Program-made: the position numbers and the translations under genes | Part shown: piece by piece, positions 1 through 64,000 of the stretch | How the letters are laid out: each line of letters begins with the position of its first letter | Numbering within the stretch: position 1 is the stretch's first letter | The notes under the pieces: generated by a model | Database searches by the model: none | Seen by the model: the letters and a program-made list of their open reading frames with translations, nothing else | What the model was told of the DNA's origin: nothing | NCBI GenBank assembly: GCA_020631955.1 | Contig: JACKGL010000002.1 | Span: 141,860 to 205,859 of the forward strand | From: Candidatus Nomurabacteria bacterium | Lineage (GTDB): Bacteria > Patescibacteriota > Minisyncoccia > Phycocordibacterales > UBA9973 | Length of the DNA stretch: 64,000 nucleotides | Reading direction: 5' to 3'

Positions 1-332
1 ACCTGTTGCGGGGATACTTCTATCACAGAAAGACCCAATTCTTTAGCTATATAAAGTACAGCCCCTCTTACTTGATAGACACCAGATATAGTCTTTTGGT
101 TTTTGTTTACAAAAAGACTTTCCATCGATAGATACTGTGGTTTGTGTTTTACTATTATTTTTTTCAGTTCCTGACATATAAAAAAGAGCCTATCCTCAAA
201 ACCCATACCTTTGTCTGTTTCTATACAGTCAGAATAAACAACACTAAATACATTATCTTTTTTTTCCAATATTGCCACACCTAACCTACCATACCCTGGA
301 TCTATACCTATAATTTTTTCTTTAGTTTGCAT
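1..332 (-). CDS. ruvC: Crossover junction endodeoxyribonuclease RuvC (5' part; 3' end beyond window edge)
   Basis: Not in the ORF track because it runs off the edge. Manual translation from ATG (332..330) gives MQTKEKIIGIDPGYGRLGVAILEKKDNVFSVVYSDCIETDKG..., with the GIDPG motif. The frame is open to position 1. Confidence 0.8.
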   Translation of the reverse strand, partial: MQTKEKIIGIDPGYGRLGVAILEKKDNVFSVVYSDCIETDKGMGFEDRLFFICQELKKIIVKHKPQYLSMESLFVNKNQKTISGVYQVRGAVLYIAKELGLSVIEVSPQQ

Positions 333-852
333 TGGTTATAACCTCTTGAACATCATCATGCTCTTCTAGGGCTTCTATTAAGTTACCTAGTTTTTCTCCT
401 GTTTCATCATCTATATCCATAGTTGTGTTTGGTATTAAGTCACCATCTTCATTTTTAGAAAAATTCCACATTACAGATCCTTGAGCACCCAAAGATCCTC
501 CGTTTTTAGACAAGATGTGCTTTATCTCTGCGTTGGTTCTGTTGTTGTTGTCGGTAAGAGCTTTTACCACTATACCTACCCCAGCTGGACCATAACACTC
601 AAAGATTACATCTATCATAGTAGAACTAGACTCACTAGCTTTTTTTATAGCCCTATCTATGTTGTCACTAGGCATGTTTTCCTTGCGAGCTTTTTCTATA
701 GCCACACGAAGCCCTGGTGAAGATGTATCTCCTCCACATTTTTTTGCTTCATTTTGTATTAGCTTTACTAGCTTACTAAATATTTTTGATTTTTGTGCGT
801 CAGTAACAGCTTTTTTGTTTTTTATTTTTGACCACTTATTGTGTCCAGACAT
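322..852 (-). CDS. yebC: YebC/PmpR family DNA-binding regulator (short form, 176 aa)
   Basis: The N-terminus MSGHNKWSKIKNKKAVTDAQKSKIFSKL and C-terminus HDDVQEVITNAN are typical of the family. It overlaps the ruvC start by 11 nt. Confidence 0.8.
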   Translation of the reverse strand: MSGHNKWSKIKNKKAVTDAQKSKIFSKLVKLIQNEAKKCGGDTSSPGLRVAIEKARKENMPSDNIDRAIKKASESSSTMIDVIFECYGPAGVGIVVKALTDNNNRTNAEIKHILSKNGGSLGAQGSVMWNFSKNEDGDLIPNTTMDIDDETGEKLGNLIEALEEHDDVQEVITNAN

Positions 853-867
853 GTTTTATTTTCTTAA

Positions 868-1860
868 CTATTTTTCAATAAAATCAAAACCCAAATGTTC
901 AAACCCCTTTTTTGTCACAGTTCTTCCTCTAGGTGTTCTTTCTATCATACCTTCTTGTATTAGGTACGGTTCTATTACATCTTCTACAGTGCTTGGGTCT
1001 TCTCCTATAGCAGCCGATATCGTTCCTAAACCAACAGGCCCACCTTTGAACTTGTCTATTATTACATTTAGATATTTTCTATCTATCTCCATTAGACCTA
1101 TGTCGTCCACCATCAGTATAGACAAAGCGTCACGGACCGTCTGCTTGTCTAGTTTTTTACTATGTACCAGAGCATAATCTCTACATCTTTTTAAAAGGTA
1201 GTTAGCTGTACGAGGTGTAAAACGAGATCTCTTTGCTATTTCTGTGGTGGCTTCATCGTGTATATCAGAACCAAGTATTTCTGCAGATCTTTTTATTATT
1301 TGAGCCAACTCTGGTTCATTGTAATATTCTAGTCTAAATACTCCACCTGAAAACCTAGATCTTAATGGGGAAGATAACATAGCTATCTTTGTAGTTGCCC
1401 CCACCAAAGTAAAAGGAGGTAAGTCTAGCTGTATTGTACGAGCAGAAGGCCCTTTTCCTATAATAATATCTAGCACACCTCTCTCAAGCGCAGGATAAAG
1501 AACTTCTTCCACTTGCTTTGACAGCCTGTGTATTTCATCTATAAACAGTATATCGTTAGGAGAGAGGTTGGTTAAGATAGAAGCAAGATCCCCAACCCTT
1601 TCTATAGCAGGTCCAGAGGTTATACGTATTTGCCTACCAGTTTCTAGGGCTATAAGATTGGCCAAGGTTGTTTTCCCTAATCCTGGAGGACCATAAAAAA
1701 GTATATGTTCTGCTGCGTGGCCCCTTTGTTTGGCGGCCTGGAGCAGTATTTTTAGGTTGTCTTTTATAGGTTTTTGGCCAATATACTCCTCCCAGGTAAG
1801 AGGTCTCAAGCTCTGGTCTAAATATGAATCTTCTGTTTTTTTATTATCTGGACTTGACAT
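868..1860 (-). CDS. ruvB: Holliday junction branch migration helicase RuvB
   Basis: 330 aa with Walker A GPPGLGKTT, and LFIDEIHRL and RTPRGR motifs. Confidence 0.95.
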   Translation of the reverse strand: MSSPDNKKTEDSYLDQSLRPLTWEEYIGQKPIKDNLKILLQAAKQRGHAAEHILFYGPPGLGKTTLANLIALETGRQIRITSGPAIERVGDLASILTNLSPNDILFIDEIHRLSKQVEEVLYPALERGVLDIIIGKGPSARTIQLDLPPFTLVGATTKIAMLSSPLRSRFSGGVFRLEYYNEPELAQIIKRSAEILGSDIHDEATTEIAKRSRFTPRTANYLLKRCRDYALVHSKKLDKQTVRDALSILMVDDIGLMEIDRKYLNVIIDKFKGGPVGLGTISAAIGEDPSTVEDVIEPYLIQEGMIERTPRGRTVTKKGFEHLGFDFIEK

Positions 1861-1889
1861 TTTTATATGATTATGCTACACTATACCCA

Positions 1890-2172
1890 GTTGACATTTA
1901 TCAACAGTTTATGCACATATTATACCAAATTTTAGGTTGCGTGTGCACTTCATTGCTGTAATAATATTGAAGCTCTAGAAAGAGGTATCTAATTTCTAAG
2001 CAATCAGACCCCTGAGTCTCTACAATAATAAAAAGGACGTAATGGTTCCCACTTTTGTGGATTTACTGCGACTATCCTTTGAGTTATTGTTACTCCAAGT
2101 CTTGAGGATTTGGAGGATTGTTTAGAAGTTAGAAATCTTTTTCTCCTCCCACGCCAAAAGCGTGGGTTTTTT
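1890..2172 (+). ncRNA. Candidate small RNA of unknown class (promoter-like TTGACA near 1891, ends at intrinsic terminator)
   Basis: This is a 314-nt gap between two minus-strand genes, yet it holds a plus-strand terminator (2148..2172) preceded by a GGAGGA...TCCTCC hairpin (2112..2149). There is no credible ORF. I saw no match to tmRNA, RNase P or SRP core motifs. Confidence 0.25.
2148..2172 (+). terminator. Rho-independent terminator (plus-strand orientation)
   Basis: Stem CCCACGC / GCGTGGG, loop CAAAA, followed by TTTTTT. Confidence 0.6.
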
Positions 2173-2174
2173 AT

Positions 2175-3878
2175 TTATTCATCTAAGTCTACTTTTTCAG
2201 AAACTTCTTCTAAAGTAGTGATACCTTTTACTACTTTTATTATTCCATCTTCTTTCATACGTAGTATTCCTTGGGTGTTTGAAGCAGATAATATCTCTCT
2301 TTCTGAAGGGTTGGTAGGTATGATGTCTTCTATTTCTTTTGTATTTACTTTTATAGCTTCAAATATACCTATTCTTCCTTTGTATCCACTACCATTACAT
2401 TTTTTACAACCAGAACCTTTTTTCACCCCATAAGTATCTTTTATTTCTATATCATATGTATTTATATCTACACCCCTATCTTTTATTTCTTGCAATACTT
2501 TGTTTATTGTCCTTGTTTCTTCTTCTGTAGTATTAGAGCTTACACTGCAGTCAGCACAGACTTTTCTTACAAGTCTTTGTGCTAAAGCAAGAGTAAGGGC
2601 AGAAGGGATGGTTTTAGGATTTACTTCTAGATCTATAAGACGAGGGATAGCACCAGCGGCATTGTTGGTGTGCAGTGTAGAGAAAACAAGGTGTCCGGTT
2701 AAAGCTGCTTCTGTAGCAGTGTTGGCTGTTTCACTGTCTCTTATTTCTCCGACCATTATTACGTCTGGGTCTTGTCTTAAAGCAGAACGCAAACCTTCTA
2801 AGAAAGTATAACCTTGCTTAGAGTTGGTTTGAGTTTGGGTGATACCTTGTAGGTGGTATTCTATAGGGTCTTCTATCGTGATGATTTTTATCTCCGGGTC
2901 ATATATCTTAGACAAGAATGCATACAAGGTGGTTGTCTTTCCGCTACCTGTTGGCCCGGTGATGATGATCATACCGTTTGGTTTCTTTATTTCCTTTATT
3001 ATTATTTCGTATAGGTTTTTAGGAATACCTAAGTCCTCCAAAGATACTCTTATAGACTTTGGATCCAAAATACGCATAACAATAGTATCTCCATAAGCTC
3101 CTGGGATAATAGATGTTCTTATAGATATCTCTGTTCCTGTGTCGTCTAAAAATATACTAAACCTTCCATCTTGAGCCACCTGTCTTAACATGAGCTTAAG
3201 TCCTGAAAGAAGTTTTATTCTTGTATCTATGGAGTGGAATATGTTTGTAGGGAATCTATATATTTCCTCTAGGTTTCCATCTATTCTATATCTCATACGC
3301 ACATCTTCCTCGGCTGGTTCTATGTGAATATCGCTGGCCTCAAGCTCTATAGCGCCGGCTAATATTATTTCTAATATTTTTGATGTCTTGTGCTGCTTCT
3401 CATTTTTGAGCTCTTCTATCAAAGTTTTTACATCTTCTATACTTTCTATTTTTTCTCGAAGGTCTTTTATGGTTTCTGGGAGGATATCTATACCTCCAGA
3501 CTTTTGAACCTCAGCACGAGATATGTCTTCAAATCTTTCCCAAGCTTTTTCTAAAGAAGCTTTAGACGCCATATAAAGTATAGGAGTGAAGCCTTGGTTT
3601 TGAAGATTGTCTACAAAAGCTTTCACCTCACTTGTCTCAGGGCTTCTTACTGCTATATGGATCTTTGTACCTAGTATATTGAAAGGAGCAATACTGTTTT
3701 TCCTGGCTTCATCTTCTGTTATATGTCTTAGAGCGCTTGTTTCTATAGTAGTAGAAGACAGGTCTATATAAGGTAAGTTGTATTTTGACTGTGCTAAAAA
3801 CTGCACAAGCTCTTCTTCCTCGCGAGCTTTTAGATCGTCTACTTTTCTTTTTTGTTTTTCGTCATCGAAAACAACCAT
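2175..3878 (-). CDS. pilB: Type IV pilus assembly ATPase PilB (GspE family)
   Basis: 567 aa with Walker A GPTGSGKTTTL, VGEIRD, and the C-terminal tetracysteine CADC...CKKCNGSGYKGR. Confidence 0.85.
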   Translation of the reverse strand: MVVFDDEKQKRKVDDLKAREEEELVQFLAQSKYNLPYIDLSSTTIETSALRHITEDEARKNSIAPFNILGTKIHIAVRSPETSEVKAFVDNLQNQGFTPILYMASKASLEKAWERFEDISRAEVQKSGGIDILPETIKDLREKIESIEDVKTLIEELKNEKQHKTSKILEIILAGAIELEASDIHIEPAEEDVRMRYRIDGNLEEIYRFPTNIFHSIDTRIKLLSGLKLMLRQVAQDGRFSIFLDDTGTEISIRTSIIPGAYGDTIVMRILDPKSIRVSLEDLGIPKNLYEIIIKEIKKPNGMIIITGPTGSGKTTTLYAFLSKIYDPEIKIITIEDPIEYHLQGITQTQTNSKQGYTFLEGLRSALRQDPDVIMVGEIRDSETANTATEAALTGHLVFSTLHTNNAAGAIPRLIDLEVNPKTIPSALTLALAQRLVRKVCADCSVSSNTTEEETRTINKVLQEIKDRGVDINTYDIEIKDTYGVKKGSGCKKCNGSGYKGRIGIFEAIKVNTKEIEDIIPTNPSEREILSASNTQGILRMKEDGIIKVVKGITTLEEVSEKVDLDE

Positions 3879-3882
3879 AGTA

Positions 3883-4077
3883 TTATTCTAACACTCTATT
3901 TGGTGTATTGCTAAAGCTGTCTATAAAGTTGTTTTCATAGTTGTGATTTATATATCTAAGAAAAAGTATTCCTAGCACTATCACAAGTATTGTCAGGAAT
4001 AGACGTACATATTCGGCATAAATAAAATTCCTCAAGGCTTTTTTATCTTTTCTTTTTGGTGTATTTATGTTTTTCAT
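3883..4077 (-). CDS. Small membrane protein, unknown function
   Basis: 64 aa with one hydrophobic helix. It is translationally coupled (4-nt overlap) to the upstream sortase gene. Confidence 0.3.
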   Translation of the reverse strand: MKNINTPKRKDKKALRNFIYAEYVRLFLTILVIVLGILFLRYINHNYENNFIDSFSNTPNRVLE

Positions 4078-4685
4078 ATGTTTATTTTCTTTGAAAGTTT
4101 AAGATGCACTACGTGTCTATGGGTAGAAGTATATAAAGGTGTACAAGTATATAAAGTGAGTTCATTTTCTATAGTAGGGGATTCTATCTCTACTTGGGTC
4201 GGCAAGACCACTTCTGTGTCGTATGTTTCATATACATAAAGTACTCCTTCCCAATACACAAAAGCTCTATCTCCCAATTCCATTTTTGGTAAGTGATAAA
4301 AAGTGCTAGACCGCTGCCCGCCTATAGATCTGTATCTGTGTGCTACTAGTACAGTGTTGCTACCTTTGTCCGGTGTACTAGTAAAAGGTCTTCTCCAGAC
4401 ATTGTCTCCGACACCTTTTATACTAGTACCTTCTACTATTTTTTGGCTGACTCCTATACTTGGTATGATAAGTTGGTTTTCTTGTGATTTTTCTATTGCG
4501 TTTAATACAAACTCAGGTATCTCTCCGCTACTATTTTTGTTTTCTAGTGCCAATATTACATTTGGGAAGAAGGGAAAGAAGATAAGATATAAAGACCAAA
4601 CCACAGCTAAAAATGTAGCTATTTTATTTATCTTTATAAGACTCTTAGCTCTCTTTTGTAGTTTGGCTACTTCATAATCTGACAT
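4074..4685 (-). CDS. Sortase family transpeptidase
   Basis: N-terminal TM helix, then VLVAHR (catalytic His), LTLYTCTP (TLxTC Cys motif) and a downstream RHVV Arg. Confidence 0.7.
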   Translation of the reverse strand: MSDYEVAKLQKRAKSLIKINKIATFLAVVWSLYLIFFPFFPNVILALENKNSSGEIPEFVLNAIEKSQENQLIIPSIGVSQKIVEGTSIKGVGDNVWRRPFTSTPDKGSNTVLVAHRYRSIGGQRSSTFYHLPKMELGDRAFVYWEGVLYVYETYDTEVVLPTQVEIESPTIENELTLYTCTPLYTSTHRHVVHLKLSKKINI

Positions 4686-4726
4686 AGATATATTTTATCA
4701 GAAATAAAGGATATTTTGTGCAAAAT

Positions 4727-4754
4727 AAAACACACCACATATGTGGTGTGTTTT
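4727..4754. terminator. Bidirectional hairpin terminator
   Basis: Perfect 20-nt palindrome CACACCACATATGTGGTGTG flanked by AAAA and TTTT. Confidence 0.6.
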
Positions 4755-4764
4755 ATTAAACTTT

Positions 4765-5997
4765 TTAGAAGTTTATAGTTTTTAGACTTAATTTCTTTCT
4801 TCTTGATTGAATGTAAAATACTGCTGCTATAGATATGATTCCTAGAGCTATCACTATAGTACTTTCTCCACTTGTTTGAGCTAGTGTAGCATCTGGGCCG
4901 ATAAATGATCCTAGAACAACCCCACCTTCATTATTACTATCATTGTTGTCATCGTCATCATCATTGTTGTTGTGGCTTCCACCACCTCCGTTGTTGTCTA
5001 GGTTTTCGTCTCCTAGATCTACCGGGCCTCCAATATCAACATTATCTATTACCTCATCACATTGTTTTGGTTGAGATCCATATCTTACAAAGAAAGTGTC
5101 GTCGTTGTGTCCTATAGTAAGCCAGTATTTTACAATACCACCACTTAGGTTCACTTCATCATTACCAGCTTCTAGTAGAGATATACCATCTGTCATCTTT
5201 TCTACTTTATTGTCACCAGATTCGTCGTTGGTGACAGCTTCTGCTGTAGTACCAAAGTATTCTATACTACCATCTACGTGTTCAAACCCTTCTCCTGGAA
5301 GTAGTCCGTATGAAGGAAGCATAATTCTAGATTGACCAGAAGACATTCTTTCTACCACCAGACCTTTCCACGGTTTGTATACGCTTTCTGTATATGGATC
5401 ATCTACCCAGTTTGCCCCATCATATATAAGGAACCATGTTCCAGAAGGGATAGGTAGAGGGTTGTTTGCTAAGAACACATCAGCTGTTACATTACCTGGC
5501 GCTATGTTAAGTGCGCTATCTATGTTTACTCTAGCAAAAGCTAGATCTGTACAAGAGTTGGCGTTTTGACATTGGTTCGTACAGTTTGAAGTACTATCAC
5601 ACATTTCCCAAGGTTGGTTTATGATACCGTCTCCGCAATAAGGAGCGTATGAGTGTGATGTACCAGCGTCTGTCCATCCATAGTCTGGAGTATCTATATC
5701 TTCCTCATCTAGTGGAGGATGCCAATCATCTTCTACACCATCTCCAGTGATAGTAGTATCTGTATCTATAGGAGGGAAGTAATCATCTTCTACACCTCCA
5801 CTTATATCCATAACATCTACTTCATCTGTAACAGTGAAATCTACGTCATGTATAACACCTACTTCATCACCTCCTCCAAATGTAAATCCACCAGAAAAAA
5901 GCTTCATTTTAGCCTCAGCAGAGAACACAGGTACAACAACCAAAACAGCAAAAAAGGCAATAAAAGCAATATTCTTTTGTATTTTTAATATTTTCAT
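4765..5997 (-). CDS. Secreted surface protein with C-terminal sortase-type sorting signal
   Basis: Signal peptide MKILKIQKNIAFIAFFAVLVVVPVFSAEA, an Asp/Asn-rich spacer, then LAQTSG plus a hydrophobic helix and RRKK at the C-terminus. Confidence 0.6.
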   Translation of the reverse strand: MKILKIQKNIAFIAFFAVLVVVPVFSAEAKMKLFSGGFTFGGGDEVGVIHDVDFTVTDEVDVMDISGGVEDDYFPPIDTDTTITGDGVEDDWHPPLDEEDIDTPDYGWTDAGTSHSYAPYCGDGIINQPWEMCDSTSNCTNQCQNANSCTDLAFARVNIDSALNIAPGNVTADVFLANNPLPIPSGTWFLIYDGANWVDDPYTESVYKPWKGLVVERMSSGQSRIMLPSYGLLPGEGFEHVDGSIEYFGTTAEAVTNDESGDNKVEKMTDGISLLEAGNDEVNLSGGIVKYWLTIGHNDDTFFVRYGSQPKQCDEVIDNVDIGGPVDLGDENLDNNGGGGSHNNNDDDDDNNDSNNEGGVVLGSFIGPDATLAQTSGESTIVIALGIISIAAVFYIQSRRKKLSLKTINF

Positions 5998-6084
5998 ACT
6001 TCTATTATATCACCTACTAGACAAAATGTCAATACTATTGCATAAACCAAAAAAGAGGTCTCGTGTAGACCTAAATAGACGTGA

Positions 6085-6113
6085 TTGACAAAAAGCTAAA
6101 AATATGATATAGA
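6085..6113 (+). promoter_or_regulatory. Sigma70-type promoter (TTGACA-17-TATAGA with TGA extended -10)
   Basis: TTGACA at 6085..6090, 17-nt spacer, TATAGA at 6108..6113, preceded by TGA. Confidence 0.5.
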
Positions 6114-6200
6114 ATAAGCAAACCTCTGCCCGAACCGCAGAGCCGGCATATTGCCAAATTCATTCTCAAATTCAAAAAAGGCCTTGGAGGGCCTAGCGAT

Positions 6201-7868
6201 ATGAAAAATATCTTTATATTAATCCTTGCGGTTCTCGGGATGAGTACCGCAATCGCAAATGTTGCCAACAACGGCATGAAAAATCGCGCCAACTCTGGTG
6301 CGGATTATTACATGCCTATGGATCAGATCGTAAGCGATATTAGTGCTATGGATCAAACAAGAATCAACTGGTCCATTAAAGGCACCCTTCAACTCATTGC
6401 TGATGACATGACCCGTGAAACTGGGCAGAATTACTCTGCTCAGGATGTTTACGACATGATCGTAAATGGCGAGTATGAAATCATGACCATCCGCCAGTTC
6501 GAGCAGAGGTACGGCGTAAAAGTAAAGAACTTCTCCTATCACAAGGAGACACGGGAGTTTGTGGAGGATACAGATCCTTCACACCAAGATCCTGAGCAAA
6601 GGATCTTGGTATTCAAGCCAGTCGGTACATTACTCGTTTATGCAGCCTTCAAAGAAGGTTGTGCAAATCTCCAGAAGGGGATAGGCTGGAGAAAGGATGA
6701 AGATGAAGAGGTTACGACCTCTGAGTCCGAGTATGCAGTAAACGAAGGGAATGCAACCGCAACCGCTTCTGCCAACGCATCTGCAGACGTCAACGTGAAC
6801 GTAAACGTTCACGAAGACGAGGAGTACTCCGTTTATGACGGAGGAAATTCCGGTGGTGGATACTATGACCAAAGTTGCGGTTGTTATCAACCACAACCTC
6901 AAATGCAGTTCTCTGCGTTTGTGGGTTTCAACACTGGATATGGTTATTTTCCACCTTCACCACAGATTATTTATGTAAATGATGGAAGTGACGGGGATGT
7001 TTATGTTAATAACGACAACGACATAGATATTACCATTAGTGGTGATGACGATGAAGATCCTCCTGTTGTAGACGATGGAGGCCCACACGATGGTGGCGAC
7101 CCTGGTACAGGAGGACCTCACGAAGGGGGTGATCCACCTATCGAGGGATATGCGGATGGCGGTGATGGACGTTTGGCAGCTGAAAACTCATGGGAAAAGG
7201 AGGTGAATAACCTCCAGGCCCAGGAGAAGACAGCTGGTAAGAAGAACACTCAAACTGTTCAGAATGTTCCGGAAACGGACAACCTGAGTGGCAAGAATAA
7301 AACTTCTTATTCAAAACCATCAACACAGACAACCAATACCACTTCACACAACAACCAAGGTGCCCAAAGCATCAAAGTTGTGAAGAAGTGGACACCATCT
7401 AACCAAACAGCCAGTGCTGGAAAAAACCAAACCGTTGCTCAAAACAACGGGCAGGTTAAAGCCAATGCTGGGCAGGTTAAAACCAACACCAACACTGTGA
7501 CTGAAAACTCCACTAGAAATAATACTGGTTATGCTAACCAGGACTACTGGTGGAACAAAGGTCAGTACGCTTCCAATGCGTCCAGCGATGGCCGTAACGG
7601 AGGCAACAACTCTGGTTACAGCAACAGCAATGGTAATAGCCGAAACGGTGGCAACACCAACAACGGCTATGGCCAAAGCCAAAGCGGTAGGAATTATTCC
7701 TACTCCGGTCAAAACACCGGAGACCGCAACCAGTATACTACTGGTAACAACCGTCCCACCTACAACGGTGGAAAACCATACTCCGGTTCGGGGAGTATGG
7801 GAAGACCTGTGGGGGCTGTAAAAGGCCCTATGGGGAATACCTCGCGGACAAATTTCCGCGGACGGTAA
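6201..7868 (+). CDS. Secreted protein: about 170-aa N-terminal domain plus long N/Q/G/S/T-rich low-complexity tail (G+C-rich foreign gene)
   Basis: Signal peptide MKNIFILILAVLGMSTAIA. A hand-counted sample at 7381..7440 is 47% G+C, against about 30% in neighbouring genes. Confidence 0.6.
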   Translation: MKNIFILILAVLGMSTAIANVANNGMKNRANSGADYYMPMDQIVSDISAMDQTRINWSIKGTLQLIADDMTRETGQNYSAQDVYDMIVNGEYEIMTIRQFEQRYGVKVKNFSYHKETREFVEDTDPSHQDPEQRILVFKPVGTLLVYAAFKEGCANLQKGIGWRKDEDEEVTTSESEYAVNEGNATATASANASADVNVNVNVHEDEEYSVYDGGNSGGGYYDQSCGCYQPQPQMQFSAFVGFNTGYGYFPPSPQIIYVNDGSDGDVYVNNDNDIDITISGDDDEDPPVVDDGGPHDGGDPGTGGPHEGGDPPIEGYADGGDGRLAAENSWEKEVNNLQAQEKTAGKKNTQTVQNVPETDNLSGKNKTSYSKPSTQTTNTTSHNNQGAQSIKVVKKWTPSNQTASAGKNQTVAQNNGQVKANAGQVKTNTNTVTENSTRNNTGYANQDYWWNKGQYASNASSDGRNGGNNSGYSNSNGNSRNGGNTNNGYGQSQSGRNYSYSGQNTGDRNQYTTGNNRPTYNGGKPYSGSGSMGRPVGAVKGPMGNTSRTNFRGR

Positions 7869-8056
7869 AAAGTTTTAGGAGGAGTACAGCTGAACAGCAG
7901 AACTCCTCCATATTTTTCTCCTCTTAAGTTGTAAGATTTGAGGTGAGAAAAGTGTCATCATAAAAGACACTTCTCCTATAAAGGAGAGCAACACTATTTT
8001 TTGTAACTACGTATTTTTATCAAAACTATACAAATAGGTATAGGTCTATTTGTGTG

Positions 8057-8085
8057 TTGACAAAATAGGTAAATTATGATATAGA
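8057..8085 (+). promoter_or_regulatory. Sigma70-type promoter (TTGACA-17-TATAGA with TGA extended -10)
   Basis: TTGACA at 8057..8062, 17-nt spacer, TATAGA at 8080..8085. The architecture matches the promoter at 6085. Confidence 0.5.
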
Positions 8086-8143
8086 TAGTGTGTTATTAGA
8101 AGAAGGACTTTTATTATAAAAAAGTCAAAATCAAACGAAAATT

Positions 8144-10432
8144 ATGAAAAATATTATAAAAACAATAAAAATATTTGCTCTTGTAGCTGTATTTCTAGGA
8201 GGTGCTTTCACTGCTTTTGCAGCTGATACAACACTAAATCAACACCCTTCAGACCTACCTACATTTAGAGTAAGAAACCACACAGACCTAGGTCCTTGTA
8301 CTACTTCATGTTCATGGGCTTCTTCTACCAACGCTGACGCTGGTGAGATAGTTTCTGTTATTATTTATTATCACAACTCAGGTGACGCTATCGCCCAAGA
8401 CGTAACACTTAAGATAGGTGGTACATCAGGTGGTACTACTGGTAGCGCTACTACACACGTACTTTCTGGTACAGTAGATGCAGACAACGCATCTCCTGCA
8501 ACAGGAAGCGCTACTATATATCTATCGTCTTCACAGACTCTTACATATATAGATAACTCACTTATATATTATCCTGACCAAGGTGATGTGTACTACACAC
8601 TACCTGACGCCAACCTTTTCTCTACTGGTGTAGATATAGGTGACTTGGGTATTGGTTGGTACAACCAAGGAACAGCAGTAGCTAAGTTCCAAGTAAGTAA
8701 CGTTACTACTCCTACAGTGTATGCTTGTAACGACGGTATAGACAACGATGGTGACGGACTTACTGACTATCCAGCAGACCCAGGATGTTATTCTTCTTCA
8801 GATACTGATGAATACAACTACACAGGTGGTGCTGGTAGTGCTCCAGTAGTAGACACTCTTTCAGCTACAGATGTAGATGAAGATAGTGCTACTCTAAGAG
8901 GTAACCTTATCTCTACAGGTGGATATACTTCTACTGTGTACTTCAAGATAAGTGACAACGGCTGTTCTTCGTTTGACGCCACAACTTCTTCTAGCTCTCT
9001 ATCTTATCCTGCATCATTTTCTGTACACTTCTCTGGTCTAGAGTCAGATACAGAATATTGTTATCGTGCATATGCTTCTAACGCATACGGACTAGATGAA
9101 GGACCAAAGATTTACTTCACTACAGATGATAACAACAACGGAAACTTTGATGTTACTACTGACTCAGCTACAAATATACAAGACGACAGAGCTACACTTC
9201 GTGGAGAAGTAGAAGCTGGTGACTATGATGTAGATGATTGTTGGTTTGAATGGGGACTAGATGACCATGTGTCTGATCTAGACGAAACAGAAAACGTAAA
9301 CTGTAGTGTAAACGACGGTGATACAGAGGACTTCGACGAAGTTATCACAGGTCTAGACGCTGATGAAACATATTACTTCCGTTTTTGTGCAGAAGATAAT
9401 GATGGTGAAGAACAATGTGGATCTATCAGAAGCTTTAGAACAGATGACAACGGAACAAACTTCTCACCTTCAGGTAGAGCAAACATCATCACTACTATAG
9501 CTACTGAAGTAACAGGTTCATCTGCAAAACTAAACGGTCTTATGACAGAATCAGGAGACAGCTATACATATGGATACTTCGAATGGGGTACTTCTACAGC
9601 ACTGTCTTCTCGTACAGCAGATATATCACTAGGTGATACAAACAATGATATCGCTTTTGGTAACTTTGTTATCAACCTTTCACCAAACACTCTATATTAC
9701 TTCCGCGCTTGTGGAAGAAACGAAGGAGGTGTGGACTGTGGAGATATACTTTCATTCCGTACATTATCTGGTGGTTCATTTACTTATACTGTACCTACTA
9801 CCACAACAACAGTAACAAACATTTCTTCAGGTACAGGTGGAGACGCTAGAATAATGCTAGAAATAACTTCTCCTTATGAGAACGCTTGTCCTACAGATAT
9901 AAACGACTACACAGTAACTTACAAAAACATATCAGGTAGAGACTTGTCAGATGTAGTACTTAGAGTAACTCTTCCTGTGGGGGTAGACTTCCGTAGATCA
10001 AGCAAAGGAGAGTTTACAGCTTCTGACAACACTCTTACCCTAGAAATAGGAACACTAGAGAGAAATGAAGAAGGAGAAGTATCTATATCAGCTGATGTAA
10101 ACTACAAAGCAGTAAATGCTGGTGAAGATATACTTGTGACTACAGCAGTGATGGCTTATACATACGAAAGTACTCTAGGCCAAGAAGACGCTATAGCTTA
10201 CTACATACATGATGTAAACAACTGTAGAAACGGTAACACTCTTGGAGCCTTCGCACTGTTTGGTGGAGCTGGGTTCTTCCCATCTACACTACTAGGATGG
10301 CTACTACTTATACTAGTTATCATGGCTCTTATCTACGCAGGTAGAAGACTGAGCGAAGATGCTAGAGCAAGAAGAGGAGCTACTGTAGCACAAAGAAGTT
10401 CTACAAGATCAGTAGACGATCTCCCTTACTAA
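8144..10432 (+). CDS. Large surface-anchored repeat protein (signal peptide, repeated beta-rich modules, C-terminal TM anchor)
   Basis: 762 aa. It has a signal peptide, the Cys/Asp motif CNDGIDNDGDGLTDYPADPGC, several repeats ending in ...YYFR(F/A)C...CG...F(R)T, and a C-terminal TM helix followed by Arg-rich tail. Confidence 0.7.
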   Translation: MKNIIKTIKIFALVAVFLGGAFTAFAADTTLNQHPSDLPTFRVRNHTDLGPCTTSCSWASSTNADAGEIVSVIIYYHNSGDAIAQDVTLKIGGTSGGTTGSATTHVLSGTVDADNASPATGSATIYLSSSQTLTYIDNSLIYYPDQGDVYYTLPDANLFSTGVDIGDLGIGWYNQGTAVAKFQVSNVTTPTVYACNDGIDNDGDGLTDYPADPGCYSSSDTDEYNYTGGAGSAPVVDTLSATDVDEDSATLRGNLISTGGYTSTVYFKISDNGCSSFDATTSSSSLSYPASFSVHFSGLESDTEYCYRAYASNAYGLDEGPKIYFTTDDNNNGNFDVTTDSATNIQDDRATLRGEVEAGDYDVDDCWFEWGLDDHVSDLDETENVNCSVNDGDTEDFDEVITGLDADETYYFRFCAEDNDGEEQCGSIRSFRTDDNGTNFSPSGRANIITTIATEVTGSSAKLNGLMTESGDSYTYGYFEWGTSTALSSRTADISLGDTNNDIAFGNFVINLSPNTLYYFRACGRNEGGVDCGDILSFRTLSGGSFTYTVPTTTTTVTNISSGTGGDARIMLEITSPYENACPTDINDYTVTYKNISGRDLSDVVLRVTLPVGVDFRRSSKGEFTASDNTLTLEIGTLERNEEGEVSISADVNYKAVNAGEDILVTTAVMAYTYESTLGQEDAIAYYIHDVNNCRNGNTLGAFALFGGAGFFPSTLLGWLLLILVIMALIYAGRRLSEDARARRGATVAQRSSTRSVDDLPY

Positions 10433-10451
10433 TAAAAAAATAAACTAAAAC

Positions 10452-10483
10452 AAAAACCGCAGAAATGCGGTTTTTGTTTTTTT
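10452..10483 (+). terminator. Rho-independent terminator
   Basis: ACCGC-AGAAAT-GCGGT followed by a long T tract. Confidence 0.65.
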
Positions 10484-10499
10484 GATATATACTGTCCAT

Positions 10500-10934
10500 A
10501 TGCAATACCAGATGAATCTAGAAAACATAAAAGATGTGGCACAAAAAATCTTGTATGAAATACGAGAAAGGAAAGTGGACAAAAGAGCTACGGTACTAGC
10601 ACTAGAAGGAGACCTTGGTGCTGGTAAAACACACTTAACAAAAGAAATAGGAAATATTCTTGGTGTAGAAGAAGAAATAAACTCTCCGACTTTTGTCGTG
10701 ATGAAAATGTATGAGACTAAAGATAAGGACTTTTTGCACTTGGTGCACATAGATGCATATAGACTAGAAGAAAAAGATAAAGACAACCTAAAACTAGAAG
10801 AAATATTTTCTCGTGAAAACACTTTGGTAGTAGTAGAATGGCCGGAGATAATAAAAAACGTTCTTCCTGAGAACAGGATAAAAGTGAGTATACAACACTT
10901 AGAAGAGGAAGAGAGGTTGGTAAATATAGACTAA
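10500..10934 (+). CDS. tsaE: tRNA t6A37 biosynthesis ATPase TsaE
   Basis: GDLGAGKTHLTK P-loop, SPTFVVM, HIDAYRL. The start is moved to an internal Met because the track start overlaps the upstream terminator. Confidence 0.75.
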   Translation: MQYQMNLENIKDVAQKILYEIRERKVDKRATVLALEGDLGAGKTHLTKEIGNILGVEEEINSPTFVVMKMYETKDKDFLHLVHIDAYRLEEKDKDNLKLEEIFSRENTLVVVEWPEIIKNVLPENRIKVSIQHLEEEERLVNID

Positions 10935-10942
10935 TTCTCTCA

Positions 10943-10971
10943 TTGACTTTCGGGTATTTTCATGATATAAT
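10943..10971 (+). promoter_or_regulatory. Sigma70-type promoter (TTGACT-17-TATAAT with TGA extended -10)
   Basis: TTGACT at 10943..10948, 17-nt spacer, TATAAT at 10966..10971. Confidence 0.55.
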
Positions 10972-10987
10972 AAAAAGAAAAGCCATC

Positions 10988-11467
10988 ATGAAAATGAAAG
11001 TATTCCTTTCCATTTTTGCACTGATGCTCGGAATGAGCGTGAGTGCACAAAACGAACTTGTAAACCCCGTTCCAAAGACCGTAATGGTCATGGATGGGAA
11101 GATGTATACCGCTACGCCTGCGGAGGCGAAAGCAGAAAAAAGCCGCATCCAAAAAATTTACGGAGACGTAGTCATCTACGACTTCGTAGATTCACTCCAA
11201 AACGGAGTGATTGTGGCCGTATCGAAAAAGTACGAGGTGTCGTTTTTCTACCGTGGTTATACCACTAACTACATCTGGGAACAGGTGCTGGTAGTGGACC
11301 ATGTCATGGATTATGACATTAGTGAGGATGGTATCATTGTAAAAGTGAATCCACCAAAGTCCCCACCGCAGGTGGTGTGGCTCAAAGAAATTTCAGGTGA
11401 GTATTTGGTCGAAAGATCGGAATCGCCAGAGGAATACCGTCAAATGTGGGCGGAATTCTACAAATAA
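10988..11467 (+). CDS. Small secreted protein, unknown function (G+C-rich foreign gene)
   Basis: Signal peptide MKMKVFLSIFALMLGMSVSAQ. The hand-counted sample 11161..11220 is 50% G+C. Confidence 0.55.
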   Translation: MKMKVFLSIFALMLGMSVSAQNELVNPVPKTVMVMDGKMYTATPAEAKAEKSRIQKIYGDVVIYDFVDSLQNGVIVAVSKKYEVSFFYRGYTTNYIWEQVLVVDHVMDYDISEDGIIVKVNPPKSPPQVVWLKEISGEYLVERSESPEEYRQMWAEFYK

Positions 11468-11564
11468 TAGCCTTGGAAGGCTTTAGTTGACCGTCATCCA
11501 GTTTCTCTGGTGAAGGTTTTTTTATTTTCTTCACCCAAAGTCGCAAAAAGTGTATGATAGGGGT

Positions 11565-13931
11565 ATGGCAAAGAAATATTCCAAAAGATTGGTTGTACTA
11601 GATGCGCACGCTATCATCCACCGTGCTTATCACGCCCTTCCAGACTTCACTACAAGCAAAGGTATACCTACCGGTGCCTTGTACGGTATTTGTAATATGC
11701 TACTTAAAATAGAAGGAGAATTCCGACCAGACTATATAGTCGCAGCCTATGACCTACCAGGAGGGACCTTTAGACACGAGACTTTTTCTGATTACAAAGC
11801 AGGTAGAGGTAAAGCTGACGACGCACTGGTGAACCAGATGGAAAGATCTAAAGATATTTTCAAAGCATTTTCTATACCTATATATTCTCATCCTGGATTT
11901 GAAGCAGACGATATCATAGGAACGATAGCTGAAATTACAAAAAAAGATAAAGACCTCCAAGTGGTGATAGCTTCTGGGGATATGGATACACTTCAGCTAG
12001 TGGAAGGTGACAAAACCGTAGTCTATACATTTAAGAAAGGAATAAATGACACAGTAGTCTATGACGAAGATGCGGTGATGGAAAGATACAACTTTTCACC
12101 AGTAGAGCTTATCGACTACAAAGGTCTTCGAGGGGATCCTTCTGACAACATACCTGGTATAGCTGGTGTCGGAGAAAAAACTGCTACCATGCTCATATCA
12201 CATTTTCATACTATAGAAGAGATGTATAAAAAGCTAAAAAATGGTGAAGTGGGTGATATAAAACTTTCAGAAAAAATGAAAGAAAAAATATTGGAAGGAG
12301 AGAAAGAAGCTTTGTTTTCAAAAGAGCTGGCGACTATAAGAAAAGACGCTCCTATAGAATTTACTTTACCTGATCAAAAGTTTAGAGACAGGTTGGACTT
12401 TGAAAAGATAGACAAGCTTTTTGCCGAGCTGGAGTTTAAGAGTTTGCGGACAAAAGTAAAAAGTATTTTCTCTATTGAAGAAGCTATAAATACCAAGCCA
12501 AAAGAGATACTTACAGTAGATAAGGAAGAAGTAGAAAAGCTCAAACTCGGACTTTGGGTGCTAGATTCCAACCGTACTCATATAGAAGATGACGAAGTTC
12601 TTAGTATAGCCAAAGCTAAAGACTTTAAAGAAGCAGAAAAAAATATTATTGAAAGTATAAATAAAGATGAACTAAGTTTTGTTTATGATGATATAGAACT
12701 GCCTATCATGCCGATAATAAAAGGCATGCAAGACAGAGGTATATCGCTTGACGTGAAGTTTTTGGAAAAAAAAGCTAAAGAGTATAGAAAAATACTGGAA
12801 GGAATAGAGAGGCAAATATATAAACACTCTAAAGAGGAGTTTAATATTAATTCACCAAAACAACTAGGGGAAATACTATATGACAAACTAGGCATCAAAC
12901 CAGAAACAGGAAAAATAAAAAAGACAGCGGGAGGAGCCAGATCTACTAGAGAGTCAGAACTTCAAAAAATGAAAGGTCAACATTCTATAATAGAAGAAAT
13001 ACTCAAATACAGAGAACTAGAAAAGATCACCAACACATATGTGGAGGCGTTGCCGAAATACGTGGCAGAAGATGGCAAACTAAGAGCCAACTTCAACCAA
13101 CGTGGTACTACCACAGGAAGATTTTCATCTGACAACCCAAATCTACAAAACCTTCCTATAAAAAGTGAATACGGAAAAGATATACGCAAAGCTTTTGTGG
13201 CGAGTCCAGGATACAAACTAGTCTCTATAGACTATTCTCAAATAGAGCTCCGAGTAGCAGCTCTTCTTTCTCAAGATGAATATTTTATTGACGTGTTTTT
13301 ACAAAGAGGAGATATACACCATGCTGTAGCCAAAAAAGTATTTGGAGTAGACGACGCTGGGGTGACAAAAAACATGCGTAGAGAAGCGAAGGTTATCAAC
13401 TTTGGAATACTTTACGGTATGGGAGTAAATGCTCTTAAGGAAAACCTAGGGTCTACTAGGAGTGAGGCGGCAGAATTTCACGAGAATTATTTTAAACAAT
13501 TTCCTAGCATCAAATCTTATCTAGACAGTGTAGAGAATTTTGCTATCAGGAACGGATACACCAAAACTCTTTTTGGTAGGAGAAGATATTTCCCAGACAT
13601 AAGGTCACGTATACCCTATATAGCAGCTCAAGCAAAAAGAATGGCTATCAACGCACCAATACAAGGTACAGCTACGGCAGACATCATCAAACTAGCGATA
13701 AAAGATGTGAACACTCTTATAAATAAAGAAAAATGGCAAGATAAAGCCTATCTTATCATGCAGGTTCACGACGAGCTCGTGTATGAGGTGAGGGAAGATA
13801 TAACTGACGAATTTATCAAAAAGGTGGTTCCTGTGATGGAAGAAGTGATACCAGAGGAGTTTGTAAAAGGTATGAAAACAGTGCCTCTTAAGGTGGATTA
13901 TGTGGTCGGAACCAGCTTGGATAAAATATAA
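11565..13931 (+). CDS. polA: DNA polymerase I (5'-3' exonuclease plus polymerase domains)
   Basis: N-terminal LVVLDAHAIIHRAYHALP, polymerase motifs DYSQIELRVAA and QVHDELV. The start is taken at MAKKYSKR. Confidence 0.9.
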   Translation: MAKKYSKRLVVLDAHAIIHRAYHALPDFTTSKGIPTGALYGICNMLLKIEGEFRPDYIVAAYDLPGGTFRHETFSDYKAGRGKADDALVNQMERSKDIFKAFSIPIYSHPGFEADDIIGTIAEITKKDKDLQVVIASGDMDTLQLVEGDKTVVYTFKKGINDTVVYDEDAVMERYNFSPVELIDYKGLRGDPSDNIPGIAGVGEKTATMLISHFHTIEEMYKKLKNGEVGDIKLSEKMKEKILEGEKEALFSKELATIRKDAPIEFTLPDQKFRDRLDFEKIDKLFAELEFKSLRTKVKSIFSIEEAINTKPKEILTVDKEEVEKLKLGLWVLDSNRTHIEDDEVLSIAKAKDFKEAEKNIIESINKDELSFVYDDIELPIMPIIKGMQDRGISLDVKFLEKKAKEYRKILEGIERQIYKHSKEEFNINSPKQLGEILYDKLGIKPETGKIKKTAGGARSTRESELQKMKGQHSIIEEILKYRELEKITNTYVEALPKYVAEDGKLRANFNQRGTTTGRFSSDNPNLQNLPIKSEYGKDIRKAFVASPGYKLVSIDYSQIELRVAALLSQDEYFIDVFLQRGDIHHAVAKKVFGVDDAGVTKNMRREAKVINFGILYGMGVNALKENLGSTRSEAAEFHENYFKQFPSIKSYLDSVENFAIRNGYTKTLFGRRRYFPDIRSRIPYIAAQAKRMAINAPIQGTATADIIKLAIKDVNTLINKEKWQDKAYLIMQVHDELVYEVREDITDEFIKKVVPVMEEVIPEEFVKGMKTVPLKVDYVVGTSLDKI

Positions 13932-13967
13932 TCTTGACTAAAGAGCCAGAAAGAAGATAATAAAGAC

Positions 13968-14456
13968 ATGGATATAAAATCAATCTCAAGTGAAAATATC
14001 AACGCCATGAAGGTACATCAGATACTAGCTCATTCATACCTTATATATTTTGGTGTATTTGTTTTTGGGGTACTTTTGGACTTTTTCTTAGGAACTATGT
14101 TTTTTATGTTTCCAGGGCAGACATATGTAGGAGTAGTGTTGGTATGGATAGGTTCATATCTTCTATATTGGGCTCAAAAGACTTCACGGAGAACTCATAA
14201 AAAAAGAAACAGTGAAGAAAGAGTAGTGGCCGACTTTATGAGAGGTCCTTACAAATACACCAGGACTCCTTCACAATGGGGACTAATGATGATGGTACTT
14301 GGTTTTGGTCTTTTGGTTCAGTCTATGGTTGTCGTAGTGTTAGCTGTGATTGTTTTTATTTTAATGAAACTTACTTTCATAAGAAAAGAAGAAAACAGAC
14401 TTTACCAAAAGTATGGTGAAGTATATATGCAATATAAAAAAACAGTAAGGTGCTAA
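13968..14456 (+). CDS. Membrane protein, ICMT/phospholipid-methyltransferase-like
   Basis: Four predicted TM helices. GPYKYTRTPSQWG resembles the GPYxxxRHPxYxG motif of the family. Confidence 0.45.
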   Translation: MDIKSISSENINAMKVHQILAHSYLIYFGVFVFGVLLDFFLGTMFFMFPGQTYVGVVLVWIGSYLLYWAQKTSRRTHKKRNSEERVVADFMRGPYKYTRTPSQWGLMMMVLGFGLLVQSMVVVVLAVIVFILMKLTFIRKEENRLYQKYGEVYMQYKKTVRC

Positions 14457-14457
14457 C

Positions 14458-15111
14458 ATGATATATCTTGTAGTAGGTGAAGACAGAAAAACTGTAAAAA
14501 AAGAAACACAGCTTCTTATAAAAAACCAAATGAGTAAGAAGAATCTTTTTGAAGTCTTGGAAGGTGGAGATATATCTTTTCAAAAACTATCAGACATGGC
14601 ACTCTCCTCACAATCACTCTTTGGTGAAGATAGTAGCGTTATAGTAAAAGATTTTACTGAGTCTTTTGATTGGGAGAAGATAAAAAAGAACTTAAAAATA
14701 TTTCAGGACTCAGAAACCAAGTTCTTTTTTGTAGAGTCTTCACTTAACAAAACTGATATTTCTTTGTTTGAAAAAATAAAAGCAAATATAAAAAATATTG
14801 AAAATAAAAAAAGTGTAAAAGAAGTAAAAAAGAATCCGTTTCTCATAACTAACTATTTTGAAAAAAAAGATGTGATCAATACTTGGAAAATTTTTCTAAC
14901 AGAAGTAGACCAAGGAGAAGGGTATTATAGTATAGGAGCTAGAATAAGTTGGAAGATAAGAGATATGATATCTAAAAAAAGTTTTACCAAATGGACAAAA
15001 GACGAACTGGTAGAATTTTCTAACAATCTTATATCTATAGAGTCTGAAAAAAGAAATGCAGGGGTTCCTATGGAAATAGAACTCGAAAGATTGATACTAA
15101 ATATAAAATAA
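14458..15111 (+). CDS. Possible DNA polymerase III delta subunit (HolA-like, short)
   Basis: The N-terminus MIYLVVGEDRKTVKKE resembles the HolA start; similarity is weak otherwise. Confidence 0.35.
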   Translation: MIYLVVGEDRKTVKKETQLLIKNQMSKKNLFEVLEGGDISFQKLSDMALSSQSLFGEDSSVIVKDFTESFDWEKIKKNLKIFQDSETKFFFVESSLNKTDISLFEKIKANIKNIENKKSVKEVKKNPFLITNYFEKKDVINTWKIFLTEVDQGEGYYSIGARISWKIRDMISKKSFTKWTKDELVEFSNNLISIESEKRNAGVPMEIELERLILNIK

Positions 15112-15360
15112 AAAATAGAAAAATAAAAAAGAGGCCACGCACATGATATCGACACTCGTCAAAAGCATATGTGTGGCCTCTTGCCTTCTTAAATACGTAT
15201 TTATTCAACGCTAGATGCGTTATTAAAAGAACTATAAATTGTTAAACATCCCCCTGATTTAATGCCTACACAATTTTGTGCTTGAAAAAATCTCCAATGT
15301 TTTTACCCTTAAGGCGGGTGACCTTCTGGAACTTTTCAAGGACTTTATTTGTTTTTATTA
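15112..15360 (-). ncRNA. Candidate small RNA ending in a 16-bp hairpin terminator
   Basis: No ORF on the minus strand. The hairpin AAGAGGCCACGCACAT...ATGTGTGGCCTCTT (15129..15182) is followed on the minus strand by a long T tract. A weak TTGCAA promoter-like box lies at 15378..15383. Confidence 0.2.
15129..15182 (-). terminator. Strong hairpin terminator (T tract on the minus strand; may also stop the plus-strand holA-like gene)
   Basis: The 10-bp and 5-bp helices are separated by a G.T pair, with a 20-nt loop. The plus-strand A-run at 15115..15130 is the minus-strand T tract. Confidence 0.55.
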
Positions 15361-15428
15361 TATACTATTTTTTCCTTTTGCAATACTTCTTCTGTGGAAA
15401 AACGCAGACCGGAGCCTGCGTTTTTATC

Positions 15429-15572
15429 TTAAAGCAGGTGTTCTTCCTGCTCTGCCAGCTCTTCTATAGCATAGAAGAAGGCATGCCAGGCATTGTCCTG
15501 CCAATTTTCATTTTCTTTATCCCAGATATCCTGCCAGAATTCTGCGATACTGTTTTGGGTTATGGTGTACAT
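15429..15572 (-). CDS. 47-aa acidic Trp-rich micro-protein (hypothetical)
   Basis: Below the track's size cutoff. Manual translation: MYTITQNSIAEFWQDIWDKENENWQDNAWHAFFYAIEELAEQEEHLL. TATAAT-like box upstream, hairpin AACGCAG-N-CTGCGTT downstream, locally G+C-richer. Confidence 0.3.
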   Translation of the reverse strand: MYTITQNSIAEFWQDIWDKENENWQDNAWHAFFYAIEELAEQEEHLL

Positions 15573-15664
15573 AGGCTCGGTTTTTTATGATTATATAATA
15601 TAGAAGGGTAGAATGTGCTTGATACTTTTGTAGATCTGTGTTAATTTATTGTGTACTAAATCAT

Positions 15665-15737
15665 CCGCCCGTAGCTCAGTTGGTAGAGCAGCTCCCTTTT
15701 AAGGAGATGGTCGTAGGTTCGAATCCTACCGGGCGGA
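15665..15737 (+). tRNA. tRNA-Lys (anticodon UUU)
   Basis: Manual cloverleaf: acceptor CCGCCCG/CGGGCGG, anticodon loop CTTTTAA, T arm GTAGG-TTCGAAT-CCTAC. 73 nt, no encoded CCA. Confidence 0.9.
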
Positions 15738-15749
15738 CACGAACAAAAA

Positions 15750-15772
15750 ACACTCCCTGCGGAGTGTTTTTT
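15750..15772 (+). terminator. Rho-independent terminator after tRNA-Lys
   Basis: ACACTCC-CTGC-GGAGTGT followed by TTTTTT. Confidence 0.65.
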
Positions 15773-15776
15773 GCAT
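15760..15776 (+). repeat. 17-bp direct repeat, copy 1 (CGGAGTGTTTTTTGCAT)
   Basis: Identical to 15900..15916. This copy is the 3' half of the tRNA-Lys terminator. Confidence 0.8.
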
Positions 15777-15899
15777 CATGTCCGAGCCGGAGCAATGTTT
15801 TTGTTTTAAACGAAGCGAGAAGGCAAAAACTGCGAGGCGGGCCCGCGAGATTTTTTCGTCAGAAAAAATACTTGTGGGGACACAAGGACAAAATACCTA

Positions 15900-15916
15900 C
15901 GGAGTGTTTTTTGCAT
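15900..15916 (+). repeat. 17-bp direct repeat, copy 2 (CGGAGTGTTTTTTGCAT)
   Basis: Identical to 15760..15776 but lacks the 5' half of the hairpin. Confidence 0.8.
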
Positions 15917-15945
15917 TGTGCCCTAGTGTGGGTTAGTATTCTAGT

Positions 15946-16425
15946 ATGAAAACAATAAGAGCTTTGTTCCACAATATTCGCAGTGCACACAATATAGGTG
16001 CTATGCTTCGTAGTGCTGATGGTGTGGGTATAAAAGAGGTGTATGTATCTAAAATAGTCCCACTTCCTACTGACAGGTTTGGTAGAGCTCAACCAGAGAT
16101 ATCTAAGACAGCACTTGGTGCAGAAAAGGATATAAAGATAAACGTGTACGAAGATTTTTCTTCTCAAATAAAAAGTCTCAAAGAAGAAGGATTTAAAATA
16201 GTCTTCGTTGAACAATACCCTTCATCTGTAAAATACACAGACATTCATTTTTCTAAAGAAGAAAAAATTCTCATTTGTATGGGAGAGGAAACAAAAGGTT
16301 TTACAGAGGAAGAGATATCTTTAGCAGATGTCATAGTAGAAATACCGATGAAAGGGAATAAAGAGTCGCTCAATGTAGCTACCACTTTTGGTATCATATC
16401 TTTTGCTATACGAGACTTTATCTAA
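15946..16425 (+). CDS. SpoU/TrmH family RNA 2'-O-methyltransferase
   Basis: 159 aa with NIGAMLRSADGVG and C-terminal SLNVATTFGI motifs of the SPOUT fold. Confidence 0.75.
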   Translation: MKTIRALFHNIRSAHNIGAMLRSADGVGIKEVYVSKIVPLPTDRFGRAQPEISKTALGAEKDIKINVYEDFSSQIKSLKEEGFKIVFVEQYPSSVKYTDIHFSKEEKILICMGEETKGFTEEEISLADVIVEIPMKGNKESLNVATTFGIISFAIRDFI

Positions 16426-16996
16426 AGTCTACTGTTCTAGCTATATCAAAAAGTATATTTTGATTTGTTTCTGTCAGGTTGTTGCCATATAGCAAGAGGT
16501 TTTCTCTTGCACCTCTATCTATAAAGACCTCTGTTCTCGTGCCATATATACTTGCAGGTTTTACGTATGTTGTATCAAAGCCATCTATTTCACCATCGGC
16601 AAATATGTATTTAGTATCGGTATCTTTTATTGTTTTTTCTACTAGTGTTCCAAAATCAAACGTATAAGTGACACTACCATTGGTCAGCTCTCCTGAAAAG
16701 GTGTTTACACCTGAGAGCTCGTTGTATGAGAAATCACTAGGCATATAAAATGAAAAGTAAAATGTATCATATCTTATCCATCCTGGAGGGTAAGATGCGG
16801 CTTCTAAAGTAGTTTCTGGTCCACCTACAGTAGGGCCGTAGACTATACTCTCATCGTCTATGTCTTGTCTTGGTGTGATGAAAGCTGCTGTGCCTTGCTC
16901 TTTTACTCTTTGTACACCTCCAGTGATAAACCAAAGTATCCATATCACTATTAGTATAAGTATTAAAAATCTAAAATCTCTAAATTCGCTAGCCAT
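16418..16996 (-). CDS. Membrane-anchored exported protein, unknown function
   Basis: 192 aa with an N-terminal TM helix (FLILILIVIWILWFITGG). Confidence 0.5.
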   Translation of the reverse strand: MASEFRDFRFLILILIVIWILWFITGGVQRVKEQGTAAFITPRQDIDDESIVYGPTVGGPETTLEAASYPPGWIRYDTFYFSFYMPSDFSYNELSGVNTFSGELTNGSVTYTFDFGTLVEKTIKDTDTKYIFADGEIDGFDTTYVKPASIYGTRTEVFIDRGARENLLLYGNNLTETNQNILFDIARTVDFR

Positions 16997-17010
16997 ATAT
17001 TATATGGTAT

Positions 17011-17925
17011 CTATTTTTGGTGCTTATCGCAATAGTGACTACTTCTTCCTGCTATAACTTTTCTTATTATAGTGCCGGAGCAACCTTTTTTTGTACATTT
17101 TTCACCTGTTCTTCTGTATGCGTTGTGTCTGTGTTGGAAAGCGCCACGTTCTCCATATATATTTCTATAATCACTCATAGAGTCACCGCCAAAGTCTATA
17201 CCTTTTTTGAGCACCTTTTTCATTGCTATGAACATAGCTTTATATTCAGAGTCTTTTATATTTCTGACAAACCTGTCTGGTCTTATACCAGAAAGAAACA
17301 GCATCTCGTCGCTGTATATGTTGCCTATACCTACTACTAGAGTCTGATCCAAAAGAGCCTTCTTTATTGGCCAAGAAGGTTTTTTCGATATTCTTTCTTT
17401 GAAGTCTTTTTGTGTGAAGTTTTTTTCTAGTGGCTCGGGACCGAGGTCTTTTAGGTGTTTGGAAGTAAATATTTTATCTGTCTTTTCTATAGTGACCTTG
17501 GCAAACTTTCTAGAGTCGCAAAGTACAAGATGAGACCCATTATTAAGACTAATAACAAAATGCACAAATCTGTTATATGGGTCGCGCAGGGAATCACTAG
17601 AATTTTTGTGAGGAGACCAAGAGTTTGTTTTTTTGTTGTAGTCATATTTTCCATACATCATGTGACCTGTCATCTTCATGTGGACCAATATAGTTTCGTT
17701 GTTGGATAAATGAATGAGAATATTTTTTGCTCTTCTTTCTGATTTTACTATCTTTGCGCCTAAAGATCTTTTTTTGAGATCTTTGAAAAAAGAAGGGTTT
17801 TTTATAGAGTCGGCAAACCTTTTGTCTTTTGAATATAAATCAGTCCAAACATCGGTAATTTTCTTACCGACAGCTGTAGAGCGGATACCTTCTACTGTTG
17901 TGTGGACTTCTGGGAGTTCTGGCAT
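17011..17925 (-). CDS. mutM: Formamidopyrimidine-DNA glycosylase (Fpg/MutM)
   Basis: MPELPEV N-terminus and the C-terminal zinc finger CxxC...CDKHQ. Confidence 0.9.
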   Translation of the reverse strand: MPELPEVHTTVEGIRSTAVGKKITDVWTDLYSKDKRFADSIKNPSFFKDLKKRSLGAKIVKSERRAKNILIHLSNNETILVHMKMTGHMMYGKYDYNKKTNSWSPHKNSSDSLRDPYNRFVHFVISLNNGSHLVLCDSRKFAKVTIEKTDKIFTSKHLKDLGPEPLEKNFTQKDFKERISKKPSWPIKKALLDQTLVVGIGNIYSDEMLFLSGIRPDRFVRNIKDSEYKAMFIAMKKVLKKGIDFGGDSMSDYRNIYGERGAFQHRHNAYRRTGEKCTKKGCSGTIIRKVIAGRSSHYCDKHQK

Positions 17926-17961
17926 GAGTCTACTTTATCGTATGAATAAATAATTGCAAAT

Positions 17962-17985
17962 AAAAAAGCGAAGCTATTGCTTCGC
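17962..17985 (-). terminator. Rho-independent terminator (minus strand)
   Basis: GCGAAGC-TATT-GCTTCGC with a T tract on the minus strand. Confidence 0.6.
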
Positions 17986-17992
17986 CTTATCT

Positions 17993-19153
17993 TCACCTTG
18001 CTATATAAGCAAGCTTTGAGTTGGAAAATCTTTTGTCCCCAGTCACTTCTTTATATAAGCCTATATAGTGGGGGATAGTAACATTGTCTACATCTAACCC
18101 TTCTATCTCCAATAAATGAAGAGGGGTATCATTCATAAACTCATAACCGGAAATATCTCCCAGAAAAACATTTGAGAACAGATCGAGTTCCATGCGAACG
18201 TGGTCATGAGCAAAACAGAAACGTTTTTTGCGAAGCTCCTCGCCGACCTTTCTTTCCAGGAAAGAGGAGTAGGAGTCTTCACTTATAAGTCTTTGTTTTT
18301 CTGCCAGTCCTGCACTAGTCTGATATTTTTTCGTCCAGTAGAAACTGTTGATGTCATCCACTTTTCTCTTACGGACTCTTTCTGCTCCGAATTCTGTCTT
18401 GAGATAGGTTTGAGATATATCAACACTACGAGTGTTTTTAGGCAATCTCGCGATGTTAATATAATCCAACAACAGAAACTTTCTCTCATTTTCTATTGGA
18501 GGCTCATCAAATAAGTTCAAAATAGCACTGGTTGCTTTCTTGAGTTTGGTTTCGAAATCTGTGCGATTACTGAAGATCTCAAAATGTTCAAAGTCCATCC
18601 AGGCTCTTTGTATCTTATCTTCGAGCAGGCAGGCTTCTTCAGCCGTGCTCTCATAACGGGCTTCGTTGTTTGTGTTGTCGAAAAGTTCTGGTAAACCATA
18701 ACCTACAGTTACCATGTCTACAACAAGATCGTAAGCCTCTACACCAGCTACCACTCTGTTTAGGTTGTATTTATCCAGAAGTCTTAAGAACTCTTTTTCA
18801 CCGACATAAGCCTCCTCATCTAAAAAGCCTCTGTCATAGATAATGAGTATTCTTGCTTCCTTATCTTCTTGAAGCAGACTTTCAGCCGCTTTTTCCATAT
18901 GAGCATAGTCGAGCATTTGGAGCTCTATTACATACTCTTGGAAGGGGATCATGCCTACAGATGCTGGTGATATGCCACCTATTATTCTTGCCGTCGCGGC
19001 TTCGGAGGCGATGAGTACTTTTATACCCCTTTCTTCTGCTATCTCTTTTACATAAGGTATCATGCTGGATTTGCCACCCTTGGGTCCACCAGTAAGAACT
19101 ACTCTTTTAATATTATCATTGTTTATTTTCCTCATAAAAGATCGTTTGCCCAT
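17993..19153 (-). CDS. P-loop NTPase (AAA_28-like) fused to a CYTH domain
   Basis: P-loop GGPKGGKSS near the N-terminus and the CYTH ExExK signature ENERKFLL in the C-terminal half. The start is moved to an internal Met (MGKRSF); the track's N-terminal 59 aa look non-coding. Confidence 0.65.
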   Translation of the reverse strand: MGKRSFMRKINNDNIKRVVLTGGPKGGKSSMIPYVKEIAEERGIKVLIASEAATARIIGGISPASVGMIPFQEYVIELQMLDYAHMEKAAESLLQEDKEARILIIYDRGFLDEEAYVGEKEFLRLLDKYNLNRVVAGVEAYDLVVDMVTVGYGLPELFDNTNNEARYESTAEEACLLEDKIQRAWMDFEHFEIFSNRTDFETKLKKATSAILNLFDEPPIENERKFLLLDYINIARLPKNTRSVDISQTYLKTEFGAERVRKRKVDDINSFYWTKKYQTSAGLAEKQRLISEDSYSSFLERKVGEELRKKRFCFAHDHVRMELDLFSNVFLGDISGYEFMNDTPLHLLEIEGLDVDNVTIPHYIGLYKEVTGDKRFSNSKLAYIAR

Positions 19154-19244
19154 AATATAGCACAAAGAAGGCAGGCCTTCATCTTTTGGGTTTTCACAAG
19201 CAAGGTTGTACAAAATCTTTACATAGTATAAACTCGAGGCAGTT

Positions 19245-19724
19245 ATGGAAGGTAGATCAGTCTCAAAAAGTGAAAATACACCAGCTCCAGAGAAAAAGGA
19301 GCAGCTGACAAAAAAGGAAAAGGTATCCACAGCTTTTGATATTGCTTCTAAGTACGCAAAAAAGTATGTTCTTCCTAGAGACCGTTCTCCAGAGACTATG
19401 CCAGAGAGTAAAGAGTCTTTAAATACTATATGGATAACAGAGCTGAAGAAAGAGCTACTTAGTTATTATGATGGAATAGAAGACGAAGACAGAGGTCTAA
19501 ATATCATACAGTCTACTATACAAAAGATAGATAAAGAACTTGGTCTTCTGAACCCAGAAAGGGAAGAGAGTATAGGTTATAAAGAAAATGATTATATGTA
19601 TATGCTTGAAAACTTGTACGGAATAAAAAGAATAATAGAACAAATAAGTCTCGACCTAAACATCAACGAAAACAGTGACAATATAGATTTTGTTATTTAT
19701 AACCTAGAAAACAAGTTTAGATAA
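19245..19724 (+). CDS. Hypothetical protein
   Basis: 159-aa ORF, Lys/Glu-rich, no recognised motif. Confidence 0.4.
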   Translation: MEGRSVSKSENTPAPEKKEQLTKKEKVSTAFDIASKYAKKYVLPRDRSPETMPESKESLNTIWITELKKELLSYYDGIEDEDRGLNIIQSTIQKIDKELGLLNPEREESIGYKENDYMYMLENLYGIKRIIEQISLDLNINENSDNIDFVIYNLENKFR

Positions 19725-19981
19725 TGAAAGACTTATACGAAAAAATAATGAAGATAGACATACCTCACGAAGACCAGCTTGGAATACTGTGGCTTGTTAG
19801 AAGTATGAACACAGATGACAGAGAAAGGATGATAAGTATATTGGTGGGCAACCCTGATATTGCTATAGATTTTTGGCAGAGTTATAAATCAAAAAAAGAA
19901 GCCCTTGTTGCCAACGACCCATCTTTGTTTGAAACTATACTAGAACAAGAAAGAAAAATGCTCGACGAAATGGAAGAATAG
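19724..19981 (+). CDS. Hypothetical protein
   Basis: 85-aa ORF coupled to the upstream ORF by an ATGA-type overlap. Confidence 0.4.
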   Translation: MKDLYEKIMKIDIPHEDQLGILWLVRSMNTDDRERMISILVGNPDIAIDFWQSYKSKKEALVANDPSLFETILEQERKMLDEMEE

Positions 19982-20560
19982 CTATCCTTGTGAAAGCCAC
20001 TTGATAGCTTCTTTTATTATCATACCTGTGTCGTCTATGTCTCTATCTATTTGTGTCAGTACGTCTCGTATCTCTCTTTTGTCATAACCCAAAGACTCTA
20101 AGGCTAAGTACACATCGTCATAACCTGATACGTTTTGACCATATTCTTTTTCTACCAAATTGGATAATTTATCACGAAGTTCTATGACTATCTTTTCTGC
20201 TGTTTTCTTACCTATACCTGAAAACTTTGTAAGATAAGCCGAGTCTGAGTTGGCTATAGCTTTTTTTAAGTTTTCTATTGGTTCTGAAGAGACTATACCT
20301 AAAGCACCTTTTGGTCCTACACCTGAGACTGTAAGCATCATTTCAAAGAGTGCCAGCTCTGATTTTTGCATAAATCCATATAGATCTATAGCGTCTTCCT
20401 TCACGGAGGTGTATGTATATATTTGTATAGAATCTCCAGCTTCACCCGTGTTTATAAGTGTATTTGCTCCTAGATATACCAAGTATCCCACACCACTCAC
20501 GTCTATGGTGATGGATTTTTCGTCTTTATCTATAATATTACCCCTGAGGAAACGTATCAT
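19982..20560 (-). CDS. ruvA: Holliday junction DNA helicase subunit RuvA
   Basis: MIRFLRGNII start, GVGY, helix-hairpin-helix segments (VSGVGPKGA, FSGIGKKTAEKI). Confidence 0.85.
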   Translation of the reverse strand: MIRFLRGNIIDKDEKSITIDVSGVGYLVYLGANTLINTGEAGDSIQIYTYTSVKEDAIDLYGFMQKSELALFEMMLTVSGVGPKGALGIVSSEPIENLKKAIANSDSAYLTKFSGIGKKTAEKIVIELRDKLSNLVEKEYGQNVSGYDDVYLALESLGYDKREIRDVLTQIDRDIDDTGMIIKEAIKWLSQG

Positions 20561-20736
20561 TACATCTAATAGTATATTAGAATAAGCCTGATTTACCAAT
20601 ACCATGTTGCAAAGTCACAATATTGTGTTATTATTGGCTCGCATGTACGGAAGTGTCTCTCCATACTTGTTTGGAAATAGAGGCTAGATAAAAGGACCAC
20701 CTCATTTTCTAAATATTAGATAAATAATCAAATTAT

Positions 20737-20994
20737 ATGCCAATAAAAGATTCTGCAAAGAAATCACTTAGAGTTTCAAAGAGAAAGAAGCTTGTAAACG
20801 ACAGAAGAAAGAAAACTCTTCGTGATACTTCAAAAAAAGTTGAGAAAGATATCAAAGCTGATAAAAAAATAGCAGCTCAATCTTTGTCTGCTGCATACAA
20901 AGCTATCGATAAAGCAGCAAAGAGAGGAATAATAAAGAAAAACACTGCTTCTAGAAAAAAATCTAAACTAGCAAGAATGGTAAACAAAGCATAA
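20737..20994 (+). CDS. rpsT: 30S ribosomal protein S20
   Basis: 85 aa, basic; MPIKDSAKKSLRVSKRK... AYKAIDKAAKRGIIKKNTASRKKSKL. Confidence 0.9.
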   Translation: MPIKDSAKKSLRVSKRKKLVNDRRKKTLRDTSKKVEKDIKADKKIAAQSLSAAYKAIDKAAKRGIIKKNTASRKKSKLARMVNKA

Positions 20995-20996
20995 AT

Positions 20997-21248
20997 ATGC
21001 TTTACGAATTTTACGGAACAGAATGTCCACATTGCGAAAGAATGCGCAATGTTGTCGAGTCTGTAGAGAAAAAACACAACGTCACTTTCGAAAGAAAGGA
21101 AGTGTGGCATGATGAAGATAACCTAGCTTTTCTAAAAGAATGCGACAAGAATGACGAATGTGGAGGTGTGCCTTTCTTCTATAATGATGAAACAGGTAAG
21201 TGGATCTGCGGTGAAGCTACAGAAGAAGAACTAGAATCAATAATATAA
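20997..21248 (+). CDS. Small thioredoxin-fold protein (CPHC active site)
   Basis: 83 aa with the CxxC motif CPHC near the N-terminus. Confidence 0.6.
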   Translation: MLYEFYGTECPHCERMRNVVESVEKKHNVTFERKEVWHDEDNLAFLKECDKNDECGGVPFFYNDETGKWICGEATEEELESII

Positions 21249-21279
21249 AACAAAATCCCGGGAGTCTCGGGGTTTTGTT

Positions 21280-21495
21280 TTATAGGTTGTCCATTATTTC
21301 TTGGTCTCTTTCTTCAGCAAGTCTCTGAACTCCTTCGACTTGGTTCTGGACGTAGTCTATCTTACCTGTGATTTTGTTTTGTATCTTTTGGAAATATGTT
21401 TCACCGCTGTTGTCTTTATAAAAATATATAAAAGCTGCTAGTGCAATGATGATAATCAAAAAGAATTTTGCAAAACCTGCATCGTTATTTTTCAT
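21280..21495 (-). CDS. Small membrane protein, unknown function
   Basis: 71 aa with one TM helix (FFLIIIIALAAFIYF). Confidence 0.4.
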   Translation of the reverse strand: MKNNDAGFAKFFLIIIIALAAFIYFYKDNSGETYFQKIQNKITGKIDYVQNQVEGVQRLAEERDQEIMDNL

Positions 21496-21523
21496 GGATA
21501 CATTATATCAAGTTATCTATGGA

Positions 21524-21561
21524 TAAGAAATTTTTTAATGTGCCCTCGCCAGGAATCGAAC
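21524..21561 (+). repeat. 38-bp perfect direct repeat, distal copy (displaced tRNA-Arg 3' end plus trailer)
   Basis: TAAGAAATTTTTTAATGTGCCCTCGCCAGGAATCGAAC, identical to 22185..22222. Confidence 0.9.
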
Positions 21562-21566
21562 ACACA

Positions 21567-21595
21567 TTGACTTAATGTATATTTTAGTGTATAAT
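21567..21595 (+). promoter_or_regulatory. Near-consensus sigma70 promoter (TTGACT-17-TATAAT) at the island edge
   Basis: TTGACT at 21567..21572, 17-nt spacer, TATAAT at 21590..21595. Confidence 0.6.
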
Positions 21596-21640
21596 ATAAA
21601 CAATATTTTTATTTTTTCTTTACATAAAAACTGATAAACA

Positions 21641-22144
21641 ATGGGATCTAATAAGTTAGTATTCAACTCCAGGGGTGATAGCGCTTGGGTGGAATTTGCA
21701 AACGGAAAAGAAACGGTATCTTGGGATACCAAGGAAGAGGCTCTTGAAGCCTTAAACGACCTGTTTAATAAGGACAGGATATCTGAGGATGAAGTTAAAA
21801 AGTTTTCAAAGGAAATATTCCTGAAAGAAACTTTTCCTAGTATTTTTGATTCTGTGAGAATTATTGGGGCAATAATTGCTCTCAGTCATTCTTCTCTTGA
21901 ACCGGATTACAAACAAATTGCTAATCCCACATTTGCTGTGTGCGACTGTGGGGCTAAGCCAATTCATGGATATTTCCATGATGATGATAATAACAAGGCA
22001 GGAATGCCTGTTATGTTCAAGAATCAAGCAAGAGACTTCACTAACTGGCTTTTGAAAAATGGTATTGTGTCAGAAGAAGGAAAAACATCTCTGTTCGTAC
22101 AGATAGATATGACAGAACTTCCCGAACACCCACAGGTAAACTGA
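21641..22144 (+). CDS. Island-borne hypothetical protein (167 aa)
   Basis: The only long ORF between the direct repeats. It has no recognised motif and is G+C-richer than its flanks. Confidence 0.55.
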   Translation: MGSNKLVFNSRGDSAWVEFANGKETVSWDTKEEALEALNDLFNKDRISEDEVKKFSKEIFLKETFPSIFDSVRIIGAIIALSHSSLEPDYKQIANPTFAVCDCGAKPIHGYFHDDDNNKAGMPVMFKNQARDFTNWLLKNGIVSEEGKTSLFVQIDMTELPEHPQVN

Positions 22145-22151
22145 TATTTTT

Positions 22152-22179
22152 CAACCGCTCTTTTGAGCGGTTGTTTTTA
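22152..22179 (+). terminator. Rho-independent terminator
   Basis: CAACCGCTC-TTTT-GAGCGGTTG followed by TTTTT. Confidence 0.7.
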
Positions 22180-22184
22180 TCTTC

Positions 22185-22222
22185 TAAGAAATTTTTTAAT
22201 GTGCCCTCGCCAGGAATCGAAC
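22185..22222 (+). repeat. 38-bp perfect direct repeat, tRNA-proximal copy
   Basis: Covers the last 21 nt of tRNA-Arg(GCG) (22202..22222) plus 17 nt of trailer. Confidence 0.9.
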
Positions 22223-22273
22223 CTGGACCGACAGTTCCGCAAACTGACGTTCTATCCATTAAACTACGAGGAC
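22202..22273 (-). tRNA. tRNA-Arg (anticodon GCG)
   Basis: Manual fold: acceptor GTCCTCG/CGAGGGC (one G.U), D arm GTTT-AATGGATA-GAAC as in the other Arg tRNA, anticodon loop TTGCGGA (one U.U at the top of the stem), T arm CCAGG-TTCGATT-CCTGG. 72 nt. Confidence 0.8.
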
Positions 22274-22286
22274 ATGTAAGGTGATA

Positions 22287-22628
22287 CTACCTTACCTTGG
22301 CTCCTGGTGCAATATCTTCTTCTGCTACCAAAAATATAGGTCTATCTTCTCCTACAGCCATAAGCATACCTTCGCTATCTAAGCCCCTTATTTTTCTCGG
22401 AGCTAAGTTTGTGCAGAAAAGCATTTGTTTACCCACGAGCTTTTCTGGCTCTGTGTACCACTCTCTTATAGCTGAAAGTATTTGTCTATGTTTTTCTTCT
22501 CCACAATCAAGCTCAAATCTGATCAGCTTATCAGAGTCTGGTACAGCTTCTGCTACTAGCACTTTGCAGAGTTTCATTTCAAGTTTTGTAAAATCTTCGT
22601 AAGAAGCATTTATTTTTTCTTCACTCAT
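22287..22628 (-). CDS. tRNA-binding domain protein (CsaA/EMAP-like)
   Basis: 113 aa. KLEMKLCKVLVAEAVPDSDKLIRFELDCGEE ... LAPRKIRGLDSEGML is typical of the OB-fold tRNA-binding domain. Confidence 0.75.
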   Translation of the reverse strand: MSEEKINASYEDFTKLEMKLCKVLVAEAVPDSDKLIRFELDCGEEKHRQILSAIREWYTEPEKLVGKQMLFCTNLAPRKIRGLDSEGMLMAVGEDRPIFLVAEEDIAPGAKVR

Positions 22629-22629
22629 A

Positions 22630-23031
22630 TTATTTTTTATCTAAATACCTTTGTAATATATGCATCGCTGCTATATGGTCTATTTCTTTTTTAAAATCTT
22701 TCTTCACCTGTCTTTGTGTATTTGTATTTCCTTTTGTCATCTCTCTGAGTCTTGATTCGTGAGAAGTCATGGATTCATCTTGATAGTCTACTTCGTACCC
22801 AGACTCTTCTAGGAAACTTTTATATCCTTCTATCAAAGATACTAGTTTGGTGTCTTGGTCTTTGGTGTATCCTATGACCACAGTTTTTACCCTTTGTTCT
22901 TTTATATAGAGCATCAGAGATTCTTTTTGATTTGCTGAAAACACTTTACCTGGGAAGGCTATCTTCTGGTTTTCATCTGAGTATGCAGTACCTATTCTTT
23001 TTGTACCTATATCAAGAGCTATTATCTTCAC
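22630..23031 (-). CDS. ruvX: Putative pre-16S rRNA nuclease / Holliday junction resolvase-like YqgF (RuvX)
   Basis: MKIIALDIGTKRIGTAYSD N-terminus. Confidence 0.85.
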   Translation of the reverse strand: MKIIALDIGTKRIGTAYSDENQKIAFPGKVFSANQKESLMLYIKEQRVKTVVIGYTKDQDTKLVSLIEGYKSFLEESGYEVDYQDESMTSHESRLREMTKGNTNTQRQVKKDFKKEIDHIAAMHILQRYLDKK

Positions 23032-23148
23032 AAATAGAGATTATCATATTTGTACTTTTACTACAATTTTGCTAATATGCTCGTACCAGTATTTCTGGTG
23101 AAAAGAATAAAGTATTTGCTAAAAGATACTTTGAAAAATTAAATAAAT

Positions 23149-23235
23149 GGAGGCGTGGCTGAGTGGTTGAAGGCACTTGTCTTGAAAACAAGAGACTGGG
23201 CAACTGGTCCGTGAGTTCGAATCTCACCGCCTCCG
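23149..23235 (+). tRNA. tRNA-Ser (anticodon UGA)
   Basis: Class II tRNA, 87 nt: acceptor GGAGGCG/CGCCTCC, anticodon loop CTTGAAA, long variable arm, T arm GTGAG-TTCGAAT-CTCAC. Confidence 0.9.
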
Positions 23236-23246
23236 CACACGATGGA

Positions 23247-23278
23247 AATACCCAATGCGAAAGCGTTGGGTATTTTTA
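23247..23278 (+). terminator. Rho-independent terminator after tRNA-Ser
   Basis: ATACCCAA...TTGGGTAT followed by TTTTT. Confidence 0.6.
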
Positions 23279-23368
23279 TTGTGCAGAGGGTTGCCGCGAA
23301 TCCTATAAGTTTATGCCCACCTCTGTAAAAACAAAGAGCAAAGCGATTATGTTTTTAAGAGAAGGGTA

Positions 23369-23385
23369 AATCTCGCTCCCTCCGC
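23369..23385 (+). repeat. Degenerate copy of the tRNA-Ser 3' end
   Basis: AATCTCGCTCCCTCCGC versus tRNA AATCTCACCGCCTCCGC: 14 of 17 identical by hand alignment. Confidence 0.6.
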
Positions 23386-23396
23386 CAAGACAATTT

Positions 23397-23411
23397 AGTA
23401 TCGGACGACCC
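23397..23411 (+). repeat. AGTATCGGA(G)NGACCC motif, copy 1
   Basis: AGTATCGGACGACCC, preceded by CCGCCAAGACAATTT as in copy 3. Confidence 0.6.
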
Positions 23412-23471
23412 GAGTGTCTATATTTTGCAACACTTCTGGAGACCTCGATATTCGTAAAAAGTTCGAACCTG

Positions 23472-23486
23472 TGAGGGATTCGAACT
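23472..23486 (-). repeat. Inverted tRNA T-arm-like fragment
   Basis: The minus strand reads GTTCGAATCCCTCAC, close to the tRNA-Ser GTTCGAATCTCAC. No cloverleaf can be built around it. Confidence 0.4.
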
Positions 23487-23560
23487 TTCTGTATTTTTGG
23501 GTATAGGAGTGAGGGGTGACCCACGTGCTTCGAAGAGCTTACACCCCTCATTAAGAATAA

Positions 23561-23576
23561 AGTATCGGAGCGACCC
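23561..23576 (+). repeat. AGTATCGGAGNGACCC motif, copy 2
   Basis: AGTATCGGAGCGACCC. Confidence 0.6.
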
Positions 23577-23633
23577 AGATACTTTATAAAACAGAGACCA
23601 CCTGAAAAGGTGGTTTTTGCTATACTACTAAAC

Positions 23634-24506
23634 ATGAACACGGAAACACTAAAAGATTTTATAGAAACTCATTGGGGTTTTGAAGAGGTTGTCTTGGAAC
23701 TCCTGCAAAATAAGGGCGATAGGTTCGTGTATAAAATCATTTCTAAAGAAGGTAATTTTGTTATTAAAATATCTGATACAGAAAAAACGGTAGAACAATT
23801 CAAGAAAGATTTGTATATGCTTGAATATGGGCCACGCATCGGATTTGACTATGTTCCAAAAATTATAGAGACAAAAGACGGGAGCTCGTATTTACATTTT
23901 CAAAATAGATTTCTTTTCATCATGGCTTTTCTTTCGGGGGAAAGCCCTGAAAACAACCCTCTGGATTGGCATAAAATTGGAGCGCTTACAGCCAGGCTCC
24001 ACAATATTAAAAATTATAAATACACTATCGATTTTAACCCATTGGATAAAAAAGGCGGAGTTGATGAGTTTTCTCAAGCCCTCTCATTTGGGAAGGAGTA
24101 TAGGGAGCTTTTTGCGACACTGCCAGATTTTTCAAACCTACCAAAAACTCCTATCCATACCGATATTGGTCTTCATAATTCTATAAAAAAAGAAAATGGG
24201 GAGATTATTTTCATTGACTGGGATGACGCTGGGATTGGGTTGCGTATTTTAGATATTGGCTTTCCGTTACTATCTCAGTTTGTTGATGAGAATAATATTA
24301 TACATACACAAAACGCCAAAGCCTTTTATTCAAGTTATTTTGAGAATGTACACATTCCTGTTTCTGAGAATGAAAAGAGGATGATATTTGATGCATCGTT
24401 ATTCTTTGCTCTCATTTATTTACGCTATAGTGATGTCGATAAAACATGGCAGCGAATTCAATGGGCTTTGTCTCATCGTGAAGAAATAGAATCAGTGCTG
24501 TTCTAG
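23634..24506 (+). CDS. Aminoglycoside/choline-kinase-type phosphotransferase (APH family)
   Basis: HTDIGLHN (HxDxxxxN catalytic loop) and FIDWDDAG (metal-binding Asp). Start at MNTETLKDF. Confidence 0.7.
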   Translation: MNTETLKDFIETHWGFEEVVLELLQNKGDRFVYKIISKEGNFVIKISDTEKTVEQFKKDLYMLEYGPRIGFDYVPKIIETKDGSSYLHFQNRFLFIMAFLSGESPENNPLDWHKIGALTARLHNIKNYKYTIDFNPLDKKGGVDEFSQALSFGKEYRELFATLPDFSNLPKTPIHTDIGLHNSIKKENGEIIFIDWDDAGIGLRILDIGFPLLSQFVDENNIIHTQNAKAFYSSYFENVHIPVSENEKRMIFDASLFFALIYLRYSDVDKTWQRIQWALSHREEIESVLF

Positions 24507-24601
24507 TACCCCGACCCATACCCCTCAATCCATATTTAAAATATACCACTAGAACGCCTTATGGTGTCTGTAGGTGTGGGTACTTAACCCACGCGGCCCG
24601 C
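24507..24601 (+). repeat. 95-nt cassette-end element, copy 1
   Basis: Runs from the stop codon to GGCCCGC. 57 of 95 positions match 25353..25447 in an ungapped hand alignment, with conserved blocks CCCCGACCCA, CTTAYGGTGTCT, GGTACTKAACCCA and GGCCCGC. Confidence 0.65.
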
Positions 24602-24612
24602 CAAGAAAACAA

Positions 24613-24628
24613 AGTATCGGAGTGACCC
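24613..24628 (+). repeat. AGTATCGGAGNGACCC motif, copy 3
   Basis: AGTATCGGAGTGACCC. A partial fourth copy, GGACGACCCGA, lies at 24646..24656. Confidence 0.6.
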
Positions 24629-24692
24629 GGAGGATTATGATTGTAGGACGACCCGATTAGTCAAGTTTGCATATTTAAGTTAAAATACTGAT

Positions 24693-25352
24693 ATGGAAAG
24701 TTTTCGTCAAAGCCCAATAACAACTGAAAATGAAACTGAAAAAAAGCCACTAAAAGAGAGTGTTGATTTTGTGTTTGAACAGCATACTGAATTAGCGTCT
24801 ATTGGTACCAAGGATCAGTACGTCCAATATATCGCGACTATTTTCCCAGATAGCAAATTCAAGGAAGTCGTATATCACAATTCAGATGCTGAATTTAAGA
24901 ATGAGGGGTTCAAACCAATGAAGCCTAATTTTGATACGCTTAACAGCATTGAGGGAGTCTATAATTTCAGCTCGAATCGTACCTTTGCTCAGCGATATGG
25001 CATTAATACTTATGCTGTCGTCTTGGACATCCATAATGCTATTGAAGATACTTCTTCGGGGGAATATGTTGACGACATAGACAGACCTTTATCTGAAGCA
25101 TTATTTAAAATAGGGAAACAAACCAAAGCGAATCCCTTCGCACCAGAATACGATGAAAATCTGAAAAATACCGATGCGGTGATTAATCATATTTCAGGAG
25201 AAGATTACATAGAAAAACATCCAAGAACTGGAAGGGAGTGGGGTGTTCCTCCTCAAACAGTAGTCAGCGTATTCCACGAGAATCAGATACACATTCTTGG
25301 TTCATCATCTGATGTGCAAAAGTTTCGTGAATTTGTTGAAAGAGAAAAATAG
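24693..25352 (+). CDS. Cassette-borne hypothetical protein (219 aa)
   Basis: Long ORF with no signal peptide. The C-terminal ...NQIHILGSSSDVQKFREFV reminds me of domains in polyvalent phage/plasmid proteins; this is an unverified impression. Confidence 0.5.
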   Translation: MESFRQSPITTENETEKKPLKESVDFVFEQHTELASIGTKDQYVQYIATIFPDSKFKEVVYHNSDAEFKNEGFKPMKPNFDTLNSIEGVYNFSSNRTFAQRYGINTYAVVLDIHNAIEDTSSGEYVDDIDRPLSEALFKIGKQTKANPFAPEYDENLKNTDAVINHISGEDYIEKHPRTGREWGVPPQTVVSVFHENQIHILGSSSDVQKFREFVEREK

Positions 25353-25447
25353 ATCCCCGACCCACACACCTTATTTTAACTCCTAAAAGTCTCCTGAAAT
25401 ACCCTTACGGTGTCTTACCTCCCTGGTACTGAACCCATATGGCCCGC
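25353..25447 (+). repeat. 95-nt cassette-end element, copy 2 (array terminus)
   Basis: Exactly the same stop-codon-to-GGCCCGC length as copy 1. It is followed by ATAAAAATCCC instead of CAAGAAAAC. Confidence 0.65.
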
Positions 25448-25449
25448 AT

Positions 25450-25472
25450 AAAAATCCCGAAAGGGATTTTTA
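25450..25472 (+). terminator. Rho-independent terminator
   Basis: AAAATCCC-GAAA-GGGATTTTT. Confidence 0.65.
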
Positions 25473-25529
25473 TAATTGTATTGTTATAAACCAGCACTTT
25501 GTTTTTATTTTTCATGCTAGAATATAAGT

Positions 25530-25991
25530 ATGGAACCCATATCCTGGCAAGAGTTGGAATATACTCCAAAAGAAAAGAAACCCGATTTTTATTGGGCTTT
25601 GGGTATTATTGCTGTTGCTTTGGGTGTGTCAGCTTTTGTTTATAGTAATCCGATACTCGGCATACTTATATTGGTAGGAGCTTTTTCTATAGCTATCATC
25701 TCGCTTCGCAAACCTCGCATGATGACATATGAGATATCTGAAAGAGGTATATCTATAAATGGAGAATTTTTTTCTTATAGAAGCATAGAAGCTTTTTATT
25801 TTGATAGAAAATATTATGGTCATTTGGTGCTCAGATTAGGAAAGGGAGCTTTTGCTACAGAAACCATAAACTTACCAGAAGGTGTAGATATAGATGAACT
25901 ACATAACTTTTTTGAAGAAGTTATGCCAGAAAAAGAAACAGAAATGATAGAAACGCCCTTTCATCTACTATTTGAAAGGATAGGTATCTAA
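25530..25991 (+). CDS. Membrane protein, unknown function
   Basis: 153 aa with two TM helices followed by a soluble domain. Confidence 0.5.
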   Translation: MEPISWQELEYTPKEKKPDFYWALGIIAVALGVSAFVYSNPILGILILVGAFSIAIISLRKPRMMTYEISERGISINGEFFSYRSIEAFYFDRKYYGHLVLRLGKGAFATETINLPEGVDIDELHNFFEEVMPEKETEMIETPFHLLFERIGI

Positions 25992-25993
25992 AC

Positions 25994-26578
25994 ATGCGCA
26001 GACTCAAAGAAAAAATGGTTGCATGGGTCAACAAGAAAATCGACAACCCACGAAAAGGTTTGTGGCTTTTTATTTTGGCTTTTTCTGAATCTAGTTTTTT
26101 TCCTATTCCTCCTGATGTGCTTCTTATAGGTATACTACTAACAAAAGAAAGAGCTCGTGCATATAGATATGCTTTTATTACTACTGTATCTTCTGTAGCT
26201 GGAGGAGTGTTTGGATATCTTATAGGACTTTTACTTTTCGATACCGTAGGAGCACAGATAGTCGACTTTTATCACTTACAAGAGGAAGTACAATATATAG
26301 GTAGAGTTTTTTCTGACAATGCATTTTTATCTATACTAGTATCTGCTTTCACTCCTATACCTTATAAAGTATTCACCATATCAGCCGGACTTTTTTCTGT
26401 ACCTTTTATACCTTTCTTTGTTGCTTCTGTAGTAGGAAGAGGTGCGAGATTTTATCTGGAAGCTGCATTACTTAAAAAGTATGGGCCAAGCGTGTCTAAG
26501 TTTATAAAAAAATGGTTTGATTTGATATCTATTGGTATAATACTATTGATAGTTATCGCTTTAATTATTTTTAAATAA
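25994..26578 (+). CDS. YqaA/DedA-type membrane protein
   Basis: SSFFPIPPDVLL motif and multiple TM helices. Confidence 0.6.
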   Translation: MRRLKEKMVAWVNKKIDNPRKGLWLFILAFSESSFFPIPPDVLLIGILLTKERARAYRYAFITTVSSVAGGVFGYLIGLLLFDTVGAQIVDFYHLQEEVQYIGRVFSDNAFLSILVSAFTPIPYKVFTISAGLFSVPFIPFFVASVVGRGARFYLEAALLKKYGPSVSKFIKKWFDLISIGIILLIVIALIIFK

Positions 26579-27667
26579 ATGAAGGACAGAGAAAATGTAT
26601 CAAAAATATTTCCTACACCAAGCTTCCTGGGGGGCAACTCTTTAGGGGTGGATATATCTGACAAATCTGTAAAATACGCATCGCTTTCTCCAGAAAATGG
26701 TGAATTAATACTCAACTACCACGGTAGAGAAGACATACCTGACGGGATAGTAGAAAGAGGTGAGATACAAGATCCTGAAAAACTTAAAGAGATATTTCGT
26801 AAAATAAAAAAGAAAGTAAAGAACGAATACATAAGAGCCGCTCTTCCTGAAGAAAAACTTTATCTATTCAACTTAAGTCTCCCAAAAATGCAAAACGAAG
26901 AGGTGAGAGATGCTATAGCTTTGTCACTGGAACAATACGTACCTATAACAAACGTAGATGTTATTTTTGACTTTGATTTTATAGAAGAGAAAAATGGTGA
27001 AATGCATTTCCAAGTAGGTGTGATACCAAAAGATATTATAGATAGCTATTTATCTTTGTTTGAGGGTACTGGTTTTACGCCTATTTCATTTGAGATAGAA
27101 GCGCAATCTATAGCCAGAGCTGTTATACCGAAAACAGAGACAGGAGCTGTAATGGTGGTGGATATGGGAGAGACTCGTACTGGTATATCTATAGCTTATA
27201 AAGGTTTTGTTTTGTTTACATCTACTGTAGAGATAGGAAGTGTACATTTGGATCAAGCTATAATGAAACATTTCAATATAGATGAAAAAGAAGCAAAACG
27301 AAGAAAAGAAAAATACGGCATAAGACAAGGTATGTCTGAAGAAAGTAATCTATTATCTGCTGTGGTAGACACTCTGACAGCTCTTCGTGATGAAGTAAAC
27401 AAGCACTATATATTTTGGGGCAGTCACCCTTTTGATAATGGATCCGAAAGACCAAAGATAGAAAAAATGATTATGTGTGGTGGAGGGTCAAATCTTTCCG
27501 GGGTCACTGACTTTATGTCTGAATCATTAAAAATGATAGTAGAAAAAGCCAACCCGTGGGTGAATGTTAATTCCATGAAAAGATACATACCAGATATGCA
27601 AAGAGATGATTCTATGGCTTATACTACTAGTTTTGGATTAGCATTAGCTGATTACGACCATGATTAA
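26579..27667 (+). CDS. pilM: Type IV pilus assembly protein PilM (actin-like ATPase fold)
   Basis: 362 aa; GVDISDKSVKYASL ... VVDMGETRTGISI ... MCGGGSNLSG. Confidence 0.75.
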   Translation: MKDRENVSKIFPTPSFLGGNSLGVDISDKSVKYASLSPENGELILNYHGREDIPDGIVERGEIQDPEKLKEIFRKIKKKVKNEYIRAALPEEKLYLFNLSLPKMQNEEVRDAIALSLEQYVPITNVDVIFDFDFIEEKNGEMHFQVGVIPKDIIDSYLSLFEGTGFTPISFEIEAQSIARAVIPKTETGAVMVVDMGETRTGISIAYKGFVLFTSTVEIGSVHLDQAIMKHFNIDEKEAKRRKEKYGIRQGMSEESNLLSAVVDTLTALRDEVNKHYIFWGSHPFDNGSERPKIEKMIMCGGGSNLSGVTDFMSESLKMIVEKANPWVNVNSMKRYIPDMQRDDSMAYTTSFGLALADYDHD

Positions 27668-28226
27668 TTTATTACCATTAGAATATAAAAAGAAAATAAA
27701 CAAAGAGATCATGGAAAGAGTGGTATCTATCATCTCTTTTATGGTTACAATAGTTTTTTTTGTGGGGGCCTTGGTAGCTATACCTTCTTTAGTGTTTCTT
27801 AGTTCCCAGACCAAGTCTGCACAAGCTGAACTCTCTGGTGTGACAGCTGTGTTTGGGGAAGAGTCTGGTAAAAGTGCGTCTGTGCTTATAGCTGAAAGAA
27901 GTGAGCTTATTAGTTATTTCTTTACTGAAGAAAATATACCTCTTTATCCTACAGAAGCTTTCAACTATTTTATAGAAGATGCAGGCGAGGGGATAAATAT
28001 AACCAATTTGATATATAAACCAGAAGTAAGTAAAGCCGGGAAAGATGAGGTGTCTCAAATAACATATGTGGCGGGGATATCAGGGACTTCTGACACAAGA
28101 GATGAACTTATAAAATACAGAAAAAAACTTGAATCAAGAGAAGATATAGCCTCAGTGGATTTACCTATAGGAAGTTTGGTCGAAGACAAAGACATAGAGT
28201 TTAGTATAACAATCACTTTTAAATAG
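27660..28226 (+). CDS. PilN-like pilus assembly protein
   Basis: MINLLPLEYKKK start, a single TM helix, and its position after pilM. Confidence 0.55.
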   Translation: MINLLPLEYKKKINKEIMERVVSIISFMVTIVFFVGALVAIPSLVFLSSQTKSAQAELSGVTAVFGEESGKSASVLIAERSELISYFFTEENIPLYPTEAFNYFIEDAGEGINITNLIYKPEVSKAGKDEVSQITYVAGISGTSDTRDELIKYRKKLESREDIASVDLPIGSLVEDKDIEFSITITFK

Positions 28227-28227
28227 C

Positions 28228-28764
28228 ATGAAAAAGACTAGAGTTTTTACAATAATAACCTCAGCACTGGCCATCATTTTTATTGCCGGATACTTTGTTC
28301 TTCAAGGTGTTATAGATAAAAAGTTCAAGGAATTGGAAGATGTAAAAAAACAAATCACTATAGCTGATAACAAATTCCTTCAAATACGAAACCAAAACCA
28401 ACTCCTTTCTTCTGATAGTGATGAAGACGTACTCAACTCTTTATTTTTGAAAGAGGACAAAGTGGTAGATTTTATTGAAGAAATAGAAGGTTTTGATGAT
28501 GTTTTAGGTACAGATACTTCTATAACAAAAATAGATGAAATAGAAAACTCTGCTACAGGAAACCCAGAAATATCTTTGACTATAAACTCTGTCGGGAGCT
28601 TTGACCAACTAATAGAGATAAGTAAGCTCTTGGAAAATATGCCATTTGAAGTTTCTTTTACTGGTAGTCAGTTATCACAAGAACTTACTAGAGAAGGAGA
28701 ATTTGTAGATTCGTGGAAACTTTCAGCTGATATTATTATTCATACTTACAGGAAAAATAAATGA
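28228..28764 (+). CDS. PilO-like pilus assembly protein
   Basis: N-terminal TM helix plus coiled coil. Called by position only. Confidence 0.4.
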   Translation: MKKTRVFTIITSALAIIFIAGYFVLQGVIDKKFKELEDVKKQITIADNKFLQIRNQNQLLSSDSDEDVLNSLFLKEDKVVDFIEEIEGFDDVLGTDTSITKIDEIENSATGNPEISLTINSVGSFDQLIEISKLLENMPFEVSFTGSQLSQELTREGEFVDSWKLSADIIIHTYRKNK

Positions 28765-29189
28765 AAGACTTCATAGAAAAAATAAAAACAAGCTTTAAAA
28801 AGAAAGACAAGGAAAAACCATTTAAGAAAAAGAAAGCTTATAGAAAAAAAGACCTTTCTTTTATATGGAAGGTTTTGATACTTAGTTTTTTCAGTATTTT
28901 ATTATTGCTAACAATTTTTGAATCTATCACTTTCTTAAAACTTTCTAAAAAAGAATTTGTCTTTACGGATGAAGAGCTTGCAGGGTTTGTTTCTGATGAT
29001 AATTATGGTGTCCTTTCAGGAATAGTAGACCGCTTCACAAAGAAAAAAGAAGTATTTGAGGATATACTAGGCAAGCCCATGTTTATGGATGAGAGTGATA
29101 TACAAGTAGACTCTTTGTCTGACACAGACGGGGGATCTGAGAGTGTCACTAGCAGTGTGCCAAGTAGCACATCAGGTACGTCTCGATAA
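28761..29189 (+). CDS. Membrane protein, unknown (pilus cluster)
   Basis: 142 aa, basic N-terminus, one TM helix, overlaps the preceding gene by 4 nt. Confidence 0.4.
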   Translation: MKDFIEKIKTSFKKKDKEKPFKKKKAYRKKDLSFIWKVLILSFFSILLLLTIFESITFLKLSKKEFVFTDEELAGFVSDDNYGVLSGIVDRFTKKKEVFEDILGKPMFMDESDIQVDSLSDTDGGSESVTSSVPSSTSGTSR

Positions 29190-29239
29190 AAGCTTGACTC
29201 ATAAGGGTAAATATTGCTATATTTGAGACCGTACATATT

Positions 29240-29311
29240 GCCTTCGTAGTTCAATGGATAGAACGAGGGACTTCTAATCCCTTAATGTAGGTTCGATTCC
29301 TACCGAAGGCA
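29240..29311 (+). tRNA. tRNA-Arg (anticodon UCU)
   Basis: Acceptor GCCTTCG/CGAAGGC, anticodon loop CTTCTAA, T arm GTAGG-TTCGATT-CCTAC. 72 nt. Confidence 0.9.
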
Positions 29312-29367
29312 CAATTGCTTTTGATTGTTTTACATGATGAGCAATATAATGTAATATACCTTTACTT

Positions 29368-29440
29368 GCGCGATTAGCTCAGTTGGTAGAGCAGTCCGTT
29401 TACACCGGAAAGGTCGGGGGTTCAAGTCCCTCATCGCGCA
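29368..29440 (+). tRNA. tRNA-Val (anticodon UAC)
   Basis: Acceptor GCGCGAT/ATCGCGC, anticodon loop TTTACAC, T arm GGGGG-TTCAAGT-CCCTC. 73 nt. Confidence 0.9.
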
Positions 29441-29446
29441 CAAAAA

Positions 29447-29480
29447 ATCACCCCGACCGTGTGTCGGGGTGATTTTGTTT
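29447..29480 (+). terminator. Rho-independent terminator after the tRNA pair
   Basis: ATCACCCCGAC...GTCGGGGTGAT followed by a T tract. Confidence 0.7.
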
Positions 29481-29501
29481 ATAGGGTGATATAATCTTTA
29501 T

Positions 29502-30383
29502 ATGGGATACGAAGAATCATTTCTAGGTAATCTAGATAGGACATTAGAAAAACAAAGAAAGAATATTTTTGAGGACTCAAACAAACTGAAACAAATAGTC
29601 AATAAAATGAAGGAACTCTTCATTATTGATAAACCAGAAATCAGTTCTTTTGGTGATATACACAAGAAAGATGTTATTGATTCAGATTTAGAAAAACTAA
29701 AACAAAGAGAGGTAGATTTTAAAAATAGTGGTTCACAAGAGGATTTGCTCATGATATCAGAAATATTTGAAGGTATTGTTATAGCAGAATCTGAACAAAA
29801 CGAATGGTTGGGGAGTAAAGCTACTGTAACTAGTGCGTCTAGATATGATGATGTTTTTAACGGTGTAGATGCTGTGTGTGAGTTTAGATCGGACGAAGAT
29901 GAAAACAAATTTCTTGCTCTAGGTATAGATGTGACTTTTGGTAATGCTGATTCAGATACTCTAGATAAAAAGTTCTCTAAAATAGAAAAGATGATTAAAT
30001 CAGGAGAGATGACCAATCTGAAGTATTTTAAAGACAGTGAAGGTAGAAATAAGAGTATGTACGCGCCTAAAGTAGTAGTGGGAGCAGACACAAATACAGT
30101 TAAAGAACTCTTTGATTTGTGGGATAAAAAAAAGAATAAAGAGCTTGCGGCTCATCCTTATCAATGTGGAATGGTTTTGACTATACAATATCAACTGTAT
30201 CATTTTTATAAATTAGCTATGGATTATGGTCATGAAAACATAGCTGAATCCTATCGCAATGCTCTTGAGCAAGTAAATGACTTAGTAGAAGAAAAAAAAG
30301 ATATGTACAATAGTATGCTTGAAGATAGTATGAAAGATACTGTTGTGAAAAGATTATGGGATAAAGTTAGACCTAAAGAATAA
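29502..30383 (+). CDS. Hypothetical protein (293 aa)
   Basis: Long ORF with no recognised motif, directly downstream of tRNA-Val. Confidence 0.5.
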   Translation: MGYEESFLGNLDRTLEKQRKNIFEDSNKLKQIVNKMKELFIIDKPEISSFGDIHKKDVIDSDLEKLKQREVDFKNSGSQEDLLMISEIFEGIVIAESEQNEWLGSKATVTSASRYDDVFNGVDAVCEFRSDEDENKFLALGIDVTFGNADSDTLDKKFSKIEKMIKSGEMTNLKYFKDSEGRNKSMYAPKVVVGADTNTVKELFDLWDKKKNKELAAHPYQCGMVLTIQYQLYHFYKLAMDYGHENIAESYRNALEQVNDLVEEKKDMYNSMLEDSMKDTVVKRLWDKVRPKE

Positions 30384-31126
30384 TGCAACCAGGAATAATA
30401 TACGAAGATGAATATTTGATGGCAGTAGCCAAACCAGCAGGGATGATGGTACACAGTGACGGCAGAAGTGACGAGTATACTTTGGCTGACTGGATATCAG
30501 AAAACAGACCAGAAGTAGTAGGTGTAGGTGAAAACATGGAAATAGACGGCAAGGAAATAAAAAGACCTGGCATTGTTCACCGTTTAGATAGAGACACTAC
30601 AGGAGTGGTGGTCATAGCTAAAAACCAAGAAACTTTTCTTTTTCTAAAAAGACAGTTTAAAGGACATAAAATAAAAAAAAGATATGAAGCCATAGTTTGG
30701 GGACATGTGGCTAGAGACTTTGGGATTATTGATGCTCCTATAGGTAGAAGTAAGTCCGACTTCAGACAATGGTCTGCTTCTCGTGGTGCTAGAGGAGAGA
30801 AGAGAGATGCTAAGACTAGGTTTCAAGTGATAAAAAGATTTGTTTATGATGACGAAGACGGAGAAAGAGAAAAATACACTCATATAGCACTTTACCCACT
30901 TTCCGGACGTACCCATCAGCTAAGGGTGCATATGAAATTTATCAACCACCCTATAATAGGGGACAAGCTTTATGGGGCTGGTAAAAAGACAGCTTTTGAT
31001 TTCGACAGACCAGCTCTTCATGCAAAAGAGCTTACCATTACTCATCCTAAAAAAGGCGAAACCAAGTTTCTCGCTCCATACCCAAAAGACTTAGAAGAGG
31101 CTCTTGCGGCAATCGCGAATTCATGA
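30383..31126 (+). CDS. RluA/RluD family pseudouridine synthase
   Basis: HRLDRDTTGVVVIAK catalytic motif. Confidence 0.85.
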   Translation: MQPGIIYEDEYLMAVAKPAGMMVHSDGRSDEYTLADWISENRPEVVGVGENMEIDGKEIKRPGIVHRLDRDTTGVVVIAKNQETFLFLKRQFKGHKIKKRYEAIVWGHVARDFGIIDAPIGRSKSDFRQWSASRGARGEKRDAKTRFQVIKRFVYDDEDGEREKYTHIALYPLSGRTHQLRVHMKFINHPIIGDKLYGAGKKTAFDFDRPALHAKELTITHPKKGETKFLAPYPKDLEEALAAIANS

Positions 31127-31142
31127 TAAAGTCTTCCTCGTT

Positions 31143-31694
31143 ATGGCACAGACAGTAAATGTTAATTTTACGCCGGTAAACCTAGCTTCAAGAAAGAATC
31201 TTGATATGAAAGCTGGAGATACAGTAAAGGTGTATTCAAAAATTCAAGAAAAAGGAAAGACACGTCTTCAGGCATTTGAAGGAGTGGTACTTGCTCGTAA
31301 GCACGGTGGTGAACCAGGAGCTACTTTCACAGTAAGAAAGGTGGCTAGCGGTGTAGGTGTAGAGAGAGTTTTTCCACTTTATTCACCTATGATAGACAGA
31401 ATAGAGATAATAAAGAGAAGCAAGACCAGAAGAAGTAAGCTATACTTCATACGTGAAAAAGCTGCTAAAGAAATAAGAAAGAGAATGAAAGCTTTTGCTT
31501 TTGCTCAGTCATCAGTAGATTTTATCGAAGAAGAACCAGAAGTAGTAGAAGAAATAGCAGAAGAAACCGAAGCAATACCAGAAATGGCGGCAGAAGAAAC
31601 TCCAGTTGAAGCAACAGCTGAAGAAGCGGCCCCAGAAGAGAAGACAGAAGAAGTACCAGCTGAAACAACTGAAGAAGAAACAAAGTCTGAATAA
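31143..31694 (+). CDS. rplS: 50S ribosomal protein L19 with an approximately 65-aa acidic C-terminal extension
   Basis: GDTVKVYSKIQEKGKTRLQAFEGVVLARKHGG...FTVRK core, then an E/A/T/P-rich tail. Confidence 0.9.
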   Translation: MAQTVNVNFTPVNLASRKNLDMKAGDTVKVYSKIQEKGKTRLQAFEGVVLARKHGGEPGATFTVRKVASGVGVERVFPLYSPMIDRIEIIKRSKTRRSKLYFIREKAAKEIRKRMKAFAFAQSSVDFIEEEPEVVEEIAEETEAIPEMAAEETPVEATAEEAAPEEKTEEVPAETTEEETKSE

Positions 31695-31696
31695 TT

Positions 31697-31720
31697 AAAA
31701 TCCCCGAAAGGGGATTTTTT
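31697..31720 (+). terminator. Rho-independent terminator
   Basis: AAAATCCCC-GAAA-GGGGATTTTTT. Confidence 0.7.
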
Positions 31721-31734
31721 GGTATAATTTTTTT

Positions 31735-32019
31735 ATGAGAAATATAAAACAATATAAAGAAAAACTTGTCGATGAAGGATTTAAACATGTATTTGAGTGG
31801 AGAGATAGACCAGGTACGATCTACGAAATACACGCGCACAAAGACCGTGTATCTTTTTATCTTCTCGACGGTGATCTAACTTTTGAATTTGATGATGAGA
31901 AAGTACATATACAAGCTCCGACTAGATACGATGTGGCGCCCGGCAGAGAACACAGTGCTATTGTTGGAAAAAACGGAGCTTACTATGTGGTAGGAGAAAT
32001 GATAGAAGGGGACTCTTAA
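31735..32019 (+). CDS. Small cupin-fold protein
   Basis: 94 aa; H-x-H...E and late H pattern (YEIHAHKD...REHSA). Confidence 0.55.
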   Translation: MRNIKQYKEKLVDEGFKHVFEWRDRPGTIYEIHAHKDRVSFYLLDGDLTFEFDDEKVHIQAPTRYDVAPGREHSAIVGKNGAYYVVGEMIEGDS

Positions 32020-32026
32020 TTTTTTT

Positions 32027-32258
32027 GTGTCTTTATTGTACCAAGTTAGAACCTATTTCCAAAGTCGAACCTAATCGCACATCCGTGCGCTAAAGCGCCT
32101 CTGTGCGAAGCACAGAGCTTTTCCAAAGGAAAAGGACGGATATGCGAAATGCAAATGCGGAACGCGAGCGGAAAGAATTTTGCGGAGGACTGGGGGTCTG
32201 GGGGAAAGGGCTCCGCAAAATTTCCGCTTCGTGTGCTTCGCTGTTTTTTGGCTGGGCG
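32027..32258 (+). repeat. IR-A, left copy (232 bp)
   Basis: Checked base by base: the reverse complement of 33980..34211 is identical over all 232 nt. Confidence 0.95.
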
Positions 32259-32407
32259 GGCATTAAGAAAAGAAATACAATATTGAAATTTTGGCAAAGC
32301 CAAAATACATTCTTAGTTTGTGCTTGACCCACCCTCCCATTCGCGCACAAAAATTCTGCTCCCAAAAACAACTAGAAAAAGAGAGCAAAAAATGTTAAAA
32401 TTGCACT

Positions 32408-33973
32408 ATGGAAAATAATGGTTTCAATAAGATTATAAACAACATTAACGAACAAAAAGGAAATTTTGGTGAGCCCCTTATTGAAAAACTTGGTCTAAAA
32501 ACTGGCAAGGAAGTCTCTCTGGTTAAACGTTCTCTTTCCGAAAATTCTGCCATTGGTGTTGGACAAAAAATTGAGGGCAAACTTATCCGTGATGTTCATG
32601 TTGGGCTACCTATTGAATTAGAAAATTCAAACACAAGTCCAATCAAAGAAATAAAAGAGGAACAAGGAAAATATTTTGTAAAAACACTTACTTCTGTGTA
32701 TGAACTTTTTGTACAAGCACAAAAAGTGGGAAATTTTGAGAAAATTTCCCACTTACAAGATGAACTAAAACAAATTGAATCTCATTTAAGTGAACAACCT
32801 GAATCAATCCAAAAAATGTTTCAAGAAATGAAAGACAAATTTTATTCTTCGGTTGAAATAGATAATAAAAAATTTATGTTCACCCAATTAAATGGAAATG
32901 ATGTAATGTCTTGGGTTGAAGATAAAAAAAATCCAGGCAAATGGAAAACTCGTCTTTTCAGGTTTTCTAGTTCAGATCACCAATGGAAATCACTGCCCGG
33001 AGAACGCGATGACGGAAGTTATATGAAAGGTGATGAGGATAGTCCTTTGCATCATTATGTGCAAAGTGCGAAATTAGATAAGAGAATTTATAAATTGATA
33101 AATTCTTTGCCTCAAAAATATAATCATTATTCAGCACAAGAATATTTACCCACTCCCCCGTATGGAGATACCAAAGGTCATTTTTGGAATGAATTTGAAT
33201 TTAAGGAAAATTACCAAACATTAAAAAATAAAGAATGGGCTTCCTACCAAGACTTTTGCCAGAGGTTTTTTAAGGGTTATGAAAGATTTGTGATGGGTGC
33301 TGATGGTTTCAGAAATTTTACTTTAGACGGTGGTCTGTATAAATGGATGAAAAATCTTGAAAGCATTGCAGAGTTTAGAAATATAAAAACTGAACTAGAA
33401 AGATTAAACACTAATCCAGAATATGCTGAGGAGTTGAAGCAAAGCAGTCTTTGGCGAATGGAAAAATTTATCAATGATAAACCGGAAGTTAAACACTTTG
33501 CTGAAGTATACAAACAAAATATTGGTTCTTACGTTGAAAAATGTTTTAAAGCAAGATTTCCTGAAACAATGATGCCTGATTTCAAAAAATGTGTTGATAA
33601 ATACGATAAGGTTGATATTGCTGAACAAGCACAAAAAAATAATATTCATATTGAGGAATACAAGGTAAATAATCCTGAAGGAGACGAATTAGTCTTTGCT
33701 ATGGCATATGACGATAAAGGTCGAGTCTATATTGATAATATTTATGACCCAAGAGTAGAAATTAGTGATTATGGTATTCCAAGCGAAATAGTCCAAATGG
33801 GACATTTGGTTTACAAGCCAGAGGATTATAGACAACAAACATATGCAATTCCTGAAAAATATTTAAATGATAAAAATAGCCACAAGTATATTGACATAAG
33901 TGCATTGTGGGAAAATATCCCAGTGATTAAAAATTTCAAAGAAGAGTTAAGGGTGCGTGGTGTTTTGAAATAA
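32408..33973 (+). CDS. Orphan cargo protein (521 aa) enclosed by IR-A
   Basis: Uninterrupted ORF, AT-rich unlike the flanking repeats, with no signal peptide or recognised motif. Its stop lies 6 nt before the right IR-A copy. Confidence 0.6.
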   Translation: MENNGFNKIINNINEQKGNFGEPLIEKLGLKTGKEVSLVKRSLSENSAIGVGQKIEGKLIRDVHVGLPIELENSNTSPIKEIKEEQGKYFVKTLTSVYELFVQAQKVGNFEKISHLQDELKQIESHLSEQPESIQKMFQEMKDKFYSSVEIDNKKFMFTQLNGNDVMSWVEDKKNPGKWKTRLFRFSSSDHQWKSLPGERDDGSYMKGDEDSPLHHYVQSAKLDKRIYKLINSLPQKYNHYSAQEYLPTPPYGDTKGHFWNEFEFKENYQTLKNKEWASYQDFCQRFFKGYERFVMGADGFRNFTLDGGLYKWMKNLESIAEFRNIKTELERLNTNPEYAEELKQSSLWRMEKFINDKPEVKHFAEVYKQNIGSYVEKCFKARFPETMMPDFKKCVDKYDKVDIAEQAQKNNIHIEEYKVNNPEGDELVFAMAYDDKGRVYIDNIYDPRVEISDYGIPSEIVQMGHLVYKPEDYRQQTYAIPEKYLNDKNSHKYIDISALWENIPVIKNFKEELRVRGVLK

Positions 33974-33979
33974 CTGCCT

Positions 33980-34211
33980 CGCCCAGCCAAAAAACAGCGA
34001 AGCACACGAAGCGGAAATTTTGCGGAGCCCTTTCCCCCAGACCCCCAGTCCTCCGCAAAATTCTTTCCGCTCGCGTTCCGCATTTGCATTTCGCATATCC
34101 GTCCTTTTCCTTTGGAAAAGCTCTGTGCTTCGCACAGAGGCGCTTTAGCGCACGGATGTGCGATTAGGTTCGACTTTGGAAATAGGTTCTAACTTGGTAC
34201 AATAAAGACAC
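33980..34211 (-). repeat. IR-A, right copy (232 bp, inverted)
   Basis: Perfect inverted copy of 32027..32258. Confidence 0.95.
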
Positions 34212-34238
34212 CAGTATTGAACTTAGCGGTTGAGAACC
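34185..34238. other. attP-like quasi-palindromic site centred on the IR-A/IR-B junction
   Basis: GGTTCTAAC (34185..34193) and GTTGAGAACC (34229..34238) are symmetric about CAC at 34209..34211, with further partial arm symmetry. Confidence 0.55.
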
Positions 34239-34355
34239 AACCAAGGAGTGGGCGGCACAAAGTGCCGCCCACGCTGTTTCCCCTGATTTTCCAAACGCAT
34301 TTGGAGCCGCGCCTGCGGCGCGGCGCACTGTTTTTTCGCCAAGAAGCAGGTTCGA
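34209..34355 (-). repeat. IR-B, left copy (147 bp, inverted; includes a duplicate of the recombinase 3' coding end)
   Basis: Checked base by base: the reverse complement equals 35932..36078. It overlaps IR-A by 3 nt. Confidence 0.95.
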
Positions 34356-34437
34356 AATCAGAATGCAATTTTGGCATAGTATTTGCTTTGGATACAAAAA
34401 GAATTTTTGTTTGAAAATATTTTTGCTATACTGGAAA

Positions 34438-34530
34438 TGTTGTAACCAATTATTAGTTAGTCAGCAGAAAGGGCTATTCCAGATATCTTGACTAACGTTG
34501 AGGTTACAACACTGGAGTGGCCCTTTCTGC
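34438..34530 (+). promoter_or_regulatory. Structured recombinase leader with interleaved perfect complementarities
   Basis: Pairings: A 34438..34447 with 34502..34511 (10 bp); B 34456..34463 with 34489..34496 (8 bp); C 34464..34474 with 34520..34530 (11 bp); D 34478..34482 with 34512..34516 (5 bp). It ends 15 nt before the ATG. Confidence 0.5.
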
Positions 34531-34545
34531 TTGAAGAAAAAATAT

Positions 34546-36111
34546 ATGCAAAAATTCTTTTTGTATGCTCGCAAGAGCACCGATGTCGAGGATAAACAAG
34601 TGTTGAGTATCAAAGCTCAATTAACAGAGTTGCGCGCTTTCGCCAAAAATGAAAAGTTGGAAATTGTTAATGAGTTTGTAGAAAAGCGTACCGCTAAAGT
34701 TCCAGGTCGCCCCATTTTTGGCGAAATGATGAGACGAATTGAGAAAGGTGAAGTAAGCGGAATATTATCATGGCACCCCGATCGTCTGGCGCGCAATTCT
34801 GTGGACGGCGGACAGATAATCTACTTTCTCGACATCGGAAACCTTGCGAGCCTCAAATTCCCTAGCCACTGGTTTGAAAACACGCCACAGGGCAAATTCT
34901 CGCTGTCCATGGCATTTGTCCAAAGCAAATACTATGTAGATTCTCTTTCCGAGAACACGAAACGCGGACTTCGCCAAAAAGTGAGAATGGGTATATTTCC
35001 AAGCCAAGCGCCAGTGGGATATTTGAATGATAGCCGAACAAAAACGATTGTAGTTGAAAAGAAAAAATCTCGCATTGTGCGTTTGGCTTTCGAGCGATAT
35101 GTAAAAGGCAATCAAAGGTTAGAAGATATTGCAGAATTTTTGGCGAAGTCCGGTATTACAACCCGAACCGGAAAGAGAATCTCCAAAACCAAAGCGTCTT
35201 TTATCCTATCAAATCCGTTTTATATCGGCTTATTCAAATACAGTGGTGAACTCCACGAGGGGAAGCACGAGCCAATCATTTCAAAGAAACTTTTTGATGA
35301 AGCACAGGAAATGCTAAAACTTCGTGGTCAACCCGAAAGAAAACCACAAAATGAACCTCAACCATTTTGCGGTCTCATTTCCTGTGCTTCTTGTGGAATG
35401 ATGATAACTGGCGAACACAAATTCAAACGGCAGAAGAATGGGAATGTCCACGAGTACACATATTATCGCTGTACGAAAAAACGAAAAGATTTTATCTGCA
35501 AAGAATCTGCCGTTAGAGAGGAAGAAATGAATCGCCAGTTATCATCCCTCATTCAAAAAGTTTCTTTGCCTAAAGACTGGGCGGAGGAATTATTGAAAAT
35601 GGCGGAAAATGAACACAAAAACTCCGCCCAGTCTTTAACTGCTTGTGTGAAAGAGAAAGAAACGAAAATATCTGAAATTTCACAAAAGCTAGAGCGACTT
35701 CTTAACGGATATTTAGACCAAATTGTTGACGAGCAAGATTATCGAAATCAAAAAGCAAAATTATTGTCCGAGAAGAAGTCGCTTCAAGAAGAAATTTCAG
35801 ATTTTTCACACAAGCAGAATGATTGGCTCGAACCGATGAAAGAATGGATAAAAGACGCACAATCCTTGGACAAAATTGCTTCTGATGATGACCTTTTTGC
35901 AAAAAAGGTCAAAGCCAAAGAAATCTTTGGCTCGAACCTGCTTCTTGGCGAAAAAACAGTGCGCCGCGCCGCAGGCGCGGCTCCAAATGCGTTTGGAAAA
36001 TCAGGGGAAACAGCGTGGGCGGCACTTTGTGCCGCCCACTCCTTGGTTGGTTCTCAACCGCTAAGTTCAATACTGGTGCGCAGGAGAGGACTTGAACCTC
36101 CACACCCGTAA
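34546..36111 (+). CDS. Large serine recombinase
   Basis: Resolvase-type N-terminus YARKSTDVEDKQVLSIKAQ (catalytic Ser) and HPDRLARN, a recombinase domain, the zinc ribbon CGLISCASCG...YYRC, and a coiled coil. The last approximately 60 codons lie in IR-B and the tRNA. Confidence 0.85.
   Translation: MQKFFLYARKSTDVEDKQVLSIKAQLTELRAFAKNEKLEIVNEFVEKRTAKVPGRPIFGEMMRRIEKGEVSGILSWHPDRLARNSVDGGQIIYFLDIGNLASLKFPSHWFENTPQGKFSLSMAFVQSKYYVDSLSENTKRGLRQKVRMGIFPSQAPVGYLNDSRTKTIVVEKKKSRIVRLAFERYVKGNQRLEDIAEFLAKSGITTRTGKRISKTKASFILSNPFYIGLFKYSGELHEGKHEPIISKKLFDEAQEMLKLRGQPERKPQNEPQPFCGLISCASCGMMITGEHKFKRQKNGNVHEYTYYRCTKKRKDFICKESAVREEEMNRQLSSLIQKVSLPKDWAEELLKMAENEHKNSAQSLTACVKEKETKISEISQKLERLLNGYLDQIVDEQDYRNQKAKLLSEKKSLQEEISDFSHKQNDWLEPMKEWIKDAQSLDKIASDDDLFAKKVKAKEIFGSNLLLGEKTVRRAAGAAPNAFGKSGETAWAALCAAHSLVGSQPLSSILVRRRGLEPPHP
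35932..36078 (+). repeat. IR-B, right copy (147 bp)
   Basis: About 57% G+C by hand count (84 of 147). It contains perfect hairpins GCCGCGCC-GCA-GGCGCGGC and GTGGGCGGCAC-TTT-GTGCCGCCCAC. Confidence 0.95.
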
Positions 36112-36160
36112 GGGCACATCCACCTCAAGGATGCTTGTCTACCAGTTTCAACACCTGCGC
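36074..36160 (-). tRNA. tRNA-Leu (anticodon GAG), class II
   Basis: 87 nt including CCA. It aligns arm for arm with E. coli-type tRNA-Leu: acceptor GCGCAGG/CCTGCGC, anticodon loop TTGAGGT, long variable arm, T arm GGAGG-TTCAAGT-CCTCT. The last 5 nt lie inside IR-B. Confidence 0.9.
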
Positions 36161-36176
36161 AAGACAAAGTGCTTAG

Positions 36177-36205
36177 ATATTAACAAAAGAACACTTAATA
36201 ATCAA
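36177..36205 (-). promoter_or_regulatory. tRNA-Leu promoter (TTGATT-17-TAATAT on the minus strand)
   Basis: -35 at 36205..36200 and -10 at 36182..36177, about 17 nt upstream of the tRNA 5' end. Confidence 0.5.
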
Positions 36206-36249
36206 ACTGCTTTTTAGAGCTCTGTTTTCGTGATATCATATAAGGTATT

Positions 36250-36588
36250 ATGTTGAAAGATAAGAAGTGTATCCCTTGTGAAGATGAGAATGCAAAAGCT
36301 ATAGATCCATTGCTTTTGGACGAGTATTTACAAGAGATAAATGATTGGGAAATATCAGATGATAAAAAAAGTATTAGCAAGAAATATGTTTTTAGAGATT
36401 TTGTAAAGTCATTAGAATTTGCCAACGCAGTAGGAGATATCGCAGAGATAGAAGGACATCATCCAGATATCAACATTTCTTACAACAAAGTGAAGCTCAC
36501 TCTTACTACACACAACATAGGAGATCTTACAGAAAACGACTTTATATTAGCGGCCAAGATAAACGCACTAGATAATATATTTATATGA
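36250..36588 (+). CDS. Pterin-4-alpha-carbinolamine dehydratase (PCD/DCoH)
   Basis: 112 aa; EGHHPDI motif and ...LTTH....LTENDF. Confidence 0.85.
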   Translation: MLKDKKCIPCEDENAKAIDPLLLDEYLQEINDWEISDDKKSISKKYVFRDFVKSLEFANAVGDIAEIEGHHPDINISYNKVKLTLTTHNIGDLTENDFILAAKINALDNIFI

Positions 36589-37580
36589 TATTAGCAATAA
36601 CAAACGTAATACTAGGTATAATAGGCTTTTGTATAGCCTTCTATATTTTTCATAAGAAAAGTCACGAGACAGCGCTGGTGTGTCCTATAGGAAGTGACTG
36701 TGACGCAGTGGTGCACTCAGAGTACTCACATTTTATGGGTGTATCTGTAGAAAGGCTCGGTATGGTTTATTATCTACTTATTACGATCTTTTATGCTTTT
36801 GCTATCTTTTTCCCAACCCTTACAAATGGATTGATACACTTTATCATGCTTGGTATTACCTTAGGATCTTTTCTATTTTCTGCATACTTGGTATCTGTAC
36901 AAGGTTTTGTTATACACGAATGGTGTGCTTGGTGTTTAGGAAGTGCAACTGTTTCTACAATGATATTTTTAACCAACTTCTTATTGGTAGACTTGGAGGT
37001 GACTTACTACCTTGTACAATATAAGGGGCTCATAGTAATTCTTCATGGAGTAGCTGCCGCTATAGGGGTAGGAGGAGCTACTATTACCGATACACTGTTC
37101 TTCAAGTATCTTTCAGATAAGAAGATCTCTAAAGAGGAAGCTAGCACACTTAAAACCCTTTCTACTTTGATATGGTTTGCTCTGGGACTATTGGTGCTTA
37201 CTGGCGTAGGACTTTATATGCCAGAAAAAGAAACATTACTACAAACACCAAAATTCTTGGCGAAGATGATAGCCGTAGCTGTGCTTATAGTAAACGGTGT
37301 AGCCCTCAACTTCATAGTTTCTCCTAAGATAACAAAGATAAACTTCGACGATCAAGAACCTATCAGAGATATAAAAAATGATATACTTCGCCACGTAGCT
37401 TTTGCTTTAGGGGCTGTATCTATTATCAGCTGGTACTTTGTATTTATACTTGGGTCTTTAAGAAGTACAAACATGACTTTTGATAACATAATACTTATTT
37501 ATCTACTTGCTTTAGTTATCGGGGTATTGGGGAGCCAATTTTTTGCCGAACACATAAGAAGAAAGGATTCTCTAAAATAG
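36585..37580 (+). CDS. Vitamin K epoxide reductase (VKOR) family membrane protein with extra C-terminal TM domain
   Basis: CPIGSDCDAV loop cysteines and a CAWC active-site motif in a TM helix. Confidence 0.65.
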   Translation: MILAITNVILGIIGFCIAFYIFHKKSHETALVCPIGSDCDAVVHSEYSHFMGVSVERLGMVYYLLITIFYAFAIFFPTLTNGLIHFIMLGITLGSFLFSAYLVSVQGFVIHEWCAWCLGSATVSTMIFLTNFLLVDLEVTYYLVQYKGLIVILHGVAAAIGVGGATITDTLFFKYLSDKKISKEEASTLKTLSTLIWFALGLLVLTGVGLYMPEKETLLQTPKFLAKMIAVAVLIVNGVALNFIVSPKITKINFDDQEPIRDIKNDILRHVAFALGAVSIISWYFVFILGSLRSTNMTFDNIILIYLLALVIGVLGSQFFAEHIRRKDSLK

Positions 37581-37633
37581 TAGACACACATAGTACATTT
37601 TGGTATAAAGATATAGCCAATTTCTTGGTATAT

Positions 37634-37706
37634 GGTGTCTATAGTGTAATGGTTAGCACTAGAGTTTGTGGAACTCTCAGTTCGGGTTCAAATCCCGATA
37701 GACACC
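37634..37706 (+). tRNA. tRNA-His (anticodon GUG) with encoded G-1
   Basis: G-1 plus acceptor GTGTCTA/TAGACAC, discriminator C, anticodon loop TTGTGGA, T arm TCGGG-TTCAAAT-CCCGA. Confidence 0.9.
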
Positions 37707-37745
37707 CAAAGTGAACATTTTATATCAAATAGTGATTTTCTAAGT

Positions 37746-38780
37746 ATGAGTTTTGAACAGGAAGAAAACATTCCAAAATTAATAAATGAAGTACCCCCGC
37801 AAAAAGGTTTCCAAGATAAAATAGGTGAGTATGTTCTACGTATTGAAGAAGGAGAAAAAATAGAGTCTTTTGGTGATATTCCTCAATCATGGAAGCAAGA
37901 AATAAACAGAAGACTAAAAGAAAAAGAAGAAATACAAAAAAAAATAGACAAAAGACATAAACAGGATCAAGAAGAAATAAATAAAATACGAAAAGAGATT
38001 TTAGACACCAGTAAACCTGAAGGGTTGGAAGAAAAGAATAATAAACTCAAAGAATATCTCTTAAATAAAATACAAGATCGTTTCACGAAAGAAGTGTCTA
38101 GAAATCTTGCTATATCTAATATACAGAAAGCAAATAATTTAGAATTATATAAAATTGCTCTAGATCAATTTTATAATGATAATAGGAAAGCAAACTATGA
38201 TCGTAATAATGAAAAGTTTGATTATGATGTAGAGCAAGTGACCTCAGAGGTCAATGATTTAATAAAAAGAGTTCAAAATGAAAACGGGTGGCATTATCGT
38301 ATACCACAAACAGCTACAACAGCAAATAAGTCAAAAGAACGTTTTAGTTTGAATGTTTGGGCAAATAAAGAACTTGTACGAAGACTTGATGAGTTAACAT
38401 ATAAATATGGTATTTATTACAAAACACCAACACAAGCTGATGATTGGAATGAAAGAACTGACCCGGTCACGATTTACATTACAAACCCTGATTTAACACC
38501 AGATCAAATTGAGCAACTTAAACAAGAAGTTATTCAAGTTACGAAAGATTTTATACGTGATAATAATGGTTTTGGAATATATGGTGAAAATATTTCAGAG
38601 GGTGTTGAGTTTGGTCCTGAGAGTACGCCTGAAGAAATAAAACGATTAAAGACACAAGCAGAAACGATCAGTCTAGAAGCAAAGGAGGCACTTGATCAAT
38701 ATTTACAGAGAAATGGTAAGGAGAAGTCGTCGGTTGGTCAAAACATCGCCGCCCAAAGACTTATTAATTTTTTAAGTTAA
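37746..38780 (+). CDS. Hypothetical protein (344 aa)
   Basis: Start moved to MSFEQEEN because the track start overlaps tRNA-His. Lys/Glu-rich N-terminal half; no recognised motif. Confidence 0.5.
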   Translation: MSFEQEENIPKLINEVPPQKGFQDKIGEYVLRIEEGEKIESFGDIPQSWKQEINRRLKEKEEIQKKIDKRHKQDQEEINKIRKEILDTSKPEGLEEKNNKLKEYLLNKIQDRFTKEVSRNLAISNIQKANNLELYKIALDQFYNDNRKANYDRNNEKFDYDVEQVTSEVNDLIKRVQNENGWHYRIPQTATTANKSKERFSLNVWANKELVRRLDELTYKYGIYYKTPTQADDWNERTDPVTIYITNPDLTPDQIEQLKQEVIQVTKDFIRDNNGFGIYGENISEGVEFGPESTPEEIKRLKTQAETISLEAKEALDQYLQRNGKEKSSVGQNIAAQRLINFLS

Positions 38781-38882
38781 TAGGTTTTTCTGTAGTTTTT
38801 ATTGGGCATCTTTATTTTAAAATTATTTTCAATAAAATATTGATCTTCACCCAACTTTATTTAAAAGTGATATAATATTCTT

Positions 38883-39992
38883 ATGAAATATTTAAGGAGC
38901 ATTCTTTTTCTGGCAATTTCTTTTTTTGCTTCTTTTTCTGTTGCTTCTGCTCACGAAGCATACGTCATATCTTACAAAGACTTTTGGTCTGGCATACACG
39001 CTCCGTTTAGCGGACACGCTTTCGACGCTCTAGCGTCTTCGAGCAACCTTCATACAACCATAGTCATCGTGATATCTGTTTTTATTCTCCTTACTGTTAG
39101 TTTTTTTATAAGAAGAAGTTCTGTTGGACAGAAGATGAGTTCTTTTATAGAAAGATTTTCTAGATTTGGACCTCATTTTGTAAGAGTCACTATAGGTATA
39201 GCTTTTATACTCTCAGCTTTGGGCGATAGTTTTTTGGGTCCAGAACTAAAAGTAGATCTACTTCCTTTTCACAGTTTGATACAAACCACCTTACTTATTA
39301 TAGGGGTTATGATATTGGTCGGATTTTTGACCGAGATAGCTGCTCTTTTAGGAATAGTTATCTTCTTAGTCGGGATGTCTGTGTTTGGTGGATATTTATT
39401 CACTTATCTAAATTATTTTGGAGAACTTTTGGTTTTGCTTTTGTTTGGTATGAGGGTTTTTTCTATAGATAAATATATTTTTGGTCCATTACGAAGATTT
39501 ACTTTTTTTGAAAAATACGAGACTGTCATAGTCAGAGTCTTTTACGGACTAGCTTTGGTCTATGCTGCTATCACAGTTAAGCTCCTTCATCCTGACCTAA
39601 CAGTTTCTGTAGTCGAAAACTGGCATCTGACAAATTTCCACTGGCTTTTCCCATCTGATCCACTTTTGGTTACACTAGGAGCTGGTATAGTCGAGACTGT
39701 TATAGGAATATTTATAATATTTGGTTTTGAGATGAGGCTCACTGTTCTTATAAGTCTTTTTTATATAACACTATCTTTACTTTATTTTAGAGAACTTGTC
39801 TGGCCACATCTTTTACTTTATGGAATATCACTCAACCTTTTGGTTCAGCCAGAAGTGTTCACTATTGATCACATACTTTTCAGCCATCACCGAAAAGCCA
39901 AATCTTGGTGGAGAAGACCTTTTTCGCCTCATAATGATAGAGGGAAGAGCCAGAAGGGGTCTAAGGAAACAGAAATGTCTGTGGGAGCCTAA
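38883..39992 (+). CDS. Polytopic membrane protein, unknown function
   Basis: 369 aa with a signal/TM start and at least 8 hydrophobic helices. Confidence 0.5.
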   Translation: MKYLRSILFLAISFFASFSVASAHEAYVISYKDFWSGIHAPFSGHAFDALASSSNLHTTIVIVISVFILLTVSFFIRRSSVGQKMSSFIERFSRFGPHFVRVTIGIAFILSALGDSFLGPELKVDLLPFHSLIQTTLLIIGVMILVGFLTEIAALLGIVIFLVGMSVFGGYLFTYLNYFGELLVLLLFGMRVFSIDKYIFGPLRRFTFFEKYETVIVRVFYGLALVYAAITVKLLHPDLTVSVVENWHLTNFHWLFPSDPLLVTLGAGIVETVIGIFIIFGFEMRLTVLISLFYITLSLLYFRELVWPHLLLYGISLNLLVQPEVFTIDHILFSHHRKAKSWWRRPFSPHNDRGKSQKGSKETEMSVGA

Positions 39993-40164
39993 TACCACAG
40001 ACCATGTTGTCTATTTGTCTCTAACTCGCAGATACTAGTAAAACCACTATTAAGGTTATCCATATTATTGAGCTGAGCACTCTACTGTTCTTGTTCGTAT
40101 ACATATCTTTCTTTACTATATTGTTACACTTTATATGACACACAAGAGAGGTGTTTTCTTACAT

Positions 40165-40189
40165 TAAAAAAACCGGAGCAAAGCTCCGG
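40165..40189 (-). terminator. Rho-independent terminator of purA
   Basis: CCGGAGC-AAA-GCTCCGG with a minus-strand T tract. Confidence 0.7.
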
Positions 40190-40196
40190 CTCCAGA

Positions 40197-41465
40197 TTAT
40201 ATTCTGGTTTTTATATTCTGGTCTCGTTCAGGTCCGACCGAGACAATATTTATGGGTACACCCAAGGTTTCCTCAATGAACTTGATGTACCCCGTGAGAC
40301 CTATTGGTATATGGTAACTTTCTCTTATATCAGAGATATCACCCCAACCAGGCAGTTCTTTGTACACAGGCATGTGTTTTTCGGACAGATCAAAAGGCAT
40401 ATCGTTGTACACATTACCATCTTCATCTCTGTAAGCGACACAGACCTTCAGGCTTTCAAAACCTGCAAGTACATCAGCTTTGGTAAGGATGATTTCATCC
40501 ACACCATTGGTCTGGACCGCATGTTTTAGTACAACCATATCCAGCCATCCACACCTACGTGGTCTGCCGGTGGTAGAACCGTACTCACACCCTACATCCT
40601 TCATTCTATCTCCGGTGCTGTTACGAAGCTCGGTAGGGAAAGGTCCTTCACCCACTCTAGTGGTGTAGGCCTTGGCAATACCGATGACCTTACCGATCAT
40701 CTTGGTCGATATCCCGAGACCTGTACATACTCCACCTATAGTCACATTTGAAGAGGTGACAAATGGATATGTGCCATGGTTGATATCGAGCATGGTGCCC
40801 TGTGCTCCTTCTGCCAAGACTTTTTTTCCCGCAGAAAGTTGTTTTCTCAGGTAATATCCTGAGTACACGACTTGTATGCCACTTTCCAAGAACCAGTCTA
40901 CAGCGGCGAAGAAGTCATCATCAGAGAGTACTTCTTCGTTGCAGTTGTTGCTGTGCAACAACTGTTCATGGCTTTTCCTCAGTTTGTAATATTTCTCTTT
41001 AAAGTAAATACTGAATAGATCTCCGATACGAAGTCCTTTACGTTGTGTCCGGTCAGTATAAGCAGGTCCTATGCCTTTTTTTGTTGTTCCTATCTTGTTG
41101 CTACTTATTTTTTCATTCATACCATCTAACAGCCTGTGTGTTGGTATGATGATGTTTGCGTTTTGGCAAACAAGAAGTCTCTCGGTTATACCAGGATCTG
41201 ACTGCTGAAGACTTTCCACCTCTTCTTTGAATAATATCAGGTCTATGACCATACCACCACCCAAAAGGTTGATAGTGCCTTCGTTAAATACCCCGGAAGG
41301 TACCATGTGAAGTACGTGCTTCTTTTCTCCGATCACTATAGTGTGGCCAGCATTGGGTCCACCCTGGAATCTTGCAAATATGTCATATTCACTGAGCAAG
41401 TCGGTGAATTTACCTTTTCCTTCGTCACCCCACTGGAGTCCGAGGAGTACATCTACTTTTGCCAT
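40197..41465 (-). CDS. purA: Adenylosuccinate synthetase
   Basis: GLQWGDEGKGK P-loop, GTTKKGIGPAY, and TTGRPRRCGW. Start at MAKVDVLLG. Confidence 0.9.
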   Translation of the reverse strand: MAKVDVLLGLQWGDEGKGKFTDLLSEYDIFARFQGGPNAGHTIVIGEKKHVLHMVPSGVFNEGTINLLGGGMVIDLILFKEEVESLQQSDPGITERLLVCQNANIIIPTHRLLDGMNEKISSNKIGTTKKGIGPAYTDRTQRKGLRIGDLFSIYFKEKYYKLRKSHEQLLHSNNCNEEVLSDDDFFAAVDWFLESGIQVVYSGYYLRKQLSAGKKVLAEGAQGTMLDINHGTYPFVTSSNVTIGGVCTGLGISTKMIGKVIGIAKAYTTRVGEGPFPTELRNSTGDRMKDVGCEYGSTTGRPRRCGWLDMVVLKHAVQTNGVDEIILTKADVLAGFESLKVCVAYRDEDGNVYNDMPFDLSEKHMPVYKELPGWGDISDIRESYHIPIGLTGYIKFIEETLGVPINIVSVGPERDQNIKTRI

Positions 41466-41586
41466 TATGAATCTACAGTTTGTTCTACTTGATAGTATAT
41501 TCTTTTTCTCAAATGTCAATTTTGGACTGTGTTCTAATTTATCCCCAACCCTTTCCGGGTATCATAAATAGTAGTAAAATTAATAT

Positions 41587-42102
41587 ATGACATATAATTT
41601 ACATCCAATATTTGTGCACTTTCCTATAGCACTACTTACGCTTTATTCCGTATTAGCTGTGTTGCCATTTCGCAAATGGTTTCCAAATGTGAACTGGAGA
41701 GATATACTTTTTGTACTTTTAGCAGCTGGATTTTTCGGAGCGTACTTATCTACCGCCACAGGAGAAACGGCAGAACATTTAGTAAGAGTAGATAGTAATG
41801 TTTTGCATGCTCATACTTTTTTTGCTGCTATGTCTATGTGGACTTATGGGCTTCTGTTTTTGGGAGAAGCACTCAGAGTTCTGGATGCTAAGATAAAAAG
41901 GCTTGGTTTTATTTCTTTTTTGTTTCCTATTTTAGATAAAGTAAAAAACATTTTGCAAAATAAAGGTGTTATGTTTTTGCTGGCGGCGCTTGGTTTTGTG
42001 GCTATGCTCCTCACAGGGCTTTTAGGGGGAGTAATGGTGCACGGCGCCACGGCAGACCCACTTGCTCCTATCGTACTTAGATTATTAGGTATCAATGCAT
42101 AA
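41587..42102 (+). CDS. DUF2231-like membrane protein
   Basis: HPIFVHFPIALL N-terminal motif and 4 TM helices. Confidence 0.5.
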   Translation: MTYNLHPIFVHFPIALLTLYSVLAVLPFRKWFPNVNWRDILFVLLAAGFFGAYLSTATGETAEHLVRVDSNVLHAHTFFAAMSMWTYGLLFLGEALRVLDAKIKRLGFISFLFPILDKVKNILQNKGVMFLLAALGFVAMLLTGLLGGVMVHGATADPLAPIVLRLLGINA

Positions 42103-42103
42103 T

Positions 42104-42499
42104 ATGAAAGGTTTTAAAGAAAACATAGAAAAACTAACACTTGAAAATGAGAACTTTAGAAAAGTCCTCTATACAGGACAAGAAAGCCAGCTCGTTTTGA
42201 TGAGTTTGCTTCCTGGTGAAGATATAGGATATGAAGTACATAAAGAAAATGATCAATTTTTCCGATTTGAAGCAGGTAGTGGGGAAGTGCATATAGATGA
42301 TACTGTGTACAATGTGTCTGCTGACGATGCTGTTATAGTGCCAAAAGGAGCTCGTCATAACATAATAAATACAGGAGAAGATAAAATGAAGCTCTACACT
42401 ATATATTCGCCAGCTCATCATAAAGATGGTATTGTAAGAGACACTAAGAAGGAGGCAGAAGAAAACGAAGCCGAGTTTGACGGAGTGACTACAGAGTAA
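42104..42499 (+). CDS. Cupin domain protein
   Basis: GYEVHKENDQFFRFEAGSGEV...VPKGARHNIINTG cupin motifs. Confidence 0.6.
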   Translation: MKGFKENIEKLTLENENFRKVLYTGQESQLVLMSLLPGEDIGYEVHKENDQFFRFEAGSGEVHIDDTVYNVSADDAVIVPKGARHNIINTGEDKMKLYTIYSPAHHKDGIVRDTKKEAEENEAEFDGVTTE

Positions 42500-43627
42500 C
42501 TAGTGACAATGTGCGCATGTGTGCCTAGTATCATTAATCTCTAAGTGATCCTTATTTATAAGAAGTATTGCTAAATAAGTGGTTATTGGTACACATAATA
42601 TGATACCAATGCTTCCAGCTAGGGTTCTTACTATTTCAGCTGCTAACTGCTCTGTATTTACTGTATACAAAAATGACAGATTTAGACTCTTATATAATAG
42701 TAATGTAGGTAAGCCCACACCAGCATAAGCTAGCACTAGAGTATTTACCAAAGAACTAGTGTGGTCTTTTCCTACAGTTAGCGCTCCTCTGAAAACATCT
42801 TTTTTGGATTGATTAGGGTTTGATTGCCAAAGTTGTTTCACTATAGAGACCTGTGTAATAGCAATATCATCTAATACACCTATAATTCCTATTATAATTC
42901 CACCCAGAAGTATTCCTTTTACATCTATAAACCCCCCTGAGTTGAAGTTTACGTAAACAGCTTCCTCAGATACGTATCCGTTTAGCTGTCCTAGTTCTAC
43001 AGAAAAGTATGCCAAGAGAGCTGTTATGATCATTGTTGTGCCCAACCCTAAAAGAGCAATAAAAGATGTCCTGTTCCACCCGTGAGTAATTATTACTGCA
43101 AAAAACAGTATTATTATTGAAATAATTATAGAAAATAATACCGGCGATCCAAATTTCATCAAACCTGGCAATAGAACATATATAATAACTAAAAATGACC
43201 CTAAAAGTCCTAAAATACTTTTTACACCTTGTTTACCGGCAAAGATTATTACAGTGGCAATAAAAATAAGAAGCAAAATAAATAATATAAAAGATCTATC
43301 TATTTGGTTTACATATTTATATGTAACATCATTGAACTCATCATAATTTTCTAATACAAAAAATCTATCCCCAACTTTAAGTGGAAAAGTGTCATTTGTT
43401 ATATCAAAAACCTCACCCTTGTTTTCCTTGGAAAGGGAAGTAGCTTTTATTTCTTGTATTAGTACCTCATTTTCGCTATATGTACTTTCAAAGTATTCAG
43501 AGGTTATTTCTAGTACTTCTGCCCTATATATTTTTTCTTGAGTTTTTTGTTCTTCGGCAAGGGAAAAGTTTAAAGGTAAAGAAAAAATATATAAAACTAT
43601 TATAAATAACTGCAATTTTTTCTGCAT
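42500..43627 (-). CDS. YibE/F-like polytopic membrane protein
   Basis: Signal peptide, an extracytoplasmic N-terminal domain, then about 7 TM helices. The C-terminus HTCAHCH may bind metal. Confidence 0.45.
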   Translation of the reverse strand: MQKKLQLFIIVLYIFSLPLNFSLAEEQKTQEKIYRAEVLEITSEYFESTYSENEVLIQEIKATSLSKENKGEVFDITNDTFPLKVGDRFFVLENYDEFNDVTYKYVNQIDRSFILFILLLIFIATVIIFAGKQGVKSILGLLGSFLVIIYVLLPGLMKFGSPVLFSIIISIIILFFAVIITHGWNRTSFIALLGLGTTMIITALLAYFSVELGQLNGYVSEEAVYVNFNSGGFIDVKGILLGGIIIGIIGVLDDIAITQVSIVKQLWQSNPNQSKKDVFRGALTVGKDHTSSLVNTLVLAYAGVGLPTLLLYKSLNLSFLYTVNTEQLAAEIVRTLAGSIGIILCVPITTYLAILLINKDHLEINDTRHTCAHCH

Positions 43628-43682
43628 TATTTAATGCTATCAAATAAAGTTTTAGATTCAAAGTTTGTTTATGCGAATAGTT

Positions 43683-43698
43683 TGCAAAATAATTTGTA
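43683..43698. promoter_or_regulatory. Degenerate copy of the Fur/Zur-type operator
   Basis: TGCAAAATAATTTGTA, which matches the perfect palindrome 17 nt downstream except for one extra base and one substitution. Confidence 0.4.
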
Positions 43699-43714
43699 TA
43701 TGTTAAGATACTAA

Positions 43715-43729
43715 TGCAAATAATTTGCA
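43715..43729. promoter_or_regulatory. Candidate Fur/Zur-family operator (perfect 7-1-7 palindrome)
   Basis: TGCAAAT-A-ATTTGCA lies in the divergent promoter region between the YibE/F-like and ZIP transporter genes. A Fur-family gene follows the ZIP gene. Confidence 0.5.
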
Positions 43730-43757
43730 AATATTTTATTAGTATTTATTATAGATC

Positions 43758-44576
43758 ATGTATTTTTATCCACTTATAGCAGCATTATTGGTTTCTGTAG
43801 TTTCGTTATCAGGAGCTCTTTTTTTAGCTGGTCCACTTAAAAAACTACTCAATATGCACCTGTCTTATTTATCTTCTTTCTCTGCTGGTGTATATATAGT
43901 TACAGCTATACTTATTATTTTAGAAGCTAGTGAGTCCTTGAGTATTGGATTTACTATACTTTTTGTTTCCATAGGTTTTGTTCTTTTCTTTGCTTTGGAA
44001 AAGTTGATCCCCGAAGCCCACCATTGTTCGCACGACGGCTGTGACACCACTCACAATGAGAAGTTTGCTAGTAAGGTACTTCTTTCTGATTATTTTCATA
44101 ACATAGGAGATGGTATTCTTATAGCTGCATCATTCTCGGCAAGTGTCAGTATAGGTATACTAGTCACACTTAGTATTGTCGTTCATGAGTTTGTTCAAGA
44201 AATATCAGAATTCATACTCCTGAAAGAAGCTGGGTATAGTAACAGAAAAGCTCTTTATAGAAATTTCATTGTCGCACTCAGTGTGTTTTTAGGAGTGGGT
44301 CTAGGTCTTTTGATAAAAGACATGCATGTTTTTGAGTCAATAATACTTGCGATAGCATCTGGGGCTCTGCTACAAGTTGTATTTGTGGATATTTTACCAC
44401 ACAAGACCCAAGGTAATTTTTCTCATATAATGAGACACTCGATGATATTTGTTTTTGGTGTAATAGTAATACTTGGTATTAGAAACATTGTTCCGCATAC
44501 TCATGTATTGGAAGACGAACACGGACATCACGAAAATGAAGATGAGAATGAAAACGACCATAATCTGGATATGTAA
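43758..44576 (+). CDS. ZIP family divalent-metal transporter
   Basis: HNIGDGILIA and HEFVQEISEF motifs and a His/Asp/Glu-rich C-terminus. Confidence 0.8.
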   Translation: MYFYPLIAALLVSVVSLSGALFLAGPLKKLLNMHLSYLSSFSAGVYIVTAILIILEASESLSIGFTILFVSIGFVLFFALEKLIPEAHHCSHDGCDTTHNEKFASKVLLSDYFHNIGDGILIAASFSASVSIGILVTLSIVVHEFVQEISEFILLKEAGYSNRKALYRNFIVALSVFLGVGLGLLIKDMHVFESIILAIASGALLQVVFVDILPHKTQGNFSHIMRHSMIFVFGVIVILGIRNIVPHTHVLEDEHGHHENEDENENDHNLDM

Positions 44577-44605
44577 TATGTAGTATAATATATTTGTAAA
44601 TATTT

Positions 44606-44962
44606 ATGAGGAAGACACAAAACAGAGAAGATATAATAAACATTTTTAAGAAAAATCCAGGGAAGTTTTTTTCTGCGAAGGAAATTTATGAAAAATTACA
44701 AGATTTAGACTTGGCTACTGTTTATAGAAACCTCTCTTTATTTAAAAATGAAGGACTTATAAAAGAACATAAAATTAACACAGAAAAAGAATCATTTTAT
44801 GAATTTTCAAGTAATAACTCGCATCATCATGTAGTCTGTGAGGCTTGTAGTGAAGTAATACATGTTGATCTACCAAAAAGTGTTTTAAAGAATATAAAAG
44901 GTATCGGTCATTTTAAAAATGGCAGTATTTCCGTGACTATTTCTGGTGTTTGTGATAAGTAA
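44606..44962 (+). CDS. Fur family transcriptional regulator (possibly Zur)
   Basis: 118 aa; winged-helix ATVYRNLSLFKNEGLI, HHHVVCEACSEVIHV metal site. Confidence 0.7.
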   Translation: MRKTQNREDIINIFKKNPGKFFSAKEIYEKLQDLDLATVYRNLSLFKNEGLIKEHKINTEKESFYEFSSNNSHHHVVCEACSEVIHVDLPKSVLKNIKGIGHFKNGSISVTISGVCDK

Positions 44963-45005
44963 TCAGTTGTATGCCCACTAATTTCTATTGTGATATAATT
45001 GGAGT

Positions 45006-45329
45006 ATGAATTTTGGCATGGAAAACGGAGGTCTTTTTCCTAAAAAAGATCTGGAAAACACAGAAAATAAAATTGAGGTTAAAAATTATACTGAATACGA
45101 TGATAGTCAGGTGAGAACTTATGTATCATTTTTTCTTGCTAATGAGCATGGATATGATCTAAATACAGAAGAGCTGGTAAAAACTATAAAAGACAAACTT
45201 GTAGAAGCATATAATTTTCCAGAAAATGGCGCTGTGGTAGTAGACGGGAAGTATCTTAGAGTGCGATTACCTTCCGGGGAATTTTTTCAAAAACCATTAT
45301 TAGATCAACAGCTAGATGAAGCTGCTTAA
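45006..45329 (+). CDS. Hypothetical protein
   Basis: 107-aa ORF with no motif. Confidence 0.4.
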   Translation: MNFGMENGGLFPKKDLENTENKIEVKNYTEYDDSQVRTYVSFFLANEHGYDLNTEELVKTIKDKLVEAYNFPENGAVVVDGKYLRVRLPSGEFFQKPLLDQQLDEAA

Positions 45330-45373
45330 ATACTTTCTTTACTAAAAAACGATTTTTTGTTAGATTCTTTTTT

Positions 45374-46123
45374 ATGCAAAAAAACACCCAAGCAATAATA
45401 CTAGCAGCAGGTAAGGGGACCAGAATGAAGACAGAACACCCAAAATGTCTTACACCTCTTGGAAATAAGACCTTTTTAGATATGGTACTTTTAGCTACAG
45501 AGTCAGTGTGTGATAGATCTGTAGTAGTTGTGGGATATAAAGGGGAAGAAGTGATAAACCACGTAAGTGATGGGGTGGCAGATTTTGTCTGGCAAAAAGA
45601 GCAACTTGGTACAGGTCATGCAGTAGCTGCAGCAAAAGACATTTCTAAGAGCAGGGATTTACCCAACACACTAGTGCTCATGGGTGATCAGCCTCTTATC
45701 TCAGGTAGTACACTTGAAGAGCTTGTGAAAGTTCATTCTGACAAAGAAGCTACCATCACACTACTGACCGCTGTTGTGCCTGACTTTGAAAATGAATTTT
45801 CTCCTTTTTTACGTTTTGGTCGCATCATAAGAGACGAACACAATGCTGTAGACAAGATAGTAGAATACAAAGACGCGACAGAAGAAGAAAAGAATATAAA
45901 AGAAGTAAATATAGGTACTTATATTTTTGATTCAAATTTTCTCTGGCAACATATAGAAAAACTAGGCAACAAAAACGCTTCTGGAGAATATTATATTACT
46001 GACCTTATCCAAATAGCTTTTGAAGAAGGAAAGAAGGTGTTGCCTTTTGTACTTCCAGACACAAAAGAAGCTTTTGGAGTGAATTCACCTGAAGATCTAG
46101 AAATAGTAAAAAATAAAATCTAA
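45374..46123 (+). CDS. Sugar-phosphate nucleotidyltransferase (GlmU N-terminal-domain-like)
   Basis: AIILAAGKGTRMK signature and LGTGHAV. Confidence 0.65.
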   Translation: MQKNTQAIILAAGKGTRMKTEHPKCLTPLGNKTFLDMVLLATESVCDRSVVVVGYKGEEVINHVSDGVADFVWQKEQLGTGHAVAAAKDISKSRDLPNTLVLMGDQPLISGSTLEELVKVHSDKEATITLLTAVVPDFENEFSPFLRFGRIIRDEHNAVDKIVEYKDATEEEKNIKEVNIGTYIFDSNFLWQHIEKLGNKNASGEYYITDLIQIAFEEGKKVLPFVLPDTKEAFGVNSPEDLEIVKNKI

Positions 46124-46141
46124 TTTGTTATAATTAGACTT

Positions 46142-47110
46142 ATGGTACTTGAATTTGTTTTATTTGCTTTAGGTTTTTTTGTACTTATAAAAGGAGCCGA
46201 CCTAGTAGTTACCGGCGCTTCTGGTATAGCGAAAAAAATGGGAGTAAGTCAACTCGTCATAGGTCTTACGATAGTAGCTTTTGGTACATCTGCTCCAGAG
46301 CTAGGGGTAAATATATTTTCTGCGCTCAAGGGTGTGACAGATATAGCTATAGGTAATATTTTGGGTAGCAACATAGCCAACATACTACTTATTTTAGGTA
46401 TATCAGCGATGTTTGCTGATCTTACTGTACAAAAGGATACTATATTTAAAGAAATACCCTTTAGTCTTTTAGCAGCGCTTGTTTTGATATTTTTGGCTGC
46501 TGATGGACTTTTTATATCTAGTTATGAATCACTTCTTACTAGAGGAGACGGGCTTACACTACTAGCCTTTTTCTCAATATTCTTTTACTACACTGTTAGC
46601 ATCGCCAAAAATGGTAATACTAAAATAGAAGAAGAGGAAGATAAAGAGACAACAAAAAAGATACTTCATCTTGTTTTTATTATCATACTTGGTTTTGTAA
46701 TGCTCGTCTTTGGAGGTAGGTGGATAGTCAATGGTGCCACTACCATAGCAGAGCTTTTAGGACTATCTCAGTCCATAATAGGTCTTACCATTGTTGCTAT
46801 AGGTACATCTTTACCAGAACTAGTGACCTCTGTCATCGCTGTACGAAAAGGGGAGATAGATATAGCTATAGGTAATGTTGTGGGGTCTAATATTTTTAAT
46901 ATATTTTTGGTTTTAGGTATTACATCTATAATAAGACCACTTCCTTTTTCTGACACCGCGCTCTCCTATGCTTTCATGACTGTAGCTACTAGTATGCTTT
47001 TGTTTGCATTTTTGTTTGTTGGTAAGAGGCACACTATAGATAGATGGCAGGGTTATGTGTATGTGGGTCTTTATATTTTATATATAGTTTATATTATTTT
47101 TATTTCCTAG
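46142..47110 (+). CDS. CaCA family cation/Ca2+ exchanger (YrbG-like)
   Basis: Duplicated alpha-repeats GTSAPELGV...GNILGSNIANILL and GTSLPELVT...GNVVGSNIFNIFL. Confidence 0.8.
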   Translation: MVLEFVLFALGFFVLIKGADLVVTGASGIAKKMGVSQLVIGLTIVAFGTSAPELGVNIFSALKGVTDIAIGNILGSNIANILLILGISAMFADLTVQKDTIFKEIPFSLLAALVLIFLAADGLFISSYESLLTRGDGLTLLAFFSIFFYYTVSIAKNGNTKIEEEEDKETTKKILHLVFIIILGFVMLVFGGRWIVNGATTIAELLGLSQSIIGLTIVAIGTSLPELVTSVIAVRKGEIDIAIGNVVGSNIFNIFLVLGITSIIRPLPFSDTALSYAFMTVATSMLLFAFLFVGKRHTIDRWQGYVYVGLYILYIVYIIFIS

Positions 47111-47113
47111 TTT

Positions 47114-47632
47114 ATGGGTAAGACTGTAAAAGTGTCTGACAAGATGCAAAAAAATTACACTTATGAATTGTCTGAACCTATAGGTAAGAATTTTGATAAA
47201 GATTTCAAGCCAGACCTTACTCCAAAAGAGATGCTCTCGTTAGGTGTGTTCGGTGGAGTGTATATGAGAGATTGTCAGAAAGAGTTTCCAAAAGATTGGT
47301 TTAAAAAGGCTAAGTTTGCTCCGAAAGGAGTTTATAGGCCGCAAGCTAGTATTAATTATTTTGGTGTAAATGCTTCACAGTCTCTTGCTGAGTGGGAAAA
47401 GAAGGGTTGGATAAATGAGAAGAATGATCCACGTGGCTGGTTTCAATGGTACTGTAGATATTATATGGGACGACGACTACCTAAAGAAGACCAAAGACAG
47501 GTAAAAAGATGGAATGCAATAAGGAGACATATAGGACAAATAGCAGCCAACTGTAGACCTGGGGATATTAATTGTCGTCCACGTCAGAGACAGGCATTAT
47601 TACACTGGGCATATGATTCTAGAAAATTCTAA
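47114..47632 (+). CDS. Conserved-looking hypothetical protein (172 aa)
   Basis: Trp/Arg-rich core DPRGWFQWYCRYYMGRR; family not recognised. Confidence 0.5.
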   Translation: MGKTVKVSDKMQKNYTYELSEPIGKNFDKDFKPDLTPKEMLSLGVFGGVYMRDCQKEFPKDWFKKAKFAPKGVYRPQASINYFGVNASQSLAEWEKKGWINEKNDPRGWFQWYCRYYMGRRLPKEDQRQVKRWNAIRRHIGQIAANCRPGDINCRPRQRQALLHWAYDSRKF

Positions 47633-47636
47633 TAAT

Positions 47637-48530
47637 ATGATGAAAAAAGTAGTTATAACAGGTGGGGCGGGATTTATCGGTAGCAAAATAACCGAGTCTC
47701 TCATAGAGAAGGGTTATAGTGTTACCGTTCTTGATATATTTCCACCTAAAACAGAAAAACCCAATCTTTCTTTTGTAAAAGTAGACACATCTTTAGAAAT
47801 GGATCCAAAAATATTTGAAGGAGTGTATGGTGTTATAAATCTTGCTGGAGTAAATATAGGACAGAGATGGAACAAAAAAATAAAAACATCTATCAAAGAT
47901 TCTAGAATAAACACAACTATAAATCTTGTAAGTGCTATTTCAAAAACAAATGTTAAACCAAGCACACTAATATCTGCTTCTGCTGTTGGAATATATGGAG
48001 ACCAAAAAGATGTGCTTCTAGAAGAAGGCTCGAGTTATGGTAGAGATTTTCTCGCACAAGTTGCAAAGAGTTGGGAAGAAGAAGCGTCTAAAGCTCGTGA
48101 TCTTGGAACCAGGGTTTGCCTAGTTAGAACTGCGCATGTCTTAGGGAAAGGCGGGATACTGGGTGCACTTACTCCGGTTTTCAAAAAACACTTAGGTGGA
48201 TATTTTGGAAATGGAAAGCAGTATATGCCATGGGTGCACTGGCAAGACATAGTGAATATATATGTTTTTCTTTTAGAAAAAGACTATGCAAGAGGCTCTT
48301 ATAACACTGGTGCAGGAGAACCTATAACTCAAAAAAAACTTTTTAAAACTTTTGCAAAAGTAAACAAATTTTGGCCTGTATGGATGATCCCTAGACCTAT
48401 AGCAAAAATAGTTTTGGGAGAGTTTGGGCTTTCGCTTTTTTCTTCACAAAAAATCAGCTCCGAAAAGCTGATTTCACTAGGGTTTTCCTTTAAGTACACA
48501 AACGTTTCTGAGGCTATAAAAAATATCTAA
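47637..48530 (+). CDS. NAD-dependent epimerase family protein (YfcH/SDR39U1-like)
   Basis: VVITGGAGFIGS Rossmann motif and the C-terminal SSEKLISLGFSFKY typical of the DUF1731 tail. Confidence 0.75.
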   Translation: MMKKVVITGGAGFIGSKITESLIEKGYSVTVLDIFPPKTEKPNLSFVKVDTSLEMDPKIFEGVYGVINLAGVNIGQRWNKKIKTSIKDSRINTTINLVSAISKTNVKPSTLISASAVGIYGDQKDVLLEEGSSYGRDFLAQVAKSWEEEASKARDLGTRVCLVRTAHVLGKGGILGALTPVFKKHLGGYFGNGKQYMPWVHWQDIVNIYVFLLEKDYARGSYNTGAGEPITQKKLFKTFAKVNKFWPVWMIPRPIAKIVLGEFGLSLFSSQKISSEKLISLGFSFKYTNVSEAIKNI

Positions 48531-49633
48531 TCTTTATTTATTTTTATCACTAATATTTCAGAATCCGTACCTATCCTCATGGGTACAAGTGCGGTACCTA
48601 CTCCTGAGGTGACGATAGATGTATTTCCACCAAAATAGTTTATTCCATATGTGTATGATTTATACATTGATCTTACAAGCCATGTGACAGGGAAGAACTG
48701 ACCTTTGTGTGTATGACCAGATAGTACTAAGGATATTCCTTTTTCCATAAGGAATTTTGCATGTTTTGGATCGTGGAGGAGGGCTATAGAAGATATGGTT
48801 GTGTCTAGATTCATTTTTTGTATCTGTTCTTCTGCGTGATGTTCATTTTTTTCAGAAAAATCAAAACCAGCTATTTGGGTGTCGTTTACTATGGTTTTTT
48901 CATCTATAAGAGTATTGGTTAGGTTTTTTATTATTGGGAAATATTTTTCTGGTTCGGCATTGTAGTATTCATGGTTACCAGGTGTGTAATATACACCATA
49001 TGTACTTTTTATTTCTTGCAAGGGTTGTAATATATTTTCATAATCAAAAACCGGCCCATCTATCACATCTCCTGCGATAAATACTATGTCAGGGTTTGTA
49101 TCATTTATAATCCTTACGACTTTTTTCAAAAACCTCAATTTCCTAGTAGGTCCTATATGTAAATCAGAAATGAGTACTATTTTTTTGTCTTTCCATTTTT
49201 CGTACAAACTCTCATTTTTTATTTCAACGTTTTTTATCTTTGTTTTACTTGCATGGTATATTCCATACTTTACCAATATAACTTCTAGTATGAGTAAGAT
49301 ATAAGTTATTTCTTTGTAAGGTATTTTATAAACAAAAACATCTGTCAGATAAAGTCCCGCTGAGACTATAGATATAGCAAAAGTATACATGATGACAGCT
49401 AGCCAAAAGGCACTCATGTTGTACATGAGAAAATATATTTTTCTATATTTGTTGTACCCCAGAGTCATACTAGCTATGAGCATAGTAGGGAAGAACACAG
49501 ATATTACTAGGATAAGTGATTTAACGCTCTGGCTGATGATATCTATTTTTGTGAACACATCTACGATAAAAAAAGAGGAGAAAAATATTATTACTCCAAA
49601 CGGTATTATCATGAAGAAAAATCTTGATTTCAT
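48527..49633 (-). CDS. Membrane-anchored metallophosphoesterase
   Basis: N-terminal TM helices, then DLHIG, GDVIDG, GNHEY, GHTH motifs. Confidence 0.75.
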   Translation of the reverse strand: MKSRFFFMIIPFGVIIFFSSFFIVDVFTKIDIISQSVKSLILVISVFFPTMLIASMTLGYNKYRKIYFLMYNMSAFWLAVIMYTFAISIVSAGLYLTDVFVYKIPYKEITYILLILEVILVKYGIYHASKTKIKNVEIKNESLYEKWKDKKIVLISDLHIGPTRKLRFLKKVVRIINDTNPDIVFIAGDVIDGPVFDYENILQPLQEIKSTYGVYYTPGNHEYYNAEPEKYFPIIKNLTNTLIDEKTIVNDTQIAGFDFSEKNEHHAEEQIQKMNLDTTISSIALLHDPKHAKFLMEKGISLVLSGHTHKGQFFPVTWLVRSMYKSYTYGINYFGGNTSIVTSGVGTALVPMRIGTDSEILVIKINKD

Positions 49634-50074
49634 TTAAGCCAACTCTTTTAGATCTTTTATCACCTCACTCGCGTGAGTTTCTGGTTTTACTTTGCTATAA
49701 ATTTTTCTCACGACACCTTCCGGGTCTATAAGAAAAGAAATTCTTTTTGGCATCATGATACCGTCAGCTCCATATTCGTTTATTATTTTTCCTTCTTTGT
49801 CGGAGATAAGAGTGAAAGGTAGGCCGAACTTTTCTATAAAACCAGAATGAGACTTTTCGCTATCTTTGGATACTCCGAGAACTACGGCGTTTAGTTTTGT
49901 GAACTCTTTGTGAGTGTCGCGAAGAGCACAAGCTTCTTTAGTGCATCCAGGGGTGTTGTCTTTAGGGTAGAAGTACAAAAGTACCCATTTCCCTATGAAA
50001 TCGCTAAGTTTTATTTTGTTGCCACTCTGATCTACAGAGTTGAAGTCTGGCGCTTTTTTGTTTTCTTTTATCAT
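49634..50074 (-). CDS. bcp: Peroxiredoxin (Bcp type)
   Basis: FYPKDNTPGCTKEAC active-site motif. Confidence 0.85.
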   Translation of the reverse strand: MIKENKKAPDFNSVDQSGNKIKLSDFIGKWVLLYFYPKDNTPGCTKEACALRDTHKEFTKLNAVVLGVSKDSEKSHSGFIEKFGLPFTLISDKEGKIINEYGADGIMMPKRISFLIDPEGVVRKIYSKVKPETHASEVIKDLKELA

Positions 50075-50134
50075 CACCATCTATGGTAACAAATTTAGTG
50101 TAAAATACGAGAGTTTGTGTTAATATTTACCGGT

Positions 50135-51382
50135 ATGAAAAGGAGTATATGGTTTTTGTTTTTTACAATATTTCTCGACCTTTTAGGGGTCGGTATTTTG
50201 ATACCTATAGTACCCTTACTATTTGCTGATCCGTCTTCAGCTTATTTTCTACTTTCTCCTGGTACTAATATAGACTATGGATACATACTACTTGGTTTTC
50301 TTGTTGCTTCTTATCCACTGTCTCTTTTCCTTACAGCTCCGATACTTGGACAGCTTTCAGATAGGTTTGGTAGAAAAAAAATACTCATCATATCTATAAC
50401 AGGTACAGCTCTGTCTTATCTACTTTTTGCTTATGGTGTGAAGGAGGGAAGTATTCCGATCATTTTTATATCTAGAGTATTGGACGGACTCACGGGGGGT
50501 AATATATCTGTTGCTCAAGCTGCTATTGCTGATCTTACACCAAACAAAGATAGAGCTAAGAACTTTGGACTCATAGGAGCTGCTTTTGGGCTTGGTTTTA
50601 TACTTGGACCATTTTTAGGTGGAGTAATGTCAAAACCTGACATAATAAGTTGGTTTAGCATTACGACTCCATTTATATTTTCATCTATACTCTCTGTGAT
50701 AAACGTACTTTCACTCATCTTCTTCTTTAAAGAAACACATCAACCAGACCCTACAAAAAATAAAATAGATTTTCTGGTCTCATTTAAGAAAATAATATCT
50801 GCCAAGAACTATAAAGATGAGAGGATCATATTTTTGTCTACATTTCTTATGAGTTGTGGTTTTACTTTCTTCACCACTTTCTTTGGAGTATACCTCATAA
50901 CAAAGTACAATTTCGACCAGACACAAATAGGCAGTTTCTTTGGATATGTCGGGCTTTGGATAGTTATCACCCAAGGACTCATAACCAGATTTTTGGCCAA
51001 GTATGTAAGTGAGGTGAAAGTCTTGCGGGTAGTGTACTTTACTAGTGCCTTGGCTATATTTTTGTATTTCTTTCCAGAACAAGCAAAAGCCCTTTTGTAT
51101 ATCGTGCCGGCCTTTGCTATATCCAACGGTCTAGCCAACGCCAACTCTATGGGGCTTTTATCTAGAAAGACCAGACCAGATATGCAAGGAGAAGTTTTGG
51201 GTATAAACTCTTCTGTTATGGCTTTGGGTCAGACTATACCACCGGTACTTTCTGGTTTTATTGCAGCTATATTGTCTCCAGGAGCTCCTCTTATCATCTC
51301 AGGTATAGTTATAGGTGTTGCCGGACTCGCTTTTGTGTTTTTGTATGAGGAAGGCGAAGAAGACGGGCTTGATAATATCTAA
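50135..51382 (+). CDS. MFS transporter
   Basis: 12 TM helices and GQLSDRFGRKK motif A. Confidence 0.8.
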   Translation: MKRSIWFLFFTIFLDLLGVGILIPIVPLLFADPSSAYFLLSPGTNIDYGYILLGFLVASYPLSLFLTAPILGQLSDRFGRKKILIISITGTALSYLLFAYGVKEGSIPIIFISRVLDGLTGGNISVAQAAIADLTPNKDRAKNFGLIGAAFGLGFILGPFLGGVMSKPDIISWFSITTPFIFSSILSVINVLSLIFFFKETHQPDPTKNKIDFLVSFKKIISAKNYKDERIIFLSTFLMSCGFTFFTTFFGVYLITKYNFDQTQIGSFFGYVGLWIVITQGLITRFLAKYVSEVKVLRVVYFTSALAIFLYFFPEQAKALLYIVPAFAISNGLANANSMGLLSRKTRPDMQGEVLGINSSVMALGQTIPPVLSGFIAAILSPGAPLIISGIVIGVAGLAFVFLYEEGEEDGLDNI

Positions 51383-51402
51383 AAAGTCTTTAAAATATAG
51401 GT

Positions 51403-51966
51403 ATGGTTAAAAATTCATTAGCAATTTTAGCAATTATATTTGTCTTAGCTGTCGCTGTGACGGTATCTATTCGCAATGCGGAAAAGACAGGTAAAATGCC
51501 AACTCTTTTTGATGAGAGCGCAAATACAGAAGGAAATATGGAAATAAATAACAATATTCCTTCTACATTAGAAGATAACAAATCAGACTCTGTTTCGGCA
51601 GATGAAAATAATATGAGTGATGTAATAAGAGAATTCACCACTGAAGGAGGTGTAAAAGTCGAAGTTAAAAAAGAAGGTCAAGGAGCTGAAGCTCAAGCTG
51701 GTACAGAAGTAAATGTACACTATACTGGTATGCTTACAGATGGAACAGTTTTTGACTCAAGTGTTTCCAGGGGAGTGCCTTTTAGTTTTACCTTAGGTGC
51801 AGGACAAGTGATAAGAGGTTGGGAAGAAGGAGTACTTGGTATGAAAGTAGGAGAAGTAAGAACTCTCACTATACCTTCTGATATGGCTTATGGTGACGGA
51901 GGTATACCAGGAGCTATACCACCGAAGGCGACACTTATTTTTGATGTCGAAATGGTTAGTTTTTAA
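51403..51966 (+). CDS. FKBP-type peptidyl-prolyl isomerase (membrane-anchored/secreted)
   Basis: VHYTGMLTDGTVFDSS...FTLGAGQVIRGWEEGV...IPPKATLIFDVE. Confidence 0.85.
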   Translation: MVKNSLAILAIIFVLAVAVTVSIRNAEKTGKMPTLFDESANTEGNMEINNNIPSTLEDNKSDSVSADENNMSDVIREFTTEGGVKVEVKKEGQGAEAQAGTEVNVHYTGMLTDGTVFDSSVSRGVPFSFTLGAGQVIRGWEEGVLGMKVGEVRTLTIPSDMAYGDGGIPGAIPPKATLIFDVEMVSF

Positions 51967-51979
51967 TAGATAATTTTTT

Positions 51980-52783
51980 ATGAATATGTTTGAAGGATTA
52001 CAACAACAAGAAAAAACAAGAATAGCAAAAACATTGGCACTTTTCCTTTTGGTTTTGACAGCATTCTTCTTTTTTAAAGTTATATATCAAATAAGAAGTT
52101 TTAGATATCTAGGAGGTGTGCCACAGTATAACTCCATCACAGTGTCTGGGCACGGTGAAGTGTTGGCAAAAGCTGATACAGCTACTGTGACTTATTCTTA
52201 TACAGCAGAAGCTACTACTGTAAAAGAAGCACAAGATATGTTGAATGAAAAAATAAACGCTGTAGCCGCTAAGCTTACAGAGATAGGAATAGAAGAAGAT
52301 AGTATAAAGACAACTAGCTTTGTCTCTACACCGAAGTACAAGTATGATGGTTATACAAAATGGCCAAGATATGAACAAGATATTGTAGGTTATAAAGTAG
52401 AACAGACCAATGAACTTAAGATAAAAGATACTGAGCTTGTAGAGCCTGTACTCGCTGCTATAGCAGAATCTGGAGACTTCCAAGTATATGGACCTATGTT
52501 TGAAGTAGGTGATACTGATGCTCTAGAAGAAGAAGCAAGATCTCTAGCGATACAAGATGCTAAAGATGAAGCACAAAGACTCGCTAAGGATCTAGGTGTA
52601 AAACTAGTAGGAGTAATGAGTTTTTATGATGAGTCTGACTACGGACCATACTATGGAGGTGATTATGCAGCTAGAGATGTTATGTACGCTATGCCAGAAT
52701 CCGCACCAGTAAGTACGCCAAATCTTTCTGAAGGTGAAGATACAATAACGAAGAATGTGTCTGTAACGTTTGAGATAAGATAA
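51980..52783 (+). CDS. SIMPL (DUF541) domain protein
   Basis: N-terminal TM helix, then ITVSGHGEV...ADTATV...KTTSFVSTPKY pattern. Confidence 0.65.
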   Translation: MNMFEGLQQQEKTRIAKTLALFLLVLTAFFFFKVIYQIRSFRYLGGVPQYNSITVSGHGEVLAKADTATVTYSYTAEATTVKEAQDMLNEKINAVAAKLTEIGIEEDSIKTTSFVSTPKYKYDGYTKWPRYEQDIVGYKVEQTNELKIKDTELVEPVLAAIAESGDFQVYGPMFEVGDTDALEEEARSLAIQDAKDEAQRLAKDLGVKLVGVMSFYDESDYGPYYGGDYAARDVMYAMPESAPVSTPNLSEGEDTITKNVSVTFEIR

Positions 52784-52796
52784 AAACTTTCTATAA

Positions 52797-52825
52797 AAAC
52801 AACTCCAAATCGGAGTTGTTTTTAT
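52797..52825 (+). terminator. Rho-independent terminator
   Basis: AACTCC-AAATC-GGAGTT followed by a T tract. Confidence 0.6.
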
Positions 52826-52842
52826 TTTGGTATAATAGATAT

Positions 52843-53409
52843 ATGGCAAAATTCATGAAAGCTCACGGCATGTTCATCACTCTAGGTGTGTTTCTTATTC
52901 TATGGTCTATGGTTTTTGCAAATGTGGATGTGGCCTCTTTTGTACAAAGAATAGGACAGACAAATGGATATATTATAGCTATAGTGGTGGCTTTGGTAGG
53001 AGGACTTTCTGCTTTTACCACAGCTTCTTTTTATACCACTGTGGCTGTACTTGTAGTAGGAGGACTCAACCCACTTTTACTAGCACTTGTAGTGGCTCCG
53101 TTTCTGATATTGGGGGATTATGTTTTTTATTACTTTGGCAGGAAAGGTAGGATGCTTATACCTGAAAGGAACTACAGATTTTTATCCAAAGTAGAAAGTG
53201 TAGTCAATCACAAAAGGAAAATAATACCTTCATTTTTCATCTATTTATATTCTGGACTTACTCCACTACCAGCAGATGTTCTTATGGCTCTTTTAGCTAT
53301 AGCTAAGTATCCTTTTAAGTATGTAATACCTGTAATATTTTTAGGGCATATAACCTTTATCCAGATAGTATCCATATTGGCTATCAACACTTCCTCTTTG
53401 TTTTATTAG
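52843..53409 (+). CDS. Polytopic membrane protein, unknown function
   Basis: Start moved to MAKFMKAHG, downstream of the terminator; 5-6 TM helices. Confidence 0.45.
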   Translation: MAKFMKAHGMFITLGVFLILWSMVFANVDVASFVQRIGQTNGYIIAIVVALVGGLSAFTTASFYTTVAVLVVGGLNPLLLALVVAPFLILGDYVFYYFGRKGRMLIPERNYRFLSKVESVVNHKRKIIPSFFIYLYSGLTPLPADVLMALLAIAKYPFKYVIPVIFLGHITFIQIVSILAINTSSLFY

Positions 53410-53493
53410 GTACTTGCTAAAATCCTAAAAAGGGTGTATATTTGACACGTGCCCAGTATAGGGTTTTTTTTATTGAATTATTTTAAGTAAATT

Positions 53494-53676
53494 ATGAAGA
53501 TAGTAGAATTTTTTAAATCTACAAAAAATGAAATGAGCCACGTAGTATGGCCTAAGAGAAGAGAAGTGATAATATCCACTATTGTTGTGGTTGTTGTGTC
53601 TGTGCTCATTGCATATTTTCTAGGAGTTTTCGATCTTATTTTTGGAAAAGGTTTGGGTATTATTATTAATCTATAA
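53494..53676 (+). CDS. secE: Preprotein translocase subunit SecE
   Basis: 60 aa; KNEMSHVVWPKRREV plus a single TM helix, upstream of nusG. Confidence 0.8.
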   Translation: MKIVEFFKSTKNEMSHVVWPKRREVIISTIVVVVVSVLIAYFLGVFDLIFGKGLGIIINL

Positions 53677-53682
53677 AAGTCT

Positions 53683-54231
53683 ATGGGAAAACAAGAAGTT
53701 ACAGGAGAGAGGCACTGGTATGCAGTGCACACATATTCTGGATATGAAAATGCTGTAGAAAGAAATCTAAAGCAAAGAATAGATTCTCTTGGTATGAATG
53801 ACAAAATATTTAACGTGATAGTACCTACCGAAAAGAAAGTTAAGATAAAAGGAGGTAAGAGAGTCGAAGTAGATGAAAAAATATATCCTGGTTATGTGAT
53901 AGTAGATATGATAGTTACTGACGACTCATGGTATATAGTGAGAAATACTCCTAGAGTTACCGGATTCGTTGGGTCTGGAGTAAATCCAGTACCACTAGAC
54001 CAGAAAGAAGTAGACATGCTCTTCTCTAGAATGAACAAAGATACACAAGCTAAGCATGCTATAGATCTAGAAGTAGATGAACAAGTCATCATCACCGACG
54101 GTCCATTCAAAGAACTAGAAGGTAAAGTAGCAGAAGTAGATCAAGAAAGAGGAAAAATCAAAGTTCTTGTATCTATGTTCGGTCGTGAGACACCTGTAGA
54201 GCTAGATTTCTTGCAGGTAAAGAGAATATAA
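53683..54231 (+). CDS. nusG: Transcription termination/antitermination factor NusG
   Basis: WYAVHTYSGYEN start and the KOW motif at the C-terminus. Confidence 0.9.
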   Translation: MGKQEVTGERHWYAVHTYSGYENAVERNLKQRIDSLGMNDKIFNVIVPTEKKVKIKGGKRVEVDEKIYPGYVIVDMIVTDDSWYIVRNTPRVTGFVGSGVNPVPLDQKEVDMLFSRMNKDTQAKHAIDLEVDEQVIITDGPFKELEGKVAEVDQERGKIKVLVSMFGRETPVELDFLQVKRI

Positions 54232-54290
54232 CCTTTTGGTTTACAAAAATACACATTTCTGATATTCTCTAGTGCGTTACGCTTCAAAAA

Positions 54291-54333
54291 AGTCCCGACG
54301 CTTTAGTCGGGATCCCGACAGATTGTCGGGACT
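54291..54333 (+). promoter_or_regulatory. Four-arm CCCGAC/GTCGGG repeat structure upstream of rplK
   Basis: AGTCCCGAC (54291..54299), GTCGGGA (54306..54312), TCCCGAC (54313..54319), GTCGGGACT (54325..54333). They can form two hairpins or one long helix. Confidence 0.35.
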
Positions 54334-54359
54334 TCAAATTATTACTATAAGAAAAAATT

Positions 54360-54785
54360 ATGGCAAAAAAAGTTATTAAAAGTCTAAAATTGTTTATCCC
54401 AGCAGGGAAGGCTACTCCTGCTCCACCTCTAGGACCTACTTTGGGACAGGCTGGAGTAAACATAGGAGATTTTACCCAAAAATTCAATGCTGCTACAGCA
54501 CAAATGGGTAATGATGTTCTAGGTGTAGTGCTTGAGGTTTATGATGACAGAAGTTATGATTTCCATCTTAAAACTCCTCCAACATTCTCTCTTATCAAAA
54601 AAGCAGCAGGAGTGGACAAAGGAGCAAAGAGACCAGGAAGTGGTAGAGCTGGTACTATAACCAGAGCTCAGCTAAAAGAAATAGCAGAAAAGAAAATGCC
54701 AGACCTAAATGCAAATGACATAGACGCTGCTATGAAAATAGTAGAAGGACAAGCAAGACAAGGAGGTATAGAAATAACAGACTAA
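54360..54785 (+). CDS. rplK: 50S ribosomal protein L11
   Basis: [35 protein letters not shown]. Confidence 0.95.
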
Positions 54786-54788
54786 ATA

Positions 54789-54811
54789 AAAACACCCGAA
54801 AGGGTGTTTTT
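54789..54811 (+). terminator. Rho-independent terminator directly after rplK
   Basis: AAAACACCC-GAAA-GGGTGTTTTT. Confidence 0.7.
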
Positions 54812-54848
54812 ATTTGATTATTTACTTACAATATGTAAAATAAGTCGT

Positions 54849-55349
54849 ATGGGACAAGATCTAAAATCCAACACAGACCAAAGACCTTCTTGGGATCAAT
54901 ATTTTCTGAATCTAGCTGAAGTAGTGGGAACAAGAGGGACTTGCGACAGAGGTTATGCCGGTTGTGTAATTACAAAAGATAAAAGGATATTATCTACTGG
55001 TTATGTAGGTTCTCCTGTGGGACTACCTCACTGTAGTGAAGTGGGTCATGAGATGCACACAGTGACTCATGAAGATGGTAGTACTTCTAGACACTGTATA
55101 CGTACAGCGCATGCAGAACAAAACGCCATAAACAACGCTGCTCGTATAGGTATAGCTATAGAAGGAGGAACTGTTTATTGTAAAATGATACCTTGCTATA
55201 AATGTGCGCAGAGTATTATCAATGCTGGTATAGTTAGAGTAGTGGCTATGAAAGATTATCATGCATCAGCAAGATCAAAAGAGATTTTCAAAGATGCTGG
55301 AATAGAGTATATTGTTTTAGGAGAAATGGAAGTTTATAACGACATGTAA
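54849..55349 (+). CDS. dCMP deaminase (ComEB-like)
   Basis: HAEQNAI and PCYKCAQ zinc-binding motifs. Confidence 0.85.
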   Translation: MGQDLKSNTDQRPSWDQYFLNLAEVVGTRGTCDRGYAGCVITKDKRILSTGYVGSPVGLPHCSEVGHEMHTVTHEDGSTSRHCIRTAHAEQNAINNAARIGIAIEGGTVYCKMIPCYKCAQSIINAGIVRVVAMKDYHASARSKEIFKDAGIEYIVLGEMEVYNDM

Positions 55350-55351
55350 AT

Positions 55352-55681
55352 ATGATTGATCTAAAAGAACTACAAAAAGAGGTAATGAGGAACAAGCTTG
55401 AAAAAGGTTTCAACACTACAGATGTGGCCTTGGAGTTTTGTAGAGCTCACGAAGAGCTTTCCGAAGCTTTCTCAAAGTTCAACAAAAATGAAGATGGTGT
55501 AGCGGAAGAATTTGCTGATGTGGCTATATTTTTACTTGGGATGTCTGAGATACTTGGGTTTGATCTTGAAAAAGAACTACTAAGAAAAATAGAAATCAAC
55601 AAAAATAGACAGTATAAAAAGACCACTTCTCCTGACGGAAAAACAATTTTCATAAGAATAAAAACAGATATAGACCCTTAA
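55352..55681 (+). CDS. MazG-like nucleotide pyrophosphohydrolase
   Basis: 109 aa; EELSEA...EEFADVAIFLL four-helix EExxE/D pattern. Confidence 0.7.
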   Translation: MIDLKELQKEVMRNKLEKGFNTTDVALEFCRAHEELSEAFSKFNKNEDGVAEEFADVAIFLLGMSEILGFDLEKELLRKIEINKNRQYKKTTSPDGKTIFIRIKTDIDP

Positions 55682-55710
55682 GAAATACCGGCTTTACTAG
55701 CCGGTATTTC
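55682..55710. terminator. Bidirectional hairpin terminator
   Basis: GAAATACCGGC-TTTACTA-GCCGGTATTTC lies between convergent genes. Confidence 0.6.
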
Positions 55711-56191
55711 TTTTATAGTTCACGAATCTGTAGTCATATTCGTGCTTATCATCTTTATCGTGTGATTCGCTCCACGTTTCTTCCCACTCATCACACGAGA
55801 CTTCGGGGAAAAATGTATCTGCTTCTAATTCTGCATCTACATGTGTGAGATAGAGTCTGTCTGCCAAAGGAAGTGACTCCATGTAGAGCTGTCCGCCACC
55901 TATGATAAATACTTCATCATCTTCTTTTGCATTTGATTTTTCCAATGCATCTTCTAGACTACTAGCCAATATACATCCCGGAGCAGAATATGAAGTGTCT
56001 CTAGTGACAACAACATTTTTTCTATCAGGGAGAGGTCTGCCTATGGATTCGTATGTTTTTCTACCCATTATCACAGTATGACCCGAAGTGATCTCTTTGA
56101 ATCTTTTAAGATCAGCTGGAAGCTTCCAAAGTAGCTCGTTGTTTTTACCGAGCTCATTATTTTTACCGATAGCGGCTATGATAGATATCAT
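55697..56191 (-). CDS. folA: Dihydrofolate reductase
   Basis: MISIIAAIGKNNELG...LPW-type start, GRKTYESIG, and FIIGGGQLY. Confidence 0.85.
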   Translation of the reverse strand: MISIIAAIGKNNELGKNNELLWKLPADLKRFKEITSGHTVIMGRKTYESIGRPLPDRKNVVVTRDTSYSAPGCILASSLEDALEKSNAKEDDEVFIIGGGQLYMESLPLADRLYLTHVDAELEADTFFPEVSCDEWEETWSESHDKDDKHEYDYRFVNYKRNTG

Positions 56192-56192
56192 A

Positions 56193-57146
56193 TTAGACAG
56201 CTATAGGAGCTTTTATAGCTGGTAGTGGGTCATAGTCTGAAAGTTCAAAGTCATCTATATCAAAATCTTCAATATTTTTCTTATTAGGGTTTATTTTTAC
56301 TTTTGGCATAGAAGGCAGGTTTTCTTTTCTAGAAAGTTGTTCTTGTGCTTGTTCTAGATGGTTTAGATAAAGGTGAGTATCGCCACCTGTCCATACGAAC
56401 TCGCCAGGGTCCATGTCTACTATCTGGGCTATGATCATGGTAAGTAATGCATAACTAGCTATATTAAAAGGTACACCCAAGAAAGTATCGCAACTTCTTT
56501 GGTACAGTTGGCAGGAAAGCTTTCTCCGCCCATTTTCTCCTGGTGCTGTATAGAATTGGAATAGACAATGACAAGGAGGAAGTCCGGCTTTTGCCATCTC
56601 TTCTATGTCTGCCGCATTCCAAGCAGAGACAATAAGTCTTCTATCATCTGGTTTTGTTTTGAGTCTTTCTATTACAGAAGCTAGCTGATCCACTTTTCCG
56701 TCTTTTGTAGGCCAGTGTCTCCATTGATATCCATATATAGGACCTAGATTGCCATATTCTGCAGCGAAGACATCATCTTCTTTTATTCTTTCTACAAATT
56801 TTTTTATACCTTCATTCCATTCTTCTGTGCCAGTAGCTGGAACATTTTCTCCACTTCTTATGAGATATGCTTTGTATGGCCATTCGTCCCATATATGAAC
56901 ATTATTTTTTGCTAGATATTGTAGGTTGGTATCACCACGTAGGAACCAAAGTAGTTCATGGACAATAGCCTTGAAAGGTACTTTCTTTGAAGTAAGGAGA
57001 GGGAAGCCTTCGTTAAGAGGAAATCTCATTTGGTAACCAAATATAGATTTTGTTCCAGTCCCGGTACGGTCACCTTTTTGCACTCCGTCGCTCATTATTT
57101 TTTCTACCAATTTTAGGTATGTTAGGTCTGCATGATATTTTTCCAT
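56193..57146 (-). CDS. thyA: Thymidylate synthase ThyA
   Basis: [18 protein letters not shown], and DTHLY motifs. Confidence 0.95.
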
Positions 57147-57267
57147 ATTTTCATTATATTAATTTTACATATTAAATACAAACTAAAGTTGACAAATATA
57201 TATAAAAATGTTATTGTTTTAACATCATTCTTATCTCCTGTATTTTCGGATATAGATTTTCACAGAG

Positions 57268-57291
57268 AGATACATTCGTGTATCTTTTTTT
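57268..57291 (+). promoter_or_regulatory. Terminator-like hairpin in the leader of the DEAD-box helicase gene
   Basis: AGATAC-ATTCGT-GTATCT followed by TTTTTTT, about 60-80 nt upstream of the candidate starts. Confidence 0.3.
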
Positions 57292-57346
57292 GTTCCACTG
57301 AAGAATGCTTTGAGTATATACACTCAATATTAATCTTGAGCATAAG

Positions 57347-58681
57347 GTGGATGTGCTAAAAAATATAATTATGAGAAATCAAACACGTGTAAAAACACGG
57401 ACTGTTAAAGGTTTTGGGGGCAGGAAATCAACCTCACAATCTTCTGGTCGCTTTACTAATACAAGCGATAGTAAAAGAAGGTTTAAAAAAGAATATAGAA
57501 AAAATGATAAACCATCTTTTGGTGGAAGGTCTGGTTTTCGTAGAGGTTCACGCAAAGGTGGTCGTTTTAAGGGTGAAAATATATTGATATCACGTTTTGT
57601 TCAAAAAGCAGTAGATATTGTAGAAGAAAAATATGTTCCTCAAAATACTTTTGCTGATTTTCCTTTTGCAAAAAGAATTCACGATAACCTTAGTAAAAAG
57701 AATTTTATTGAACCTACACCTATACAAGATCAAATAATAAACCACGCACTAGAAGGAAAAGATGTGTTTGGTTTAGCAAACACAGGTACAGGTAAGACGG
57801 CTGCGTTTTTATTACCTCTTATAGATAAGGTTGGTAAAAATAAAAATGAGAAAGTTATCATTTTAGCGCCTACCAGAGAACTGGCTCTGCAGATAGAAAG
57901 TGATTTTAGAGAACTTGCGTACGGTATGGGTATATATTCTGTAGCGTGTGTCGGAGGTATGAGTATAGGGAAACAAATAAAAGATTTGAAAAGAACCACA
58001 TCTTTTATTATAGGTACACCAGGTAGAGTTAAGGATCTTATTGAGAGAAAATCTTTTGACCCTAGTCTGTATGGAACTGTGGTATTAGATGAAGCTGATA
58101 GGATGCTCGATATGGGATTTCGTCCGGATATGGATTTTATACTTTCTAGATTAAAATCAAAAAAGCATACTTTATTTTTCTCAGCGACTCTTTCTCCAGG
58201 AGTAAAAAAGATGACACAAGAATTTTTAGTTGACCCTATATTTGTCTCTGTTATAAATGGTGAAACTTCAAAAAATGTTGATCAAGACATAGTAAGATAT
58301 AATGGTGCAGATGATAGATTAACAAAACTACAAGAAGAATTAAGAAAAGATGGTTCAGATAAGGTGTTGATCTTTAGAGAAATGAAAAGCTCTGTCGACA
58401 AACTATCTTATGAATTAAAAGATAGAGGGTTTAAGGTTGGCGGTATACATGGAGATAAAAGAAATAGCCAACGCATAAGGATATTGGATGATTTTAAAAG
58501 AAATAAGATTAATATTCTTATAGCCACCGATGTGGCTGCGAGAGGTCTTGATATTCCAGATGTCACACATGTCATAAATTATGATGTACCAAGCACCTAC
58601 GATACATATGTTCATAGAATAGGTAGAACTGGTAGAGGTGGTAAAAAAGGGAACGCTTTAACTTTCGTGGAAAACAACTAA
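57347..58681 (+). CDS. DEAD-box ATP-dependent RNA helicase with basic N-terminal extension
   Basis: Q motif PTPIQ, AxTGTGKT, DEAD, SAT, HRIGRTGRGG. The start is uncertain; Met at 57371 is an alternative. Confidence 0.85.
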   Translation: MDVLKNIIMRNQTRVKTRTVKGFGGRKSTSQSSGRFTNTSDSKRRFKKEYRKNDKPSFGGRSGFRRGSRKGGRFKGENILISRFVQKAVDIVEEKYVPQNTFADFPFAKRIHDNLSKKNFIEPTPIQDQIINHALEGKDVFGLANTGTGKTAAFLLPLIDKVGKNKNEKVIILAPTRELALQIESDFRELAYGMGIYSVACVGGMSIGKQIKDLKRTTSFIIGTPGRVKDLIERKSFDPSLYGTVVLDEADRMLDMGFRPDMDFILSRLKSKKHTLFFSATLSPGVKKMTQEFLVDPIFVSVINGETSKNVDQDIVRYNGADDRLTKLQEELRKDGSDKVLIFREMKSSVDKLSYELKDRGFKVGGIHGDKRNSQRIRILDDFKRNKINILIATDVAARGLDIPDVTHVINYDVPSTYDTYVHRIGRTGRGGKKGNALTFVENN

Positions 58682-58686
58682 TTAAA

Positions 58687-58722
58687 AAAGAAGCCGGGCT
58701 AAGTCTACGGCTTCTTTTTTTG
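58687..58722 (+). terminator. Rho-independent terminator
   Basis: GAAGCCG...CGGCTTC followed by TTTTTTT. Confidence 0.65.
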
Positions 58723-58749
58723 TTTTATTAAAAATGCTAAACTCTAATC

Positions 58750-60006
58750 ATGAGTTTTCTAAAAGAAGATAAAGAAATATACGAGGCCCTGTTAGGTGAA
58801 GAAAGAAGGCAAAAAGAAGGTTTAGAGCTTATACCATCTGAGAACTATGTTTCAGCTGCAGTTCTAGAAGCCAACGGGTCAGTATTTACCAACAAATATT
58901 CAGAAGGATATCCTGGAAAAAGATACTACGGCGGTCAGGATTTTACGGATATAGTAGAGACAGTAGCTATAGAAAGAGCCAAAAAACTTTTTGGATGTAA
59001 GTATGCAAATGTTCAACCACACTCAGGAGCTCCTGCAAACTTAGCTGTTTACGCCGCACTTCTTGAGCCAGGTGATACTGTGCTCGGCATGGATCTTTCT
59101 CATGGTGGACACCTTACACACGGACATCCTATGACATTGCCAGCAAAGATATATAAATTTGTCACTTACAAGATGAAAGATCCGGATACAGGTGAGATAG
59201 ACTACGAGGGACTAAGACAAATGGCGATAGAGCACAAACCAAAAATAATTCTTGCAGGTTTTTCCGCTTATCCAAGATCGCTTGATTACACTAAATTTGT
59301 AGAGATAGCAAAAGAAGTAGGTGCTATTACTGTAGCAGACATGGCCCACATTGCAGGGCTTATCGCTGGTAAGGCACTGCCTAACCCTTTCGATGCAGGT
59401 TTTGATATTATTACTACAACTACTCACAAAACACTTCGTGGTCCTAGAGGAGGAATGATACTTACAAGAGAGAGTGAAGAGATAGCAAAAAAGATAGACA
59501 AGTCTATTTTCCCAGGCATCCAGGGTGGGCCACATATGCATACTATAGCTGCCAAAGCTGTGGCTTTTGGTGAAGCTATGACACCAGCTTACAAAGAGTA
59601 TTGTCAGCAAGTACTGAAAAATGCCAAAGCCATGGAAGAAGTCCTAAGGCGTGAGGGTGTGCGCATGATAGGTGGGGGAACAGACAACCATCTTATACTT
59701 GCAGACGTATATGGTTCACTTGGTGTGACAGGAAAAGAAGCACAAACAGTACTCGATGAAGTAGGTATCACATTGAACATGAACTCAATAGCAGAAGACA
59801 CTAGAAAACCACTAGATCCATCTGGTATTCGTTTTGGTACACCAGCTATCACAACTCGTGGGTTTTTAGAAGCAGATTGTGCCCGTGTCGCAGAACTTAT
59901 GATAGAGACACTCAGAAACAAAGATGATGAAGCTAAGAAGGCGGAAATAAAAAAAGAGATTGTGAGTATGGCAGAATCTCATCCAATACCAGAAAAATTT
60001 GTTTAG
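58750..60006 (+). CDS. glyA: Serine hydroxymethyltransferase
   Basis: LELIPSENY, the PLP-Lys segment TTTTHKTLRGPRGG. Confidence 0.95.
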   Translation: MSFLKEDKEIYEALLGEERRQKEGLELIPSENYVSAAVLEANGSVFTNKYSEGYPGKRYYGGQDFTDIVETVAIERAKKLFGCKYANVQPHSGAPANLAVYAALLEPGDTVLGMDLSHGGHLTHGHPMTLPAKIYKFVTYKMKDPDTGEIDYEGLRQMAIEHKPKIILAGFSAYPRSLDYTKFVEIAKEVGAITVADMAHIAGLIAGKALPNPFDAGFDIITTTTHKTLRGPRGGMILTRESEEIAKKIDKSIFPGIQGGPHMHTIAAKAVAFGEAMTPAYKEYCQQVLKNAKAMEEVLRREGVRMIGGGTDNHLILADVYGSLGVTGKEAQTVLDEVGITLNMNSIAEDTRKPLDPSGIRFGTPAITTRGFLEADCARVAELMIETLRNKDDEAKKAEIKKEIVSMAESHPIPEKFV

Positions 60007-60010
60007 TTTT

Positions 60011-61672
60011 TTACAAAAACAATCTAACTATACGCAAGTCTTCATAAGAGTATTTGTTTTTGAGCACTTCCATTACTGGTTTTAATGGTCGATGTCCATC
60101 GACTATACCTACTCTTTGGAAAGCGGACCAGATATTTTTCCAAGTGGTAGCCGGGAGCATTTTTCTTAGATGATATATGTTTATACTAGGATCATTTTCT
60201 TTCCAATATTCTGTATGTTCTAGTATGGTGCCCAAAGTAAGATTTCTTTCTTTGGCTATCTCTTTTAGGTCTTTACCTTCTAACAACATTTCTAGAGTTA
60301 GTTCCTTTGTATCTTTTTTCTTCTCTTTATATTTTGAACTAGCTCTACTCACGAAATCTTCCTGTGCTTCTTGCAGGTCACTATCGTTCATACTTTCTAT
60401 CATGCCAGATAGTAGGGAAGACTCTTCTTGCCATTTAGCATCATAAGAAAAAGCTTCTTCATGCAGTGCAAACGCTTTGTCATTTATACCCAAAAGGTGA
60501 AGTCCTGAAAGACTTCGGAGTCGAGAAAGAGCTACATAACCCATGCCTTTTTCGAAAGAGTCTCTGAGGTCTATGAGAGCAGAGTCTAGAGACATACCTT
60601 GGCTTTTATGTATGGTGATAGCCCAAGCTAGACGAAGAGGGTACTGTGAGACTTTGGCTTTTATTTTTCCATCATCTTCTATAGTCCAGTCCATCCTTTC
60701 TACTTCTATCATATCGCCATCTTTCGTCTCTACATAAATATTTTGCTTGTCGCATTTTCTCACTATACCTTGAGTGCCGTTTACAAAACCAAGATCATAA
60801 TTGTTCTTCACGAACATTACTTTGGCACCTTCTTTGAGTCGTAGCACGGAAGGTGCTAAACAACTTTTTTCAAGCATACCTACTAGAGCATCTGGCCCCG
60901 TGCTTTCCATATAGTAGACTAGTTCTTCTCCTTTTATTTTATTTAGTTCTTCGTTGTTTATCTTATCTACATTTATATTCCTCGCAAAAAGCTGGGTATG
61001 TATAGTGTCGGTATTTATCTCTTTTACTATTTTTTTCTCTAGTTTTGTCTTGGTTTTTTCATCTACTTCCTGGCTTCGTATAGAGTTGAGTATATCTACA
61101 AACTCTTTATCTTCTTGTCTATATTGTTCAGACAGATAACATATTGCTAGATCTAAAGACCGCCAAGCTCTGGAATGATATACAAACTCTGACATTTTTT
61201 CTTCTTGCCATATTTCTGGGTCGGTTTCTCTTCTTCCGATAGGAGGGAGCTGGAAAAAATCTCCCACAAGTACTACTTGCATACCACCAAAAGGCCTATC
61301 GTCTCCTTTTATTTCTCTTACCACAGCATCTACCATATCCAAACGATAGTCGTGAAGCATAGATACTTCATCTATGATGAGCACCTCAGTCTTTTTTATT
61401 CTGTTTTTTAGATAAGATTTTTCTGCGATGTGAGATATTTCACTTTGGGTAAGATGGTCTTTTATACCTATACCACTCCAAGCGTGGATGGTGATACCAT
61501 TCATATGAGTAGCTGCTATACCTGTAGAAGCCGTGACTCCTACTTTGATATTTTGTTCATCCAACCAAGATATATATTTCCTAACTAAGTGAGTTTTACC
61601 ACTACCAGCAGAACCAGTAATAAATACATTTCTTCCTGTTTTGAGTATTTTAAGAGCTGTTTCTTGAGTCAT
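60011..61672 (-). CDS. PIF1/RecD-like SF1B DNA helicase with C-terminal helix-turn-helix-like extension
   Basis: Walker A GSAGSGKTH, IIDEVSM, GDFFQLPPI, and TIHKSQG. Confidence 0.75.
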   Translation of the reverse strand: MTQETALKILKTGRNVFITGSAGSGKTHLVRKYISWLDEQNIKVGVTASTGIAATHMNGITIHAWSGIGIKDHLTQSEISHIAEKSYLKNRIKKTEVLIIDEVSMLHDYRLDMVDAVVREIKGDDRPFGGMQVVLVGDFFQLPPIGRRETDPEIWQEEKMSEFVYHSRAWRSLDLAICYLSEQYRQEDKEFVDILNSIRSQEVDEKTKTKLEKKIVKEINTDTIHTQLFARNINVDKINNEELNKIKGEELVYYMESTGPDALVGMLEKSCLAPSVLRLKEGAKVMFVKNNYDLGFVNGTQGIVRKCDKQNIYVETKDGDMIEVERMDWTIEDDGKIKAKVSQYPLRLAWAITIHKSQGMSLDSALIDLRDSFEKGMGYVALSRLRSLSGLHLLGINDKAFALHEEAFSYDAKWQEESSLLSGMIESMNDSDLQEAQEDFVSRASSKYKEKKKDTKELTLEMLLEGKDLKEIAKERNLTLGTILEHTEYWKENDPSINIYHLRKMLPATTWKNIWSAFQRVGIVDGHRPLKPVMEVLKNKYSYEDLRIVRLFL

Positions 61673-61746
61673 GTGGATATACTAGCAAAAAAGGGTAAAT
61701 ACCCCAAGGAGTTGGGTAGAAAAATTTTTTAGTGTAAAATAGCTAC

Positions 61747-62439
61747 ATGAACAAAAAAGGAAAGCTCATAGTTGTCGATGGTACCGATGGTAGTGGTAAA
61801 GCTACTCAAATAGAGTACTTACGCAAACGTCTTTCTAAAGAGGGGTATACAGTAAAAATGGTGGACTTTCCAGAGTATTATAAGAATTTTTTTGGTAGTT
61901 TTATTGCAAACTGTTTACGAGAACAATACTACAACTGGACAAATGTGCACCCTAAAATAGCTTCTATAGCTTATGCTGCAGACAGATGGGAGTCAAAAGA
62001 AAAGATAGAAGGCTGGCTTGAAAAAGGATATATAGTTTTGGCCAATAGATATGTAAGTGCTAACCAAATACACCAAGGAGGCAAAATAAGAGATAACAAA
62101 AAAAGAAAAGAATTTCTAGAATGGCTCGACACTATGGAACACAAAGTTTTCAAAATACCTCGTCCTGACATAGTGGTATTTTTATCTGTGCCTATAACTG
62201 TGACACAAAAACTCATGAAAGAAAGAAATAAAGGTCATGAAAGACAATATTTGAAAAATAAAACAGATGTACACGAGAATGACCTACGATTTCTGGAGAA
62301 CTCTCGCAAGAGTGCTATGAAGCTAGTAGCTGAACTCAACAATTTTGTGAAAGTAGATTGTGCAAAAAGAGGACAGATGCGTCCACGCGAAGACATACAC
62401 GAAGAGGTATATGAGATAGTAAAAAAAGAGGTTTTGTAA
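61747..62439 (+). CDS. tmk: Thymidylate kinase-like (dTMP kinase family)
   Basis: GKLIVVDGTDGSGKATQ P-loop and DRW/ANRY motifs. Confidence 0.75.
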   Translation: MNKKGKLIVVDGTDGSGKATQIEYLRKRLSKEGYTVKMVDFPEYYKNFFGSFIANCLREQYYNWTNVHPKIASIAYAADRWESKEKIEGWLEKGYIVLANRYVSANQIHQGGKIRDNKKRKEFLEWLDTMEHKVFKIPRPDIVVFLSVPITVTQKLMKERNKGHERQYLKNKTDVHENDLRFLENSRKSAMKLVAELNNFVKVDCAKRGQMRPREDIHEEVYEIVKKEVL

Positions 62440-62440
62440 T

Positions 62441-62998
62441 ATGAGCAATTTTATCATCATATATGGTCCTGTGGCGGTAGGTAAATTAACTACAGCCAAA
62501 CTTCTATCAGAGAAACTTGGTTATAAGATGAGCCATAATCATGCAATAAATGATGTTGTCTCTGATTTATTTGATATAAAGTCAAAAGAGTATGATGAGG
62601 TTGTCCATAACATGAGAGTATTCTTTTTTCAGCAAGTTCTTAATCACGATATAAATCTTATCACCACACACTGTTATGCTCACAACTTCGTAAACAAAGT
62701 GACAGGTATGACTGATCCAGAATATATAAAAGAGCTGGTAAACATCGGAAAAAGTAATGGTAAAAATGTCTGTGTTGTGCACTTGAAGGCTAGTAATGCA
62801 GAGCTTATGAAAAGAGTCGTAGAAGAGTCTAGGAAAGCTCATAAGAAGCTCACCGACGAGCAAATAATGAAAGAAATAAGTGAGCAAAATGATTGGGAAA
62901 ACTCTGCACCTATAGAGGGACAAATGATTTTGGACAACACAAATCTGTCAGTGGAAGAGTCTGTAAATGAGATTATTAAATATTTTGATTTGAAATGA
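62441..62998 (+). CDS. P-loop kinase-like protein (AAA_33-like)
   Basis: IIIYGPVAVGKLTTA P-loop. Specificity unknown. Confidence 0.5.
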   Translation: MSNFIIIYGPVAVGKLTTAKLLSEKLGYKMSHNHAINDVVSDLFDIKSKEYDEVVHNMRVFFFQQVLNHDINLITTHCYAHNFVNKVTGMTDPEYIKELVNIGKSNGKNVCVVHLKASNAELMKRVVEESRKAHKKLTDEQIMKEISEQNDWENSAPIEGQMILDNTNLSVEESVNEIIKYFDLK

Positions 62999-63501
62999 GT
63001 AAAGTAATAGTCGTGGATAAAAATGACAACTTTATAAAACATAAAGAAAGAAACGACAGAAGTCCAGAAGATATTATACGTATCACTGGACTTTGGGTTT
63101 TAGATGAAATGGGGAATATTTTACTAGCTCAAAGAGCTTTAAATAAAAAAGACAGCGCTGGGCTTTGGGGTCCGGCTGTGGCAGGTACTGTAGAAGAAGG
63201 AGAGACATATGAGTCTAATATTTACAAGGAAGCAGAAGAGGAAATAGGTCTTAAAGGTTACAATTTTACACCAGTAGAAAAGGTAGTTTATATATCAAAA
63301 AACGGAGGCAGGTGTTGTCAGGTTTATACTGTAAAAATACCTCATGATTATAATTTTAAAATTCAAGAAGATGAAGTAGAAAAAGTAGAGTGGTTTGATC
63401 CAGAAAGTTTAAAAAGTAAAGTTAGAGAAAAACCAGAAGAATTTGTCGGGTCTATGGTTAGATTTGTAGAAAATATTGAGAAATATGCAACTCAAAGTTA
63501 A
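62995..63501 (+). CDS. NUDIX hydrolase
   Basis: Nudix box GTVEEGETYESNIYKEAEEEIGL. Confidence 0.8.
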   Translation: MSKVIVVDKNDNFIKHKERNDRSPEDIIRITGLWVLDEMGNILLAQRALNKKDSAGLWGPAVAGTVEEGETYESNIYKEAEEEIGLKGYNFTPVEKVVYISKNGGRCCQVYTVKIPHDYNFKIQEDEVEKVEWFDPESLKSKVREKPEEFVGSMVRFVENIEKYATQS

Positions 63502-63910
63502 AAAGTTATATGAAGATTCAAAGCTTCCTGTAAAAGGCCATCCTGGTGATGCTGGTATGGACTTCTTTACTAGAGAAAAAGTAGTATTAGCCCCCGGTGA
63601 ACAAAAAAGGATACTTACTGGCGTAGCGGTAGAGATACCGGAAGGTTATGTTGGTCTTATCTGGGACAAGTCCAGTATTTCTTTTAACCAAGGACTGACC
63701 AACTTAGGTGGAGTTATAGACTCCTCTTACAGAGGTGAGATTATGGTCTCTTTGTTAAATACTTCAAACAAGGAACAAGTGATAGAAAAAGATCACAAAG
63801 TCGCTCAGATGGTGGTACAGAAGTTTTTGGATTGTGAAATAGTAGAAGTAGATTCTCTTTCCGAAACTATTCGTGGCGAAGGTAGGGAAGGTAGTACGGG
63901 TAAGAAATAA
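63485..63910 (+). CDS. dut: dUTP diphosphatase
   Basis: GDAGMD, GVIDSSYRGEI, and C-terminal RGEGREGSTG motifs. Start at MQLKVKKL. Confidence 0.85.
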   Translation: MQLKVKKLYEDSKLPVKGHPGDAGMDFFTREKVVLAPGEQKRILTGVAVEIPEGYVGLIWDKSSISFNQGLTNLGGVIDSSYRGEIMVSLLNTSNKEQVIEKDHKVAQMVVQKFLDCEIVEVDSLSETIRGEGREGSTGKK

Positions 63911-64000
63911 AAAAGGCGCTATAAAAGCGCCCTGTGTATTTCATTTGTTGTTCACACACACGATCATATTTCCAGGATTGAGGAGTCTGTTCTCATGGAA

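Follow-up and report, generated by a model that had tools for sequence, protein, structure and literature searches.

Does the DNA that lies behind the tRNA genes of a Nomurabacteria genome arrive there by integration, and if so, through one recombinase or through several? In the window, by which we mean the whole stretch of 64,000 nucleotides analysed here, the original prediction placed seven tRNA genes between positions 15665 and 37706, and all of them are real: ARAGORN finds 7/7 at these places, and 6/7 also reach the Rfam gathering score, the call of tRNA-Leu coming from ARAGORN only.

tRNA genes and lineage-specific DNA

15665..15738, + strand: tRNA-Lys(TTT) (ARAGORN, Rfam)
22201..22273, - strand: tRNA-Arg(GCG) (ARAGORN), with the proximal repeat copy at 22185-22222
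23149..23236, + strand: tRNA-Ser(TGA) (ARAGORN)
29240..29441, + strand: the pair tRNA-Arg(TCT) and tRNA-Val(TAC) (ARAGORN)
36074..36160, - strand: tRNA-Leu(GAG) (ARAGORN), its CCA and trailer supplied by a large serine recombinase (LSR) element
37635..37708, + strand: tRNA-His(GTG) and an unoccupied attB, core ACCCA at 37704-37708

The housekeeping backbone is syntenic in about 35 distant relatives, in the order RuvA-S20-tRNA-Arg(GCG)-h153-tRNA-Ser-RuvX-tRNA_bind-VTT-PilM and, continuing after PilM, tRNA-Arg(TCT)/Val-RluA-L19-tRNA-Leu-(PCD-VKOR)-tRNA-His. The order and orientation of tRNA genes differ among relatives, including those of the Arg(TCT)/Val pair, which is itself kept.

By tblastn on relatives' loci of up to 20 kb around L19, a test that short or fast-evolving proteins can escape, nine genes of the window have no counterpart (Trx83, h71, ORF167, APH, h219, cupin94, ORF521, ORF344 and h369), and all nine lie in tRNA 3' flanks; h142 is one counterpart-less gene outside them. 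Near-identical strains differ by five indels in 15.7-48.8 kb. Three are found at tRNA 3' ends, namely the Ser insert, the alternative Leu cargo and the His island. A 258-bp indel with an 8-nt overlap falls inside a gene away from any tRNA. The claim that tRNA 3' flanks act as landing zones is thus supported, both by three of the five strain indels and by the location of nearly all counterpart-less genes.

Repeat-framed units and the Lys and Val flanks

21524..21561, - strand: distal 38-nt repeat copy, a partial tRNA-Arg(GCG) 3' end plus trailer, by its identity to 22185-22222
21641..22144, + strand: ORF167, the only gene of the Arg-GCG insert
23237..24597, + strand: Ser insert, by its precise absence from L007
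23610/23634-24506: APH-family kinase gene, sole gene of the Ser insert (Pfam APH)
~24572-24597: pseudo-tRNA 3' end, a degenerate 26 nt, GTGGGTACTTAACCCACGCGGCCCGC
15778..15883, + strand: tRNA-trailing structured mini-element of ~105 nt, core of the '140-bp insert', by its homologous copies
29502..30383, + strand: ORF293, after tRNA-Val

At tRNA-Arg(GCG), an exact 38-nt direct repeat (21524-21561 versus 22185-22222, 100% identical) combines 22 nt of tRNA 3' end, starting at GTTCGA in the T-loop, with 16 nt of trailer. The interior between the two copies measures 623 bp (21562-22184) and holds a promoter-like TATAAT, the ORF at 21641-22144 and a terminator hairpin at ~22148-22180. ORF167 has no match in Pfam, NCBIfam or PADLOC, no tblastn match in relatives' loci, and only a self-match among 5.8 billion proteins, which makes it an ORFan. 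The insert has a tRNA 3'-part direct repeat at both ends and no integrase gene, ORF167 being its single gene. Since no empty site was found, the insert being present in every spanning contig of near-identical strains (~12), it is the repeat by itself that points to integration here.

The Ser insert, by contrast with Arg-GCG, has an empty counterpart. In contig L007, from a sister strain, the tRNA-Ser 3' end is joined directly to window position 24598 with a 4-nt overlap, CCGC, and the 1,361 bp at 23237-24597 are therefore a real presence/absence polymorphism. They comprise a terminator hairpin, ~330 nt of non-coding DNA, the APH-family kinase gene and the pseudo-tRNA 3' end, with no integrase gene, and their ends show dyad symmetry with the short CCGC core at the tRNA terminus. 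The empty site of L007 has CCA encoded after the tRNA-Ser discriminator, whereas the occupied window does not. The sister species L225 has the APH gene, the pseudo-tRNA end and the terminator as one contiguous block, with 80% nucleotide identity but away from tRNA-Ser. The unit is old, being common to the sister species, and was still precisely lost in one strain. This polymorphism could represent a deletion between two imperfect tRNA-like repeats, instead of recombinase-mediated excision. Two junction styles had been proposed for the window, with Ser paired with Leu; the two styles are confirmed, but because of its degenerate 26-nt tRNA-like repeat the Ser junction is classed with Arg-GCG rather than with Leu.

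Behind tRNA-Lys there is an imperfect 31-nt direct repeat (84%; 15756-15786 and 15896-15926), and the 140-bp unit contains no gene. Copies of its ~105-nt core in L071, L170, L191 and L158 share 77-84% identity with it. Of its 16 nhmmer matches, most have a same-strand tRNA within ~25-125 nt, and the best four lie 38-41 nt 3' of one. The Lys unit thus belongs to a multi-copy family of structured elements that sit ~40 nt 3' of tRNAs in other Patescibacteria. Compensatory changes occur at 12/24 predicted pairs, and the element belongs to no Rfam family at gathering score, with only chance-level matches at E <= 1; instead of being an insert, it may be a functional RNA linked to tRNAs. Repeat-bounded or recombinase-bearing inserts had been claimed at four tRNAs: those at Arg-GCG, Ser and Leu are borne out as such, while at Lys the repeat is real but the unit is this gene-less element.

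Orphan genes had likewise been reported after tRNA-Val and tRNA-His. At Val, the stop of ORF293 overlaps the RluA start, and weak positional homologues (25-27% identity) occur in two distant relatives, L195 and L204; most relatives lack the gene and have a Val-RluA gap of ~130 nt. ORF293 is probably not an insert. The His gene, ORF344, turns out not to be an insert with respect to sister strains, as described below.

Serine recombinase elements at tRNA-Leu and tRNA-His

32027..32258, + strand: arm A, attL core GTG at 32027-32029, its first ~37 nt forming the P' half-site
32408..33973, + strand: cargo gene ORF521, in cargo segment B (32259-33979)
33980..34355: internal inverted attP (attP*), arm A' (33980-34211) abutting arm C (34209-34355), core CAC at 34209-34211
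34546..36111 (alternative TTG start at 34498), + strand: large serine recombinase gene (Pfam domains)
35932..36078, + strand: arm C', ending in the P half-site, attR core GTG at 36076-36078
37746..38780, + strand: ORF344, lineage-specific gene

The Leu element is 4.05 kb long, with hybrid attL and attR sites and the core GTG (3-nt overlap). Its recombinase ORF runs on across arm C' and the core of the crossover as far as tRNA-Leu, which it enters. The product matches Resolvase (PF00239, E = 5e-20), Recombinase (PF07508, E = 2e-18) and Zn_ribbon_recom (PF13408, E = 3e-7), and the catalytic motif YARKS (R9, K10 and S11, the nucleophilic serine region) is invariant in three divergent LSRs. By its domains and hybrid att sites this is an LSR integrative element, predicted to enter by attP x attB recombination. 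It was also compared with SCC-type Ccr recombinases, an identity that we reject: the best NCBIfam match, CcrB, reaches 129.7 bits versus a cut-off of 900, and the target is a tRNA, not rlmH (orfX). Most relatives have the tRNA-Leu gene in the opposite orientation, and so the deduced left arm of attB may not be the ancestral trailer.

Two pairs of perfect inverted repeats organise the element, arm A (232 nt) with 33980-34211 and arm C' (147 nt) with 34209-34355, and its attP half-sites are GGTTCTCAAC and GTTAGAACC. The reverse complement of attP* is P arm-GTG-P' arm, precisely the sequence that joining the element ends would give, and attP* matches the family attP profile with nhmmer E = 7.9e-58. 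A circular form would hold two inverted attP-bearing repeats separating an LSR module from a cargo module. Other strains carry alternative cargo at the Leu site, and L016 and L017 match arm A for the first 37 nt only before continuing into different cargo. ORF521 has no match in Pfam, NCBIfam or PADLOC; it has 68 homologues, all of the source-named ones being from Patescibacteria, and a 71%-identical homologue is the cargo of another LSR element, in L049.

The Leu LSR has at least 569 relatives across Patescibacteria. The 3' end of the LSR gene abuts a convergent tRNA 3' end in 65/69 loci, representing 22 anticodons, and relatives of 62-85% identity use 22 anticodons. The family crosses over at the discriminator-CCA: in 17 other complete elements, all with both inverted-repeat pairs, a core of 3-11 nt overlaps it, and GAACC occupies +20-24 of P' and +16-20 of the tRNA arm. 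The attB half-site would be the universal T-arm, and the use of 22 different tRNAs by close relatives would thereby be explained. The layout tRNA/C'-LSR-C/A'-cargo-A (in the window, A-B-A'/C-D-C') is kept, which leaves an intact inverted attP inside the element, and segments occur in both orientations among genomes (L063, L071, L074 and L086). The 17 elements share no conserved second gene beside the LSR, and their heterogeneous cargo includes no common replication gene and no primase, helicase or polymerase at all. Among viral contigs there were only 3 weak matches, and no circular contig was seen. We found no description of this family in the literature; it is widespread and apparently undescribed.

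Such a double inverted-repeat layout might be suspected of being an assembly artefact, produced by a mixed population of integrated and excised or inverted forms. The arms are perfect over 147-232 nt, close to a short read length or the largest k-mer, and many contigs end within them; contigs L022 and L024, with an 'inverted LSR segment', can be explained as ambiguous graph paths, and L022 appears chimeric (its left flank is foreign, its right flank 100% identical). Against this, the layout recurs in the 17 other complete elements, which stem from unrelated assemblies made with different assemblers; in several of them the arms are only 92-97% identical, so that assemblers can phase them. It is also found with a 46%-identical LSR at tRNA-Gln (L049), and in decayed versions with 83-88% arm identity (L063 and L087). 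We consider an artefact extremely unlikely.

The tRNA-His site is empty in the window, whereas sister strains carry at exactly this point an 11.8-kb island with a second LSR (LSR2), only 30% identical to the Leu LSR. L022 and L024 part from the window after 37708, and L041 and L043 resume it at 37704, which gives the core ACCCA (37704-37708). In L041 and L043, ORF344 follows downstream of the island, and with respect to sister strains it thus belongs to the chromosomal flank of the His site and is no insert; tblastn finds no homologue of it in relatives' loci. An LSR2-like gene adjoins tRNA-His in the distant relative L204.

Agents of integration and known systems

We think it quite likely that the window is a deeply conserved Nomurabacteria (Patescibacteria) backbone of housekeeping genes whose tRNAs are attachment sites, and that the lineage-specific DNA 3' of them came by site-specific integration through at least three unrelated agents. 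One is the LSR elements, acting at the extreme tRNA 3' end and recombining at the discriminator-CCA, as seen at Leu here and at His in sister strains. Another would yield inserts framed by a duplicated segment from T-loop to tRNA 3' end, perfect over 38 bp at Arg-GCG and degenerate over 26 nt at Ser; such a duplication is the footprint typical of tyrosine-type integrases, and other partial-tRNA repeats in the phylum (n=7) also begin at the T-loop GTTCGA. The third would be the structured mini-element of ~105 nt that trails the tRNA at Lys. Newer arrivals would enter next to the tRNA and displace older ones outward, giving stacked micro-islands. Within the window, out of a genome of 643 kb, the gene tables hold no Phage_integrase match and no recombinase gene besides the Leu LSR; the Arg-GCG and Ser units, having no recombinase, would be remnants or cis-mobilisable units.

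It is important to weigh this reading against one that dispenses with integration, in which tRNA flanks are weakly constrained intergenic zones, open to the gain, loss and reshuffling of genes through ordinary illegitimate or homologous recombination, the Ser variant being a microhomology deletion and the Arg repeat a local tandem duplication. The missing empty Arg-GCG site, the mere 4 nt in common at the Ser junction, the 258-bp indel remote from tRNAs and the shuffled tRNA order and orientation of relatives all suit such an account. However, three independent junctions (Ser, Leu and His) fall within the terminal 5 nt of a tRNA, two recombinase genes are located exactly at such junctions, the Arg repeat begins precisely where the seven other partial-tRNA repeats do, and the Ser deletion end-points are homologous positions of the tRNA and the pseudo-tRNA end. 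We regard recombination of this non-specific kind as improbable.

The original prediction was instead that the recombinase-less Lys, Arg-GCG and Ser micro-islands are non-autonomous cassettes moved in trans by the Leu LSR. These inserts do lack recombinases, many tRNAs serve as targets across the LSR family, the Ser ends are dyad-symmetric around a short core at the tRNA terminus, and LSR-less derivatives that keep the family arms exist in the relatives L195, L166 and L184, which makes mobilisation in trans a reasonable idea for this family, though not for the inserts in question. The insert ends do not bear it out: the Leu arms are found nowhere else in the window, and the family attP profile (nhmmer) matches only the element's own three sites, with nothing at Lys, Arg-GCG, Ser, Val or His and one extra match at E = 4.8. 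Moreover, the Arg-GCG and Ser junctions are T-loop-to-3'-end duplications, not 2-5-nt cores; the 38-bp identity block at Arg-GCG is incompatible with a 2-bp serine-recombinase crossover, the distal Ser end is a tRNA-spaced pseudo 3' end and not a P arm, and the His island has its own divergent LSR. A single system driven by the Leu LSR is therefore not supported, and we judge it very unlikely. Taken as a whole, the predicted observations hold for the larger part, their confirmation being partial, and their interpretation is partly supported, and we return to integration by several agents.

Many islands and prophages at tRNA genes are integrated by tyrosine recombinases, and their recombinase-less derivatives are known as cis-mobilisable elements (CIMEs). 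The window resembles these in its integration at the tRNA 3' part, its direct repeats of a tRNA 3' segment (Arg-GCG and Ser), the accretion of successive inserts and the att-flanked units without integrase. It differs in having no tyrosine integrase, and in that the Arg-GCG and Ser units are tiny, at 0.66 and 1.36 kb with one gene apiece.

The tycheposons of Prochlorococcus are defined by a tyrosine-recombinase lineage of their own, in which each tRNA has one integrase type, and by replication hallmark genes; a minority carry a large serine recombinase (10.1101/2020.12.28.424599). As in that system, a streamlined genome keeps its flexible genes in islands anchored at few tRNA genes, and small, cargo-carrying elements are flanked by partial tRNAs. 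Unlike tycheposons, the elements here have an LSR, whose close relatives use 22 tRNAs, a twin inverted attP layout and no visible replication module. We thus do not assign the Leu element to the tycheposons, its recombinase being an LSR and its cargo holding no primase, helicase or polymerase.

With phiC31/Bxb1-type recombinases, SCCmec Ccr and multi-targeting LSRs, the Leu LSR shares the architecture of Resolvase, Recombinase and Zn ribbon. Its very short hybrid attL/attR core, dyad-symmetric attP half-sites and half-site motif moved outward in attP relative to attB are also those of known LSR elements, and its non-autonomous relatives recall pseudo-SCC elements. Unlike known LSR elements, it targets the tRNA discriminator-CCA, apparently read via the T-arm, and has a conserved internal inverted attP. 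Closely related enzymes with many targets were described by Durrant et al. 2022, who do not mention tRNA, inverted repeats or Patescibacteria; their multi-targeting clade is mostly with DUF4368 (PMC10083194), which the Leu LSR lacks.

A serine recombinase beside segments whose flanking inverted repeats hold its sites is reminiscent of the invertases Hin, Gin and Cin. Those, however, are small, enhancer-dependent and non-integrating, whereas in the Leu family the recombinase gene itself lies within one invertible segment, and a flip alters no gene junction except the last 11-15 LSR codons. Recombination of attP x attP is not normal for LSRs, and LSR excision requires a directionality factor. 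The yeast 2-micron plasmid (FLP/FRT) differs in that FLP is a tyrosine recombinase, whereas for the Leu family no origin or Rep gene was found and no free circle observed. By deduction from the integrated form, in the window and in 17 other elements, the circle would nevertheless resemble that plasmid in having two target-bearing inverted repeats and two unique segments, one of them encoding the recombinase, and its inverted attP sites would parallel those of engineered recombinase-mediated cassette exchange.

Gene order around the tRNA genes

The window is almost identical to a contig of 643,671 bp (GCA_041402165.1, Candidatus Nomurabacteria bacterium, Patescibacteria), and many metagenome contigs of closely related strains also match it closely. 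We compared near-identical strains via exact-protein look-ups, one sister species (L225), and distant relatives represented by two sets of 80 loci, one anchored on ribosomal protein L19 and the other on the recombinase. A RuvX-anchored metagenome scan gave no relatives, and the L19 anchor was used instead.

ARAGORN recovers all seven tRNA genes of the original prediction, exactly where they had been placed. Their neighbours are mostly housekeeping genes according to Pfam (PolA, SpoU, Fpg, RuvA, S20, a tRNA-binding protein, RuvX, PilM, an RluA-type pseudouridine synthase, L19, PCD, VKOR and PurA). At gathering score, tRNA is the sole Rfam family across the window; a looser search (E <= 1) of the Lys and Ser flanks likewise gave none besides tRNA. 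ORF167, ORF521, ORF293, ORF344 and h219 have no match in Pfam, NCBIfam or PADLOC; the remainder of the window holds no additional tRNA and no additional recombinase, and its gene content is ordinary.

The order shared with relatives is RuvA-S20-tRNA-Arg(GCG)-h153-tRNA-Ser-RuvX-tRNA_bind-VTT-PilM-tRNA-Arg(TCT)/Val-RluA-L19-tRNA-Leu-(PCD-VKOR)-tRNA-His. Measured against the L19-anchored loci, this order is broken within the window almost exclusively at tRNA 3' flanks, and the view of these flanks as landing zones is borne out at the level of both strains and species. The integrations involve at least three agents. A trans-acting mobilisation system had been suggested, with the large serine recombinase (LSR) at tRNA-Leu as its only candidate, and shared motifs between insert ends and the LSR half-sites as a check. 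A single system driven by this LSR is not supported: in the window the attP profile matches the Leu element's own three sites only, and the other junctions differ in type.

Some rearrangements were seen alongside. Among relatives L132-L211, tRNA-Arg(TCT)/tRNA-Val, tRNA-Leu(GAG) and tRNA-Ser flip in order and orientation while gene order is otherwise conserved, and the window has h153-tRNA-Ser-RuvX-tRNA_bind as an inverted block, with break-points at tRNAs. Two strain-level indels lie away from tRNA 3' ends:

23110-23147: 38-nt segment just upstream of tRNA-Ser, missing in contigs L005, L007 and L031
19062-19319: 258-bp segment within an AAA_28 gene, missing in L001 and L034, with an 8-nt overlap

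The tRNA-Leu element and its relatives

The recombinase-bearing insert predicted at tRNA-Leu is indeed present, as an element of 4.05 kb (32027-36078) with one cargo gene, ORF521, and a recombinase with Resolvase, Recombinase and Zn ribbon domains (Pfam). Its junctions read TAATTTTTTT[GTG]TCTTTATTG (attL) and CAATACTG[GTG]CGCAGG (attR). The GTG core overlaps C72-A73-C74 of tRNA-Leu, and the CCA is supplied by the element. We did not expect what lies between the junctions, namely two abutting pairs of perfect inverted repeats:

32027-32258 and 33980-34211: arms A and A', bracketing the cargo
34209-34355 and 35932-36078: arms C and C', bracketing the recombinase
TAATTTTTTTGTGCGCAGGAGAGG: predicted empty attB at tRNA-Leu

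The reverse complement of the junction between A' and C is exactly the sequence of the joined element ends, that is, an intact attP in inverted orientation. At the Leu site, other strains match the window over the first 37 nt of arm A and no further; different cargo follows (a RelB-like fusion protein, a peptidase S51).

This arrangement recurs. Scanning one genome per species gave at least 569 relatives; the best 80 share 62-85% identity and represent many Patescibacteria classes. Among 69 loci with enough sequence, the 3' end of the recombinase overlaps a convergent tRNA 3' end in 65, and the recombinase segment is flipped in four. The targeted tRNAs comprise 22 anticodons and nine amino acids. 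The C/C' repeat is found wherever sequence suffices, many contigs terminating inside it, and 17 loci with long flanks have a second repeat pair around 1.4-6.9 kb of cargo. The same layout occurs at a tRNA-Gln (L049), where the recombinase is only 46% identical and the cargo includes a 71%-identical homologue of ORF521. Because some arms are only 83-97% identical, the twin-repeat layout is not an assembly artefact. Arm identity averages 98% within an element, as opposed to 70-94% between elements, and the arms are therefore either kept alike or young.

The core always overlaps the discriminator-CCA, reading GTG for tRNAs with A73 and GAG for tRNA-Gly. The motif GAACC lies at +20-24 in the element-side arms, versus +16-20 in the tRNA T-arm; on its trailer side, attB shows no conservation. 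We infer from these positions that the enzyme recognises the universal T-arm.

The cargo of the family is mixed: class I and class II aminoacyl-tRNA synthetases, HaeII/Dcm/Vsr restriction-modification, PPDK, an aminotransferase, glutamate dehydrogenase, a reverse transcriptase and a Shedu nuclease. The synthetases include four class-II enzymes and two of TrpRS/TyrRS type.

Loci with these cargo segments: L064, L066, L089, L093, L104, L120-L122, L126, L127, L119, L071

Recombinase-less derivatives that retain the family's P and P' arms of attP were also found:

L195 6265-7807
L166 1136-1554
L184 2158-6547

The recombinase module of L166 has collapsed exactly at the palindromic GC hairpin common to both C arms, which suggests a simple route to non-autonomous copies. 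In L087 (7692-9607), a recombinase module lies between the 3' ends of tRNA-Arg(CCG) and tRNA-Leu(CAG), each tRNA being joined at its CCA to a P arm (arm identity 87.6%). It has the look of a fossil left after recombination of each attP copy with a tRNA, and shows that the two copies are both able to react. A scan of viral contigs with the LSR alignment gave only three weak or partial matches, and there is thus no sign of a phage-borne family.

Further features of these loci deserve mention. The window's recombinase ORF (34546-36111) runs through arm C' and the crossover core, and its last 11-15 codons therefore come from the tRNA when the element is integrated, and from arm A when it is circular or flipped; such a C-terminus resembles integration-dependent switches. 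The GC hairpin of the C arm (GTGGGCGGCACTTTGTGCCGCCCAC) is kept across the LSR family with compensatory changes. At L049, a perfect 104-nt tandem duplication (3565-3772) is found directly upstream of tRNA-Gln and takes in its 5' part; this tRNA-Gln adjoins another LSR element.

Several other readings of the element were weighed. Contigs L024 and L022 were considered as proof that the LSR segment inverts in the window's own population, and were rejected: the 147-nt perfect arms exceed the k-mer length of assembly (k = 141), so that orientation is not resolvable in either. Support for flipping comes instead from other genomes (L063, L071, L074, L086). L022 (1-3270) has a foreign left flank (L19, tRNA-Leu(+)) and a right flank 100% identical to the window, joined by a recombinase gene of 97% identity; L022 is probably an assembly chimera, made from two species in one sample whose elements are near-identical. 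Hairpin-telomere and dumbbell-donor models, considered on paper, predict inverted duplication of chromosome arms, and none was seen. A replication role for ORF521 was likewise set aside, since its homologue in L049 (5790-8559) directly follows a small HTH gene and precedes a Shedu-like nuclease (SduA_C), and the cargo of other elements is unrelated. The ORF521 family (window 32408-33973) has no Pfam domain and counts 68 homologues, and all source-named members are from Patescibacteria; its gene neighbourhood in L049 hints at a possible role in defence or as a toxin.

Flanks of the other tRNAs

The 38-bp identity reported at tRNA-Arg(GCG) is an exact direct repeat of 38 nt:

21524-21561 and 22185-22222: repeat copies, composed of the 22 3'-terminal nt of the tRNA (from the T-loop GTTCGA) and 16 nt of trailer

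The intervening 623 bp hold a TATAAT-like box, ORF167 and a hairpin terminator. Searched among 5.8 billion proteins, ORF167 matched only itself. No empty site occurs among the sister-strain contigs carrying the exact flanking proteins; all spanning contigs are occupied and the short ones simply end inside the 38-nt repeat. We therefore infer integration at this site rather than witness it. In distant relatives, tRNA-Arg(GCG) directly follows S20, whereas in the window Trx83, h71 and ORF167 stand between them, and the relatives' loci contain no counterpart of any of the three.

Eight duplications running from T-loop to tRNA 3' end turned up when 348 tRNAs in the fetched loci were scanned. In L103, two different tRNAs are each trailed by an insert of about 110 nt; the two inserts have a common core, and after each comes the 3' end of the tRNA concerned. 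The Arg-GCG junction style is thus a recurring, separate system. It agrees with the footprint expected of tyrosine-type integration, but the window contains no tyrosine-type integrase. The L103 inserts (2393-2680 and 3096-3400) are at tRNA-Lys and tRNA-Leu. Inserts of about 110-200 nt with this duplication style stand behind tRNAs in L103, L184, L186 and L207; the reverse complement of that tRNA's T-arm precedes each insert, and a copy of the tRNA segment from T-loop to 3' end comes after it.

At tRNA-Ser, contig L007 joins the tRNA end to 24598 with a 4-nt overlap (CCGC) and lacks 23237-24597. A de Bruijn assembler cannot make such a join on 4 nt, and the indel is therefore a real variant. 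The far end of the insert (GTGGGTACTTAACCCACGCGGCCCGC) mimics a T-arm and acceptor end spaced as in a tRNA, dyad symmetry is apparent in the reconstructed ends, and CCA is encoded at the empty site (L007), not at the occupied one (window). The sister species has an APH protein 82% identical to the window's; there the run of APH gene, pseudo-tRNA end and following terminator is unbroken, at 80% nucleotide identity, and lies 2.8 kb from tRNA-Ser, the gap holding HisRS and two further genes. The Ser unit is therefore old. On this comparison L007 has lost it precisely, and newer DNA has entered nearer the tRNA in the sister species. Neither APH nor the adjacent h219 has a counterpart in the distant relatives' loci. 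A short motif, AAGTATCGGAnnGACCCG, repeats in intergenic DNA around the APH gene:

Window: 23398-23425, 23558-23585, 24610-24640, 24645-24668
L225 (sister species): 8960-9000, 10038-10098, 10862-10958

The 140-bp repeat-bounded unit at tRNA-Lys holds a sequence of about 105 nt that is 77-84% identical to copies in distant relatives. Its profile finds 16 copies, most of them some 25-125 nt from a same-strand tRNA and behind different tRNAs; in the four best the distance is 38-41 nt on the 3' side of the tRNA, and five occur inside one 19-kb locus.

Copies of the Lys element
Window: 15778-15883
L170: 1071-1175, 6947-7044, 9168-9264
L071: 17159-17261
L191: 4223-4327
L208: 2231-2309

Compensatory changes affect 12 of the 24 predicted base pairs, Rfam contains no matching family, and no polymorphism was seen among strains. 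A single-copy conserved ncRNA gene was considered and set aside, as the sequence is multi-copy and follows different tRNAs in different genomes. We take it for a tRNA-trailing structured mini-element or RNA, a candidate new family of either kind. At its 5' end it is complementary to the final 5-6 nt of the tRNA that precedes it.

Orphan genes had been noted directly after tRNA-His and tRNA-Val. ORF344, after tRNA-His, is not an insert relative to sister strains. Two sister-strain assemblies diverge from the window at 37708 and rejoin it at 37704, and between these points carry an island of about 11.8 kb; the window is therefore the empty site and ORF344 its chromosomal flank. The island encodes a second LSR, 30% identical to the Leu LSR, along with an HTH-M78/DUF4411 pair, an N6/N4 methyltransferase with a ResIII helicase, a hydrolase and a NUDIX protein, and has no inverted-repeat layout. 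ORF293, after tRNA-Val, is probably no insert. It overlaps RluA, and two relatives have positional homologues, 25-27% identical. In most relatives the gap measures only about 130 nt.

The internal attP and known systems

A tentative and rather doubtful reading of the Leu elements is that they form an undescribed, phylum-wide Patescibacteria family of small LSR elements, which would enter the discriminator-CCA of essentially any tRNA via its T-arm and carry a functional pair of inverted attP sites. Under this reading, the layout would keep a live attP within every integrated copy. To our knowledge, an intact inverted attP inside an integrated element is neither predicted nor explained by current models of LSR directionality. 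Three candidate roles may be envisaged. The internal site could allow attP to be regenerated without a directionality factor, for example by arms folding back in single-stranded DNA that these naturally competent hosts take up; it could serve module flipping, as in the 2-micron plasmid; or it could serve to capture a second tRNA site, a use to which the fossil L087 points.

Routes of gene exchange in the Candidate Phyla Radiation (CPR) are poorly understood. If the reading is true, LSR elements would be a major gene shuttle of these bacteria. With aminoacyl-tRNA synthetase and central-metabolism genes in its cargo, the family offers a concrete vehicle for the patchy gene content of CPR genomes. 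The serine integrase lineage appears to rest its specificity on a structural constant of all tRNAs, and near-identical enzymes would have about 20 landing sites per genome, which bears on both CPR genome evolution and integrase engineering. Because of the repeats of LSR elements, CPR assemblies often break beside tRNAs.

Our literature search found no description of an LSR family that targets tRNA ends and has twin attP sites. Multi-targeting LSRs are already known (PMC10083194), as are tRNA-anchored islands in streamlined genomes, for example tycheposons (bioRxiv 10.1101/2020.12.28.424599). The parking of flexible genes at tRNA 3' ends is a known theme, seen here at base-pair resolution in a CPR bacterium.

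Follow-up and report, generated by a model that had tools for sequence, protein, structure and literature searches.

A candidate 0.66-kb single-gene islet at the 3' end of tRNA-Arg(GCG) in a Nomurabacteria genome

In the window analyzed here, the whole stretch of 64,000 nucleotides (nt) of Candidatus Nomurabacteria DNA, a 661-bp unit that carries one gene abuts the gene for tRNA-Arg(GCG). Our explanation, offered tentatively, is that this unit is a lineage-specific, nonautonomous single-gene islet that was inserted at the 3' end of the tRNA gene by conservative site-specific recombination. The islet is a very small variant of a well-known type of genomic islet. Its architecture is formally that of attL and attR at a tRNA 3' end, in which the tRNA remains intact and a partial copy of its 3' end lies at the distal boundary.

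The unit is bounded by a 38-bp perfect direct repeat, TAAGAAATTTTTTAATGTGCCCTCGCCAGGAATCGAAC, whose two copies (21524-21561 and 22185-22222) are 100% identical and are the only ones in the 64-kb window, with no third copy present even when 3 mismatches are allowed. The chance expectation for a repeat of this length is 0 (100 shuffles). The copies lie exactly where an earlier note on this DNA had placed them, and the composition that it had proposed for the second copy, the last 21 nt of tRNA-Arg(GCG) plus 17 nt of trailer, is borne out by ARAGORN and Rfam, whose coordinates for the tRNA make the right copy 21 to 22 nt of tRNA 3' end plus 16 to 17 nt of trailer. This right, attL-like copy (22185-22222, minus strand) belongs to the functional tRNA and contains, in addition to the trailer, the T-loop, the T-stem, the acceptor 3' strand, and the discriminator of tRNA-Arg. 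The tRNA gene itself, which is the proposed target, is called complete by both ARAGORN and Rfam and abuts the island (22201-22273, minus strand, by ARAGORN; the match to Rfam model RF00005 extends over 22202-22273, with a score of 61.3 bits at model positions 1-71). The left, attR-like copy (21524-21561, minus strand) consists of the 16- to 17-nt trailer (21524-21540) and the final 21 to 22 nt of tRNA-Arg (to position 21561); it has no tRNA body attached, and ARAGORN calls no tRNA there. An Rfam scan of positions 20500-25000 returned tRNAs only.

The unit is therefore flanked by direct repeats made of a tRNA 3' segment, as tRNA-integrated islands are, and the two 38-bp copies probably acted as att sites. 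The tRNA-internal edge of the identity block is at G53/T54 in the T-arm, such that the repeat starts in the T-loop, and crossover in the T-loop was reportedly listed by Williams in 2002 among the classical sublocations for tRNA-targeting integrases. The 38-mer lacks the dyad symmetry of a core of the Cre/Xer type (predicted fold, -0.9 kcal/mol; z-score, 0.75). The 16- to 17-nt trailer within the repeat resembles the trailer of a relative that has no island (L072), indicating either that the incoming element carried a host-like trailer or that the duplication arose otherwise. In neither window copy does the sequence that continues beyond the repeat align to the native downstream sequence of this relative better than shuffled sequence does.

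The 623 bp between the repeats, which together with one copy of the repeat make up the 661-bp unit, are fully used, the promoter and leader taking up 79 nt, the open reading frame (ORF) 504 nt, and the terminator 40 nt. The sigma-70-type promoter (TTGACT-17-TATAAT; 21567-21595, plus strand) begins 5 nt inside the left repeat and precedes the ORF; it agrees with the consensus at 11 of 12 positions, and no better promoter-like site occurs between 20500 and 23500. The ORF (21641-22144, plus strand; H6790_00855 in NCBI) encodes a 167-amino-acid (aa) protein of an uncharacterized family. Its intrinsic terminator (22152-22183, plus strand) has a 9-bp stem, a 4-nt loop, and a T-run: the hairpin (22152-22173) contains 9 pairs, 6 of which are G-C, and is followed by TTTTTATCTT. 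This terminator lies 18 to 19 nt past the 3' end of the tRNA of the opposite strand and 11 nt from the right repeat. The T-run is present on the plus strand only, indicating that it is a canonical terminator for the 167-aa ORF and not for the tRNA. The contents are thus those that the earlier note had listed, namely, a near-consensus promoter, one 167-aa ORF, and a terminator, with no integrase.

Neither a recombinase nor pseudogene debris was found between the repeats, and there is no spare sequence that could hold an integrase remnant. The integrase that tRNA islands are expected to carry is missing, in that the sole ORF has no similarity to recombinases in Pfam, PHROGs, PDB, or Foldseek comparisons. 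The ends of the 623-bp insert lack terminal inverted repeats, and the island offers no space for arm sites of the lambda type. Its G+C content (0.33 to 0.39) does not deviate from that of its flanks (0.32 to 0.40). Outside the repeat-bounded unit, a 71-aa ORF with a predicted N-terminal hydrophobic helix (21280-21495, minus strand) starts 28 nt past the left repeat copy and has an extended -10 element, TGATATAAT, directly upstream of its ATG. In the reconstructed empty site, this ORF would directly follow tRNA-Arg on the same strand. It has no tblastn match in the relatives.

Looking up exact matches to the proteins encoded by the 167-aa ORF and both of its neighbors recovered 29 conspecific contigs from at least 15 samples. 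All are collinear with the window, and the unit is present and nearly identical in every one of them. Independent assemblies (two metagenome-assembled genomes from NCBI and several ENA and Logan contigs) run across both junctions, so the repeat-bounded unit is not an assembly artifact. Some contigs end inside the repeat, which was considered as a sign of heterogeneity and rejected because the k of 31 used in the Logan assembly explains it. Neither an empty site nor a circle junction was seen in the 29 contigs, which are assembled sequences and capture the integrated state only, and the window contains no second copy of the 167-aa ORF. Within the population sampled, the unit has become fixed and shows no sign of present mobility. 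The attL/attR signature reported in the earlier note stands as a description of architecture, whereas mobility at present finds no support in these collinear contigs. The 38-mer had 0 matches in JGI metagenomes and its 25-nt core had 0 matches in viral contigs, and neither collection showed a further copy of the 167-aa ORF. Over these data and the window, the repeat does not behave as a generic dispersed repeat, an outcome that the note had regarded as contrary to integration.

The same locus was compared in 20 related loci from Nomurabacteria and Paceibacteria. Those that cover the stretch share the gene order Fpg-RuvA-S20-thioredoxin-like, followed by tRNA-Arg(GCG). The 167-aa ORF had no tblastn match at this locus in any of the related species fetched and is thus not a conserved core gene, the other outcome that had been named as evidence against integration. 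In L034 and L039, only ~90 and ~100 bp, respectively, separate the thioredoxin-like gene from the tRNA, making these effectively empty sites, and the corresponding interval spans ~600-1150 bp in L036, L032, and L038, where it holds different small, species-specific ORFs. In at least 5 relatives, 16 to 22 nt of the relative's tRNA-Arg 3' end recur as an exact direct copy 150 to 200 bp downstream, and L032 has two such copies in tandem. The copies in relatives begin in or just after the T-loop and give way to differing sequence, mostly that of the relative's own terminator hairpin, which is the pattern expected from repeated integration at tRNA-Arg. No integrases were seen beside tRNA-Arg(GCG) in the relatives upon reading of the ORF translations, an Rfam search of the relatives' modules downstream of the tRNA returned nothing real, and no ICE or IME sharing the att site occurs in the window or in the related loci.

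Contrary to the earlier description of the 167-aa ORF as an orphan, the encoded protein belongs to a family. A word-indexed search returned only the query itself, and the family became visible through an exhaustive HMMER scan, which detected 53 related cluster representatives. Its members are 160 to 180 aa in length, and the 167-aa protein has two similar small alpha/beta domains, a conserved CxC...H, and a near-invariant C-terminal Asn. An alignment of 31 of the family sequences contains no stretch that is conserved enough for locus retrieval. The structure and homology search suggested in the note produced a family but no match to a known fold or domain. The 167-aa protein had no profile match in Pfam, PHROG, PADLOC, or PDB, and its ORF had no relative among viral contigs. 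The AlphaFold2 model was poor when built from the single sequence (pLDDT, 49.6) and usable when built from 7 sequences (pLDDT, 78.5), and Foldseek searches with the model against PDB and BFVD returned nothing at E < 1e-3.

Members of this family recur beside tRNA genes. At 4 of 8 independent loci, the family member lies 45 to 130 nt from the 3' end of a convergent tRNA gene, and the four tRNAs are those for Arg (the window), Asn (L061), His (L067), and Ser (L073). By a rough binomial estimate that assumes a generous background rate of 11%, the probability of this placement is low (P < 0.01); the remaining half of the loci have neither a tRNA nor a repeat nearby. None of the four tRNA-adjoining members has an adjacent integrase, and strong promoters like that in the window, as judged by reading the sequence, also precede the homologues in L061, L067, and L073. 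Direct repeats at L061 and L073 were not significant relative to shuffled sequences, and none was found in the 106 nt of upstream sequence covered at L067. Elsewhere in the family, a 38- to 51-nt repeat around the homologue P0057 (L057/L058) at first suggested an att site derived from a tRNA, given that GGTTCGATT occurs in it. The sequence proved to be a duplicated sigma-70 promoter (TTGGTA-17-TAGAAT, leaderless) that serves two minus-strand genes, and the repeat was no longer counted as evidence for an att site.

If the unit was inserted as we propose, an att sequence on a small circular DNA would have recombined with the T-loop-to-trailer segment of the tRNA-Arg gene through the action, in trans, of a recombinase encoded elsewhere. 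Integration would have rebuilt a complete tRNA beside the island (attL, 22185-22222) and displaced the original 3' end and trailer by 661 bp (attR, 21524-21561). The displaced copy would still precede the 71-aa gene, formerly the direct follower of the tRNA. The cargo would be a self-contained expression cassette consisting of a strong promoter, a gene for a 167-aa cytoplasmic protein, and a terminator, and the unit may have been born at this small size. The recombinase may have been of the tyrosine type, as the earlier note suspected, although this is no more than an inference; scanning the ~40 larger ORFs of the 64-kb window revealed no tyrosine recombinase.

In the overall weighing of integration, the points counted in its favor were the perfection of the 38-bp repeat, its edge in the T-arm, the absence of the unit in relatives, the recurrent use of tRNA-Arg in relatives, the recurrence of the family at tRNA ends, and the compactness of the unit. 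Those counted against it were the lack of polymorphism, of a second copy, and of a tyrosine recombinase in the 64-kb window, as well as the host-like G+C content. Also counted against it were the lack of room for arm sites, the lack of a dyad, the host-like trailer, and the lack of repeats at the other tRNA-adjacent homologues.

The earlier note had posed a choice between a remnant and a unit mobilized in trans, and these remain the right pair of options. As a remnant, the unit would derive from a larger, integrase-bearing island or prophage that integrated at tRNA-Arg and was then reduced by deletions to one useful gene and both att copies, a somewhat unlikely history that draws on the same attL/attR evidence as does the insertion of a small circle. 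Deletions are common in the reduced genomes of CPR bacteria, and a 258-bp indel in this population (19062-19319), flanked by the 8-nt repeat AAGGTATC, indicates that the genome loses DNA between short repeats. The relatives keep ORF-less modules of 130 to 190 bp between their tRNA-end copies, which could be remnants, and the fixation of the unit, its ameliorated composition, and its lack of any sign of mobility are likewise consistent with decay. However, a decayed island might be expected to leave pseudogene debris, of which there is none, and with the promoter 5 nt and the terminator 11 nt from the repeats, two very neat deletions would have been needed. Moreover, the family occurs as a single gene beside four tRNAs without any integrase remnant, making it unlikely that independent decay led to one end state, and the two repeat copies remain identical across all 38 bp, even in the unconstrained trailer, which argues against great age.

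It is also possible, if improbable, that no circle was involved. The clade would ancestrally have possessed a second copy of the tRNA 3' end downstream of tRNA-Arg, the ORF cassette would in this lineage have taken the place of the interior by homologous or illegitimate recombination (e.g., after DNA uptake), and the two copies would then have been homogenized by gene conversion. The ancestral layout would have been "a - terminator - inverted a - structured spacer - a," and in many relatives a conserved, structured spacer indeed lies between partial copies of the tRNA 3' end, both direct and inverted. These spacers are 70 to 80% identical across species, as opposed to only 58 to 73% identity between the neighboring protein and its counterpart in the window, and RNAalifold predicts 29 pairs in the spacer, 11 of which show compensatory changes. 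Such a replacement would fit with the host-derived look of the trailer in the repeat, with an island G+C content equal to that of the host, and with the type IV pilus/competence-like genes (PilM and T2SSE) that are encoded in the window. But the direct copies in relatives extend for 16 to 22 nt with at most ~3 nt of shared trailer, not for 38 nt, and neither the inverted copy nor the structured spacer has left a trace in the window. Gene conversion over 38 bp at a spacing of 661 bp is possible but ad hoc.

The sole recombinase found in the window, a large serine recombinase (LSR; 34498-36111) with Resolvase, Recombinase, and Zn_ribbon_recom domains, supplies the basis for another explanation, which we consider very improbable: an LSR such as this one would have placed the islet, and the long identity would represent a replacement tRNA 3' end carried by the element, much as SCCmec carries the end of orfX, with identity not required for crossover. 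The LSR ORF, 12 kb from the islet, adjoins the 3' end of tRNA-Leu(GAG) and overlaps this tRNA, and a repeat at its locus comprises the trailer of tRNA-Leu and 5 nt of this tRNA. In addition, a second integrase-less island (23237-24597), which encodes an APH-like kinase and is absent from contig L023, begins exactly at the 3' end of tRNA-Ser and overlaps it by only 4 nt, an LSR-like, short-core pattern. The attL and attR sites of LSRs normally share only the 2-nt crossover dinucleotide, and a perfect identity of 38 bp that reaches into the trailer is unnecessary for an LSR reaction. Furthermore, the LSR locus has inverted rather than direct repeats, and the Arg repeat has no sequence similarity to the Leu or Ser junctions.

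Hardly credible is a last proposal, that the 167-aa protein itself serves in mobility or targeting and that staggered cuts, as in Cas1-type integration, produced the 38-bp repeat as a long target-site duplication: the gene sits and points where integrase genes usually do at four tRNAs (beside attL and converging on the tRNA), a target duplication would explain the host trailer inside the repeat, and the conserved CxC...H could bind metal, but the protein resembles no nuclease, recombinase, or transposase in sequence or fold, half of the family loci are without a tRNA or repeat nearby, the other tRNA-adjacent members tested show no duplication, and the unit lacks terminal inverted repeats and is present in a single copy in the window.

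With respect to known systems, the unit that we interpret as an inserted islet retains both att copies and has no mobility genes and is therefore best described as CIME-like. The first CIMEs to be described are kilobases long and have an identifiable ICE relative that shares their att site and mobilizes them by accretion. The islet differs from them in being 0.66 kb long with one gene, in having no known partner element, and in residing in a CPR host with no conjugation genes in view. It is like the CIMEs of Streptococcus and other Firmicutes in its intact attL/attR direct repeats and its lack of integration and transfer genes, and ICEberg 2.0 defines CIMEs by intact attL and attR flanks with integration and transfer genes that were lost or never present (PMC6323972).

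The islet also resembles integron cassettes, which are single-gene units of ~0.5 to 1 kb that move as circles, by means of a recombinase encoded elsewhere, into a fixed chromosomal site. Integron cassettes, however, have no promoter and end in attC, an imperfect palindrome, whereas the islet is equipped with a strong promoter and a terminator; the only palindrome in the islet is its 9-bp terminator stem, and no attC-like palindrome is present. In addition, integron cassettes are inserted at attI, next to intI, with a shared core of only 7 bp, whereas the target of the islet is a tRNA gene and the window contains no intI. Elements that exploit XerCD at dif (IMEX) are similar in lacking an integrase, in using a host recombinase, and in having short duplicated flanking sites (~28 bp), but the islet occupies a tRNA 3' end, not dif, and its 38-mer lacks two arms in dyad around a 6- to 8-bp spacer. 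Target-site duplications of transposons, insertion sequences, and MITEs are ~2 to 14 bp in length; the islet, with its 38-bp duplication and without terminal inverted repeats, does not belong with them.

The repeats of typical tRNA islands lie mostly within the tRNA. The repeat found here is 38 bp long and includes 16 to 17 nt of trailer, in contrast to the 16 to 20 bp that are typical of such islands (PMC2704930). Genomic islands typically reside at tRNA genes, with perfect direct repeats on either side that result from site-specific integration (PMC2704930). Islets associated with tRNAs and decayed islands with a residual attR (pseudo-att) share with this unit the tRNA 3' end as a target, a regenerated tRNA, a perfect direct repeat, and accessory cargo (PMC2704930). 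They are also absent from relatives; the unit described here is absent from the related species fetched but present in every conspecific contig. An integrase gene, intact or as a pseudogene, is usually present in such islands, whose composition is often deviant, whereas this islet has no trace of an integrase and a host-like G+C content.

Should the unit be no more than a fixed remnant, it would represent an ordinary trace of past integration, of interest mainly as an annotation note. If, on the other hand, a recombinase acting in trans did insert it as a 0.66-kb circle, few of the integrative units described would be as small. A wider reading, which is quite unlikely, is that Paceibacteria and Nomurabacteria own a class of minimal (~0.6- to 0.8-kb), promoter-bearing, single-gene integrative cassettes that are delivered in trans to the 3' ends of various tRNAs (Arg, Asn, His, and Ser). 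We found no description of such cassettes in the full-text literature, including through searches aimed at CPR bacteria. Were such a class to exist, proteins of the 167-aa family would be carried repeatedly as cargo or would even be needed as a factor acting in cis or in trans, the att site would be the T-loop-to-acceptor segment of the tRNA, and the ORF-less structured modules of relatives would be noncoding members of the system. By analogy, tRNA 3' ends would then serve as cassette-acquisition sites that are functionally comparable to an integron platform. The recurrent placement of the family beside four tRNA genes provides a testable handle on the recombinase and the att sequence. CPR bacteria (Patescibacteria) have tiny genomes in which gene acquisition is little documented, and, if the insertion took place as proposed, single accessory genes would be shuttled to tRNA ends in these organisms without carrying a mobility gene.

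The perfect direct repeat TAAGAAATTTTTTAATGTGCCCTCGCCAGGAATCGAAC is present at 21524-21561 and at 22185-22222, and no further copy exists in the window with up to 3 mismatches allowed (chance expectation, none). The right copy takes in the final 21-22 nt of an intact tRNA-Arg(GCG) gene, from G53 in the T-arm onward, followed by 16-17 nt of trailer; this gene lies on the minus strand at 22201-22273 according to ARAGORN and at 22202-22273 according to Rfam (61.3 bits over the full model). The left copy is without a tRNA body. The 623 bp between the copies comprise a promoter-like site (TTGACT-17-TATAAT, 21567-21595; 11 of 12 positions matched, the best of the region), an ORF of 167 aa (21641-22144), and a 9-bp G+C-rich hairpin with a T-run (22152-22183), which is a canonical terminator for the ORF and not for the tRNA, since the T-run is on the plus strand only. 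Both junctions are spanned in independent assemblies (two NCBI "Candidatus Nomurabacteria" MAGs and several ENA/Logan contigs), indicating that the structure is real. The repeat, its tRNA and trailer composition, the promoter, the ORF, and the terminator described in the earlier note are therefore all borne out.

A 12-nt inverted repeat, ACATTATATCAA (21500-21511) and TTGACTTAATGT (21567-21578), with 10 of 12 positions complementary, lies on both sides of the left repeat copy. One arm falls on the -10 region of the adjacent 71-aa gene and the other on the -35 region of the 167-aa gene, which places the partial tRNA copy between two divergent promoters.

Pfam scans of about 40 larger ORFs in the window recovered a single recombinase, a large serine recombinase (LSR) at 34498-36111 whose ORF overlaps tRNA-Leu(GAG); a tyrosine recombinase, the type that the earlier note considered probable and encoded elsewhere, was not among them. 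Dyad symmetry is absent from the 38-mer and terminal inverted repeats from the island, whose noncoding sequence (79 + 40 nt) leaves no room for lambda-type arm sites.

Elsewhere in the window, an inverted repeat of about 100 bp (34209-34308 and 35980-36078), 45 nt of which are perfect (34209-34253 and 36034-36078), lies on both sides of the LSR gene, its right arm adjoining the tRNA-Leu(GAG) 3' end with an overlap of 5 nt. A second, of 118 nt (32027-32144 and 34094-34211), lies on both sides of a 521-aa ORF upstream of the LSR, and these repeats suggest an invertible or nested element. Another integrase-less island (23237-24597), carrying an APH-like kinase gene (23610-24506), starts exactly at the 3' end of tRNA-Ser(TGA) (23149-23236). 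The tRNA-Ser end plus trailer (CCTCCGC CAAGA..AGTATCGGA..GACCC) is found again at 23379-23414 and 24594-24635, and in part at 23556-23580; in the conspecific locus L023, which is without this island, tRNA-Ser runs straight into position 24598, the two sharing a 4-nt overlap (CCGC). The tRNA-Lys flank (15744-15916) is another small duplicated tRNA-3'-flank module: part of its terminator palindrome (15744-15773) recurs 140 bp away, giving a direct repeat of 17 nt (15760-15776 and 15900-15916).

The islet appears fixed. All 29 conspecific loci, retrieved from at least 15 samples by exact-protein look-ups with the ORF and both of its neighbors, are collinear with the window at 99-100% identity. 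In none of the 29 is the left flank joined directly to the tRNA body, as in an empty site, or the island end joined to its start, as in a circle. Many Logan contigs end inside the repeat, which is an assembly effect rather than heterogeneity, because the 38-bp repeat exceeds the k of 31. Two indels do segregate in this population: a 258-bp segment (19062-19319) flanked by the 8-nt repeat AAGGTATC, missing in three of the loci (L001, L011, and L013) and altering ORFs of 445 and 159 aa, and a 38-bp segment just upstream of tRNA-Ser (23110-23147), missing in three (L010, L020, and L023).

We compared 20 related Nomurabacteria/Paceibacteria loci, in which the neighboring tRNA-binding protein is 58-73% identical. 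Their ancestral order is Fpg, RuvA, S20, and a thioredoxin-like protein, then tRNA-Arg(GCG) and a 153-aa protein, and further on tRNA-Ser, RuvX, the tRNA-binding protein, and PilM; tblastn matched neither the 167-aa nor the adjacent 71-aa ORF in any of the 20. The thioredoxin-like gene lies 953 bp from the tRNA 3' end in the window and, in these relatives, about 90 bp (L034), 100 bp (L039), 175 bp (L031), 600 bp (L036), 700 bp (L032), and 1150 bp (L038), the last three gaps containing differing small species-specific ORFs. Lineage-specific DNA has a hot spot in the tRNA-Arg(GCG) 3' flank. In five relatives (L030, L032 twice, L038, L040, and L048), the 3' end of their own tRNA-Arg recurs 150-200 bp downstream as an exact direct copy of 16-22 nt, starting in or just after the T-loop and followed by sequence that differs in each case, mostly the copy's own terminator hairpin. 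This is the pattern that successive integrations at one tRNA would leave, and no integrase-like ORF was apparent beside the tRNA at any of these loci when translations were read by eye. A JGI metagenome relative (L072) has the ancestral order without the island; the AT-rich trailer of its tRNA resembles the 17-nt trailer within the window's repeat, and past the trailer the alignment of either window copy is no better than that of shuffled sequence.

The 0-230 nt downstream of tRNA-Arg(GCG) in these relatives (L030-L048) share a module architecture: tRNA 3' end, terminator, inverted T-arm copy, a structured spacer of 60-130 nt, and, in several, the direct tRNA 3'-end copy (e.g., L032 1626-1800, L033 1682-1775, and L040 1239-1460). 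Between species, the spacers share 70-80% identity and keep their hairpin pairing despite sequence change (29 predicted pairs, 11 with compensatory changes; RNAalifold, 5 sequences). The module has no Rfam match and may be an unrecognized noncoding RNA, a recombination site, or a MITE-like module. Relative to L031, L034, and L039, the window is inverted over 22287-25991, a block that runs from the 153-aa gene to the tRNA-binding gene and includes tRNA-Ser and RuvX; one breakpoint lies immediately 5' of tRNA-Arg(GCG). Among relatives, tRNA-Arg and tRNA-Ser also vary in orientation.

The 167-aa protein has no match in Pfam or PHROGs, and a word-indexed protein search returned only itself. It is not the orphan that it had been taken for: an exhaustive HMMER scan of 1.84 billion representatives yielded 53 relatives at E < 1e-3 (19 of them < 1e-10), 24-40% identical and nearly all of 130-200 aa. 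Cys101, Cys103, His109, and Leu151 are conserved, a C-terminal Asn is almost invariant, and the alignment hints at an internal two-fold repeat. The ORF is a real gene under selection. An AlphaFold2 model from seven family members was usable (pLDDT 78.5) and predicts two similar beta-beta-(beta)-alpha-alpha domains separated by a disordered linker. Foldseek against PDB and BFVD gave no match at E < 1e-3; PADLOC, Pfam on 31 family members, and a PDB profile search were empty, and none of these sequence, profile, and fold searches linked the protein to recombinases or nucleases.

Among eight independent family loci whose context was read, window included, four have the gene converging on a tRNA 3' end at a distance of 45-130 nt: tRNA-Arg(GCG) in the window, tRNA-Asn(GTT) in L061, tRNA-His(GTG) in L067, and tRNA-Ser in L073. 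Even at a generous background of 11% (7 tRNAs per about 62 genes), a rough binomial gives P < 0.01; the LSR is the only other window gene converging so closely on a tRNA end. All four genes are preceded by a strong promoter and followed by a terminator of their own, without a neighboring recombinase. No tRNA adjoins the gene in the remaining four loci (L063, L064/L065, L068-70, and L071). Of the tRNA-adjacent loci tested, the window alone shows a direct repeat that is significant. In L057/L058 the homologue is surrounded by a repeat of 38-51 nt, which reads as a duplicated promoter and was dropped as att evidence. In L073, a tRNA-like sequence (3740-3815), about 100 nt past the tRNA-Ser that follows homologue P0015, has a paired acceptor stem (GCCAGTG/CATTGGC), a canonical T-arm, and an aberrant middle, and is not called by ARAGORN.

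Direct repeats of tRNA-gene islets arise through site-specific integration and can serve excision (PMC2704930), and the anatomy here matches the textbook definition of such an integrated islet. It also resembles a cis-mobilizable element (CIME), in which both att copies are kept and mobility genes are absent (PMC6323972). The most likely history, which we hold tentatively, is that a small circular DNA bearing the 38-bp att sequence would have integrated at tRNA-Arg, catalyzed by a recombinase encoded elsewhere. That the islet is instead the neat remnant of a deletion is unlikely: the unit is compact, its repeat is perfect, and one and the same gene recurs singly at four different tRNAs, all of which favors a unit that was born small. 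An origin that was not site specific is rather improbable, although the trailer inside the repeat and the G+C content are host-like, polymorphism is absent, and relatives already have two copies of the tRNA end. Placement by a serine recombinase draws on the nearby LSR and the second integrase-less island at tRNA-Ser with its overlap of just 4 nt, but it neither needs nor explains 38 bp of identity, and we consider it very doubtful. An autonomous islet with the 167-aa protein as its mobility factor, for which the position of the gene is the sole positive argument, is highly improbable.

The attL/attR interpretation of the earlier note is reasonable and partly supported: the islet anatomy and the tRNA-end copies in relatives speak for it, whereas the lack of an empty site or circle and the host-like G+C and trailer speak against it. 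What lies at tRNA-Arg(GCG) is a CIME-like islet, very small and apparently fixed, and new as a variant of a kind already known. Of the by-products, the most interesting is that one uncharacterized CPR protein family is associated with several different tRNA genes at their 3' ends.

Follow-up and report, generated by a model that had tools for sequence, protein, structure and literature searches.

In the 64-kb stretch of DNA analysed here (hereafter the window), a compact group of genes at positions 23236-25447 directly follows a tRNA-Ser(TGA) gene (23149..23236, + strand; detected by ARAGORN and by the Rfam model RF00005 at 60.9 bits). Its neighbours are RuvX, the tRNA-Ser and a gene for a 153-aa membrane protein, and type IV pilus genes lie immediately 3' of the array (PilM at 26579). 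An earlier note, made from the sequence alone, had read the region as cassettes of one gene each, bearing conserved ends and inserted one after another at a single anchoring tRNA. That reading is supported, and the coordinates and counts given for the array all held.

The tRNA 3' end reads CCTCCGC|ACAC, and its last bases (..CCTCCGC) would constitute the left recombination junction, the crossover position within CCGC(CA) being inferred. It is followed by a 132-nt spacer (23237..23368, +) containing a terminator-like hairpin, the inverted-repeat arms of which lie at 23238-23258 and 23263-23283. This spacer opens the transferred block described below, is 100% identical in three other loci (L204, L206 and L207) and is likely the scar of an earlier insertion. 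Next comes a displaced, degenerate copy of the tRNA-Ser 3' end (AATCTCGCTCCCTCCGC plus CA; 23369..23387, +), which forms a junction with the leader behind it; as claimed earlier, AATCTCGCTCCCTCCGC at 23369-23385 agrees with 23220-23236 at 14 of 17 positions. The same succession of tRNA, spacer, partial 3' copy and leader was found in L087, L111 and L099.

The first unit does start with CAAGACAATTTAGTATCGGACGACCC at 23386, but its description as a single unit held only in part, as it is a composite of a gene-less leader remnant and a kinase cassette beginning at about 23551. The remnant, unit 0 (23386..23550, +), comprises the leader CAAGACAATTTAGTATCGGACGACCCGAGTG, a T-arm-like palindromic fragment (23461-23489) and a hairpin (23510-23550), and contains neither an ORF nor an end resembling the conserved tail described below. 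Its GTTCGAA..GGGATTCGAACTTT piece is shared with a leader that follows the conserved tail in L116. The inverted T-arm-like fragment at 23472-23486 was considered as a tRNA relic and rejected, since it belongs to this recurrent palindromic piece and no tRNA is detectable. The leader of the kinase cassette (23551..23633, +) carries AAGAATAAAGTATCGGAGCGACCCAGA, a hairpin (23597-23614) and TATACT just 5' of the ATG; it forms a direct repeat with 24608-24631 and has a near-identical copy in L099, 3' of the tRNA-Ser 3' copy. Its cargo is an APH-family kinase of 290 aa counted from the ATG (23634..24506, +; PF01636, E = 2.7e-11), and the exact protein is present in three host backgrounds. The tail that follows (24507..24603, +; nhmmer E = 1.4e-17) consists of Box A (GACCC-ATAC-CCCTCA), a middle block CCTTATGGTGTCT, a T-arm/acceptor mimic GTGGGTACTTAACCCACGCGGCCCG and CCA.

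The second unit starts, as claimed, with CAAGAAAACAAAGTATCGGAGTGACCC at 24602. Its leader (24602..24692, +) contains CAAGAAAACAAAGTATCGGAGTGACCC, a second box GGACGACCCGATTAG and a promoter-like TAGTCA-17-TAAAAT ending 6 nt 5' of the ATG, and a homologous leader occurs immediately 3' of tRNA-Ser in L015. The 219-aa cargo protein (24693..25352, +), previously labelled an orphan, is not one: it has 52 homologues and belongs to an ART-PolyVal-like (ADP-ribosyltransferase) family, 16 of 29 sampled homologues matching PF18760 and 2 matching PARP, while the window's own protein has no Pfam match. A second tail (25353..25447, +; nhmmer E = 8.3e-23) ends the array. Directly behind it, in the flank, is an intrinsic terminator (25448..25473, +), and similar terminators lie 3' of terminal tails in L040, L082, L044 and L085.

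Several further statements of the earlier note were confirmed. Both ORFs have a TAG stop codon placed exactly 95 nt ahead of GGCCCGC; the resulting 95-mers agree without gaps at 57 of 95 positions, where about 25 would be expected at the given base composition; and the junctions read CCGC|CAAGA twice and CCGC|ATAAAAATCCC at the array end, followed by the terminator at 25448-25473. The statement that one motif recurs 3-4 times failed, the exact 16-mer occurring twice with looser copies at 23398 and 24643. AGTATCGGAGNGACCC was found twice against 0.03 occurrences expected, and CCCCGACCCA, GGTACTKAACCCA and a whole-element HMM gave no further matches elsewhere in the 64 kb. On balance, we favour a reading of the region as a two-cassette array together with one decayed cassette and one older scar.

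The 95-nt tail proved to be one copy of an element of about 100-110 nt, which we call E. A scan of species-representative genomes with the exact 3' motif GGTACTNAACCCNNNNGGCCCGC showed this to be a family: it returned 98 genome loci, about 84 of them Patescibacteria-like and conserved over the whole ~100 nt, and never more than two loci per genome. The copies total 107, are co-oriented within every locus, form arrays of up to five and are 60-90% identical over ~100 nt across classes. Both copies in the 64-kb window belong to the array, and elsewhere E always occurs in a cassette context, which excludes a genome-wide intergenic repeat (REP/MITE-like) and answers the objection, foreseen in the earlier note, that the conserved ends are ordinary promoters or terminators. 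Chance similarity or simple tandem duplication was likewise rejected on the family-wide conservation and because the two local copies are 60% identical to one another as against up to 100% to copies in other genomes. A phage or plasmid origin was rejected as well: blastn found no match in phage and plasmid collections, and only one IMG/VR contig carries E.

More than 100 units share the same compact anatomy of leader, one cargo ORF and ~95-nt tail. The leader (~30-90 nt) follows the pattern A(G/A)AAnnnnAGTATCGG-nn-GACCC-nnnn and, by inference, likely carries a promoter as well. E begins at the cargo stop codon, the distance from stop to end being mostly 92-101 nt. Its final ~25 nt mimic the T-arm and acceptor end of tRNA-Ser in exact register (5-bp T-stem, 7-nt loop, 7-nt acceptor strand, G73 and often CCA, with which 46% of copies end). 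Leader and tail together make up one conserved element, which is uninterrupted in L073, directly 3' of tRNA-Ser. The boxes of E are direct rather than inverted repeats, and a direct-repeat co-variation of Box A and Box B was observed that is unexplained. The conserved secondary structure that the earlier note proposed to look for in the 95-mer is absent: RNAalifold on 81 copies yielded only a 3-bp invariant hairpin without covariation, mean folding z-scores against shuffled sequences were -0.26 and -0.52 on the two strands, showing no excess folding, and two hairpins noticed by eye (P1 and P2) are lineage-specific and out of register. E was thus rejected as a structured RNA or an attC-like folded DNA, in keeping with the claim that attC sites are missing. 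Nor is it a known RNA family or tRNA pseudogene, as no Rfam (at gathering thresholds and at E <= 10) or ARAGORN match was obtained over 24507-24601 and 25353-25447.

The cargo is highly diverse. The 65 cargo proteins encoded across the E loci fall into 53 unrelated families, in each case with E on the 3' side, and match 67 Pfam families; they include an APH-family kinase, a class-A beta-lactamase-like protein and ADP-ribosyltransferase-like proteins. Each unit has a single cargo ORF and the Pfam list includes no recombinase, which supports the claim that no integrase is borne by the cassettes.

Of the 49 loci that extend 1.5 kb or more upstream, 22 have a same-strand tRNA-Ser on that side. tRNA-Ser makes up 37 of the 65 tRNAs in E loci and 26 of the 32 same-strand tRNAs located no more than 3 kb upstream, with all tRNA-Ser anticodons in use (TGA, CGA, GGA, GCT and 'ACT'); about half of the arrays have no adjacent tRNA-Ser within the 8-kb blocks examined. 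The tRNA end and the E end precede a common leader, AAGAAnnnAGTATCGG..GACCC, which follows 18 of 36 tRNA-Ser ends and 20 of 96 E ends with a spacing from CCGC to GTATCGG of typically 12 nt. Cassette boundaries read CCGC|(C)A. In L011 the tRNA 3' end is present three times, and hybrid E/tRNA ends and partial tRNA copies exist (L011, L069).

Comparisons between hosts show that the cassettes are horizontally mobile, and with exact boundaries. Three hosts that share only 30-54% identity in RuvX carry the 1.37-kb segment 23232-24601 in 100% identical form. Identity begins at 23232, the tRNA bodies of the other hosts differing at 21-22 positions, and stops exactly at GGCCCGC|, where three different downstream neighbours follow; position 24601, where homology with L204, L206 and L207 ends, is the right boundary of the mobile block. 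We conclude that 23237-24601 is the most recently mobile block. Similarly, a cassette encoding a 270-aa protein lies behind tRNA-Ser(GGA) in L060 and tRNA-Ser(CGA) in L080, with homology spanning only CTCCGCCA to GGCCCGC, and each tRNA retains its own self-complementary T-stem and acceptor. The ART cassettes of the window and of L015 show the same bounded homology, which again stops at GGCCCGC. The unit boundary CCGC| proposed in the earlier note is therefore exactly where homology stops. The two cargo genes are not syntenic core genes, the other objection raised there, because ART homologues follow tRNA-Ser genes for different isoacceptors, in contexts that are unrelated, and the APH block, identical in three very different hosts, has differing downstream neighbours. 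All data are metagenome assemblies, in which an identical repeat of 1.4 kb can mis-join flanks; despite this risk, three distinct left and three distinct right flanks adjoin the identical block. No circular cassette or strictly orthologous empty site was observed, and a search for further orthologous loci through RuvX homologues returned only short contigs or non-CPR matches.

The earlier statement that there is no integrase held in part, as a large serine recombinase (LSR) is encoded at 34498-36111, outside 23236-25447. Relatives with at least 73% identity were retrieved (80 loci fetched, the LSR ORF located in 75); these abut tRNA-Leu, Val, Tyr, Ile, Arg and others and, in the 75 loci, never tRNA-Ser or E, so that the window's LSR is not a specific candidate for the cassette recombinase. 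Candidate recombinases do exist beside such junctions in other loci. LSR genes or fragments were found in 10 of the 84 genome-scan loci, and several adjoin equivalent junctions: an LSR element starts right after the tRNA-Ser CCA in L099 and L118 and directly after the CCA of E in L057, and an LSR lies one gene past the end of E in L204 and L050. The element in L099 terminates in 18 nt copied from the tRNA end, behind which a cassette leader begins. The ends of these elements resemble the leader (AAATTGAAAATCGG) and the E end, and the LSR subfamilies of L099, L057 and L050, which are 35-44% identical, occur at tRNA-Ser/E junctions. The best recombinase candidates are accordingly LSRs that target tRNA 3' ends, although the evidence is circumstantial and their action on these sites has not been shown. 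LSRs normally recombine only attP with attB, and an array of look-alike junctions would be a better fit to a promiscuous enzyme of the integron or Xer type. Across the 84 loci, phmmer with XerD revealed a single Xer-like ORF, which lies 5 kb away from E; viral contigs searched with the L099 LSR yielded distant matches only, and no E sequence was detected inside LSR elements.

The explanation we prefer, with more confidence than doubt, is a Patescibacteria/CPR-wide cassette family moved by site-specific recombination. Conservative recombination in or beside the core CCGC(CA) that the sites share, at a crossover position that is inferred, would insert and exchange cassettes. The chromosomal partner would be either the tRNA-Ser 3' end with the sequence after it or an E 3' end with its leader, and the incoming partner the joint between E 3' end and leader of a presumably circular cassette, an intermediate that is likewise inferred. 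The tRNA would stay intact and new cassettes would stack behind it. The recombinase, the identity of which is inferred, would act in trans; the LSR family is the best candidate because its own elements occupy exactly such junctions in several loci. The conservation of E over ~100 nt is more than a minimal core site requires and weighs against this explanation, as do the unexplained co-variation of Box A and Box B and the lack, at about half of the arrays, of an adjacent tRNA-Ser in the 8-kb blocks.

Among the rivals, homologous recombination is unlikely but comes closest. E, the leader and the tRNA-Ser end would be conserved for other reasons (as promoter or 3'-UTR) and serve as portable homology arms, through which RecA would swap in DNA from other CPR cells. 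The 60-90% identity of E copies across classes, the extension of homology between L209 and the window 27 nt beyond E into the conserved leader, and the type IV pilus genes immediately downstream (PilM at 26579) speak for it, and CPR bacteria are thought to rely on DNA uptake. Against it stand the sharp breakpoints at the same CCGC| in independent comparisons, the mere 60% identity of two E copies in one array, and a left arm of the APH block that, because the tRNA bodies differ at 21-22 positions, offers only ~5 nt of identity, too short for RecA. Very unlikely is the view that E functions mainly as RNA and equips each mRNA with a tRNA-like tail or 'punctuation' signal that serves RNase P/Z processing, the addition of CCA or stability, with arrays transcribed as accessory operons from the tRNA-Ser promoter and mobility secondary. 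It would accommodate the start of E at every cargo stop codon, the T-arm geometry, discriminator G and (in 46% of copies) CCA at its end, and the co-orientation of all copies with the tRNA. However, the 5' acceptor strand is absent, the RNAalifold signal is limited to the 3-bp invariant hairpin, z-scores are near zero on both strands, there is no Rfam or ARAGORN match, and identical cassettes behind different tRNA-Ser genes are left unexplained.

We give as little credence to single-strand transposition of the HUH (IS200/IS605-like) kind, in which non-autonomous elements insert 3' of CCGC or CCGCCA and end in the same tetranucleotide. Insertion is indeed always 3' of CCGC(CA), with a right end CCGC, no target duplication and strict orientation, and hairpins lie ~17 nt from the junction in some leaders and ~9 nt from the end in some E copies, a spacing that resembles IS608 geometry; but the commonest E subtype has only weak hairpins or none, folding energy shows no excess, and no TnpA-like gene was noticed near arrays, albeit without a systematic search. 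It is also most improbable that the cassettes are what decay has left of larger islands, tycheposon-like or prophage-like, that carried an integrase and integrated serially at tRNA-Ser, E being a conserved attP arm. Integration of larger LSR elements at these junctions is indeed seen (L099, L118, L057), and partial tRNA copies and hybrid E/tRNA ends occur (L011, L069), but decay does not account for more than 100 units sharing one compact leader-ORF-E form with the stop codon abutting E, for identical single-gene units in different hosts, or for the lack of detectable E inside LSR elements.

Site-specific recombination of a cassette family thus remains our preferred reading. A bolder version, which we consider possible but would not yet back, is that E cassettes form a gene-capture platform of their own, found only in Patescibacteria and independent of integrons, in which a dedicated trans-acting recombinase reads the mimic of the tRNA-Ser 3' end. 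The enzyme might be a specialised subfamily of tRNA-end-targeting LSRs or one not yet recognised, the landing pad the 3' terminus of every tRNA-Ser isoacceptor, and the traffic promoter-equipped single genes (kinases, ADP-ribosyltransferases, beta-lactamases, methyltransferases) shuttled between CPR lineages ~30% identical in RuvX.

The E-cassette family is widespread in Patescibacteria/CPR and apparently undescribed; no prior description was found in the literature searched, which left out most subscription journals. These bacteria have tiny genomes, an episymbiotic lifestyle and few recognised mobile elements. A cassette system that spans many classes of CPR bacteria would offer their accessory genes a concrete path from host to host, and could let organisms with minimal genomes trade genes much as integrons do. 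Its recombination site, which imitates a tRNA 3' end and is conserved in sequence, would be of a new kind that lends itself to sequence scans and recombination assays. Should a serine recombinase prove responsible, the system would amount to a natural multi-site LSR platform for stacking cassettes, of interest to biotechnology.

Several known systems were compared with this organisation. Non-autonomous elements of the IS200/IS605 type (PATE) have strong subterminal hairpins at both ends and depend on a Y1 TnpA in trans; in E arrays, hairpins are confined to some copies and folding energy shows no excess. Modules moved by Xer recombination at pdif sites (IMEX) are small, lack a recombinase and use short sites with a host-encoded enzyme; their sites are 28-bp dif-like XerC/XerD sites on plasmids, and no dif-like sequence was recognised by eye in E arrays. 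SCCmec-type arrays sit 3' of one conserved housekeeping gene, are split by short direct repeats and include many units without a recombinase, thought to be moved in trans by Ccr LSRs of neighbouring units. In contrast to E arrays, their target is rlmH rather than a tRNA, their units span many kilobases without a conserved ~100-nt element and they are confined to Firmicutes, while LSR involvement in E arrays is only circumstantial. In Dehalococcoides, genomic islands insert site-specifically at the 3' end of the tmRNA gene ssrA in a reduced genome, with serine recombinases mentioned (PMC3146451). Such islands sit in tandem separated by direct repeats; unlike E cassettes, they are multi-gene and integrase-bearing, and their repeats merely copy the ssrA end instead of forming a separate conserved element.

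Tycheposons and Islander-type islands use tRNA 3' ends, including tRNA-Ser(TGA), as hotspots (bioRxiv 10.1101/2020.12.28.424599). As in E arrays, successive insertions displace older ones outward and partial tRNA copies are scattered about. Tycheposons, however, carry their own integrase and usually replication genes and kilobases of cargo, whereas E units of ~0.5-1.9 kb have one ORF, no integrase and a dedicated conserved mimic element of ~100 nt at the end of each. The tycheposon crossover lies inside the tRNA, the 3' part of which is restored by the element, whereas a tRNA with E cassettes behind it retains its own 3' half; a tycheposon-type crossover would be compatible with the larger LSR element of L099, which has an 18-nt flanking repeat.

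Also close in organisation are integron cassettes, which, like E cassettes, are compact, mostly single-ORF units in co-oriented arrays, with extremely diverse cargo including resistance-like genes, no recombinase inside the cassette, their own 3' recombination element and boundaries at a fixed short core. Integrons nevertheless have IntI, attI and Pc and recombine attC with attI or attC, whereas the E array has no adjacent IntI-type gene and no attI. The attC site is an R''-L''...L'-R' palindrome conserved in structure, whereas E is conserved in sequence, without a palindrome or folding signal, and the integron core G|TTRRRY differs from CCGC(CA). Unlike integron cassettes, finally, E cassettes are anchored at the 3' end of tRNA-Ser, apparently bring their own promoter-like leader and reside in CPR bacteria.

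The tRNA-Ser(TGA) gene (23149-23236) ends in CCTCCGC followed by ACAC, and a degenerate copy of that end, identical at 14 of 17 positions, lies at 23369-23385, both as claimed in an earlier note which proposed that two tandem single-gene cassettes sit behind this tRNA. Its claims that both units open with CAAGA..AGTATCGGA..GACCC, that the TAG stop codons of both ORFs stand exactly 95 nt ahead of GGCCCGC, that the two 95-nt tails are equal at 57 of 95 positions without gaps, that a terminator follows the second unit and that the first unit carries an APH-family kinase (PF01636, 2.7e-11) held likewise. Two claims failed: the motif said to recur three to four times is present as an exact 16-mer twice, and the 219-aa ORF of the second unit, described as an orphan, has 52 homologues. 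The cassette-end motifs have no further occurrence elsewhere in the 64-kb window, which belongs to a Candidatus Nomurabacteria (CPR) genome (GCA_041402165.1). The most recently transferred block (23237-24601) opens with a 132-nt spacer that holds a terminator hairpin and continues with a displaced tRNA 3' copy (23369-23387) that includes the CCA absent from the live tRNA gene, a gene-less leader remnant (23386-23550) and the APH cassette proper, whose leader, the conserved stretch between the junction and the cargo ORF (23551-23633), closely matches that of the first cassette at L099 (L-numbers denote comparison loci from other genomes and metagenomes). The ART cassette, named for its ART-PolyVal-like 219-aa gene, occupies 24602-25447.

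Homologues of the 219-aa gene were found in unrelated neighbourhoods, each just 3' of a tRNA-Ser (anticodon GGA in L011 and L013, 'ACT' in L015), and two of these three loci share both the leader and the tail, the latter with the end GGTACT.AACCC....GGCCCGC. This 23-mer, with 18 specified bases, was used to scan one genome per species, for which about 17 chance matches are expected at equal base frequencies. It returned 98 loci, 14 of them coding or high-GC chance matches; the remaining 84 bear Patescibacteria labels of many classes or belong to low-GC MAGs with doubtful labels. The whole ~100 nt 5' of the pattern is conserved in these 84 loci although it formed no part of the query. The resulting element, E, has the consensus (stop)CCCGACCC-nnnn-RCCTCA ... 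AAAATACCCTTAY ... GGTACTKAACCC-nnnn-GGCCCGC(CA), and the two 95-nt tails in the window are copies 1 and 2. A profile search detected 107 copies in the 84 loci, co-oriented within every locus, with arrays of 2-5 copies spaced 0.5-1.9 kb apart and one same-strand ORF between successive copies. Variant copies ending in ..CTCCGCCA also exist. Near its start and end E carries two direct repeats, Box A and Box B, ~75 nt apart, whose variable 4-mers (alignment columns 23-26 and 102-105; 24517-24520 and 24592-24595 in copy 1, 25363-25366 and 25438-25441 in copy 2) agree beyond chance: 30 of 81 copies carry one and the same 4-mer in both boxes (z = 5.8 vs permutation), mainly as the pairs ACAT/ACAT and GAGT/GAGT. 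The cause of this co-variation is unexplained; E subfamilies or a shared binding specificity could account for it.

Comparison of cassettes between loci demonstrated that the units are mobile and that their boundaries fall exactly after CCGC. The ART cassette lies behind E copy 1 in the window and directly behind tRNA-Ser in L015, with homology running from just after CCGC to GGCCCGC and unrelated flanks. A second cassette, encoding a 270-aa protein, is ~90-95% identical between L060, where it follows tRNA-Ser(GGA), and L080, where it follows tRNA-Ser(CGA); its homology begins with CTCCGCCA and ends with GGCCCGC. Each of these two tRNAs keeps its own mutually complementary T-stem and acceptor, from which we infer that crossover occurs at the tRNA 3' terminus and not inside the gene. 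Three host backgrounds carry the exact APH protein, namely that of the window, that of L204/L206 and that of L207/L209; their RuvX proteins are 30-54% identical to each other. The APH block is present in samples JGI 3300010349, 3300009778 and 3300010350, ERZ27257486 and SRR14234112-120. Positions 23148-24601 are 98.6% identical to L204, L206 and L207; in L204 and L207, where their positions were checked, the 21-22 mismatches all fall within the tRNA gene, and 23232-24601 is 100% identical. Identity stops at 24601. Beyond that point the window has the ART cassette, L204 has a 226-aa gene and a large serine recombinase (LSR), and L209 has another leader and gene; the start of the L204 downstream sequence is also present in L206 and L207. 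All of these are metagenome assemblies, in which a 1.4-kb identical repeat may mis-join flanks; even so, the one APH block has three different sequences on its left and three on its right. L117/L118, probably a single genome and a closer relative of the window host (RuvX 70% and a 153-aa protein 80% identical), has a serine-recombinase element directly after tRNA-Ser(TGA) and a different sequence ending in ..CCGCCA, without E, ahead of the 153-aa gene. By these homology and flank comparisons, neither outcome that the earlier note would have taken as refutation was met: the ends are not ordinary terminator or promoter sequences shared genome-wide, and the two genes are not syntenic core genes in all relatives.

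The equivalence of the two kinds of junction is likewise shown. tRNA-Ser accounts for 37 of the 65 tRNA genes in the 84 loci and for 26 of the 32 same-strand tRNAs <=3 kb 5' of the first E, with every anticodon represented; 22 of the 49 loci with enough upstream sequence have a same-strand tRNA-Ser upstream. tRNA-Ser genes end in ..CTCCGC, often followed by CA, and E ends in ..GGCCCGC, after which CA stands in 46% and A in 47% of cases. One leader, A(G/A)AAnnnnAGTATCGG-nn(n)-GACCC-nnnn, occurs after both end types (18 of 36 tRNA-Ser ends, 20 of 96 E ends), with a CCGC-to-GTATCGG spacing of typically 12 nt. In L073 a tRNA-Ser is followed by an uninterrupted leader and tail with no gene between them; the left end and the 95-mer described in the earlier note are therefore halves of one element, and cargo is placed between two Box A copies (GACCC-nnnn-RCC). 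Moreover, the last ~25 nt of E (GTGGG-TACTTAA-CCCAC-GCGGCCC-G-C(CA)) align in exact register with the tRNA-Ser 3' end (GTGAG-TTCGAAT-CTCAC-CGCCTCC-G-C), sharing a 5-bp T-stem, a 7-nt loop, a 7-nt acceptor strand and the discriminator G. By eye, the leader motif AGTATCGG is nearly the reverse complement of GGTACT in E, and the two lie 13 nt on either side of GGCC/CGCC, so the E-leader joint looks like an imperfect dyad of ~46 bp centred on the shared CCGCCA, a possibility inferred from sequence.

In several CPR genomes (L015 5062-5149, L032, L039, L064, L066 and L106) ARAGORN reports a serine tRNA whose anticodon is ACT (loop TTACTAA), often beside a divergent tRNA-Ser(GCT); these genes also anchor cassettes. 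A serine tRNA with A34 is unusual in bacteria. In arrays without a tRNA, tandem direct repeats such as TTGGCATTTGTTGGCATTTGA, TGTCTCATTTGTCTCATTT, GTGTCTATCGTGTCTAC and also TTGGCATT precede the first E (L020 ~1605-1625, L024, L044 ~4210-4232, L115 ~3577-3600, L116 ~7410-7432); they resemble iteron- or operator-type protein-binding sites, a tentative likeness. L011 has three tRNA-Ser(GGA) 3'-end copies in a row (4442-4461, 4593-4612, 4713-4732), the second fused to E-like GGGTACTGAAC, and a 50-nt downstream-flank duplication (4746-4795 and 6771-6820) on either side of a two-gene insert ending in E. A hybrid at L069 (5530-5615) joins an E body to a tRNA-like ..CTCTCCGCCA end.

The cargo is diverse. 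By BLAST, the 65 distinct proteins encoded directly 5' of E copies form 53 families; their Pfam matches span 67 families, including methyltransferases, HNH nucleases, APH, Beta-lactamase2, NUDIX, isochorismatase, asparagine synthase, adenylosuccinate synthetase, pyrophosphatase, HAD and DUF4440. The 219-aa protein of the window has no Pfam match itself, and among 29 sampled homologues 16 match PF18760 (ART-PolyVal) and two PARP; weaker GNAT acetyltransferase matches also occur in the family. A class-A-type Beta-lactamase2 protein (L115 6646-7497, 5.3e-44) and the APH kinase (23634-24506) place resistance-like genes on mobile CPR cassettes, their substrates being untested. Cargo stop codons adjoin E, the stop-to-E-end distance being mostly 92-101 nt. 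Many leaders have a -10-like hexamer a few bases 5' of the ATG, from which we infer that cassettes bring their own promoter and yield leaderless mRNAs.

No recombinase gene was found within the cassettes. LSR genes or fragments (Resolvase, Recombinase and Zn_ribbon_recom domains) occur in 10 of the 84 E loci of 8 kb. In L099 a 3.7-kb LSR element begins right after tRNA-Ser..CCGCCA and ends in an 18-nt tRNA-end copy, after which come a cassette leader and three cassettes; L118 has an element of this type (C-terminus 85% identical) at the tRNA-Ser orthologous to that of the window. Another LSR element begins right after the CCA of an E (L057), and in L050/L055 and L204 one gene separates an E end from an LSR of a third subfamily. 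These elements have left ends (CCA followed by AAATTGAAAATCGG..) similar to the cassette leader and right ends similar to the E end. The L099 LSR is flanked by a ~40-nt inverted repeat. Partial tRNA-Ser 3' ends behind one and the same joint between GTGACC and GAATCC recur in different genomes (L040 and L082, in both ~190 nt after E; L099 5510-5541) and resemble right-end scars of L099-type elements behind E copies.

The LSR of the window itself (34498-36111) is a member of a very abundant subfamily: it has >560 relatives in metagenomes, of which the best 80 show 73-100% amino acid identity. In 52 of 75 loci the 3' ends of the gene and of a convergent tRNA overlap (Leu 31, Val 5, Tyr 5, Ile 5, Arg 3, plus Gly, Ala and Asp), and tRNA-Ser or E was found at none of the 75; this LSR is probably not the cassette enzyme. 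LSRs targeting tRNA ends are thus common in these CPR organisms, the window subfamily being a very successful example. In the window the 3' end of the LSR gene overlaps tRNA-Leu(GAG) (36074-36160, minus strand). A 147-nt inverted repeat (34209-34355/35932-36078, 100% complementary), whose right arm takes in the LSR 3' end and 5 nt of tRNA-Leu, brackets the gene, and one of 232 nt (32027-32258/33980-34211, 100% complementary) brackets a 521-aa ORF (32408-33973) without Pfam match; the repeats could mark a segment that inverts, or could have arisen through LSR activity.

We propose that a cassette would be circular, with its own E 3' end joined to its own leader, and would recombine at or beside CCGC(CA) with the tRNA-Ser 3' terminus or with the E-leader joint of a resident cassette, catalysed by an enzyme supplied in trans; the tRNA would remain unharmed and co-oriented cassettes would build up behind it. 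Three parts of this scheme are inferred: that the cassette is circular, where crossover takes place and which enzyme performs it. LSRs normally act strictly on attP x attB, which counts against an LSR as the enzyme, as does the lack of any LSR subfamily statistically tied to E.

Among rival readings, homologous exchange with E and the tRNA as arms is unlikely, and an RNA-level role for E, HUH-type single-strand transposition and decay of larger islands are less credible still. E has no Rfam or ARAGORN match and neither consensus secondary structure nor covariation, and on neither strand does it fold more stably than shuffled sequence (mean z = -0.26 and -0.52). Searches of the phage and plasmid collections gave no match to E, and by the 64-kb window search and the genome scan it is not a high-copy genomic repeat. 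Its strand is C-rich and G-poor; we infer that E most likely functions as double-stranded DNA recognised by proteins.

Site-specific addition of cassettes remains our preferred reading. No prior description of E was found in the full-text literature searched, the coverage of which was incomplete, so that an earlier report is not excluded. Like integrons, the E system consists of single-gene cassettes without a recombinase, each with a 3' recombination element and arranged in arrays, but every defining integron feature tested (IntI, attC structure, GTTRRRY core) fails. With tycheposons and other tRNA islands it has in common a hotspot at tRNA genes and the presence of partial tRNA copies, but it lacks their integrase, replication modules and intragenic crossover. 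Its closest counterparts in mechanism could be SCC-type composite arrays, which serine recombinases mobilise in trans, and the ssrA islands of Dehalococcoides (PMC3146451). E cassettes may be regarded as a kind of site-specific gene cassette, with a substantial chance that they represent a distinct platform in their own right.
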